A stretch of 35,223 bases of DNA, taken from contig JBDKFU010000057.1 of the NCBI GenBank assembly GCA_039798565.1, positions 1 through 35,223 on the forward strand. The letters run 5' to 3'. Position 1 is the stretch's first letter, and the number at the start of each line of letters is the position of its first letter. The notes below the pieces were generated by a model that saw only the letters and a list, made by a program, of their open reading frames with translations, searched no databases and had not been told where the DNA came from. Positions 1 to 35,223 of this stretch are shown here, piece by piece. Source of the DNA: Candidatus Parcubacteria bacterium. Its GTDB lineage: Bacteria > Patescibacteriota > Minisyncoccia > Phycocordibacterales > Phycocordibacteraceae. A program made the translations under genes and the position numbers.

Positions 1-321
1 CGGTGGAGCCCGGGCGGTGGGAGCCTCGAGGTGGGTGAGACGATTATAGAGGCGGTGAGGCGTGAAGTACGGGAGGAATTCTGCACGACGCCAACCGACA
101 TTGAACTCATGGGCTATCGCGATGTGATGCGCGAGATAGATGGGGTCAAAACGCACTGGGTTTTGTTCGATTTTCGAGCACGAGTAAATCGTGATGAGGT
201 AAAGATTGGAGAGCCGGACATGACCGACGAGATTATTTGGGTAAAAATAGGCGACATCCCCGAGCCGGTGCACTCGCAGTTTCCTGCCTACCTAGAGAAG
301 TACAAAGCCGAGCTGGTATAA
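1..321 (+). CDS. NUDIX hydrolase, 5' end cut by window edge
   Basis: Frame 1 is open from base 1. Translation reads GGGSLEVGETIIEAVRREVREEF, which fits the Nudix box GX5EX7REUXEEXGU. Stop TAA at 319-321. Confidence 0.8.
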   Translation, partial: RWSPGGGSLEVGETIIEAVRREVREEFCTTPTDIELMGYRDVMREIDGVKTHWVLFDFRARVNRDEVKIGEPDMTDEIIWVKIGDIPEPVHSQFPAYLEKYKAELV

Positions 322-322
322 T
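314..322 (+). promoter_or_regulatory. extended -10 box TGgTATAAT, leaderless promoter for the 329 gene
   Basis: Consensus TATAAT at 317-322 with TG at 314-315. ATG 329 lies 6 nt downstream. The box overlaps the NUDIX stop codon. Confidence 0.55.
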
Positions 323-328
323 GGCTCT

Positions 329-571
329 ATGTCACACGAAGATACTTCAAAGCTAACAATCGAGGAGCGGCGTCGAAGGGCCATTGCGATTTTTAATCAG
401 CTCAATAAGCCAGGCACTGTAACTCGTGCACTTGTAGATCTCCATCGAGCGGGAGGACCTTCGGGCTTCACTGAGGCAGAAATGCAACAGCGCTTTCCGG
501 CTTTTGTGAAGGCCGCCGGACAGCTGCGTCGCATCGGTGCCACTATCCGTGCGGACGAAAATAAAAAATAA
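329..571 (+). CDS. hypothetical 80-aa protein
   Basis: ORF begins at the position where the TGgTATAAT box predicts the transcription start. No family recognised. Confidence 0.5.
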   Translation: MSHEDTSKLTIEERRRRAIAIFNQLNKPGTVTRALVDLHRAGGPSGFTEAEMQQRFPAFVKAAGQLRRIGATIRADENKK

Positions 572-572
572 A

Positions 573-1052
573 ATGCCTACTTCACTTCGTGAGTGGGGAG
601 TGTTGGTGGCATGCATAGCGGTGTGCCAACTCGCCGGATTGATTGGAACTATTTTTACACTTGATGCGATACCTACGTGGTATGCATTTTTAGATAAGCC
701 GAGTTTCTCTCCACCAAATTGGCTTTTTGGTCCGGTATGGACAGCCCTCTACACTCTCATGGGTGTGTCACTGTATCTCGTGTGGCGCACACCAACAAGC
801 GGGGTACGCTCACTAGGTCTTCGCTGGTTTGGGGTGCAACTCGTACTGAATGCGCTGTGGTCCATACTTTTCTTTGGGCTTCAGAATCCGCTCTATGGAC
901 TGGTGTGTATCATACTCATGTTAGCGAGCATTGTGGTCACCACACGGTACTTCAACAGAGTGTCGTCGCTTGCGGCGTGGCTTTTGGCACCGTACATACT
1001 GTGGGTATCGTTTGCGACATTACTTAATGCGAGCATTTGGTACTTAAACTAA
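573..1052 (+). CDS. tspO: TspO/MBR family tryptophan-rich sensory protein
   Basis: ORF 537..1052 trimmed to ATG 573, just after the upstream stop. Trp-rich polytopic membrane protein. Motifs PSFSPPNWLFGPVWTALYTLMG and NALWSILFFG. Confidence 0.85.
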   Translation: MPTSLREWGVLVACIAVCQLAGLIGTIFTLDAIPTWYAFLDKPSFSPPNWLFGPVWTALYTLMGVSLYLVWRTPTSGVRSLGLRWFGVQLVLNALWSILFFGLQNPLYGLVCIILMLASIVVTTRYFNRVSSLAAWLLAPYILWVSFATLLNASIWYLN

Positions 1053-1053
1053 C

Positions 1054-1368
1054 GTGCACACAAAATTTGTACCACCGGCGCGAGTGGCGGCAGAAGCAAA
1101 GAGGGGGTTGGAGCTAAGAAAAAAGTTTGGTCGTGGCGCGACTGCTGTGGGTCTCGCGCGCGGGCGACAGCTCGCTGCTCGGCGGCCAGTATCAGCAGAC
1201 GTTATTAAACGAATGTACTCCTACTTTGCCCGCCATTTTGTAGACAAGCAAGGTAAAAATTTTGATAATCCGATACGACCATCAAACGGCAAGATCGCCT
1301 GGCTCCTCTGGGGAGGTGATTCTGGTGCACGCTGGGCGCACGACATTCGCAAAAAAATTAAAAATTAG
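1054..1368 (+). CDS. conserved hypothetical basic protein
   Basis: GTG start 1 nt after the tspO stop. 104 aa with the segment GKIAWLLWGGDSGARWA. I cannot name the family. Confidence 0.5.
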   Translation: MHTKFVPPARVAAEAKRGLELRKKFGRGATAVGLARGRQLAARRPVSADVIKRMYSYFARHFVDKQGKNFDNPIRPSNGKIAWLLWGGDSGARWAHDIRKKIKN

Positions 1369-2003
1369 TGGGCGATGGCGAGTGCGATGACGCGGGAGGC
1401 GCCCGCTTTAATCAGTGCGCGCCTACAGTCCGCAAGGGTGGCGCCCGTTTCAACCACATCATCGATAAGTACGATGCACCGGCGCGCTACGCGCGCCGGG
1501 TCTGTGACATAAAATGAGTTTGCAATATTTCTTTTTCTTTCAGCGCGGGTGCCTGCGCGAATTTGTGACTTTCTGTCCTCGCGACCGAGAACCTCGAGAC
1601 ACTCGATGCCATCTATATGTCCTGCGATTGCGCGTGCGATGAGTGCGGCCTGGTTGTAGCCACGCGTCGAGAGGCGAGCACGACTAGTCGGCACGGGGAC
1701 AATAAGCGCGTCCCGCCACCCCTGCGTCTGTGCAAGATCAGACAGTACGTCCGTCAGATAGTCAGCGGCGACTGGTGCGATGAGCTCCACCATGCCGACC
1801 TCTCCATAAAACTTAATAGATTTTATAACCGAGCGGACCGCGCGCCGCTCGTAGGGGAGGATGGTATGAATCCATGGTTCCTCGCGCAGTATCCGCGGCG
1901 ACAAGAGTGACTCGATGGTGTCCCGACTGACCCGCCGCGCATACTCTGCGTCTGGGTGCCGTGGAATTACGTATGAGATAAGGTCGAGTAGAAAGGTCCA
2001 CAT
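1365..2003 (-). CDS. comFC: ComF-family phosphoribosyltransferase-like competence protein
   Basis: PRTase motif CIVLIDDVVETGATL near the C-terminus and ComF-like overall layout. The N-terminal Cys4 finger usual in ComFC is not evident. Confidence 0.75.
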   Translation of the reverse strand: MWTFLLDLISYVIPRHPDAEYARRVSRDTIESLLSPRILREEPWIHTILPYERRAVRSVIKSIKFYGEVGMVELIAPVAADYLTDVLSDLAQTQGWRDALIVPVPTSRARLSTRGYNQAALIARAIAGHIDGIECLEVLGREDRKSQIRAGTRAERKRNIANSFYVTDPARVARRCIVLIDDVVETGATLADCRRALIKAGASRVIALAIAH

Positions 2004-2019
2004 AGTTTTGTGCCTCGCG

Positions 2020-2028
2020 TGGTATACT
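2020..2028 (+). promoter_or_regulatory. extended -10 box TGgTATACT upstream of pilM
   Basis: TATACT at 2023-2028 preceded by TG at 2020-2021. Lies in the divergent comFC/pilM intergenic region. Confidence 0.5.
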
Positions 2029-2058
2029 CACACCATACATGCGTGAGCGATTTTGTCT

Positions 2059-3168
2059 ATGAACTTTTCTCTAGGTGGCATAACGGACGCGATTAACAAG
2101 CTCACGGGGAGTCTCGGGGGTGGGGGAGACTCGGACTCAGTTATTGGGCTCGATATTGGTACGTCGACCATTAAAATGGTTCAGCTTAAGCAGAAAAAAG
2201 GTGCAGCAGTACTTGAAACGTACGGTGAAATTGCTCTCGGTCCCTATGCTTCTGCAGAAGTGGGGCAGTCAGTGAACGCGCCACAAGAAAAAGTGATTGA
2301 AGCACTCACCGACTTACTCCGAGAGTCAAACGCATCGAGCCGTACTGGCGGGGTGGCGGTGCCGCTCTCCGGCTCGCTTATCTCGGTTATCTCGCTGCCG
2401 ACAAAAAACCGCGATGATCTCGCGAGTATGGTGCCGATTGAGGCGAGAAAATATATCCCCGTGCCAGTCACTGAAGTTGCACTCGACTGGTTTGTCATTC
2501 CAGAAGAAGAAGCACGCTTTATTAGCGGCAACGCTGAAGAAAAAAAGAATGTGACCGATGTCTTGTTGGTTGCCATCCACAACCAGCTCATTGAGCGCGA
2601 CCAGGCGATACTTGCAGGCGCTGGTGTAACGGCAAAGTTTTTTGAAGTAGAGCCGTTCTCTATGGGGCGTGCAAGCTATGAGCATGGCACAGCGCCCGTG
2701 ATGGTTATTGATTTTGGCGCCTCGTCGACGCGCGTGTACATCGTCGAGTTTGGGATTATCTCTGTTTCGCATACAATACCGCGCGGTGGGCAGGACATCA
2801 CACTGTCGTGGTCTAAATCAAAGAGTATGACTTTTGCAGAGGCAGAAGCAGAAAAACGTTCACACGGAATCGAGAATAATGAGGTAGGAAAGTCGGTGAT
2901 CGAGTACGTTCTTTCAGAGGCACGTCGCATTTTCCTCAGCTATCAACGAAAAGAGAATAAGGCGGTATCCAAGGTTGTACTCCTTGGCGGCGGGGCACTC
3001 TTGAAGGGGCTCCCCGAGCTATCAAAACAATACTTTGATGCACCGATCACACTCGGCGCACCGTTTGACCGTGTGTCAGCGCCCGCTTTCATTTCAGAAG
3101 TATTAAAATTCGCCGGACCTTCATTCGCCTCGGCTATCGGTCTTGCACTGCGCGCCCTACAAAGGTAG
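2059..3168 (+). CDS. pilM: type IV pilus assembly protein PilM (actin-like ATPase fold)
   Basis: IGLDIGTSTIKMVQL plus the ASKHA motifs VIDFGASSTRVYIV and LLGGGALLKGL. The start could be TTG 2053 or ATG 2059. Confidence 0.85.
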   Translation: MNFSLGGITDAINKLTGSLGGGGDSDSVIGLDIGTSTIKMVQLKQKKGAAVLETYGEIALGPYASAEVGQSVNAPQEKVIEALTDLLRESNASSRTGGVAVPLSGSLISVISLPTKNRDDLASMVPIEARKYIPVPVTEVALDWFVIPEEEARFISGNAEEKKNVTDVLLVAIHNQLIERDQAILAGAGVTAKFFEVEPFSMGRASYEHGTAPVMVIDFGASSTRVYIVEFGIISVSHTIPRGGQDITLSWSKSKSMTFAEAEAEKRSHGIENNEVGKSVIEYVLSEARRIFLSYQRKENKAVSKVVLLGGGALLKGLPELSKQYFDAPITLGAPFDRVSAPAFISEVLKFAGPSFASAIGLALRALQR

Positions 3169-3213
3169 TGTCCACATAATATATTCATTTTTTGCATTCG
3201 CTACTTTTTATGG

Positions 3214-3222
3214 TGGTACACT
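3214..3222 (+). promoter_or_regulatory. extended -10 box TGgTACACT, leaderless promoter for the pilN-like gene
   Basis: TACACT at 3217-3222, 7 nt before ATG 3230. Confidence 0.45.
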
Positions 3223-3229
3223 TTAATGC

Positions 3230-3889
3230 ATGCAGGAGCGCGTCACGACCTCCTTTATTCCAAAGGAGTCATTAACATCAGAGCGAAAGCGCACCCCGAA
3301 CCCAGGGAATCCATTTGCAATAGTTAATATCATCACCGGCTTCATTTTGTTAGTCGCGGTACTCGCGTCTGCCGGGCTATTTCTCTTTGAAAACTACACC
3401 AAAGGTGCGATTGAAGCTAAAAAGGCATCTCTCGACAGACAGCGTGCCGCATTTGAGCCAGCGACTATCAAGGCACTCGCTCGACTTGATAGACGGTTGG
3501 ATGCTGGCGGACGTTTATTAAAGGGCCACGTTGCACTTTCAAATATTTTTCAAGAACTTGAAGCGCGCTCAGTACAGTCACTTCGTTTTACTGACTTTTC
3601 ATATGCAGCAGGGAACTTGGGGAGCATGGTTATCATCATGAACGGGGAGGCAACGAGCTTTAACGCTGTCGCGGTACAAGCAGACTCGCTCGGGGCGTCC
3701 CCATTATTCCAAGATCCCATTTTCTCCAACCTCAATATCGATAAGGACGGTACCGTAATCTTTACATTCACCGCAAATGTTGACCCATCACGCATTAGCT
3801 ACGCGACACTTCTTGCTGGCGCAGGTGCTGCGGCACAGCCAGAGGAGCTCGCGCCGCCAGCAGAGACAGGGACAACAACCGCACCATAA
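3230..3889 (+). CDS. PilN-like bitopic pilus alignment protein
   Basis: Short cytoplasmic tail (SFIPKE), one TM, a coiled segment and a C-terminal Ala/Pro-rich tail. Sits between pilM and pilO. Confidence 0.55.
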   Translation: MQERVTTSFIPKESLTSERKRTPNPGNPFAIVNIITGFILLVAVLASAGLFLFENYTKGAIEAKKASLDRQRAAFEPATIKALARLDRRLDAGGRLLKGHVALSNIFQELEARSVQSLRFTDFSYAAGNLGSMVIIMNGEATSFNAVAVQADSLGASPLFQDPIFSNLNIDKDGTVIFTFTANVDPSRISYATLLAGAGAAAQPEELAPPAETGTTTAP

Positions 3890-3891
3890 CT

Positions 3892-4437
3892 ATGAAAGCA
3901 CTCATTCCTATTTTCTCAATTGCTATCGCTATCGGACTCTTCAGCTGGTACATTGACCCAGCCTATGCCCGCATTACGACGCTCCGAGAGGAAGAGGCGA
4001 CGTATGACGCCGCGCTTGACCGTTCACGAGAACTGCAAGAGGTACGCGACCAACTATTGTCGAAGTACAACACCTTTTCAGCTGAAGATGTTTCTCGTTT
4101 AGAAAAGTTGCTCCCTGACCATGTCGACAACGTTCGATTGATTCTCGATCTCGATTCGACTGCGTCAAAGTATGGCATGCGCGTACGTAATGTCGCCATC
4201 GAGGATCAGGGAAAAAATAAAAATTCTACCGACACCTTAGGTCCAGACGAGGTGGGGCACGAGTCCTTAGTCCTCTCATTCTCAGTAAGCGGACAATACT
4301 CGACATTCAGGCAGTTTATGGCTGACCTCGAAAAGAGTCTTCGCCTTGTGGATGTGGTCGGACTTGCATTTTCTGCAAGCGAAAGCGGTATCTATGACTT
4401 TACGGTATCTATTAATACCTACTGGCTCAAACCATGA
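3892..4437 (+). CDS. pilO: PilO-like pilus assembly protein
   Basis: N-terminal TM, coiled coil, then an alpha/beta domain (SGQYSTFRQFMADLEK). The start is 2 nt after the previous stop. Confidence 0.65.
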   Translation: MKALIPIFSIAIAIGLFSWYIDPAYARITTLREEEATYDAALDRSRELQEVRDQLLSKYNTFSAEDVSRLEKLLPDHVDNVRLILDLDSTASKYGMRVRNVAIEDQGKNKNSTDTLGPDEVGHESLVLSFSVSGQYSTFRQFMADLEKSLRLVDVVGLAFSASESGIYDFTVSINTYWLKP

Positions 4438-4736
4438 TGAACTTTATTCAACGATACCAAACGGTTTTCATTTTCATCGCTGTTGTCGGGCTTTTATATG
4501 CGGGGTATACGTATATGACCGCAAAACCAGCTGACGAGCTGCTCTCAGAAACTATTGTTACTGAAGCGGGGCCAGATCAGGATCTTATTGCACTGTTGTT
4601 CGAGCTAAAAGCAATCAGACTCGACAGTACGCTTTTCGAAGAGCCTACCTATCAGTCACTCGTTGATTTTGGTCGTGAGCTCGTTCCAGAGCAAGCTGGA
4701 CGAAACAATCCATTCGCACCGCTCGGAACTCAATAA
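4434..4736 (+). CDS. small membrane-anchored pilus-cluster protein (in the position PilP would occupy)
   Basis: ATGA overlap with pilO. One TM. C-terminal GRNNPFAPL motif. Confidence 0.5.
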   Translation: MMNFIQRYQTVFIFIAVVGLLYAGYTYMTAKPADELLSETIVTEAGPDQDLIALLFELKAIRLDSTLFEEPTYQSLVDFGRELVPEQAGRNNPFAPLGTQ

Positions 4737-4743
4737 TAGTGCT

Positions 4744-6525
4744 ATGGACGTCCTCTCTATCCTTGCTGAAAAAGGCATGATCCCGCAAGGCGCGGTCGCT
4801 GCGATTAAAGAGGAGGTAGCAGGGGGGAAAACGCTTGAGCGTGCACTGTTGGACCGTGGCGTTTCTGCGCATGATATTGTATCGGCGCGAGGCGAGTACT
4901 ATCAAATACCCGTTAAAGAAATACCAGAGTCCGGGGTTGACTATGAGGTACTGCGCTACATCCCTGAAGAATCGGCGCGCCACTATCACATCGTGCCTAT
5001 CTCTGTTGAAGAGGGGGCGCTTCTTGTCGGTACCACTGACCCAGACAATCTTGATGCAGTAGAAGCGTTGAATTTTATTTCAGGGAAAATTGGTTTACCG
5101 TTCAAGCTGTTTCTCATTTCTGACGAACAGTTTGAAAATGTTCTCAAGATGTATAAAGGCATCACCACCGAGGTGGGGCGTGCCTTAGGTGAGCTCGACA
5201 CGACTATTTCGTCAGGGGACACCGCTGAGCACGAAGTCACCAATACCGATGTACAGGTTGTGGATGCTCGCTCGGACGTGCCGATGAAAGAGGATGCGCC
5301 GGTGACTAAAATCGTGGCGACTATACTTCGCTATGCAGTGGATGGGCGTGCATCAGACATTCACATTGAGCCGTCAGAGACAGAGTTGAAAGTGCGCTTT
5401 CGTGTTGACGGTGTACTCCACACAAGCTTGCGACTCCCTAAAAATGTTGAGCGCGCCGTCGCGGCGCGCATCAAGGTCTTGTCATCCCTGAAGCTCGATG
5501 AGCGACGAAAGCCACAGGACGGACGCTTTTCAGCGAATGTCGATAATCGGCGCGTTGATTTTCGTGTGTCGACATTCCCGTCGTATCATGGCGAAAAGGT
5601 GGTGATGCGTATTTTGGATAAGAGTCATGAAGCGTTAAAGCTTGCTGACCTCGGACTCGCAGATTACAACGTTGAAAAAATTCGAAACGCACTCTCGCGT
5701 CCGTACGGGCTCATTATCATCTCGGGTCCGACTGGCTCTGGTAAGTCGACGACGCTCTACGCCATGCTTCAAGAGCTCGATAGAGAAGGGCTTAATGTTG
5801 TTTCGCTCGAAGATCCGGTTGAATATGACGTGGAGGGTGTGTCGCAGTCGCAGGTGCGCCCAGAAATCGGCTACACGTTTGCGTCTGGTCTTCGTTCAAT
5901 CTTGCGTCAGGACCCAGACATCATCATGGTGGGAGAAATCCGCGATAAAGAGACCGGACAACTTGCGATTCAAGCAGCGCTCACTGGCCACTTGGTGCTC
6001 ACGACACTCCACACGAATAATGCAATTGGTATTGTGCCTCGCTTGGTCGACATGGGTATTGACCCGTATCTGATCGCTCCCACACTCATCCTCTCTGTTG
6101 CGCAGCGTCTGGTGCGCCGCAGGTGTGCTGACGCTGGTGTTAAAGTCCCAGTCGATGGCGCAGTGAAGGCGATGATTGAGCATGAGTTTGCAGACCTGCC
6201 CAAGGAGTATACAAAGCGCATTCCAACAGCGACCGAGATATACAACCTAGCACCGTCACCAACGTGTCCTAACGGTACACGAGGACGCATTGGTGTGTTC
6301 GAATTTTTGACTACAAGCAAAGAGCTTGAGCGAGTTATTTTGACCAAGCCGACAGAGGATGAGATTTATAAAGTAGCGCGTGCACAGGGCATGTTCCGCA
6401 TGAAGGAGGATGCTATCATTAAATTACTCGAAGGGACTATCCCGTTTGAAGAGGTGAACACCTTGGGCGGCGATATTCTTGACGATGAAGAGCCCGCGAA
6501 AGAAAAAGAAGTAGTTGCTGCATAA
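4744..6525 (+). CDS. pilB: type IV pilus extension ATPase PilB (GspE family)
   Basis: Walker A GPTGSGKST, DPDIIMVGEIRD, His box TGHLVLTTLHTN, and an N-terminal T2SSE_N-like domain. ORF 4663 trimmed to ATG 4744. Confidence 0.9.
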   Translation: MDVLSILAEKGMIPQGAVAAIKEEVAGGKTLERALLDRGVSAHDIVSARGEYYQIPVKEIPESGVDYEVLRYIPEESARHYHIVPISVEEGALLVGTTDPDNLDAVEALNFISGKIGLPFKLFLISDEQFENVLKMYKGITTEVGRALGELDTTISSGDTAEHEVTNTDVQVVDARSDVPMKEDAPVTKIVATILRYAVDGRASDIHIEPSETELKVRFRVDGVLHTSLRLPKNVERAVAARIKVLSSLKLDERRKPQDGRFSANVDNRRVDFRVSTFPSYHGEKVVMRILDKSHEALKLADLGLADYNVEKIRNALSRPYGLIIISGPTGSGKSTTLYAMLQELDREGLNVVSLEDPVEYDVEGVSQSQVRPEIGYTFASGLRSILRQDPDIIMVGEIRDKETGQLAIQAALTGHLVLTTLHTNNAIGIVPRLVDMGIDPYLIAPTLILSVAQRLVRRRCADAGVKVPVDGAVKAMIEHEFADLPKEYTKRIPTATEIYNLAPSPTCPNGTRGRIGVFEFLTTSKELERVILTKPTEDEIYKVARAQGMFRMKEDAIIKLLEGTIPFEEVNTLGGDILDDEEPAKEKEVVAA

Positions 6526-6529
6526 AACC

Positions 6530-6913
6530 ATGGGACAAAAACCTCAATCAATTTTAATCATCGATGACGACGGGTTTCTACTCGATATGTACGCGATGAA
6601 GTTTAAGGGCTGCGGTATGGACGTCGAGGCGGTTACCGACCCCGCGCTTGCACTCGATAAACTTCGAAAGGGGAATGAATATTCAATGATACTCGTAGAC
6701 GTCATTATGCCCGGCATGACCGGTTTTGAGTTTTTGGAGGCGGTAAAAAAAGAAAGTCTCGGTAAGAACGCAACTATTGTTGTTCTGTCGAACCAGGGAC
6801 AAGACGCCGATATTGAAAAAGCAAAATCACTCGGTGCAAAGGGGTACATTATTAAGGCGTCTGCAATACCGAGCGAGGTGTGCGAGCGCGCCATCGCATT
6901 TGCAGAAAATTAA
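6530..6913 (+). CDS. stand-alone response-regulator receiver (CheY-like)
   Basis: IIDDDG acidic pocket, acceptor Asp in ILVDVIMPG, Ser in VVLSNQG, Lys in YIIKA. No output domain. Confidence 0.85.
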   Translation: MGQKPQSILIIDDDGFLLDMYAMKFKGCGMDVEAVTDPALALDKLRKGNEYSMILVDVIMPGMTGFEFLEAVKKESLGKNATIVVLSNQGQDADIEKAKSLGAKGYIIKASAIPSEVCERAIAFAEN

Positions 6914-6916
6914 CAT

Positions 6917-7984
6917 ATGGCTATGAACTACGCATCAGAACTGGAAACGCTCATTGAAACCGTCATCAACGAAGGTGCGTCTGACCTGCATATCTCAAAT
7001 CGCGAGCATCCGATTATTCGTGTTTCTGGTGCGCTCATCCCGCTCGTCAAACATCCACAATACACTGCTGAGGATACTAAGGGGCTTCTCCTCGCCATGG
7101 TTGCTAAAGATAAGGAGGCACTGTTTGAATCGTCACAAGAAATCGACTTTTCATACGCGTACAAAGATAAGGTACGCTTCCGCGGTAATGCTTTTGTTCA
7201 ACAGGGTTCGATTTCAATAGCACTCCGTCTTATCCCTAAAGACATAAAAACATTTGCAGAACTTAATCTGCCGCCGATTCTTGAAACATTCTGCCAGTTG
7301 CAGCAAGGCTTCTTTCTTACCGTGGGTCCGGTCGGGCAGGGTAAGTCGACAACGCTTGCATCAATGATCGAGTATGTTAACCAAAACCGTACCGAGCACA
7401 TTCTGACCATTGAAGATCCGATTGAATATACGTTTGTGAGCAAAAACTCGATCATCAATCAGCGCGAGGTGCGCGTTGACACCACCTCGTTTTCCGCTGC
7501 CCTTATCTCTGCATTTCGCGAGGACGTTGATGTCATCATGGTGGGCGAGATGCGCGGGCCAGAGACTATGGTCGCTGCGGTGACTGCTGCAGAAACAGGA
7601 CACCTGGTCCTATCAACACTCCACACGAACAACGCGGCACAAACAATTGACCGTATTATCGATACCTTCCCTTCAACACAACAAGACCAGATTCGCATCC
7701 AGCTCGCCGCGAGCTTGGCAGGTATATTCTCACAACGTCTCATCCCTAAAATATCTGGCGGGTTGGTCCCCGCATTTGAGCTTTTGATTAACAACGAGGC
7801 GGTCGCTAACCTCATTCGTGAAAAGCGCACGCACGAAATAAATGCAGTCATAGAAACTGGTTCTGAGTTAGGCATGATCGATATGAATCGCTCACTCGCA
7901 GATTTGGTTCGGCGCGGTGAGGTGCGTCCAGAAGATGCCATCAGCCGTTCGTTGAACCCTAAGACATTCATGCGACTTATCTAG
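6917..7984 (+). CDS. pilT: type IV pilus retraction ATPase PilT
   Basis: GPVGQGKST, DVIMVGEMRG, TGHLVLSTLHTN, and the PilT-type AVANLIREKRTHEI motif. Confidence 0.9.
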   Translation: MAMNYASELETLIETVINEGASDLHISNREHPIIRVSGALIPLVKHPQYTAEDTKGLLLAMVAKDKEALFESSQEIDFSYAYKDKVRFRGNAFVQQGSISIALRLIPKDIKTFAELNLPPILETFCQLQQGFFLTVGPVGQGKSTTLASMIEYVNQNRTEHILTIEDPIEYTFVSKNSIINQREVRVDTTSFSAALISAFREDVDVIMVGEMRGPETMVAAVTAAETGHLVLSTLHTNNAAQTIDRIIDTFPSTQQDQIRIQLAASLAGIFSQRLIPKISGGLVPAFELLINNEAVANLIREKRTHEINAVIETGSELGMIDMNRSLADLVRRGEVRPEDAISRSLNPKTFMRLI

Positions 7985-7996
7985 TACTACTTAGCC

Positions 7997-9211
7997 ATGA
8001 CACTCTATAACTACGAAGCAGTCGACCAGAACGGCACCAAACAGAAAGGTGGCATTGATGCGATCACACGCGATGTAGCGATTGCGAGCCTGCAACGCAG
8101 AGGATTAGTTGTTTCATCAGTGGATGAAGCAACAGCAAAAAAAGAATTTGGCTTCACCAGCCGCATTACGTTGTTTGAGGGCGTGTCTAATCGCGACGTT
8201 GTGCTTTTGTCGAGGCAGATTTCAACGTTGTTTGAGGCGCAAGTATCAGCGCTGCGCATTTTTAGATTACTTTCGTCAGAAGCAGAGAATCCGTTGTTGC
8301 AACGCGTGTTGACGGAGGTGGCGGATGATGTGCAGGCGGGCGCATCAATATCGAAGGCGCTGATGAAGCATCCAAAAGTGTTTTCAGAATTTTATACCAA
8401 TATGGTGCGCTCTGGTGAAGAGGCGGGTAAGCTCGACGAGATATTTTTATACCTCGCTGACTATCTCGACCGCTCATATGAAGTGGTGAGTAAGGCAAGA
8501 AACGCACTCATCTATCCTGCATTCGTTATCGGCACGTTCGTTGTCGTGATGATACTCATGATGACGATGGTTATTCCGCGCATCTCGCAGATTCTTCTGG
8601 ACTCCGGCCAGGCGATACCAGCGTACACGCGCGCGGTTATCGCTATTTCAGACTTCTTTGTAACGTACGGCGTATTCCTGCTTATTTTGTTTGTAGTCGG
8701 CGTCTTCTTTCTCATTCGGTACGTGCAAACACCAAACGGTAAGGCAGCGTTTGATCGGTTTGAGCTTGCAGTACCGTACATTGGTGATTTGTATAAAAAG
8801 CTATATCTTGCACGTATTTCAGACACCATGTCGACCATGCTCGTGTCCGGTATATCAGTGGTGCAAGCGGTAGAGATATCCTCGACAGTGGTGGGGAGCT
8901 CTGTGTTTCGCGATATTTTGAGTGAGGCCGGCACCACGGTGAAGGGGGGAGGGACCATATCGAGCGCACTTTCTAACCACCCCGAGGTGCCGGGCATTAT
9001 GACCGCCATGATAAAAATCGGCGAGGAAACGGGAGAGTTGGGGGCCATTTTGAAAACACTCGCGCGCTTCTACAATCGTGAGGTGTCGAACACGGTGGAC
9101 ACACTCGTGGACCTTATTGAACCGTTTATGATTGTGGTTTTGGGTCTTGGCGTCGGTATCCTTCTCGCGTCAGTGCTTATTCCTATCTACAATATTTCTT
9201 CAGCGCTCTAA
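7997..9211 (+). CDS. pilC: type IV pilus platform protein PilC (GspF family)
   Basis: 404 aa with two GspF-type repeats and hydrophobic segments. Follows pilT. Confidence 0.9.
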   Translation: MTLYNYEAVDQNGTKQKGGIDAITRDVAIASLQRRGLVVSSVDEATAKKEFGFTSRITLFEGVSNRDVVLLSRQISTLFEAQVSALRIFRLLSSEAENPLLQRVLTEVADDVQAGASISKALMKHPKVFSEFYTNMVRSGEEAGKLDEIFLYLADYLDRSYEVVSKARNALIYPAFVIGTFVVVMILMMTMVIPRISQILLDSGQAIPAYTRAVIAISDFFVTYGVFLLILFVVGVFFLIRYVQTPNGKAAFDRFELAVPYIGDLYKKLYLARISDTMSTMLVSGISVVQAVEISSTVVGSSVFRDILSEAGTTVKGGGTISSALSNHPEVPGIMTAMIKIGEETGELGAILKTLARFYNREVSNTVDTLVDLIEPFMIVVLGLGVGILLASVLIPIYNISSAL

Positions 9212-9221
9212 GATTCTCGGT

Positions 9222-9653
9222 ATGCAACAGCGCGGGTTCACCCTCATTGAGCTTCTCGTGGTTATAGGTATCATCGCCCTTTTGGCCGCAATCGTTTTGG
9301 CGTTTTTAAGTGATGGTCGTGAGAAGAGTCGTGACTCGGCACGGGCCGCTGACCTAAAACAGCTCCAGATAGCCCTTTCACTGTATTTTGATGCAACGGG
9401 TGCCTATCCACCAGATCTCTCGGTACTGGTGCCCAAATATATTTCAGTGATTCCAAAGGACCCGGCGTCGAATGCGGTGTACCCATACGATCGACTCTCT
9501 GACACTGACTATCATCTTGGCGCGAGCCTTGAGCAGGCAAACATAACATTGCTGAAAAGTGATGTCGATGCGACCTCAACGAACATTCTCGGCACGGATT
9601 CAGCCGGCTGTGCTGGCGGGGTAGGGTGGCACTGTTATGACGTACGTCCATAG
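9222..9653 (+). CDS. type IV major pilin, paralogue 1
   Basis: Prepilin leader MQQRG|FTLIELLVVIGIIALLAAI with Glu5. C-terminal Cys pair (GCAGGVGWHCYDVRP). ORF 9132 trimmed to ATG 9222. TAAGAT at 9209-9214 lies 7 nt upstream. Confidence 0.85.
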   Translation: MQQRGFTLIELLVVIGIIALLAAIVLAFLSDGREKSRDSARAADLKQLQIALSLYFDATGAYPPDLSVLVPKYISVIPKDPASNAVYPYDRLSDTDYHLGASLEQANITLLKSDVDATSTNILGTDSAGCAGGVGWHCYDVRP

Positions 9654-9750
9654 GCTCGCCTTATCCCCATCTCTACGGTTGCCTGCGCATGCTGGCGGTA
9701 CAATAGGAACAGGCCTAGCGATAGGAATAATATTAGTTTAATTAGTTACA

Positions 9751-9756
9751 TATATT
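9751..9756 (+). promoter_or_regulatory. -10 box TATATT, leaderless promoter for pilin paralogue 2
   Basis: Sits in an AT-rich 109-nt intergenic region, 6 nt before ATG 9763. Confidence 0.5.
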
Positions 9757-9762
9757 CATACT

Positions 9763-10218
9763 ATGAACATATTTAGTAAGTCAGCTCGTGGTTTTACACT
9801 CATCGAGCTCTTGGTCGTTATCGCGATCATCGGTATTTTGTCGTCAATCGTGTTGGCGTCTTTGAACGATGCGCGTTTAAAAAGCCGTGATGCGAAGCGT
9901 GTTGCTGACATTAAGCAGATACAACTCGCACTCGAGTTGTACTACGATGCTACTGGCTCGTATCCAACAACAACGTTGTCTGTGTTGGCTCCAACCTATA
10001 TCTCTGCGCTTCCTGTTGATCCAGTTGGTGCAGCTGCATATCCGTATGACGGAGTTTCTGCAACTGATTATCACCTTGGTGCAGACCTTGAGCAGCGAAC
10101 GCATTCAGCACTTAGTGCTGATGTCGACTCTGACACCACCAACGTTGATGGTGACGATGACGACGGCTGTGCCGCTACCGCCGCGACCAACCGTTATTGC
10201 TACGACGTCGAACCATAG
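9763..10218 (+). CDS. type IV major pilin, paralogue 2
   Basis: Leader MNIFSKSARG|FTLIELLVVIAIIGIL. Shares motifs with paralogue 1 (YPYD, TDYHLGA.LEQ, CYDV.P). Contains an acidic DGDDDDG run. Confidence 0.85.
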   Translation: MNIFSKSARGFTLIELLVVIAIIGILSSIVLASLNDARLKSRDAKRVADIKQIQLALELYYDATGSYPTTTLSVLAPTYISALPVDPVGAAAYPYDGVSATDYHLGADLEQRTHSALSADVDSDTTNVDGDDDDGCAATAATNRYCYDVEP

Positions 10219-10233
10219 TCGACGCGCAGTTAC

Positions 10234-10264
10234 AAAAAACCCCCTACTGGGGGTTTTTTGTTTT
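10234..10264 (+). terminator. rho-independent terminator after pilin 2
   Basis: Stem aaaaaaccccc / gggggtttttt with loop tact, followed by a T-run. Confidence 0.8.
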
Positions 10265-10269
10265 ATACT
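10264..10269 (+). promoter_or_regulatory. -10 box TATACT abutting the terminator, leaderless promoter for pilD
   Basis: Lies 6 nt before the in-frame GTG at 10276. Confidence 0.45.
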
Positions 10270-10275
10270 GAAGCA

Positions 10276-11091
10276 GTGGATCTCTTCCTCATCATTTTTT
10301 TTGGCTTCCTCGGTCTTTTGGTGGGCAGCTTTATAAACGTAGTAGTATTGCGCTACGGCTACACCGAGAGTGCTAATCCAAGAAGTGAGTGTATGCAGTG
10401 TAGTGCGACACTAGCGTGGTATGACCTCGTTCCGGTCCTTTCATACATTGTGCTTCGTGCGCGGTGTCGTGCGTGTGGGTCGCGCCTTCTCGCGCAGTAT
10501 CCGCTCGTCGAGCTAGGAACTGCTGCACTTTTTGCTCTCACTGCAACGCAGGTTGTAAGCTTTAGCCCTGTTGCCGTTCTGCAACTGCTTTCTGAACTTG
10601 CATTTTGGTCAGGGCTCGTCGCGCTTACTGCGTATGACATTCGCCACACACTGATTCCATATTCTTTTTTAGGTTTTTTGCTTGGTGCTGCAGTCGTGCA
10701 CGCAGCACTTCCACTTATCGTCATGTTTGACGTGACGATGTTGGGCTTTGTTCTTGGGGGTGCACTTGTTCCAGGCCTCTTTCTCGGTGCTGTGGTCCTT
10801 ATTACTCGTGGAAGGGGGATGGGGTCAGGCGATGCGTATTTGGCGGGCATCCTCGGTCTTTTTGTGGGGCTTCCTGACAGTGTGGCGATGCTCTTGTTTG
10901 CAATTTGGATAGGAACGCTCTGGGGACTATTACTCATTTTCATCAAGAGTAGCGCTACACTGAAGACGGAGATACCCTTCGCACCCTTTTTAACACTCGG
11001 CACCGTTATTGTTGTTGGAATGGCGCATCTGGGAATCGACACCTATACATGGCTCGCGGATTTTCTCTCATTGAGCTCATTGTTGTCGTAG
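10276..11091 (+). CDS. pilD: prepilin peptidase / N-methyltransferase PilD
   Basis: Cys pairs CMQCS and CRACG. Asp motifs AYDIRH and GMGSGDAYL. Polytopic membrane protein. The start is GTG 10276 (preferred) or TTG 10258, which lies inside the terminator. Confidence 0.85.
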   Translation: MDLFLIIFFGFLGLLVGSFINVVVLRYGYTESANPRSECMQCSATLAWYDLVPVLSYIVLRARCRACGSRLLAQYPLVELGTAALFALTATQVVSFSPVAVLQLLSELAFWSGLVALTAYDIRHTLIPYSFLGFLLGAAVVHAALPLIVMFDVTMLGFVLGGALVPGLFLGAVVLITRGRGMGSGDAYLAGILGLFVGLPDSVAMLLFAIWIGTLWGLLLIFIKSSATLKTEIPFAPFLTLGTVIVVGMAHLGIDTYTWLADFLSLSSLLS

Positions 11092-11609
11092 GGATATTTA
11101 CTATTATCTCTGCGATTATTTTAGCGAACCACTCGCAGTTTAACTCAAACGTGTTGTTGGGCTCGTTGGCGTACGATATAGGTCTCTCTATTCGAGAGGC
11201 GCAGGTGTATGGTTTGTCAGTCAAGCAGTTCTCGGGCTCGTCAGACTTTCAGGTGGGGTATGGCGTGCACTTTCAAACAGCGGGGCAGTACCTCTTGTTT
11301 GTTGATAAGAATAAGAACAAGCGGTATGACGCCGGTACCGATGGTATCCAGCAGACCTACACGCTCGGTCGTGGACACAGTGTAAAAAGGTTCTGCGGAT
11401 ATACTGCGGGCGGGGCCGAGGAGTGTTCTGACAATGCGGCGTCACTTCCGTTTCTCGATGTTGTTTTTATTCGCCCAAGCCCTGATGCTTCCATACTCTC
11501 GGGGTCGCCAACGATCTATTCAATCGGTGCAGTCACGGTGCAGTCGGCGAGCGGCAAGGAACGAACGATAACAGTGCAATCGACTGGTCAAATATCTGTA
11601 TCGCAGTAA
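11049..11609 (+). CDS. minor pilin / pseudopilin 1
   Basis: MARG|FSLIELIVVVGIFTII prepilin leader with Glu5. Overlaps the pilD 3' end by 43 nt. Confidence 0.8.
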   Translation: MARGFSLIELIVVVGIFTIISAIILANHSQFNSNVLLGSLAYDIGLSIREAQVYGLSVKQFSGSSDFQVGYGVHFQTAGQYLLFVDKNKNKRYDAGTDGIQQTYTLGRGHSVKRFCGYTAGGAEECSDNAASLPFLDVVFIRPSPDASILSGSPTIYSIGAVTVQSASGKERTITVQSTGQISVSQ

Positions 11610-11617
11610 TACAAATC

Positions 11618-12211
11618 ATGAAACACGCACGAGGATTTACTCTGATAGAAATGATGGTCGCGGTGTCGATATTTGCAATCGTCATGATGATTGGCGTCGG
11701 CGCACTGCTCACGCTCATTGAAACGAACAAGCGCGCGCAGGCGATTAACTCGGTGATGAACAACGTAAACGCGGCAGTTGAAAATATGACACGCTCAATC
11801 CGTGTGGGTTTTACGTACCACTGCGAGGTGTCGCCGTCGCCACAATTACCGTCGACCTTGGCGACCACGCAGGACTGCGCGTCTGGTGGCGGTAAGTTGT
11901 TCGCTTTCGAGTCATCAGAGGGTGATGTCACCAATGTAAACGATCAGGTGGTGTACCGACTCAATGGTACACAAATCGAGCGCTCACTCGCGTCTGGCGC
12001 GAATGGTTCGTGGATTGCAATCACAGCGCCTGAGGTGGCTATCACCGACTTTCAATTCTATGTGACAGGCTCGTCGCCGCTTACTGGTTCTCCATCTGAC
12101 TATATTCAGCCGCGCGTGTTGATGATTCTTCGAGGAGTGGCGACCCTGCCGAAAGGGAACACAGAGTTTACCGTGCAGTCGACTGTGACACAGCGACTTT
12201 TGGATATCTAA
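11618..12211 (+). CDS. minor pilin / pseudopilin 2
   Basis: MKHARG|FTLIEMMVAVSIFAIV prepilin leader with Glu5. Confidence 0.8.
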   Translation: MKHARGFTLIEMMVAVSIFAIVMMIGVGALLTLIETNKRAQAINSVMNNVNAAVENMTRSIRVGFTYHCEVSPSPQLPSTLATTQDCASGGGKLFAFESSEGDVTNVNDQVVYRLNGTQIERSLASGANGSWIAITAPEVAITDFQFYVTGSSPLTGSPSDYIQPRVLMILRGVATLPKGNTEFTVQSTVTQRLLDI

Positions 12212-12212
12212 T

Positions 12213-12734
12213 ATGAAAGAAACAACAAAAGCATTTACCCTCATTGAAACACTGGTCGCCATCACGGTGCTTTTGGTTTCGCTCGCCGGCCCTATGTCTT
12301 TGGCGGCGCAAGCGCTGCAAAGTGCGTACTATGCGCGAGATCAGGTTACTGCGTTCTACCTCGCACAAGAGGGGATTGAGTACATTCGAGCTATCCGGGA
12401 TCAAAATTATCTCGCGGGTAATGCCTGGCTCACTGGTCTTGAAAGCGGTGAGAGTTGTGTTGGTGCGTACTGCTATGTCGACCTCGTCTCGTTTACACAC
12501 CACCGGTGTGCCGGTGCAAGCGACCCAGCATCATGCCCGCGGATAAAGATGTCATCCATAGGCAAGTTATATAATCATGCGTCAGGCGACGATACAAAGT
12601 TTACTCGGTCAGTGATTATAACCCCCGTTGGACTCGGTGACACGCAGGTGATTATCTCGGTGCGTGTGCAATGGATATCGGCGGGCATTAATCGTACGTT
12701 CGACTTATCTGAACGTATCTATAACTGGCTATGA
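12213..12734 (+). CDS. minor pilin / pseudopilin 3 (Ala at -1)
   Basis: MKETTKA|FTLIETLVAITVLL. Glu5 is present, but Ala replaces the usual Gly before the cleavage site. Confidence 0.75.
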   Translation: MKETTKAFTLIETLVAITVLLVSLAGPMSLAAQALQSAYYARDQVTAFYLAQEGIEYIRAIRDQNYLAGNAWLTGLESGESCVGAYCYVDLVSFTHHRCAGASDPASCPRIKMSSIGKLYNHASGDDTKFTRSVIITPVGLGDTQVIISVRVQWISAGINRTFDLSERIYNWL

Positions 12735-13183
12735 TGAAAAACCCGCGCGGATTTACGCTGCTCATGGCCATTCTTACAGCGGGTATTATGCTCGCCTTGG
12801 GGTACGCCATCTACAATATCGTCTCTAAAGAAATTCTGCTTTCATCTGCAGGTCGCGAGTCGCAGTTTGCATTCTTTGCAGCTGACACAGGCATTGAATG
12901 TGCGCTGTACTATGATGCAAAGTTTGATGCTTTTTCAACATCATCGCCACTCGTTGATGTGTCATGTGGTGCCGCGTCATCGACACTACTCAGAGAAATC
13001 ACCGGCTCAAGTGCAACCACTACATTTTCGTTTCAGCTGTCGCCCGACATTACGCGCCCCTGCGTCACTGTGACCATAGCAAAGTCGATACCTGCAAAGA
13101 CCAAAATAGAGTCAGCGGGCTACAACACGTGCGTCGTCACGAACCCGCGCCGTATCGAACGCGCTATCCGTGTAACCTACTAG
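12731..13183 (+). CDS. minor pilin 4, PilX/GspK-like (no Glu5)
   Basis: MMKNPRG|FTLLMAILTAGIML, with Met at the position where Glu5 is expected. ATGA overlap with the previous gene. Confidence 0.7.
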   Translation: MMKNPRGFTLLMAILTAGIMLALGYAIYNIVSKEILLSSAGRESQFAFFAADTGIECALYYDAKFDAFSTSSPLVDVSCGAASSTLLREITGSSATTTFSFQLSPDITRPCVTVTIAKSIPAKTKIESAGYNTCVVTNPRRIERAIRVTY

Positions 13184-13893
13184 TCAAACTGCATAAATAG
13201 GAGAACCCGTGTTTGACCCGCGGGTATGGGTGGTGCGCGGTGGACGGCTCCTTTTGGGTAGATGGGGAAGACGCTCACCGTGCCGGCTTTTGTACTGAGC
13301 GAGTTTGTGCCGACTTCGTCGTCAGCAAATTCTGTTCCAGGGCCACAGTACGTTTTTAGAATGCGTACACCGTTTGGATAATACGTTCCAGTATCTTGGT
13401 GCCAAATCTGCGCGGGCTCATCATGTTCGTACCTGTTGCACGATATTTCGATATACGTCAGTTTTTTTTCTGGGAATAGCGTAGCGTACTTTTTTGCATC
13501 TGCGACGATACCCAAAAGGAGCTCGCGGTGTGGGCGCGCGTCCGGGTCTCCGGCGGGGAACTTTGAGTTAATGTCGTCAAGTAATGTTGAAAAAACTCTT
13601 TCACGTCGCTCTGTTTCATCTTTTGCAGGTGGCATGTCAACAGTTTTTCTGTCAGTGCCACGCACCGTACCACTCAAATCGTTCTCATGGGCGTAGTCCA
13701 TGAGGGCATCAAACGGTGCTTCAGGGCCGGCTTCTTCTTCAAAAAGTACCGCGCTTGCATCCCTACCTATTTCTTTAGGGATATCTCCAAGTTTTTCAAC
13801 CACTTTGATGCCGGCTCGCAGATCCTCCGCTTGCTCTGCAAGCGTTCTGTTTTGTGTAGACTCGAACTCACCCCCGTGTGCATTTCTTATCAT
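13180..13893 (-). CDS. hypothetical protein with an acidic N-terminal half and a possible DUF1826-like C-terminal domain
   Basis: The segments WHQD, RILKTYCGPGTEF and AVHRAPP recall DUF1826 from memory only. ORF trimmed to ATG 13893, which lies 6 nt after a minus-strand TATACT. Confidence 0.55.
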   Translation of the reverse strand: MIRNAHGGEFESTQNRTLAEQAEDLRAGIKVVEKLGDIPKEIGRDASAVLFEEEAGPEAPFDALMDYAHENDLSGTVRGTDRKTVDMPPAKDETERRERVFSTLLDDINSKFPAGDPDARPHRELLLGIVADAKKYATLFPEKKLTYIEISCNRYEHDEPAQIWHQDTGTYYPNGVRILKTYCGPGTEFADDEVGTNSLSTKAGTVSVFPIYPKGAVHRAPPIPAGQTRVLLFMQFD

Positions 13894-13899
13894 GTAGAC

Positions 13900-13905
13900 A
13901 GTATA
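13900..13905 (-). promoter_or_regulatory. -10 box TATACT (minus strand), leaderless promoter
   Basis: Minus strand reads TATACT gtctac ATG. A second TATAAT lies at 13911-13916. Confidence 0.45.
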
Positions 13906-13921
13906 CAAAAATTATACCCTA

Positions 13922-16569
<2,648 letters not shown>

Positions 16570-16577
16570 ACGTTTCG

Positions 16578-16586
16578 TGGTAAAGT
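16578..16586 (+). promoter_or_regulatory. extended -10 box TGgTAAAGT, leaderless promoter for gatC
   Basis: TAAAGT at 16581-16586, 6 nt before ATG 16593. Confidence 0.45.
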
Positions 16587-16592
16587 CAGGAT

Positions 16593-16886
16593 ATGAGTGT
16601 TTCAGCTGATGAGGTTAAAAAACTAGCAAATCTATCTCGTCTCGCACTTACAGACAGCGAGGTGGAGAAGCTTCGTACTGAAATCGAATCTATTTTGACG
16701 TATGTTGATGCAGTGCAGAAAGTTGAGCTCCCGCCCGGCATTAGCGCATCGCCACATCTTGATTTGCAGAACGTGATGCGGGCTGATGGCGAGCCACACG
16801 AGGGCGGCATCTATTCTGAAGATATGCTCAGTCAGGCGCCAGCGCGTGAGGGCAACTTTCTTAAAGTAAAGAAAATCCTTGGATAA
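16593..16886 (+). CDS. gatC: Asp/Glu-tRNA amidotransferase subunit C
   Basis: 97 aa. LANLSRLALTDSE...LTYVD pattern. Immediately precedes gatA. Confidence 0.85.
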   Translation: MSVSADEVKKLANLSRLALTDSEVEKLRTEIESILTYVDAVQKVELPPGISASPHLDLQNVMRADGEPHEGGIYSEDMLSQAPAREGNFLKVKKILG

Positions 16887-16888
16887 GT

Positions 16889-18310
16889 ATGGCTGACCTC
16901 ACTGATTTAACTGCGGCCGCGCTTGCAAAAGGGTATCGAGCTAAAGAATTTAGCTCGGTGGATGTGACGCGCGCTTATGTTGCAAAGATTGAAAAAGAAA
17001 ATCCTGTGCTCAACGCATACCTTGAAGTATTTGCAGACGCTGAAGCGGGTGCGAAACAAGCAGACGAGATACTTGCTCGAGAGGGGGATGGGGCGCATGT
17101 GCTCACAGGCGTACCGATCGCGTTTAAAGATAATATTTTAATTAAAGGAAAAATTGCGAGTGCGGCGAGCAAGATGCTCGCCAACCACGTTGCACCATAC
17201 GATGCAACCGTTGTTTCAAAGCTTCGTGCGGCGCATGCCGTTTTTCTTGGTCGAACCAATATGGATGAGTTTGCAATGGGTTCTTCTACTGAACATTCAG
17301 CGTTTGGTCCAACCAAAAACCCTAACGATATAACACGAGTGCCCGGAGGTTCGTCGGGTGGTTCAGCGGCGGCGGTAGCGGGGCACCTTGCGCCTATCGC
17401 GCTTGGCTCAGAAACATGCGTCTCAATTCGACAGCCGTCGTCGCTCTGCGGTCTCGTCGGGTTTAAGCCAACATACGGAGCAGTTTCTCGGTCTGGACTT
17501 ATCGCGATGGGGTCGTCCCTAGATCAGATAGGTCCATTTGCGCGCACAGCAACTGATGCTGAAACGCTGTATCGCACCATTCGTGGGATAGATACGCTTG
17601 ATGGCACGACTCTTCCAGATTTTCCTGATGTTCGTCCAGTAAATAAAAAAATTGGTGTGCCGCGTGCATTTGTAAATGATGCACAGGCAGAAACAAAAGA
17701 AGTTTTTGAAAAGAAGTTGCAAGCACTTGCGGCACAAGGGTACGAGATTGTTGATATTGAGTTGAAAAGTGCACCACTCGCACTCCCGGCCTACTACATT
17801 GTTATGCCCGCTGAAGTGTCGACGAATCTCGCACGATTGGACGGAATGCGCTATGGTCTCCATGTTGATGGTGCAAATCTCCTTGAAGACTATAAACTGA
17901 GTCGTGCTGCAGGTTTTTCTGAAGAGACTCGACGTAGAATTATTCTCGGTACCTACATTCTCTCGAGTGGCTACTATGACGCATATTATAGAAAAGCGAC
18001 TGCGATGCGGAGTGTTATTACTGATGACCTTACGCGCGCGTTTGAAACTGTGCAGTACATAGCGACACCCACAGCACCGGGTCCCGCCTTTAAGATTGGT
18101 GAAAAGTCTGATCCTGTATCGATGTATCTTGAAGATATTTTTTCTGCACCCGCTAATCTTGCTGGTCTTCCTTCAGTATCGGTGCCGATGGGTACAGTCG
18201 TGCGCGACGGAGTCGATTTGCCGGTGGGTATACAGTTCATGACACCAAAACGAACCGACAATATACTTTTTGATGTTGCTCGTGATGTTTTGAATGAATC
18301 TCACTCATGA
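16889..18310 (+). CDS. gatA: Asp/Glu-tRNA amidotransferase subunit A (amidase signature family)
   Basis: GGSSGGSAAAVA amidase signature and typical length. The second signature block reads GSETCVSIRQPSS instead of GSDTGGSIRQPA. Confidence 0.88.
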   Translation: MADLTDLTAAALAKGYRAKEFSSVDVTRAYVAKIEKENPVLNAYLEVFADAEAGAKQADEILAREGDGAHVLTGVPIAFKDNILIKGKIASAASKMLANHVAPYDATVVSKLRAAHAVFLGRTNMDEFAMGSSTEHSAFGPTKNPNDITRVPGGSSGGSAAAVAGHLAPIALGSETCVSIRQPSSLCGLVGFKPTYGAVSRSGLIAMGSSLDQIGPFARTATDAETLYRTIRGIDTLDGTTLPDFPDVRPVNKKIGVPRAFVNDAQAETKEVFEKKLQALAAQGYEIVDIELKSAPLALPAYYIVMPAEVSTNLARLDGMRYGLHVDGANLLEDYKLSRAAGFSEETRRRIILGTYILSSGYYDAYYRKATAMRSVITDDLTRAFETVQYIATPTAPGPAFKIGEKSDPVSMYLEDIFSAPANLAGLPSVSVPMGTVVRDGVDLPVGIQFMTPKRTDNILFDVARDVLNESHS

Positions 18311-19092
18311 ACAGTGTTCCATTTTTAAACCTCCAGTATTTCTACTGCCTCATCTATTCTTTTTTTGGTGGTGACTGTTCAAAAGTAAGTACGACCGCGG
18401 GTGATGTGGTCGTCGCGGCGGGGGATATTGCAACATCGACGATTCCTGTCGAGGCGTCGGGGGGATTTTGGTCATGGCTTTGGCCGTTTGGTGATCTCGG
18501 TCTTTCATCGGCTAACTCAGTCGCGGGCGGTGCACAAGCTACCGCGTCGTGGGCGAGTACACTCGGAGCTTACTTTCCAGAATCAGTAGTAACGGTACTC
18601 CTCGCTGTAGGCACGCTCATCTCGGTTCTGTGGTCCGTGTTTAGCTGGCTCTCATACTCTGTGTCTGGCATTCTCGCGATGGCCATAGTGTCGTCCATCG
18701 TTATGATTGTGTACGTACGCATGAAAGAGTGGAATCAGTTTTCAGCACTCCCGCCGGCTGAAAGTAGAAAGTCATATTCGTGGAGCAGGTGGCAAGATTT
18801 ATTAAATGAAGCGATGACCTCAAACCCAATGCACTGGCGGCATGCAATTCTAGAAGCAGACGGTATGTTGGGTGAACTATTGTCGCGTTTGGGATATGCG
18901 GGTGAGACCACGAGCGAAATGATGCGGCATGTACCCGATGACGCTTTTGTCACTGTGCCACAGGCGTGGGAGGCGCATCGCATTAAAAATTTTGTCGCAC
19001 AGCAATCGAGCGATTACATACTGACGCAACGTGAGGCGTTTCGTACCATGAAGCTGTACGAACAAGTATTTGAAGAATTTGATTTTATTTAA
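18307..19092 (+). CDS. hypothetical membrane protein with a C-terminal soluble helical domain
   Basis: ATGA overlap with gatA. Central hydrophobic segments. C-terminal WRHAILEADGMLGELL...AWEAHRIKNFVAQ domain. Confidence 0.6.
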   Translation: MNSVPFLNLQYFYCLIYSFFGGDCSKVSTTAGDVVVAAGDIATSTIPVEASGGFWSWLWPFGDLGLSSANSVAGGAQATASWASTLGAYFPESVVTVLLAVGTLISVLWSVFSWLSYSVSGILAMAIVSSIVMIVYVRMKEWNQFSALPPAESRKSYSWSRWQDLLNEAMTSNPMHWRHAILEADGMLGELLSRLGYAGETTSEMMRHVPDDAFVTVPQAWEAHRIKNFVAQQSSDYILTQREAFRTMKLYEQVFEEFDFI

Positions 19093-19100
19093 AGTCGCGC

Positions 19101-19106
19101 TATACT
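19101..19106 (+). promoter_or_regulatory. -10 box TATACT upstream of the tRNA
   Basis: cgcTATACTatt lies 10 nt before tRNA position 1. The same cgcTATACTatt string recurs at 19251-19262 upstream of gap. Confidence 0.45.
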
Positions 19107-19116
19107 ATTGATTGAT

Positions 19117-19188
19117 AGCGGGGTAGAGCAGTAGTAGCTCGTCAGGCTCATAACCTGAAGGTCGTTGGTGCAAATCCAACCCCCGCAA
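19117..19188 (+). tRNA. initiator tRNA-Met (CAU anticodon), CCA not encoded
   Basis: The cloverleaf folds by hand: acceptor GCGGGG/CCCCGC, D stem GAGC/GCTC, anticodon stem TCAGG/CCTGA with loop CTCATAA, T stem GTTGG/CCAAC. Near-identical in layout to E. coli tRNA-fMet, including the unpaired 1:72 position and A11:U24. Confidence 0.9.
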
Positions 19189-19253
19189 CAAGCGAACGAA
19201 GGTGAGCGCAGCACCCTGCGACAGCAGTCGGCGAGTGCAGATTTTCTCACGCT

Positions 19254-19259
19254 ATACTA
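19254..19259 (+). promoter_or_regulatory. -10 box TATACT, leaderless promoter for gap
   Basis: Lies 5 nt before ATG 19265. Confidence 0.45.
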
Positions 19260-19264
19260 TTTGT

Positions 19265-20281
19265 ATGGCAAAGGTCTCTGTTGGTATCAACGGTTTTGGG
19301 CGCATTGGCCGCGCGTTTTTTAGATTGGCACAGGCGTCACCAGACGTTGAGGTGGTCGCCATAAATGACCTCGGAGAAGTGGAAGCAATGGCATATCTTT
19401 TGGAGCGCGACACGGTGTATGGTCGAGCGGCATTTACTGTTTCAGCAAAACCAGGTTTTCTGGTTGCTGGTGGTAGAGAAGTAAAAGTATTTGCAGAAAA
19501 AGATCCAAGCGCCATCCCGTGGGGCACCGTTGGTGCAAAAGTCGTTGTTGAATCTACCGGTGTATTCGATAGCTTTGAAAAAGCAAAAGCACATCTTACG
19601 GGTGGTGCGCTCCATGTCGTAATTTCTGCTCCTGCAAAAGATGCGGACACAAATTCTGAGGGTGCGACCGTGCTTATGGGGATTAATGAAGAAAAAATAA
19701 AGTCGTGCTCTGTCTCAGCAAATGCATCGTGCACGACGAACGCCGGCTCGCCACTTATGGCGATACTAGACGAAAAACTTGGTATCGAGCACGCACTTTT
19801 AAATACAACGCACGCGATGACCGCGAGTCAGTCCCTCGTCGACGGACATTCAAAGGGGAATATGCGCGAGTGGCGCGCAGCGGGTCACAACTTGGTGCCG
19901 ACCTCAACGGGTGCTGCAATTGCAGTCACTAAAGCACTGCCACAGCTTGCAAAAAAGTTTGACGGTATATCAGTGCGCGTTCCAGTGCTGGCTGGCTCGA
20001 TCGTTGATATCACATTTGTTTCAAAACGACCAACAACGGTTGAAGAGGTAAACGCCATACTCAGCACGGCCGCACTTGATGAGCGATGGAAGGGTATATT
20101 TGCAGTCACCAAAGAGCCATTAGTTTCGAGCGACATCGTGGGCAGACTTGAAGGTTCTATCGCAGATCTCTCACTCACTCGCGTTGTTGGCGGAACCCTG
20201 GTAAAGGTTATGGCTTGGTATGACAACGAGATGGGGTACGCGAGCACACTACTAAAACATGTCATCAGCGCCGGTAAATAA
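19265..20281 (+). CDS. gap: glyceraldehyde-3-phosphate dehydrogenase, type I
   Basis: INGFGRIGR NAD-binding motif. Catalytic block SANASCTTN. C-terminal WYDNEMGYA. ORF 19202 trimmed to ATG 19265. Confidence 0.92.
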   Translation: MAKVSVGINGFGRIGRAFFRLAQASPDVEVVAINDLGEVEAMAYLLERDTVYGRAAFTVSAKPGFLVAGGREVKVFAEKDPSAIPWGTVGAKVVVESTGVFDSFEKAKAHLTGGALHVVISAPAKDADTNSEGATVLMGINEEKIKSCSVSANASCTTNAGSPLMAILDEKLGIEHALLNTTHAMTASQSLVDGHSKGNMREWRAAGHNLVPTSTGAAIAVTKALPQLAKKFDGISVRVPVLAGSIVDITFVSKRPTTVEEVNAILSTAALDERWKGIFAVTKEPLVSSDIVGRLEGSIADLSLTRVVGGTLVKVMAWYDNEMGYASTLLKHVISAGK

Positions 20282-20729
20282 TTTTAGCGGGACGGTATAT
20301 CTCGCGTCGGATCACGCGGGGTACAAACTCAAAGAGAGTGTGCAAGATGCGCTCGGCGAAGCGGGATATATGATTCATGACTTGGGTCCGCATGAGTTTA
20401 ATCCTGATGACGATTATCCAGACTACATTTTCCCCGTTGCAGAAGCGATACACAAAGACCCACATGCACGAGCAATTATTTTTGGCATGAGCGGACAAGG
20501 GGAGGCGATGGCAGCTAATCGCATTAAGGGTGTGCGCGCCGCAGTCTACTATGGTGGACCGACGACGCTCATTAAATTGGCACGCGAGCACAATGATGCT
20601 AATGTTCTGTCACTTGCAGCAGAAGAACTCACCGACTCAGAAGCACTGCATGCGGCAAAGCTCTTTCTTGGTGCTTCTTTCTCGGGTGCAGAGCGGCATG
20701 CACGTCGCATAAAAAAGTTGGATGAATGA
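20259..20729 (+). CDS. rpiB: ribose-5-phosphate isomerase B (Glu-base, actinobacterial type)
   Basis: ASDHAGYKLKE. Reads GMSGQGEAMAANR where the E. coli type has CGTGIGMSIAAN, resembling the M. tuberculosis-type GGSGNGE. Confidence 0.8.
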   Translation: MSSAPVNNFSGTVYLASDHAGYKLKESVQDALGEAGYMIHDLGPHEFNPDDDYPDYIFPVAEAIHKDPHARAIIFGMSGQGEAMAANRIKGVRAAVYYGGPTTLIKLAREHNDANVLSLAAEELTDSEALHAAKLFLGASFSGAERHARRIKKLDE

Positions 20730-21399
20730 AATTATCCCCGCAGTACTAGAAGACTCGTATGATGCGGTGTCTGACCGGCTCGCTGCGCTCTCGGGCGACT
20801 ACGCACAGCCACTTACCGTGCAAATTGATGTGTGCGATGGCCAGTTTGTAAAACGCCGAACGTGGCCATTCTACCCCCGTGACCGTGCGCGCTTTGCACA
20901 AATTGTGAAGGGGGATGAGGGGCTCCCGCAGTGGCAGGATTTTAATTTTCAAATTGACTTGATGGTGCAGGAGCCCGAGAGTCATATTTCGTCTTGGCTT
21001 GCTGCGGGGGCGTCTTCTGTAGTCGTTCACCTCGAGAGCCGTCATGATTGGGCGGCCGTTATGGATACAGTGGGTGGTGCGGTCGAACTTGGCCTCGCCA
21101 TCGATCTTGATCCGCCGTGGGAGCGGGTGCACGCTGCACTCGTGCGCGTAGATTTTATTCAAATCATGGGGATAGCACATCTTGGTGTCCAGGGTGAAGA
21201 GCTTGATGATCGTGTGTATGACGTCATCAAAAAAATCCGTGCCGAGTTTCCTGATGCTACTATTCAGATAGATGGCGGCGTTCGCCTCGACAATGCTGGC
21301 ACACTACTTGATGCCGGCGCTGATCGGTTAATAGTTGGTTCTGGTATTGTGCACGCCAATTCGCCACGTCAAGCACTGAAGGATTTTCAAAACGTATAA
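20722..21399 (+). CDS. ribulose-phosphate 3-epimerase family (beta/alpha)8 protein, divergent
   Basis: QIDVCDGQFV, IDLMVQEP and IQIDGGV...GADRLIVGSGI align with the Rpe blocks HxDvMDGhFV, vHLMV and vDGG...GAD..VaGSa. Confidence 0.6.
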   Translation: MNEIIPAVLEDSYDAVSDRLAALSGDYAQPLTVQIDVCDGQFVKRRTWPFYPRDRARFAQIVKGDEGLPQWQDFNFQIDLMVQEPESHISSWLAAGASSVVVHLESRHDWAAVMDTVGGAVELGLAIDLDPPWERVHAALVRVDFIQIMGIAHLGVQGEELDDRVYDVIKKIRAEFPDATIQIDGGVRLDNAGTLLDAGADRLIVGSGIVHANSPRQALKDFQNV

Positions 21400-21401
21400 C
21401 C

Positions 21402-22262
21402 ATGGCATACCTCACAGAAGAAAAAGAACTAATACTTTCACAAAAGGCTCGAGCAGTACGTGAGACGCTTATTCAAATGTTGGTTGCAGCGGGGAGTGGG
21501 CACACGGCGGGCCCGTTGGGCATGGCTGATATTTTTGTTGCGCTCTATTTTCATATTTTAAATCACGATGCTAAAAAGCCAGAATGGCCGGAGCGCGACA
21601 GGCTCGTCCTATCAAACGGTCACATCACGCCGATTCGCTACGCCACTATGGCGCATGCAGGCTACTTTCCAATCGAAGAAACACTAACGCTGAGAAAGTT
21701 TGGCTCACGACTTCAGGGCCACCCTGAGCGAGAGCGGCTACCTGGTCTTGAGACTACATCAGGACCACTTGGCTCTGGATTGTCCCAAGCTGCGGGCATT
21801 GCATATGCAGCGCGCATGGATGGTGCCAAGTTTAGAACATACTGTTTGATGAGTGATGGAGAACAGCAGTGCGGTAACACGTGGGAGGCTGCTATGTGGG
21901 CAGGGAACAACAAGCTCAGAAATCTCACCGCCATTATCGACAGAAATAATATTCAGATTAATGGCATGACCGAGAACGTGATGCCGCTCGAGCCACTTCG
22001 CGATAAGTACGAGGCGTTTGGCTGGCATGTTATCGAGATAGACGGACATAACTTTGAAGAAATTGTCGACGCATGCGAAAAAGCGAAAGCGATCTTTGAA
22101 AAACCAACGCTCATACTCGCACACACCATCCCGGGGAAGGGGGTGCCAGAAATTGAGTTTGATTTTCATTGGCATGGCAAACCGCCAAAGAAAGAAGAGG
22201 CAGAACGATTCTTAAAAGAAATCCGCACTGCGGGCGGTAAAGTGGAGGGTGAATACGCATAA
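21402..22262 (+). CDS. tkt: transketolase, N-terminal (TPP-binding) subunit
   Basis: GSGHTAGPLGMADIFVALYFH, RDRLVLSNGH and GPLGSGLSQAAG motifs. 286 aa, the split form. Confidence 0.9.
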   Translation: MAYLTEEKELILSQKARAVRETLIQMLVAAGSGHTAGPLGMADIFVALYFHILNHDAKKPEWPERDRLVLSNGHITPIRYATMAHAGYFPIEETLTLRKFGSRLQGHPERERLPGLETTSGPLGSGLSQAAGIAYAARMDGAKFRTYCLMSDGEQQCGNTWEAAMWAGNNKLRNLTAIIDRNNIQINGMTENVMPLEPLRDKYEAFGWHVIEIDGHNFEEIVDACEKAKAIFEKPTLILAHTIPGKGVPEIEFDFHWHGKPPKKEEAERFLKEIRTAGGKVEGEYA

Positions 22263-22265
22263 GCC

Positions 22266-22856
22266 ATGGAGGACTACAAAACGTATGTCGCGATCGCTTC
22301 AATCATCATTGGAGTGGTTGCGTATATTCCGTATTATCGCGATGTGTTTAAGGGTAATACCAAACCACATTTGTACTCTTGGATTATTTGGGGGTTGTTG
22401 CAGGGCATCGCTTTTTTCGCTCAAGTTGCTACGGGTGCTGGGGTGGGGGCATGGCTCACGGGCGTCGGCGCGCTCCAAGCTTTCAGTATCGTTGGACTCT
22501 CATTCTTTTATGGCGAAAAGGGGATTACGCGACTCGACACGTTCAGTCTCATTGGCGCATTTATTGGTATCGCGGTATGGATAGTAACTGACAATCCGCT
22601 CTACGCGCTTATCATCGCAGTAGTTGTTGATAGTATTGGATACATACCTACATTTAGAAAGTCGTATGCAAAGCCGAAAGAAGAGACACTGAGCTTCTGG
22701 GCAGCAGTTACGTTTGTGTATTTCTTTAACATGCTCGCGCTTGAATCATATAATCTCACCACTGTGCTGCAGCCTATTGTGCTCGGTCTGGTGTCAGGCG
22801 CACTTCTTATCTGGCTCATAGTCCGCCGTCTACAGTTGAAGGGCAGTACAATATAG
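22266..22856 (+). CDS. 7-TM membrane protein with an internal 3+1+3 duplication (PQ-loop/SWEET-like by topology)
   Basis: Seven hydrophobic segments. Repeat motifs AYIPYYRDVFKGNTKPHLYSW (after TM1) and GYIPTFRKSYAKPKEETLSFW (after TM5). Confidence 0.6.
   Translation: MEDYKTYVAIASIIIGVVAYIPYYRDVFKGNTKPHLYSWIIWGLLQGIAFFAQVATGAGVGAWLTGVGALQAFSIVGLSFFYGEKGITRLDTFSLIGAFIGIAVWIVTDNPLYALIIAVVVDSIGYIPTFRKSYAKPKEETLSFWAAVTFVYFFNMLALESYNLTTVLQPIVLGLVSGALLIWLIVRRLQLKGSTI
22847..22852 (+). promoter_or_regulatory. -10 box TACAAT, possible internal leaderless promoter for the transketolase C subunit
   Basis: Lies 6 nt before ATG 22859, inside the 3' end of the 7-TM gene. Confidence 0.35.
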
Positions 22857-22858
22857 AT

Positions 22859-23848
22859 ATGCTGAACGTAGATGCAAAACTAAATCCAAAAGTACTCGAC
22901 GCTGACGTCGAGGCGGCGCTGATGCGCGACGGGTTTGGTACGGGCGTTGTTGAAGCGGGGACTAAAGATAAGCGTGTTGTCGTACTCTGCGCTGATCTTG
23001 CAGAATCTACTCGTGCAGAATGGTTTCAAAAAAAGTTTCCTGAGCGGTATATCGAGATGGGTGTGGCAGAGCAAAATCTTGCAGCGGTTGCAAGTGGTAT
23101 GGCGAACTATGGAAAAATCCCCTTCATCACTTCTTATGCTGCATTCTCGCCCGGAAGAAATAACGAACAGATACGCACAACCATAAGCATCAATAATGTG
23201 CCAGTGAAAATCTGCGGTATGCATGCAGGCGTATCGGTTGGACCCGATGGTGCGACGCATCAGGCGCTCGAGGATATTGGGCTCATGCGTATGCAGCCGC
23301 ATATGGTTGTCGTCGTGCCGTCAGATATGGAAGAAGCAAGAAAAGCGACAAACGCTATCGCGTTTAATAACGCACCGTCATACATTCGTTTTGGTCGCGA
23401 GAAAACTCCCGTTATAACCACGACTGAAACTCCGTTTGAAATAGGGAAGGCATACTATCTTTGGCGCGATGAGTCGCCACAGGTCGCCATCATAGGTTGT
23501 GGCTCACTATTGCACGAGGCGCTTAAAGCAGCGAAGGCATTGTCTGATACAGGGGTGCGTGTGTCAGTACTCAATTCGCACAGCATAAAGCCGTTAGACA
23601 CGGTGACTATACTTGAAGCAGCGAGCGAGGCAGGGCGTGTTGTTGTGGTTGAAGAGCATCAAGCGGCGGGCGGGCTCGGGAGTGCAGTCGCAGAATTTCT
23701 TTCTCAGGTGCATCCTGTGCCTATGGAGTTTGTTGCTGTTCGCGACCGATTTGGCCAGTCTGGCACCATGGCTGAGCTCTACAAGGAGTACGGACTAGAT
23801 TCGACGGCCATAGTCGCTGCGGTTGATAAAATACTGAAAAGAACATAG
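22859..23848 (+). CDS. tkt: transketolase, C-terminal (pyrimidine-binding) subunit
   Basis: GVAEQNLAAVASGMA, GPDGATHQALEDIGLMR and GQSG motifs. 329 aa. Confidence 0.9.
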   Translation: MLNVDAKLNPKVLDADVEAALMRDGFGTGVVEAGTKDKRVVVLCADLAESTRAEWFQKKFPERYIEMGVAEQNLAAVASGMANYGKIPFITSYAAFSPGRNNEQIRTTISINNVPVKICGMHAGVSVGPDGATHQALEDIGLMRMQPHMVVVVPSDMEEARKATNAIAFNNAPSYIRFGREKTPVITTTETPFEIGKAYYLWRDESPQVAIIGCGSLLHEALKAAKALSDTGVRVSVLNSHSIKPLDTVTILEAASEAGRVVVVEEHQAAGGLGSAVAEFLSQVHPVPMEFVAVRDRFGQSGTMAELYKEYGLDSTAIVAAVDKILKRT

Positions 23849-23851
23849 TAT
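23846..23851 (+). promoter_or_regulatory. -10 box TAGTAT, possible leaderless promoter for cfa
   Basis: Overlaps the tkt stop codon. Lies 6 nt before ATG 23858. Confidence 0.35.
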
Positions 23852-23857
23852 TCGCCC

Positions 23858-24976
23858 ATGACGGGGGCGGAACGGAAAGTGCGAGAGCTTTTTGCACAAG
23901 CAGGGGTGACCGTTGATGGCCCAAACCCATGGGATATCCGCGTGCATGACAAGCGTTTTTATCGCAGTGTACTGGCCGGCGGGACGTTGGCCGCGGGGGA
24001 GTCCTATATGGACGGCTGGTGGGATGTGGACGACATGGCCGAGCTTGTTAATCGTCTCTTTCGGGCTGGGTTTAACTACACCGCTTTGGTGAATATTCGT
24101 ACGATAGGCTACTTCATATCGAGCTGGTTGTTCAATATGCAGAACAAACACCGTGCGTTTGAGGTGGGCGAAAAGCACTACGATGTGGGCAACGATTTGT
24201 ACGCTGCCATGCTTGATAGCCGTATGACCTATACCTGTGGGTATTGGAAAGAAGCACGTAGTCTTGAAGAGGCACAGAAGGCAAAACTTGACCTTATATG
24301 CAAAAAAATTGGACTCAAGAGTGGCGACCGAGTCTTAGACATTGGTGGGGGATGGGGGAGTTTTGCAGGATACGCAGCAGAAAAATATGGTGCATCAGTT
24401 GTCGCCATTACCGTTTCTAAAGAACAGGCTGCGCTGGGTCGCGAGCGCACTCAGGGACTCCCCGTCGAGATCCGCGTGCAGGACTATCGTGATGTGTCGG
24501 ATGGGCCCTATGATCACATCGTCTCTATTGGCATGTTTGAGCATGTAGGGTATAGAAACTATCGAACCTATATGAAAAAAGCTCACGCGCTTTTAAAGGA
24601 TGGTGGCTATTTTCTTTTGCATACAATAGGCTCGAACAAGTCTGTTCGAGCCGGTAGCCCCTGGCTTGATAAGTACATCTTTCCAAACGGGATGCTCCCG
24701 TCAGTTGCACAAATCGGTCGCGCTGCAGAACGATTGTTCGTCATTGAGGATTGGCAGAATTTTGGTCCAGACTATGATAGAACGCTGATGGAGTGGTATA
24801 GAAACTTTGATCGGTCACTCATCAACGTTGCAAAGCACTATACGCCGCGTTTCTATCGCATGTGGCGGTTCTATCTTCTGTCTTGTGCGGGAACATTTCG
24901 TGCGCGCTACTGTCAGCTCTGGCAGATAGTACTTGCAAAGCGTCCGCGGCCTGCGCGATACGACGCACCTCGATAG
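23858..24976 (+). CDS. cfa: cyclopropane-fatty-acyl-phospholipid synthase
   Basis: HYDVGNDLYAAMLDSRMTYTCGYW, SAM motif VLDIGGGWGSF, and FEHVG. Confidence 0.9.
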   Translation: MTGAERKVRELFAQAGVTVDGPNPWDIRVHDKRFYRSVLAGGTLAAGESYMDGWWDVDDMAELVNRLFRAGFNYTALVNIRTIGYFISSWLFNMQNKHRAFEVGEKHYDVGNDLYAAMLDSRMTYTCGYWKEARSLEEAQKAKLDLICKKIGLKSGDRVLDIGGGWGSFAGYAAEKYGASVVAITVSKEQAALGRERTQGLPVEIRVQDYRDVSDGPYDHIVSIGMFEHVGYRNYRTYMKKAHALLKDGGYFLLHTIGSNKSVRAGSPWLDKYIFPNGMLPSVAQIGRAAERLFVIEDWQNFGPDYDRTLMEWYRNFDRSLINVAKHYTPRFYRMWRFYLLSCAGTFRARYCQLWQIVLAKRPRPARYDAPR

Positions 24977-25000
24977 GGTATACTAATACGTACACGCCCT

Positions 25001-25636
25001 ATGGACGCACTTGTTAGTCTTTTGCCAGTCACACTGTTTGGCTGGGTGGTACAGCTTGCAATCAGTATCCCTGTCGCGCTCGTGGTGATCTCTTTTGGTG
25101 AGTACATCATGCATGCGTGGTTTATGCACCGCCGGTTTTTACCCGAGTGGGCGTATACCGTTTTTCCGGGGTTAGCGCGCACTATTTATGAGCACAGAGG
25201 ACTGCATCACGATACGTACTTCAAGCAGTTTAATCACGAACCTGACCCCGTTGGGAGGCATGTAAACATGTACATTAAGTGGAAGACGACGTTGTCAGGT
25301 GCAATACTGGTCGGCGCACTTTTTTCTTTCATAGGAGTATTTATTGGAACGCTGGTGCCCGCGATAGTCTTTTTTGTTCTCATGGTACTGCACCGCTATG
25401 CGTGGAATACACTCCACCCCGAGATGCACAACCCACGTCACCCGTGGTGGACGAAATATACCGCATACAAGTACCTCGCTCGCTATCACTACCTCCATCA
25501 CTACCTCCATCACAAGGGTATTCGCATGAATTATAATATTGTCGTGCCGTGCGCCGACTTTGTCCTCGGTCGCCACGCACACATCTTGGACGAACAAAAC
25601 ATTAAAGAAGTAAAAGAGTACGGCTATTGGTACTAA
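25001..25636 (+). CDS. membrane di-iron fatty acid hydroxylase/desaturase superfamily protein
   Basis: His boxes HAWFMH, HRGLHH and HHYLHH with hydrophobic segments. TATACT at 24979-24984 lies 16 nt upstream, implying a short leader. Confidence 0.7.
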   Translation: MDALVSLLPVTLFGWVVQLAISIPVALVVISFGEYIMHAWFMHRRFLPEWAYTVFPGLARTIYEHRGLHHDTYFKQFNHEPDPVGRHVNMYIKWKTTLSGAILVGALFSFIGVFIGTLVPAIVFFVLMVLHRYAWNTLHPEMHNPRHPWWTKYTAYKYLARYHYLHHYLHHKGIRMNYNIVVPCADFVLGRHAHILDEQNIKEVKEYGYWY

Positions 25637-25639
25637 ACC

Positions 25640-25837
25640 ATGCACAATCCTAAAGTAAACGCACCGCTCTTCGGACTCATTATTTTGGCACTGTTTGCTC
25701 TTGCCTATGCACTCATCATTGGGCGAGAGGGGGACGTGCTAGAAGACACCTACAAAATGACACCGGACACCATCAACAACATCCATAACGTCAACGACCA
25801 ACTTCGCGAAGAGGGTTTTGAGCCAAAAGAAATCTGA
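25640..25837 (+). CDS. small single-TM protein
   Basis: 65 aa with one hydrophobic helix (LFGLIILALFALAYALII). The start is 3 nt after the previous stop. Confidence 0.45.
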   Translation: MHNPKVNAPLFGLIILALFALAYALIIGREGDVLEDTYKMTPDTINNIHNVNDQLREEGFEPKEI

Positions 25838-25840
25838 TAG

Positions 25841-25869
25841 TTGACCCATACTCTTGAGTCGTGTAAGGT
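25841..25869 (+). promoter_or_regulatory. sigma70-like promoter TTGACC-17 nt-TAAGGT, leaderless
   Basis: -35 box at 25841-25846, 17-nt spacer, -10 box at 25864-25869, then 6 nt to ATG 25876. Confidence 0.55.
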
Positions 25870-25875
25870 ATCGAC

Positions 25876-26139
25876 ATGGGACGAAAAAGTAATCATGAAG
25901 TTAATGGGCCAGGAGAAATCCCGTCCAGTTGGCCGTCAGAGAAAATTGCCGCAAAACTCGATGAGCATAGTGGGAGACGAAGAGCTGCAACACGAGTCGC
26001 GTGGGGGATTCGCTCACAGATTAACGCATTAAAAAAACAACAAAAACAGATTCGCGAGCTTTCCGCTGAGCACCGCTGGTTAGTCGATAGTGCAAAGCTT
26101 GCGCTAGAAGCTAAAGGCGCTACTGAGCCAAAGCGTTAA
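25876..26139 (+). CDS. hypothetical basic 87-aa protein
   Basis: The start sits at the position this full promoter predicts for the transcription start. Its 3' end overlaps the convergent kinase gene by 20 nt. Confidence 0.5.
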   Translation: MGRKSNHEVNGPGEIPSSWPSEKIAAKLDEHSGRRRAATRVAWGIRSQINALKKQQKQIRELSAEHRWLVDSAKLALEAKGATEPKR

Positions 26140-27103
26140 AAAGCGATTCGAGCTTTTCTTTTTTTAAAAGTCCGCGTTGAGCGCCAATGTCTTGGACAAC
26201 ATAAGCCGCGTTAATGAGTCCACGCTGCATCGCGTCTTTTAATGTGACGCCACCCATCGTCATATATGCAGCAACCGTTGAACAAAAAGCATCACCGGCG
26301 CCGGTACGCTCTATAGGTGGGTTAGGGTCCTTGTACATAGGTAAGTTAAAGGTAGTACCGTCTGCTTGGAGTGCGTACGCACCATTTTTATCATCAGTGA
26401 TGATGACATTCTTGGGACCCAGTGCAGCGAGGCCGGCTAGAAGTGGTGGTATATCGTCGGCGGTATCAGGGAGGCCCAAGACACGCTGTGCCTCTTCCTT
26501 GTTCACCACATACAAGTCAGCACGAGAGTACAATCGCTTTAGTCGTTCGACCCCCACCTTGATATCAAACACGCCAGGTTGAAAGGCGAAAAAAGTGTTT
26601 GGGTGTTGATGTAAATATTCCGCCAGCTCGTCTCGGTAGGGGAGCGCCTTCTCACCAATCGATGAAAAATAAATTGTTTTTGGCTCGGGCAAATCGTGGG
26701 GGAAGGTGTACTCGTACTCGTTTTGATGCACGAGAATGGTGCGTTCGTCCTCGTACCATAAGACATAGTGATAGTTAGTAGGAACCGCGGGCTGCTGAGT
26801 AACATACCCGGTATCAATATTCTCCGTTTTAAAATACTCGACTATCTTATCGCCATTGCTATCTTTCCCGATGTTGGTGATATGTGCGACGGAGAGACCA
26901 AGTCTTGCAGCTGACACTGCTGCATTTGCAGCATTACCGACGCCATATACGATAGTCGAGGATTCAAAAGGTACCTTGTCACCAAAGCGCACGCATAGTT
27001 CGCACTCCTCGTGATTGACTTTGCAGTGTACTGCCGCATCTTTGAGTCTAATAAAATCGTCCACGACAGTGTCTCCAACTGTCACAAAGTCCATATTTTT
27101 CAT
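26120..27103 (-). CDS. PfkB-family carbohydrate/nucleoside kinase
   Basis: N-terminal GDTVVDDF, GNAANAAV, and the C-terminal anion-hole motif TGAGDAF. Confidence 0.85.
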   Translation of the reverse strand: MKNMDFVTVGDTVVDDFIRLKDAAVHCKVNHEECELCVRFGDKVPFESSTIVYGVGNAANAAVSAARLGLSVAHITNIGKDSNGDKIVEYFKTENIDTGYVTQQPAVPTNYHYVLWYEDERTILVHQNEYEYTFPHDLPEPKTIYFSSIGEKALPYRDELAEYLHQHPNTFFAFQPGVFDIKVGVERLKRLYSRADLYVVNKEEAQRVLGLPDTADDIPPLLAGLAALGPKNVIITDDKNGAYALQADGTTFNLPMYKDPNPPIERTGAGDAFCSTVAAYMTMGGVTLKDAMQRGLINAAYVVQDIGAQRGLLKKEKLESLFNALAQ

Positions 27104-27109
27104 ACGTTT

Positions 27110-27115
27110 AGTATA
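27110..27115 (-). promoter_or_regulatory. -10 box TATACT (minus strand), leaderless promoter for the kinase
   Basis: Minus strand reads TATACT aaacgt ATG, with the A of the ATG at 27103. Confidence 0.5.
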
Positions 27116-27127
27116 TCGTATCTCGTG

Positions 27128-27133
27128 TACTAT
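27128..27133 (+). promoter_or_regulatory. -10 box TACTAT, leaderless promoter for the FAD oxidase
   Basis: Lies 6 nt before ATG 27140. Shares the 36-bp intergenic region with the divergent box. Confidence 0.45.
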
Positions 27134-27139
27134 AGATGT

Positions 27140-28786
27140 ATGACGCTGGTTGACGATTTAAAGCGGGTGATACGTGGTGATGTCGATGACGGAGCCTCGG
27201 CGCGTGAGCTCGTGAGCCGTGACGCGAGTGTGTATCGTGTTATGCCTGAGGTTGTAGTGCGCCCGCGAGATGCAAAGGATATTCAAGCGCTGGTGACGTT
27301 GGTGAGTGAGAAAAAAAGAGACGGCGAGTCAGTATCACTCACCGCGCGTTCTGCAGGCACCGATATGTCGGGTGGCCCGCTCACCACGTCCATCGTTGTT
27401 GATATGTTGAAGTATTTTTCAGGCGTTTCAAAGGTAACTGACGGTCATGCTGAGGTGCTGCCCGGTACCTACTTTCGCGACTTTGATAAGGCGACAAAGC
27501 TGACCGGACAAGAGCTGCCGAGCTACACGGCGAGTCGTGAGATTTGCACCGTCGGTGGCATGGTGGGGAATAACGCTGGGGGCGAAAAAAATTTAAAATA
27601 TGGAAAGACGGCACGCTACGTTGAATCACTCGATGTAGTGATGGCAGACGGCATGGTGCATACGCTAAAAAATTTGGAAGGTGCAGCGCTCAAAGCAAAA
27701 CTCGCTGAGCACGGCTTCGAGGGAGATGTGTACCGTGCGTGTTCTAGTCTTTTGCAAAATAACAAAATGGTTATTGAGACCCACAAACCAGCGGTAGAAA
27801 AAAACTCGTCTGGGTATGCGCTCTGGGACATTGGCGATGGGGTATCCAAACTAAATCTCGCTCGGCTTATGGTCGGCGCACAGGGGACTCTCGGTATTAT
27901 CACCGACATTCACTTTTCACTCGTTCGACCAAAGAAATACGCATCAATGGTAGTGGTTTTTTTGAATGACCTGAAGGAGTTGGGCCCCATTATCCCTACA
28001 GTGCTAAAGAATAATCCTGATAGTTTTGAATCGTATGATGACCATACCTTTCGACTTGCAGTTAAATATTTTCCTGAGTTTGTGTCACAGATGGGTGCGA
28101 ATATTGTGTCGCTCGGCATTTCATTTTTACCAGAGATGTGGATGCTGGCGACCGGTGGTGTGCCAAAGTTGGTGCTGTTAATTGAATTTCGCGACGACGA
28201 GCAGGGCAAGGCGCTTTCGCGAGCGCGGGCGATGCGTACTGAACTGAGGAGTCTCCACACGCATGCAGGCATCCGCATTGCAAAAAATCAGAACGCGGCA
28301 AAAAAGTATTGGACTATCCGTCACGAGGCGTTTAACTTGCTTCGAAAAAAAGTGCGCGGAAAAAGAACTGCACCCATCATCGATGACTTTGTTGTCCCAC
28401 CGCCATCACTGCCAGAGTTTCTTCCAAAACTTACTGCGATACTTGATGCATACCGGTTTCCGTATGCAGTGACGGGTCACGTGGGGGATGGAAACTTTCA
28501 TATCTTTCCACTTCTCGATTTCAAGGATCCACGTATTGGTTCACTAATGCGTGAGCTGGTCGAGAAAGTGCATACGCTTGTCTTGTCATATAAGGGTTCT
28601 ATTTCAGGTGAGCATAACGACGGTATGATACGTACACCCTACGTTGAAACGCAGTTTGGGCACGAGATGTACGCGCTCTTTGAGCAGGTCAAAAAAATCT
28701 TTGACCCGCTCAACATCTTCAACCCCGGCAAAAAAGTCGGCCTCACCCGCGACCAATCCGCAGCTCATTTAGATTTGTTAAAATAA
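27140..28786 (+). CDS. FAD-linked oxidase (GlcD / D-lactate dehydrogenase-like)
   Basis: FAD_binding_4-type N-terminal half (RSAGTDMSGG, GGMVGNNAGGEKNLKYG). C-terminal GHVGDGNFH...SGEHNDG. ORF 27011 trimmed to ATG 27140. Confidence 0.85.
   Translation: MTLVDDLKRVIRGDVDDGASARELVSRDASVYRVMPEVVVRPRDAKDIQALVTLVSEKKRDGESVSLTARSAGTDMSGGPLTTSIVVDMLKYFSGVSKVTDGHAEVLPGTYFRDFDKATKLTGQELPSYTASREICTVGGMVGNNAGGEKNLKYGKTARYVESLDVVMADGMVHTLKNLEGAALKAKLAEHGFEGDVYRACSSLLQNNKMVIETHKPAVEKNSSGYALWDIGDGVSKLNLARLMVGAQGTLGIITDIHFSLVRPKKYASMVVVFLNDLKELGPIIPTVLKNNPDSFESYDDHTFRLAVKYFPEFVSQMGANIVSLGISFLPEMWMLATGGVPKLVLLIEFRDDEQGKALSRARAMRTELRSLHTHAGIRIAKNQNAAKKYWTIRHEAFNLLRKKVRGKRTAPIIDDFVVPPPSLPEFLPKLTAILDAYRFPYAVTGHVGDGNFHIFPLLDFKDPRIGSLMRELVEKVHTLVLSYKGSISGEHNDGMIRTPYVETQFGHEMYALFEQVKKIFDPLNIFNPGKKVGLTRDQSAAHLDLLK
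28776..28784 (+). promoter_or_regulatory. extended -10 box TGtTAAAAT, leaderless promoter
   Basis: TAAAAT at 28779-28784 overlaps the oxidase stop codon. Lies 6 nt before ATG 28791. Confidence 0.45.
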
Positions 28787-28790
28787 GCGC

Positions 28791-29171
28791 ATGTCAGACA
28801 AAAAAATAAAAGTTTTCATCTCGATGCCATTTACTGGCAAAACATTCGAGGCACTCACCAAAGAGCGAGAAGATTTGCACGCACTTGCGGCAACATATAA
28901 TCTTGAACTTCCAGAACAATTTATTGGGTACCAGTTTGAAGAGGATTTTAGAACCAAGGAGTATGATCCGTCGTTCATCCTTGCAAAAGATAAAAAGTGG
29001 ATTAAGGAATCAGATATTATCGTCGCAGATTTTTCTGCACCATCCCTTGGGACCGCCTGTGAGGTTACTATTGCAAAAGAGTTGTATGACAAAGAAGTAA
29101 TTGGAATTGTTCCAGGCGTTGAAAAGCGAAAGCACGAGTGTCTTCGTTTTTTTTGTGATCATTTTGCATAA
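28791..29171 (+). CDS. nucleoside 2-deoxyribosyltransferase-like protein
   Basis: KVFISMPFTGK N-terminus and DIIVADFSAPSLGTACEVTIAKE (Rossmann-like fold with a conserved Glu). Confidence 0.6.
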   Translation: MSDKKIKVFISMPFTGKTFEALTKEREDLHALAATYNLELPEQFIGYQFEEDFRTKEYDPSFILAKDKKWIKESDIIVADFSAPSLGTACEVTIAKELYDKEVIGIVPGVEKRKHECLRFFCDHFA

Positions 29172-29192
29172 AGTTATGAAGAAGCATTTGCA

Positions 29193-30014
29193 TTGATTAA
29201 CGACCAGTATGCCGGTTACAATCATCCAGAACATGTAGATAAGCGTCAATACGATTCAATCGCCGTTGAGTATCAGTTGGTAGAGGCCACACCGATGCAA
29301 AAGTACGTCTACGACCCAAATGCGTTTGCTCAAGTGGAGAAGTATGGAAAGGGTGGGGCGGTGGGAGTATTCCACTCTGCGAGTGGACACCGAGCACGTA
29401 TTGCTAAAGAGGCAGGCGCCGCTCAAGTTATTGGTATTGATACGTCATTTCGGCAGATTAGCCTCGCGCGTGAAATAGAGCTCAAAAAGAAACAGGGAAT
29501 AGAGTATTCAATTTTGAATGCGTATTCAAAAGACTTCAATCATGAGTTCCCGGAAAAGTATTTTGGGAAGTTAGATATGGTGTTAGGTTTTTTTCTCATT
29601 GATCACGCACAAACAAAAATCGAGCTGACGTTGCTTGCGCAAAATATTTATGCCAGTTTGAAGCCGGGTGGTACGTTTGTGGCCATGATTGAGCCAGCCG
29701 GAGTTCAACTGCCCACTGATCCTAAGTACGGTGTGGCGCTTGAGCTGGCAGACGATGTGCGGGGCGACGGCGCTCAACGCAAAGTGGCCATATATCAAAA
29801 TATGAAGGATGGCGAAGACAGGCCGGTCCTGCACTTCTTTAACTTTGAGTGGCAGCGAGAGACTATTAGAAAGGCGTTTCAAGACGCTGGGTTCTCTAGC
29901 GCAGAGTTTAGCGACCCCACTATTGCAGAAAGTGACGTGGCAAAACTCGGGGATGATTATTGGTCAGCGTATCGCGCAAACCCGTTTGAGACTTTATTCA
30001 CAAGTAAAAAATAG
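29193..30014 (+). CDS. class I SAM-methyltransferase-like protein with a degenerate motif I
   Basis: VIGIDTSFRQISLARE and LKPGGTFVAM fit the methyltransferase fold. Motif I reads VGVFHSASGH. The TTG start is uncertain. Confidence 0.55.
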   Translation: MINDQYAGYNHPEHVDKRQYDSIAVEYQLVEATPMQKYVYDPNAFAQVEKYGKGGAVGVFHSASGHRARIAKEAGAAQVIGIDTSFRQISLAREIELKKKQGIEYSILNAYSKDFNHEFPEKYFGKLDMVLGFFLIDHAQTKIELTLLAQNIYASLKPGGTFVAMIEPAGVQLPTDPKYGVALELADDVRGDGAQRKVAIYQNMKDGEDRPVLHFFNFEWQRETIRKAFQDAGFSSAEFSDPTIAESDVAKLGDDYWSAYRANPFETLFTSKK

Positions 30015-30016
30015 TT

Positions 30017-30277
30017 ATGGAACTCGTTATTTATTTTTTTGCAGGAGTGTTGCAGGACTTTTTAGTCACATTAAACTGGCGCTATATCGCAAAAGAAAAA
30101 ATCTGGCCAGCAACAACCCTCTCATTTCTTGCCACAGTGGTCACCATGGCGGTGCTGTACAACATCTTAACGCAGCTCGACTCGGATAGGAGTATGATTG
30201 CAATAGTAATATATGCACTCGGTATCGCAGCTGGGACATTTCTCGGCATGAAAACAAAGTTTGGTATGAAGGAGTGA
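30017..30277 (+). CDS. small membrane protein (DUF5698/UPF0316 N-terminal-like)
   Basis: 86 aa with hydrophobic helices. FFAGVLQDFLVTLNWRYIAKEK resembles the UPF0316 N-terminal region, from memory. Confidence 0.5.
   Translation: MELVIYFFAGVLQDFLVTLNWRYIAKEKIWPATTLSFLATVVTMAVLYNILTQLDSDRSMIAIVIYALGIAAGTFLGMKTKFGMKE
30269..30274 (+). promoter_or_regulatory. Shine-Dalgarno AAGGAG, the only clear one in the window
   Basis: AAGGAG lies 8 nt upstream of ATG 30283. Confidence 0.55.
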
Positions 30278-30282
30278 GTGGC

Positions 30283-30921
30283 ATGAACGACATTAAGAAA
30301 ATATTTGAGTTTACGACGTACCTGGAGGGTTTTAAAAAGCTAGAACGGTTTGTTGGACAAACGTTTTGGAGGGAGTATCCAAAGCCACACCACTATGAGT
30401 CGAACGCTGACCATTCGTGGCGCATGGCGATGCTCCTCGTGGTGCTTGAATCTCGACTTGCGCAACCCATCGATTTTAAAAAGGCGATGACCATGCTGCT
30501 CATCCATGACATCCCCGAGCTTATCGCAGGGGACCCAAGCCCATTAGGTGCGTCCGGCACCGGCGAGGACTCACACGCGTTTAATGAAAAATTAGCAGAA
30601 GAGAAGTTTGAACGAGAAAAGAGTGCGGCAGAAATCATTTTTGCAAAACTGCCGCACGCTGAAGCTGAAAGACTTATGGAGCTGTGGCTCGAGTTTGAAA
30701 ATCAGTCATCATATGAAGCGCGCGTGGTGCGAGCGCTTGATAAGTTTGAAGGGAAGCTCCAGTGCATTGAATACACAAACAGTGTGATGTTTAAACCACA
30801 CTATGATTTTACGATGCGGTACGGCGTTGACACATTCGCCGTCGACCCGGTGATTAAAGAACTTGGTGATGTATTGCTTAAAGAGTTAGAAACAAACTAC
30901 ACAGAATTTAAGCAAACGTAG
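30283..30921 (+). CDS. HD-domain phosphohydrolase (YfbR-like 5'-deoxynucleotidase)
   Basis: HSWRMAMLL and LLIHDIPELIAGD give the H...HD...D metal motif. ATG 30283 preferred over GTG 30274 because of the Shine-Dalgarno spacing. Confidence 0.8.
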   Translation: MNDIKKIFEFTTYLEGFKKLERFVGQTFWREYPKPHHYESNADHSWRMAMLLVVLESRLAQPIDFKKAMTMLLIHDIPELIAGDPSPLGASGTGEDSHAFNEKLAEEKFEREKSAAEIIFAKLPHAEAERLMELWLEFENQSSYEARVVRALDKFEGKLQCIEYTNSVMFKPHYDFTMRYGVDTFAVDPVIKELGDVLLKELETNYTEFKQT

Positions 30922-30932
30922 GGATTTCACCA

Positions 30933-30941
30933 TGCTTAAAT
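30933..30941 (+). promoter_or_regulatory. extended -10-like TGcTTAAAT, leaderless promoter
   Basis: TTAAAT at 30936-30941, 6 nt before ATG 30948. Confidence 0.35.
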
Positions 30942-30947
30942 AGTGCT

Positions 30948-31658
30948 ATGTGTTGGAGTTTAGAGGCATCCGCAGGACTTGCCATTGTTGGCGCTGCAGC
31001 AACTATCTATTCATACCGTAGAGGGGATTCGTCCCTTTTGTGGGTGCCGCTCGCGTACTTTGTCGGCATGGAGGTGCTCCAGGCCTTAAGTTATCCAGTA
31101 ATAAACAACTGTACGTCGACGCAGAATCAACTGCTGACGTTGCTCAGCTACTTCCACATTGCCTTTCAACCGTTCTTTTTTAATGCGCTCTATATGTACT
31201 TCATACCAAAGGGGGTACGGCAGCGGATTCTCCCGTGGGTCTATGCGTTCTGTTTTGCAATGGCCGTCATTATGCTCGTGCGCGTTTATCCGATAGACGG
31301 GATTGCTCAGTGTCAGGTGGGGTCGTACCTATGTGGATCAGAGCTTTGCACACTCACCGGCTCATGGCACCTTGCGTGGTCGGTGCCACTCAACGACGCC
31401 CTGCCATACGTGCCGGCGTACGCGCTCGCAGTCTTTATCCTCCCGCTGTTGTACGGATCGTGGAAGGGGGTCATTTTTAGCGTTGTTACGGGACCCATAC
31501 TTTCATTTTTGACGACGTCAAACGTTAATGAGCAGCCGGCAGTGTGGTGCCTCTTCTCAGTAGCCTTTCTCTTCCTTATTTTCTTTACAAGGCTTCGAGA
31601 CTACCTGCATGTTCGCTCATTCTTCTGGTGGCCAAAATCGTGGACTCGGGACCTTTGA
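30948..31658 (+). CDS. hypothetical polytopic membrane protein
   Basis: 236 aa with about 6-7 hydrophobic segments and several Cys. No family recognised. Confidence 0.6.
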   Translation: MCWSLEASAGLAIVGAAATIYSYRRGDSSLLWVPLAYFVGMEVLQALSYPVINNCTSTQNQLLTLLSYFHIAFQPFFFNALYMYFIPKGVRQRILPWVYAFCFAMAVIMLVRVYPIDGIAQCQVGSYLCGSELCTLTGSWHLAWSVPLNDALPYVPAYALAVFILPLLYGSWKGVIFSVVTGPILSFLTTSNVNEQPAVWCLFSVAFLFLIFFTRLRDYLHVRSFFWWPKSWTRDL

Positions 31659-31691
31659 TTTTTCGATAGTATCGGGTATAGTAGGGGGACT

Positions 31692-32354
31692 ATGGCAGCA
31701 CTGGATATCAAGGCATCAAAGCGCACCGCGCTCGGGAAGGCTGTGGCAGACCTCCGTAAGGGGGGTGAAATGCCGGCGGTCGTATACGGTCCTAAGCAGG
31801 AGTCGACATCAATTACCCTCAATACTCGCGAGTTCGAGAAGCTTTTTAAGGCGGCAGGCGAGTCAACCGTCGTCAATGTCTCTATCGATGGCGAAACCGT
31901 TCCGACACTTATCCACGAGGTAGACCACGACCCACTCACTGGTACTGTCCGTCACGCTGATTTCTACGCGATTGTTAAGGGTCAGAAGGTGAGTGTACAG
32001 GTACCCCTTGAGTTCGTTGGTGAATCACCAGCAGTTAAGGAGGGCGCAAACTTGGTTAAGACCATGCACGAGCTTGAGGTTGAGGCCGACCCGATGAATC
32101 TCCCACACGAACTTATGGTGGATATCTCTACGCTTGCCGCTATCGGTGACCAAGTACTTGCACAGGACATAACGCTTCCATCTGGCGTAACTCTCGTTAC
32201 GAACGCAGAAGAAGTAATCGCACTCATCGCAGCTGCAAACGAGGAGGTCATTGAAGAGGCTCCAACTGCAGTTGATATGTCAGCGATCGGCGACGCCGTA
32301 GAGCGCGGAAAGAAGGAAGAGGAGGTGATTGAGGGCGACGCGCCAGCTGCCTAG
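31692..32354 (+). CDS. rplY: ribosomal protein L25 / general stress protein Ctc form
   Basis: RTALGKAVADLRKGGEMPAVVYG N-terminus, HADFY, and an acidic C-terminal extension. TATAGT at 31677-31682 lies 9 nt upstream. Confidence 0.88.
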   Translation: MAALDIKASKRTALGKAVADLRKGGEMPAVVYGPKQESTSITLNTREFEKLFKAAGESTVVNVSIDGETVPTLIHEVDHDPLTGTVRHADFYAIVKGQKVSVQVPLEFVGESPAVKEGANLVKTMHELEVEADPMNLPHELMVDISTLAAIGDQVLAQDITLPSGVTLVTNAEEVIALIAAANEEVIEEAPTAVDMSAIGDAVERGKKEEEVIEGDAPAA

Positions 32355-32382
32355 GACCGTCACACACAGATTTCCTGCGCGT

Positions 32383-32388
32383 TATACT
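32383..32388 (+). promoter_or_regulatory. -10 box TATACT, leaderless promoter for the envelope operon
   Basis: Lies 7 nt before ATG 32396. Confidence 0.45.
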
Positions 32389-32395
32389 TAGAGGT

Positions 32396-33748
32396 ATGCG
32401 CGCTTTTTTTGTTTTCAGTGTAATCATGATCGTGTTCTGCGGTGCATTTTTGTATGCACCGTCACCGGTATCGGCGGAGTTTTTGAGCGAAGAGGATAAG
32501 GCGCGTCTACAAGACGAATATAACAAGATTCAAGCAGAGATAGGCGAGTGGCAGAAGGTTCTTGATGAAACGAGGGGTAAGAAGAATAGTCTGCAGGGCG
32601 ACGTCACCGCGCTGAATGCGTTGATTAAAAAGGCTGAGGCAGAGATACGACAGCGTGGTGTGACCGTTACGAAATTGGGCAACGATATCGCTCAAAAGAC
32701 GCAGCAGATAAGTAGCTATGAGGAAAAGCTGCGACGTAGCCGGCTGTCACTCGCGAACATGCTGCGTAAACAATTTGAGTCTGACGAGCGATCAGTAGCA
32801 GAGCTCGTGTTATCCGCTGACGACTTCTCATCTTTTTATGGCGGGATAGAAGCGCTTGCTTTTGTTCGTCGCGATTTGCAGGGGTTATTTGACGAGGTGC
32901 GTACTGTAAAGGCGCTAACGGAGGAGCAAAAGATAGCACTGACTGAGAAGCAAAATCAAGAACTTGATGCAAAATATGATGTTGAGCGCACAAAAAAACA
33001 AATTGCCGCTAATGAAAGAGAGAAGCAGACACTGCTGTCTATAACGAAAAACCAAGAGAAGCAATATTCGACCGTGCTTGCAGAAAGACAGCGTAAGGCG
33101 GAGCAAATACGAAATGCATTGTTCCCCCTGCGTGACGTCGAAGGCATCTCGTTTGGCGATGCAGTCGAGTTTGCTGCAGTTGCCTCTGAGAAGACCGGTG
33201 TACGACCGGCGATGATACTGGCCATTCTGTCCCAAGAGTCTGATTTGGGCAAAAACATTGGCTCCTGCTACATATCGAGCCTAGATACGGGGGATGGTGT
33301 CGGTAAAAATACCGGCAAAGTATTTAGTGGAGTTATGAAATCGCCGCGCGATACGGTACCGTTCGAGCGTATAACGACGGCACTCGGCAGGATGTGGGGT
33401 GCGACCCCGGTCTCGTGTCCGGCACCGGGCGGATACGGTGGCGCTATGGGTCCGACGCAGTTTATCCCCTCAACGTGGGTGTTATACGAAGCGCGACTTC
33501 GTGCAGCGCTCGGCATAAGTGGTACTCCTGATCCGTGGGACGCAAAAACGGCTATTATTGCAACCGGACTTTTAATGAAAGATAACGGTGCCGATGGAGG
33601 TACGTTCACTGCAGAGTGGAATGCGGCGTGCAGGTACTATTCTGGCTCTGGCTGCAGCAAAAACAAATCAGTTGCGGCGTATGGTGACTCAGTAATTAAA
33701 AAAGCAGAGAGCTTTCAAGAGAACATTGATTTTTTGAAGGGCATATAA
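32396..33748 (+). CDS. secreted coiled-coil protein with a C-terminal lytic transglycosylase (SLT/MltB-like) domain
   Basis: N-terminal signal/anchor. About 230 aa of heptad-rich sequence. Then AILSQESDLG (catalytic Glu) and GAMGPTQFIPSTW. Confidence 0.75.
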   Translation: MRAFFVFSVIMIVFCGAFLYAPSPVSAEFLSEEDKARLQDEYNKIQAEIGEWQKVLDETRGKKNSLQGDVTALNALIKKAEAEIRQRGVTVTKLGNDIAQKTQQISSYEEKLRRSRLSLANMLRKQFESDERSVAELVLSADDFSSFYGGIEALAFVRRDLQGLFDEVRTVKALTEEQKIALTEKQNQELDAKYDVERTKKQIAANEREKQTLLSITKNQEKQYSTVLAERQRKAEQIRNALFPLRDVEGISFGDAVEFAAVASEKTGVRPAMILAILSQESDLGKNIGSCYISSLDTGDGVGKNTGKVFSGVMKSPRDTVPFERITTALGRMWGATPVSCPAPGGYGGAMGPTQFIPSTWVLYEARLRAALGISGTPDPWDAKTAIIATGLLMKDNGADGGTFTAEWNAACRYYSGSGCSKNKSVAAYGDSVIKKAESFQENIDFLKGI

Positions 33749-34488
33749 TGTCCAGCCTGTGGGCAAAACAGTTGCAGAGTTTTAACAGTGCTACCATTGA
33801 TGTAATGCCACCAGCTACACAACCACCGATTGGTGTTTTAAATCCAGAACCATCGCATCACCGTCTCAGTGTCTTTCGTGTCGTTCTCATGCTCGTTGTG
33901 CTTGTCGTCATTGGCGGCATATTTTACGCAGTGTGGTCGATGACACAAATGAAGGGCAGTGTATCACTCATTGTCCGTGATGTTGAAACGGGAGGCCGAA
34001 CGCTCTACACTTACACACTCTCTGACAAAGGGCTTGTAGAAAACGAGTCGATAGATGCAAATTTGATCGTCAGTTCGAGTGCAAAGCTCTATCAGCGTGC
34101 GGATGGATCGGTCATTGGTCTCACGCCGGCGGGCGTGGTTATGGCAGATATTCAAAATCGTACCTCGGTCCTCATTGCTTCAACAGTTTCACCTACATTA
34201 CGCACTCCTCTTGCCGTTTGGGCGGGGGGCGACCGTATTGCATGGATGAATCCCGCAGATAATTCTGTGCAGGTGTTTGACCGCTCGGCGCGCGGGACGT
34301 ATCTGCCAAGCTATTTGAATACTGACTTACATCCTAACTCGCTCGGCTTTACTGACGACGGCAGCATTTTGGTCGCTACTGCGTTGGTGGGGGATACAAC
34401 AGAGATTTATGCGATTCGACTTAATTCTGGCAGTGTTTCAAAAGTTTCTACCATAGACGGATTAGCATCAATAGTAACTACACCATGA
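33748..34488 (+). CDS. membrane-anchored hypothetical, beta-rich ectodomain (TolB/propeller-like)
   Basis: TAATG overlap with the previous gene. One TM (VVLMLVVLVVIGGIFYAVW), then a Ser/Thr/Gly-rich beta-type sequence. Confidence 0.55.
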   Translation: MSSLWAKQLQSFNSATIDVMPPATQPPIGVLNPEPSHHRLSVFRVVLMLVVLVVIGGIFYAVWSMTQMKGSVSLIVRDVETGGRTLYTYTLSDKGLVENESIDANLIVSSSAKLYQRADGSVIGLTPAGVVMADIQNRTSVLIASTVSPTLRTPLAVWAGGDRIAWMNPADNSVQVFDRSARGTYLPSYLNTDLHPNSLGFTDDGSILVATALVGDTTEIYAIRLNSGSVSKVSTIDGLASIVTTP

Positions 34489-35223
34489 CCCGCGCACTTT
34501 TAATTTCACTCCTCACTATCGTTGTATTTTCTAGTGCTGCAGTTGCGCACGCGCAGTACACGATACCGGGTTTTACACTTCAAAATAACTCGCAGTGTGT
34601 TGGCGGTACGCTTCTCCTCGAGTATGGAGATGTGCAGGACACTGGTGCCGCAATATCTGCAAAGCCGCTCGCGACCATGGACTGTCAGTTCTATATGTCC
34701 GGTCCCGGACAATGTTGTTCAGTGCAGTATCGACGTGCGACGCCAAAGGCGCCCGCTATCGGTTCACACGTTTTCATGTATCAGATTTATCAAGGCGGAA
34801 CAGTTGGGCCATCAACTCCGCCAGCAGGGACCCTCACGAGCTCATTTCAACACTGGGCAGGGGACTCAGCTGGCGCTGGCAACCCCACCCCTACATTGAC
34901 GGCTTCACTCGTTGCCAACCCGACCTCAATTTTGAGCGGAGAGCAGTCACTCCTTACATGGTCATCAACGGGCGCGGTGTCGTGTGCAGGAACTAATTTC
35001 AATACACAAGGCGCTACCAGTGGCTCAGCCATTGTCTCTCCATCGTTAAGCACTACCTATACCGTTACGTGCTCGGGTACCGGTACACAAACGACAAGCC
35101 CTCCATCCACCATCAACCACGGAGAAGCAGATGCATACAACAGCCCAGCAGTCATCGCTGACATGCAAGCGAGCGGTATCAACCTCCCCGCAGTCCAAGG
35201 CAATACTGGTTTTGCAAACGATC
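34485..35223 (+). CDS. secreted protein with an Ig-like repeat, 3' end cut by window edge (absent from the ORF track)
   Basis: I translated the third forward frame from ATG 34485 to the window end and found no stop. Signal peptide MTRALLISLLTIVVFSSAAVAHA|QY. Repeat LTASLVANPTSILSGEQSLLTWSSTGAVSCAG...TTYTVTCSG. ATGA overlap with the upstream gene. Confidence 0.7.
   Translation, partial: MTRALLISLLTIVVFSSAAVAHAQYTIPGFTLQNNSQCVGGTLLLEYGDVQDTGAAISAKPLATMDCQFYMSGPGQCCSVQYRRATPKAPAIGSHVFMYQIYQGGTVGPSTPPAGTLTSSFQHWAGDSAGAGNPTPTLTASLVANPTSILSGEQSLLTWSSTGAVSCAGTNFNTQGATSGSAIVSPSLSTTYTVTCSGTGTQTTSPPSTINHGEADAYNSPAVIADMQASGINLPAVQGNTGFAND

Follow-up and report, generated by a model that had tools for sequence, protein, structure and literature searches.

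Extended -10 elements placed six nucleotides before start codons support leaderless expression of first genes at a Patescibacteria (CPR) locus

The window analyzed here, a stretch of 35,223 nt from the chromosome of an ultra-small bacterium of the Patescibacteria (CPR) related to Saccharibacteria, carries approximately 46-47 genes by our recount, rather than the 49 or so of a preliminary description. They include pilM and other pilus genes, ligA, the gatC-gatA pair, GAPDH and ribosomal protein bL25; a tRNA-Met gene is also present (table 1). As that description reported, operon-internal genes follow one another closely; the distances measured here are -4, -1 or +1 to +12 nt for most. It also listed 18 start codons preceded at 5-7 nt by a TAnnnT hexamer. 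All 18 start codons are present in the sequence and 17 of the hexamers lie where they had been placed; the remaining one, TATACT before ATG 19265, occupies positions 19253-19258 instead of 19254-19259 and thus has a gap of 6 nt, not 5. The corrected distribution comprises 14 boxes at 6 nt and none at 5, while the four boxes at 7 nt (starts 3230, 9222, 14575 and 32396) are unchanged. TTAAAT at 30936 falls outside the TAnnnT pattern and is a near-match with the extended TGn, which leaves six true TAnnnT boxes (317, 3217, 14506, 14562, 16581 and 28779) out of the seven to which TGn had been attributed. With these amendments, the hexamer observation is real.

Table 1. Positions of -10-like boxes, candidate promoters and the Shine-Dalgarno site in the window (spacing is from the element to the start codon or gene; sites of tightly coupled genes, exceptions and the Shine-Dalgarno site are given last).
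Interval	Strand	Element	Spacing	Start	Gene	Remark
3214..3232	+	TGgTACACT, box 3217-3222	7 nt	ATG 3230	PilN-like gene	box in 3/3 orthologues
9751..9765	+	TATATT 9751-9756	6 nt	ATG 9763	second pilin gene	109-nt intergenic gap upstream
10232..10278	+	TATACT 10264-10269	6 nt	GTG 10276	prepilin peptidase PilD	
13891..13905	-	TATACT 13905-13900	6 nt	ATG 13893	DUF1826-like gene	28 nt past same-strand upstream gene
14492..14529	-	TTGACA 14529-14524, 17 nt, TGaTATAAT (box 14506-14501)	6 nt	ATG 14494		perfect consensus promoter
14559..14577	+	TGgTACAAT, box 14562-14567	7 nt	ATG 14575	NAD-dependent DNA ligase LigA	divergent from 14494 gene
16578..16595	+	TGgTAAAGT, box 16581-16586	6 nt	ATG 16593	gatC, first in gatC-gatA	23 nt past ligA stop
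19079..19189	+	TTGATT, 16 nt, TATACT 19101-19106	10 nt		tRNA-Met 19117-19189	promoter of non-coding gene
19253..19267	+	TATACT 19253-19258	6 nt	ATG 19265	GAPDH	Pfam domain from residue 4
25841..25878	+	TTGACC 25841-25846, 17 nt, TAAGGT 25864-25869	6 nt	ATG 25876	87-aa ORF	upstream gap 38 nt
within 27101..27142	-	TATACT 27115-27110	6 nt	ATG 27103	PfkB kinase	
within 27101..27142	+	TACTAT 27128-27133	6 nt	ATG 27140	FAD-linked oxidase	
30933..30950	+	TGcTTAAAT 30936-30941	6 nt	ATG 30948	DUF5765 protein	near-match; upstream gap 26 nt
32359..32398	+	GTCACA, 18 nt, TATACT 32383-32388	7 nt	ATG 32396	SLT-domain transglycosylase	upstream gap 41 nt
314..331	+	TGgTATAAT, box 317-322	6 nt	ATG 329	80-aa ORF	candidate internal leaderless promoter
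9209..9224	+	TAAGAT 9209-9214	7 nt	ATG 9222	pilin	box TAA is pilC stop; weak candidate, may be coincidental
22847..22861	+	TACAAT 22847-22852	6 nt	ATG 22859	transketolase C-terminal subunit	low-confidence internal promoter
23823..23860	+	TTGATA, 17 nt, TAGTAT 23846-23851	6 nt	ATG 23858	cyclopropane-fatty-acid-synthase-like methyltransferase	candidate internal promoter
28776..28793	+	TGtTAAAAT, box 28779-28784	6 nt	ATG 28791		box runs into TAA 28784-28786, the upstream stop; candidate internal leaderless promoter
2023..2061	+	TGgTATACT, box 2023-2028	30 nt (24 nt to TTG 2053)	ATG 2059	pilM	exception
24979..25003	+	TATACT 24979-24984	16 nt	ATG 25001		exception; SD-less
31655..31694	+	TTGATT, 16 nt, TATAGT 31677-31682	9 nt	ATG 31692	ribosomal protein bL25	
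30269..30285	+	AAGGAG 30269-30274	8 nt	ATG 30283	HD-domain hydrolase	only good Shine-Dalgarno site in window

The position of the boxes was evaluated with a motif-blind rule that takes the first ATG of each gene-sized ORF as the start (47 ORFs in the window). Under this rule TAnnnT occurs at gap 6 in 12 of the 47 genes and at gap 7 in three, whereas the other gaps between 0 and 59 show a mean of 0.91 and a maximum of 4 occurrences; the peak has a probability of about 1e-9 (Poisson, gap 6: 3e-10). The enrichment over chance claimed previously stands, even if the 1/64 assumed in its calculation is slightly too high (TAnnnT has a frequency of 0.0126 per position in the window). The pattern TANNNT-N6-ATG has 24 matches on both strands, 12 of which fall on the 47 gene starts among a total of 1216 ATGs (hypergeometric P = 5e-12), and all four matches to TGNTANNNT-N6-RTG in the window are gene starts. 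Since the 24 matches only mildly exceed the 15.7 found in shuffles, one may ask whether the boxes are an artefact, produced by chance hits in A/T-rich DNA, by upstream stop codons supplying the 'TA' and by a choice of starts biased towards boxes. The motif-blind peak argues against this, since gap 6 accounts for 12 genes where the same upstream regions would predict 0.9.

The boxes resemble -10 elements of sigma-70 promoters, having an excess of the extended TGn (binomial P = 4e-4 against an expected 1/16) and of pyrimidine at -1. A sequence logo built from 59 CPR starts with a box shows no -35 signal, and the positions that had not been selected (T-15 0.61, G-14 0.61, T-10 0.53, A-9 0.68, A-8 0.59; pyrimidine 0.79 at -1) rebuild the extended -10 consensus TGnTAtaaT with Y(-1)R(+1). 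As a point against the promoter model, the window overall shows no enrichment of full -35/-10 consensus matches (22 vs 17.6 and 24 vs 20.5 expected). The promoter of ATG 14494, scoring 12/12 plus TG, is the window's best sigma-70 match. With a spacing of 6 nt, the A of ATG would lie at the canonical +1, namely the seventh nucleotide after the -10 hexamer; transcription start sites are deduced throughout from this promoter geometry. In published work, a TANNNT located some 10 nt upstream of the start codon is the accepted in silico signature of leaderless genes in bacteria (PMC3160421; PMC6028130).

The surroundings of the boxes are consistent with a promoter function. The tRNA-Met gene is apparently driven by the same -10 consensus as the coding genes. 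A hairpin with the features of an intrinsic terminator (10232-10261, 13 pairs plus T-run) runs straight into the -10 box of PilD, and the PilD orthologue of L012 likewise has TATAAT followed after 6 nt by GTG. The divergent ATG pairs 27103/27140 and 14494/14575 are separated by 36 and 80 nt, respectively, which is all the space available for two promoters; in the former pair the 36 nt leave no space for leaders. Boxes precede 12 of the 18 first genes of transcription units vs 5 of the 27 tightly coupled genes (Fisher P = 0.0017), start 3230 being counted as a first gene because of the 61-nt intergenic gap upstream. The 'largely leaderless' expression of the preliminary description would apply to about two thirds of the first genes of transcription units, not to all genes.

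A different reading of the same boxes is that TAnnnT is transcribed and works as an A/U-rich non-SD ribosome-binding or bS1-binding enhancer, ~10 nt before the starts of leadered mRNAs, by analogy with the Bacteroidota genomes that use non-SD motifs (GeneMarkS-2 group B). A lineage without SD signal needs another initiation signal, its upstream regions are A/T-rich and G-poor, and a minority of tightly coupled genes (5/27 in the window, 13% in relatives) do carry boxes. The group B motif, however, is found before first and internal genes alike (PMC6028130), whereas the box described here prefers first genes and gatC, not gatA. Moreover, its conserved positions are those of DNA read by sigma (T-12, A-11, T-7, TG at -15/-14, Y-1 R+1), its spacing is constant at 6 nt, an identical box precedes a tRNA gene, and upstream promoters for the starts lying 36 nt apart would fall within coding sequence. 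We consider the enhancer distinctly unlikely.

Conservation in related genomes favors the promoter reading. At both gatC and GAPDH, the block of box, spacer and ATG is retained amid diverged flanks in the relative L081 (LigA 89% identical, DNA 76-79% identical); the GAPDH start is contained in an identical 23-nt block, TCACGCTATACTATTTGTATGGC, and the sequence 5' of this block cannot be aligned. The TATACT of tRNA-Met is also kept in L081 despite diverged flanks. Boxes at orthologous gatC, ligA and pilD starts span dozens of CPR contigs, being present in 28/34 gatC (23 with TGn), 15/29 pilD (9 with TGn) and, in the larger set, 24/56 ligA orthologues (11 with TGn), as compared with 6/46 for gatA (0 with TGn), 3/18 for pilT and 4/20 for pilC among internal genes; because genes and starts of the relatives were called by a crude automatic procedure (first ATG), these fractions are to be read as rough lower bounds. 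The difference between gatC and gatA has P = 4e-10. Of the 11 LigA orthologues in the first CPR set of loci, eight carry (TGn)TAnnnT at gap 6-8. Pilin orthologues with a box have TGcTACAAT at gap 6 (L002) or TGaTATAAT at gap 7 (L003). (The conserved pilin coding motif GFTLIEM yields TACTCT-N7-ATG false positives.)

The preliminary description had proposed checking positional enrichment more widely. In the window and its CPR relatives TAnnnT or TGnTAnnnT indeed peaks at gap 6, the latter in 19/244, 13/217 and 8/182 starts of three metagenomic sets of relatives, over a background of <1. Run through an identical pipeline, control loci (gammaproteobacterial and human-gut) yield a strong SD peak and lack the -10 peak. 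These results weigh further on the artefact reading, which could draw on the two boxes starting with an upstream stop codon, the three others overlapping the end of an upstream gene, the false positives of the pilin motif and the two errors among the listed boxes (one not TAnnnT, one displaced by 1 nt). For the boxes as an ensemble it is refuted by the motif-blind peak, the TGn excess, the controls and the conservation seen both in L081 and at the starts of orthologues, while domain boundaries and prepilin motifs fix the starts; we find it scarcely credible.

The boxes of tightly coupled genes (5 of the 18: 329, 9222, 22859, 23858 and 28791) overlap or adjoin the stop codon or 3' terminus of the preceding gene. 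In two of them, those of 9222 and 23858, the upstream stop codon supplies the 'TA' (TAG in the latter), so some of these boxes are possibly coincidental; two or three of the five may be such stop-codon coincidences. The stop upstream of ATG 329 lies 7 nt away, its TAA (319-321) overlapping the box, and a weak -35-like TAGAGA is found at 293-298. At 22859, the preceding ORF stops 2 nt ahead of the ATG and contains the box in its 3' end.

If the promoters are real, the first cistron could still be translated from a downstream in-frame codon, in which case the mRNAs would be leadered and the annotated N-termini untranslated. Some ORFs do have another in-frame ATG, GTG or TTG within the first 30 codons, and the starts of the small ORFs 329 and 25876 are without homology support. 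Start codons are, nevertheless, fixed independently by Pfam domain starts and prepilin motifs (MQQRG|FTLIE for the pilin start 9222): GAPDH, LigA, GatC, PilD, FAD oxidase and the pilins have a domain or signal-peptide boundary a few residues from the start. Furthermore, the N-termini of orthologues agree to ~3 codons, the ATG is kept along with the box, and the downstream candidate codons are all without SD. Downstream initiation is, on this evidence, very unlikely. Short SD-less leaders are expected in at least three units, with predicted lengths of ~17-23 nt for pilM (2059), ~9-10 nt for 25001 and ~2-3 nt for bL25 (31692).

The single clear Shine-Dalgarno site reported previously is the only good one, and a GAGG 13 nt before ATG 2003 (minus strand) constitutes a weak second. 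No SD peak upstream of starts is present in the window or in ~0.45 Mb of closer CPR relatives, and only a faint rise at gaps 6-9 appears in the most distant CPR set; likewise, no excess of anti-SD affinity is found upstream of starts in the window or the closer CPR loci. The loci compared contain no CPR 16S rRNA gene. Same-strand gaps of +1 to +5 nt between stop and start account for 20% of neighboring pairs in CPR vs 7% in controls, and the regions upstream of internal CPR genes are depleted in G.

In silico, the case for leaderless mRNAs arising from extended -10 promoters is well supported, and every test of this kind that was run supports the leaderless interpretation of the preliminary description. 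Housekeeping-sigma promoters, consisting essentially of a -10 hexamer that is often extended by TGn and usually lacks a recognizable -35, would drive about two thirds of the transcription units, the position of the hexamer making RNA polymerase initiate on the first base of the start codon, A or G. The mRNAs of first genes would then have no 5' leader, so their translation would have to proceed by direct recognition of the 5'-terminal AUG, which is the route established for such mRNAs elsewhere among bacteria. Shine-Dalgarno sequences are also lacking at downstream genes of operons, whose starts lie -4 or +1 to +5 nt from the stop codon before them, and at the small number of genes that have short leaders. 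Given this tight packing and the lack of SD, downstream genes are most likely translated by coupling or by reinitiation of the terminating ribosome, if not by another SD-independent route; the termination-reinitiation suggested earlier fits the stop-start spacing and, on that basis, is plausible as a mechanism.

Leaderless expression is already known in Actinobacteria, Deinococcus-Thermus and Mycoplasma. We found no description of it for the CPR lineage, where this architecture, together with internal genes that lack SD, appears to be new. Because related CPR genomes share the same architecture, it would be a property of the lineage and not a peculiarity of this locus; the whole model, with leaderless first genes and SD-less coupled downstream genes across the lineage, is in our judgment quite probable.

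To avoid circularity, we examined the position of the TAnnnT hexamers (hereafter boxes) with a motif-blind start rule, taking the first ATG of each of the 47 gene-sized open reading frames (ORFs) of the window and counting the hexamer at offsets 0-59, where the gap is the number of nucleotides between box and start codon. The hexamer lies at gap 6 in 12 of the 47 genes and at gap 7 in three, against a mean of 0.91 and a maximum of 4 at the remaining offsets (Poisson P = 3e-10 for gap 6). The reverse search gives 24 matches to TANNNT-N6-ATG on both strands of the window, 12 of which fall on gene starts even if these constitute only 47 of its 1216 ATGs (hypergeometric P = 5e-12); all four matches to TGNTANNNT-N6-RTG are gene starts, too. 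About one in three of the called genes carries a box. A positional enrichment over background, which the preliminary description had proposed as a genome-wide check, is seen here in the peak at gap 6 in the window and in the same peak in its Patescibacteria/CPR relatives.

That description listed 18 boxes lying 5-7 nt before start codons. All 18 start codons are where it placed them and 17 of the 18 hexamer coordinates are exact, the exception being the box of GAPDH; because the corrected position of this box gives a gap of 6 nt, the distribution becomes 14 gaps of 6 nt and four of 7 nt, and the single 5-nt gap disappears. The hexamer at 30936, TTAAAT, does not conform to TAnnnT. The extended TGn element is carried by six of the 17 true boxes, the seventh listed case being the near-match at 30936; six of 17 is an enrichment over the 1/16 expected (P = 4e-4). 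The start codons are anchored independently, since in GAPDH, LigA, GatC, PilD and the FAD oxidase the proposed Met lies no more than a few residues from the domain start, and the window pilins open with short prepilin leaders. If starts were set by the longest ORF, those of ligA, GAPDH, the FAD oxidase and the pilin at 9222, at least, would be wrong.

Several independent lines of evidence identify the window boxes as promoters. With a gap of 6 nt, the A of the ATG is the seventh base after the hexamer and hence the canonical +1. In the logo of 59 box-bearing starts from the window and its CPR relatives, the positions not used for selection yield TGnTAtaaT, with the extended -10 feature (T-15 = 0.61, G-14 = 0.61) and a pyrimidine at -1, followed by the +1 purine. 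Among curated starts, a box is found at 12 of the 18 genes whose upstream neighbour is either divergent or 20 nt or more away vs five of 27 tightly coupled genes (Fisher P = 0.0017); in syntenic relatives it precedes 36% of first genes, namely those opening a transcription unit, vs 9% of internal genes. The best sigma-70 match of the window, TTGACA-17-TGaTATAAT, lies 6 nt before the minus-strand ATG of a 190-aa gene (14494) and is also the only perfect TTGACA-17-TATAAT promoter in the window. Two pairs of divergent starts stand 36 and 80 nt apart, the spacer of each containing both -10 boxes, and no room is left for leaders. The T-run of a strong intrinsic terminator after a pilin gene is fused to the -10 box of pilD, a gene with a GTG start. 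Moreover, the same box precedes a gene that is not translated: 10 nt separate tRNA-Met from a TATACT, with TTGATT a further 16 nt upstream.

The logo of the 59 box-bearing starts contains no -35 signal, and the window matches in a whole-promoter scan (TTGACA-N16-18-TATAAT) are not enriched over shuffles; good -35 hexamers lie 17 nt from a few boxes. Going by these results, the signal comes from the -10 element and where it lies rather than from paired -35 and -10 hexamers. Leaderless expression is an interpretation supported in silico, and most first genes in the window are probably leaderless. Exceptions include pilM, the gene at 25001 and that of ribosomal protein bL25, which have -10 boxes 30, 16 and 9 nt upstream of their ATG, respectively, all three without a Shine-Dalgarno (SD) site. 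For the methyltransferase ORF downstream of the nucleoside-deoxyribosyltransferase-like gene, a leaderless start behind a TACAAT was considered and rejected, because no in-frame start codon follows that hexamer.

Positions of the features discussed, in window coordinates
Feature	Position	Strand	Observation
TspO/MBR-family membrane protein	573-1052
Intrinsic terminator hairpin	10232-10261		Strong
Terminator plus pilD promoter	10232-10278		Overlap in sequence, zero spacer
Pilin coding motif GFTLIEM	11618-11660		Encoded as ..TTTACTCTgatagaaATG; resembles a -10 box with an in-frame ATG 7 nt further on
DUF1826-like gene and 190-aa gene	13180-14494	minus	Between last minor pilin and ligA
Divergent starts, 80 nt apart	14494/14575
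-35 hexamer TTGACA	14529
tRNA-Met	19117-19189		A1.A72 mismatch; G:C pairs by anticodon loop; CCA not encoded
GAPDH box	19253-19258		Corrected position
Transketolase, N-terminal subunit gene	21402-22262
196-aa ORF	22266-22856		No Pfam match
Transketolase, C-terminal subunit gene	22859-23848
-35 hexamer TTGATA	23823
Cyclopropane/mycolic-acid-synthase-type methyltransferase	23858-24976
-35 hexamer TTGACC	25841
Divergent starts, 36 nt apart	27103/27140
Nucleoside-deoxyribosyltransferase-like gene	28791-29171		One frame with next ORF, single TAA between
Methyltransferase ORF	29193-30014		Opens 29172; first start TTG 29193, first ATG 29295; no box, no SD
TACAAT	29217-29222		Rejected as box of methyltransferase ORF
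AAGGAG	30269		Only good SD site in the window

The window is ordinary chromosomal DNA (35.2 kb, G+C 50%), a phage origin being rejected on its gene content and on the lack of any megablast match among phage records. Look-ups by exact protein, meant to extend the window, returned no entries. It contains a type IV pilus cluster (pilM/N/O, pilB, a response regulator, pilT, pilC, two pilins, the prepilin peptidase and four minor pilins) together with NAD-dependent DNA ligase, gatC-gatA, tRNA-Met, GAPDH, rpiB, rpe, a split transketolase, a cyclopropane-fatty-acid-synthase-like methyltransferase, bL25, an SLT transglycosylase and others. The halves of transketolase are separated by a 196-aa ORF, and all three genes are tightly coupled. 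The TspO/MBR protein and the cyclopropane/mycolic-acid-synthase-type methyltransferase are lipid- or tetrapyrrole-related functions, unexpected in such a reduced genome. An Rfam scan of the window returned tRNA only, with no riboswitches or r-protein leaders.

The closest relatives of GatA among species-representative genomes show only 54-56% identity, and all the best ones belong to Patescibacteria/CPR (Saccharibacteria, Nomurabacteria and the 'Patescibacteria group'), several of which keep the gene order pilus-ligA-gatCA. In syntenic CPR loci (e.g. L002 and L012) ligA directly follows the minor pilin gene, without the two minus-strand genes that intervene in the window. Of the sequences retrieved, the nearest is L081, a contig from a groundwater metagenome, with LigA 89% identical and DNA that is colinear with window 14986-21571 at 76-79% identity. 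The A1.A72 mismatch of tRNA-Met and the G:C pairs by its anticodon loop suggest an initiator tRNA. Its sequence is unchanged (100% identity) in L081, where it is flanked (4121-6014) by about 0.7 kb on one side and 1.1 kb on the other that the window does not have, forming a variable spot beside the tRNA.

Comparison with L081 shows which upstream bases are conserved. The gatC block TGGTAAAGT-N6-ATG is kept, the TATACT of tRNA-Met is kept between diverged flanks, and the region upstream of GAPDH is unalignable save for 23 identical bases, TCACGCTATACTATTTGTATGGC, which are the box, spacer and ATG. In more distant CPR loci the sequence is altered and the architecture retained. Among orthologues of first genes, a box at gap 5-8 precedes gatC at 28 of 34 loci, 23 of these boxes with TGn, and is found for pilD at 15 of 29 and for ligA at 24 of 56; the internal genes remained at background level, with 6/46 for gatA (none with TGn), 3/18 for pilT and 4/20 for pilC (gatC vs gatA, P = 4e-10). 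The matches in 16 of 32 orthologues of the window pilin gene w11618 were discarded as false positives, since they derive from the pilin coding motif GFTLIEM (TACTCT-N7-ATG). The same encoding is present in orthologues, for example in L012 and L014, and constitutes a systematic false positive for such box scans.

We then ran one crude pipeline, which called ORFs from 80 aa upwards at their first ATG, on the fetched loci and counted the genes that have each motif at gap 6. TAnnnT was found in 10/62 genes in Saccharibacteria genome loci and 24/146 in other CPR genome loci, and among metagenomic relatives in 37/244 of the near set (L081-L095), 27/217 of the mid set (L096-L114) and 19/182 of the far set (L115-L132). 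The extended form TGnTAnnnT, counted in the metagenomic sets, was found in 19/244, 13/217 and 8/182, respectively, over a background of less than 1 per gap (0.4 vs 19/244 in the near set). By our own estimate from gap counts, the share above background in the relatives is ~16%. Loci of Actinobacteria, a group known to be rich in leaderless genes, have a small TAnnnT peak at gaps 6-7, while the control loci (gammaproteobacterial and human-gut) have no peak at gap 6 and a strong SD peak at gaps 4-11. The human-gut loci come from the LigA scan, which returned ~28 near-identical contigs (L133-L160) with 43% identity to the query; being clonal copies of one species, they serve as a negative control only and their counts are not independent. 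Their SD peak is very strong, with TAnnnT counts that recur at larger, fixed offsets.

The AAGGAG noted previously is indeed the only good SD site of the window, a GAGG before the minus-strand start at 2003 being weak. An SD 4-mer peak is absent at both first and internal genes in the window and in the near and mid CPR sets, with a faint rise at gaps 6-9 in the most distant set. In the window and the closer CPR loci, the energy of the anti-SD duplex upstream of starts is no better than within coding sequence. A search of the fetched loci for the 16S 3' end yielded none from CPR and one Actinomycetaceae locus only.

Internal genes without a box have upstream regions that are A/T-rich and G-poor, with no positioned motif. 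Most internal gaps in the window are -4, -1 or +1 to +12 nt, in accord with the short gaps and overlaps described before; among CPR relatives, same-strand stop-to-start distances of -4 (ATGA) account for 9% and those of +1 to +5 nt for 20%, vs 7% for the latter in non-CPR controls. This spacing plausibly, if circumstantially, fits translational coupling or reinitiation, in line with the preliminary description. Five window boxes stand at coupled genes (329, 9222, 22859, 23858 and 28791). Three of them (329, 28791 and 23858), which carry TGn or a good -35, may be internal leaderless promoters, and TGnTAnnnT occurs above background at 4% of genes classed as internal in the relatives; the other two, at 9222 and 22859, are weak.

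How does this architecture compare with known systems? Zheng et al. 2011 (PMC3160421) showed that a TANNNT ~10 nt before the start marks bacterial leaderless, or 'TA-led', genes. GeneMarkS-2 incorporates this signal as its 'group C' (Lomsadze et al. 2018, PMC6028130), a class common in Actinobacteria and Deinococcus-Thermus, for which a share above 20% of genes has been reported (PMC3160421). As in group C, typified by M. tuberculosis, Streptomyces and Deinococcus-Thermus, a Pribnow-type TAnnnT forms a sharp peak 6-8 nt before operon first genes, the box-bearing share is in the same range and AUG is the strongly preferred start. Unlike in the usual group C, however, the boxes often have the extended TGn, no -35 signal emerges and the lineage is Patescibacteria/CPR with a mid G+C of 0.50. 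Furthermore, the remaining genes of group C genomes use SD sites (PMC6028130), whereas internal and leadered genes of the window and the closer CPR loci are without SD signal. The difference from typical group C is in the lineage and in the SD lack at the remaining genes.

In the latter respect, the logic resembles that of haloarchaea or Mycoplasma more than that of Mycobacterium. Low SD usage and some leaderless transcripts have reportedly been found in Mycoplasma pneumoniae and Mollicutes. The promoters of the genome-reduced M. pneumoniae have a Pribnow box with extended TGN and no clear -35 (PMC5573727). The likeness thus includes a reduced genome, promoter information in TGnTAtaaT, a -35 that appears weak or absent and many genes without SD; however, the phylum is unrelated, and the Mycoplasma data are experimental whereas the window architecture is known from sequence only. 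The -10-to-ATG distance is also tightly 6 nt at most first genes, which would argue for systematic leaderlessness and not for heterogeneous short leaders. In haloarchaea, first cistrons are said to be mostly leaderless, with internal genes translated by termination-reinitiation without functional SD. For Haloferax volcanii, the leaderless proportion is >60% (PMC6028130). Both have a leaderless first cistron followed by cistrons that overlap or lie tightly end to end, with little SD or none, but archaeal promoters have a TATA box ~26 nt before the start and the translation factors are archaeal, in contrast with the bacterial -10 element at 6 nt found here.

An alternative assignment would be to group B genomes (Bacteroidota), which have one non-SD motif before first and internal genes alike and leadered mRNAs (PMC6028130). 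The genome-wide lack of SD upstream of genes is shared with two SD-poor but leadered groups, group B and the Parcubacteria subgroups lacking the 16S anti-SD; however, the motif described here is promoter-like and specific to, or biased toward, first genes, unlike that of group B.

CPR ribosomes are known to be reduced, with a short bS1, missing uL30 and loss of the anti-SD in part of Parcubacteria (Tsurumaki et al. 2022, PMC9297842); reduced anti-SD detection was confined to a Parcubacteria subgroup, and mRNA leaders lay outside that analysis (PMC9297842). Because the TANNNT mark, TGN promoters without -35 and reduced CPR ribosomes are all documented, the architecture is of a known kind. The only CPR set of transcription start sites (TSS) found cited is that of N. 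lyticus TM7x, with 188 TSS from RNA-seq listed in PMC12641261; neither UTRs nor TSS figure in the TM7x transcriptome preprint. Our literature search found nothing linking leaderless or SD-less expression to Saccharibacteria, Patescibacteria or CPR, in a searchable library that is incomplete, so that novelty is not proven. Leaderless expression as such is well known from both Actinobacteria and Deinococcus-Thermus, and GeneMarkS-2 pipelines may already, though unreported, treat such genomes in this way.

We tentatively consider, with more doubt than confidence, that a branch of Patescibacteria/CPR (Saccharibacteria-like bacteria and relatives) might dispense with SD initiation, combining leaderless first cistrons, extended -10 promoters without -35 and reinitiated downstream cistrons. 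If this were true, the branch-wide SD loss would be a bacterial counterpart of the haloarchaeal expression logic and might be connected with the reduction of the CPR ribosome (a short bS1, the lack of some proteins and, in some lineages, loss of the anti-SD), and SD-based gene finders would systematically mis-call start codons in CPR genome bins. Confirmation of the leaderless starts by 5'-end mapping would simplify promoter prediction, since a box 6 nt before a start codon would signal the beginning of a transcription unit, and expression cassettes for the newly tractable Saccharibacteria would have TGnTAtaaT 6 nt before ATG instead of an SD. Patescibacteria, which are mostly uncultivated and account for a very large share of bacterial diversity, would then join the leaderless-rich lineages, connecting their reduced ribosome with the mode of mRNA initiation and providing a bacterial lineage in which SD pairing has nearly no role, internal operon genes included.
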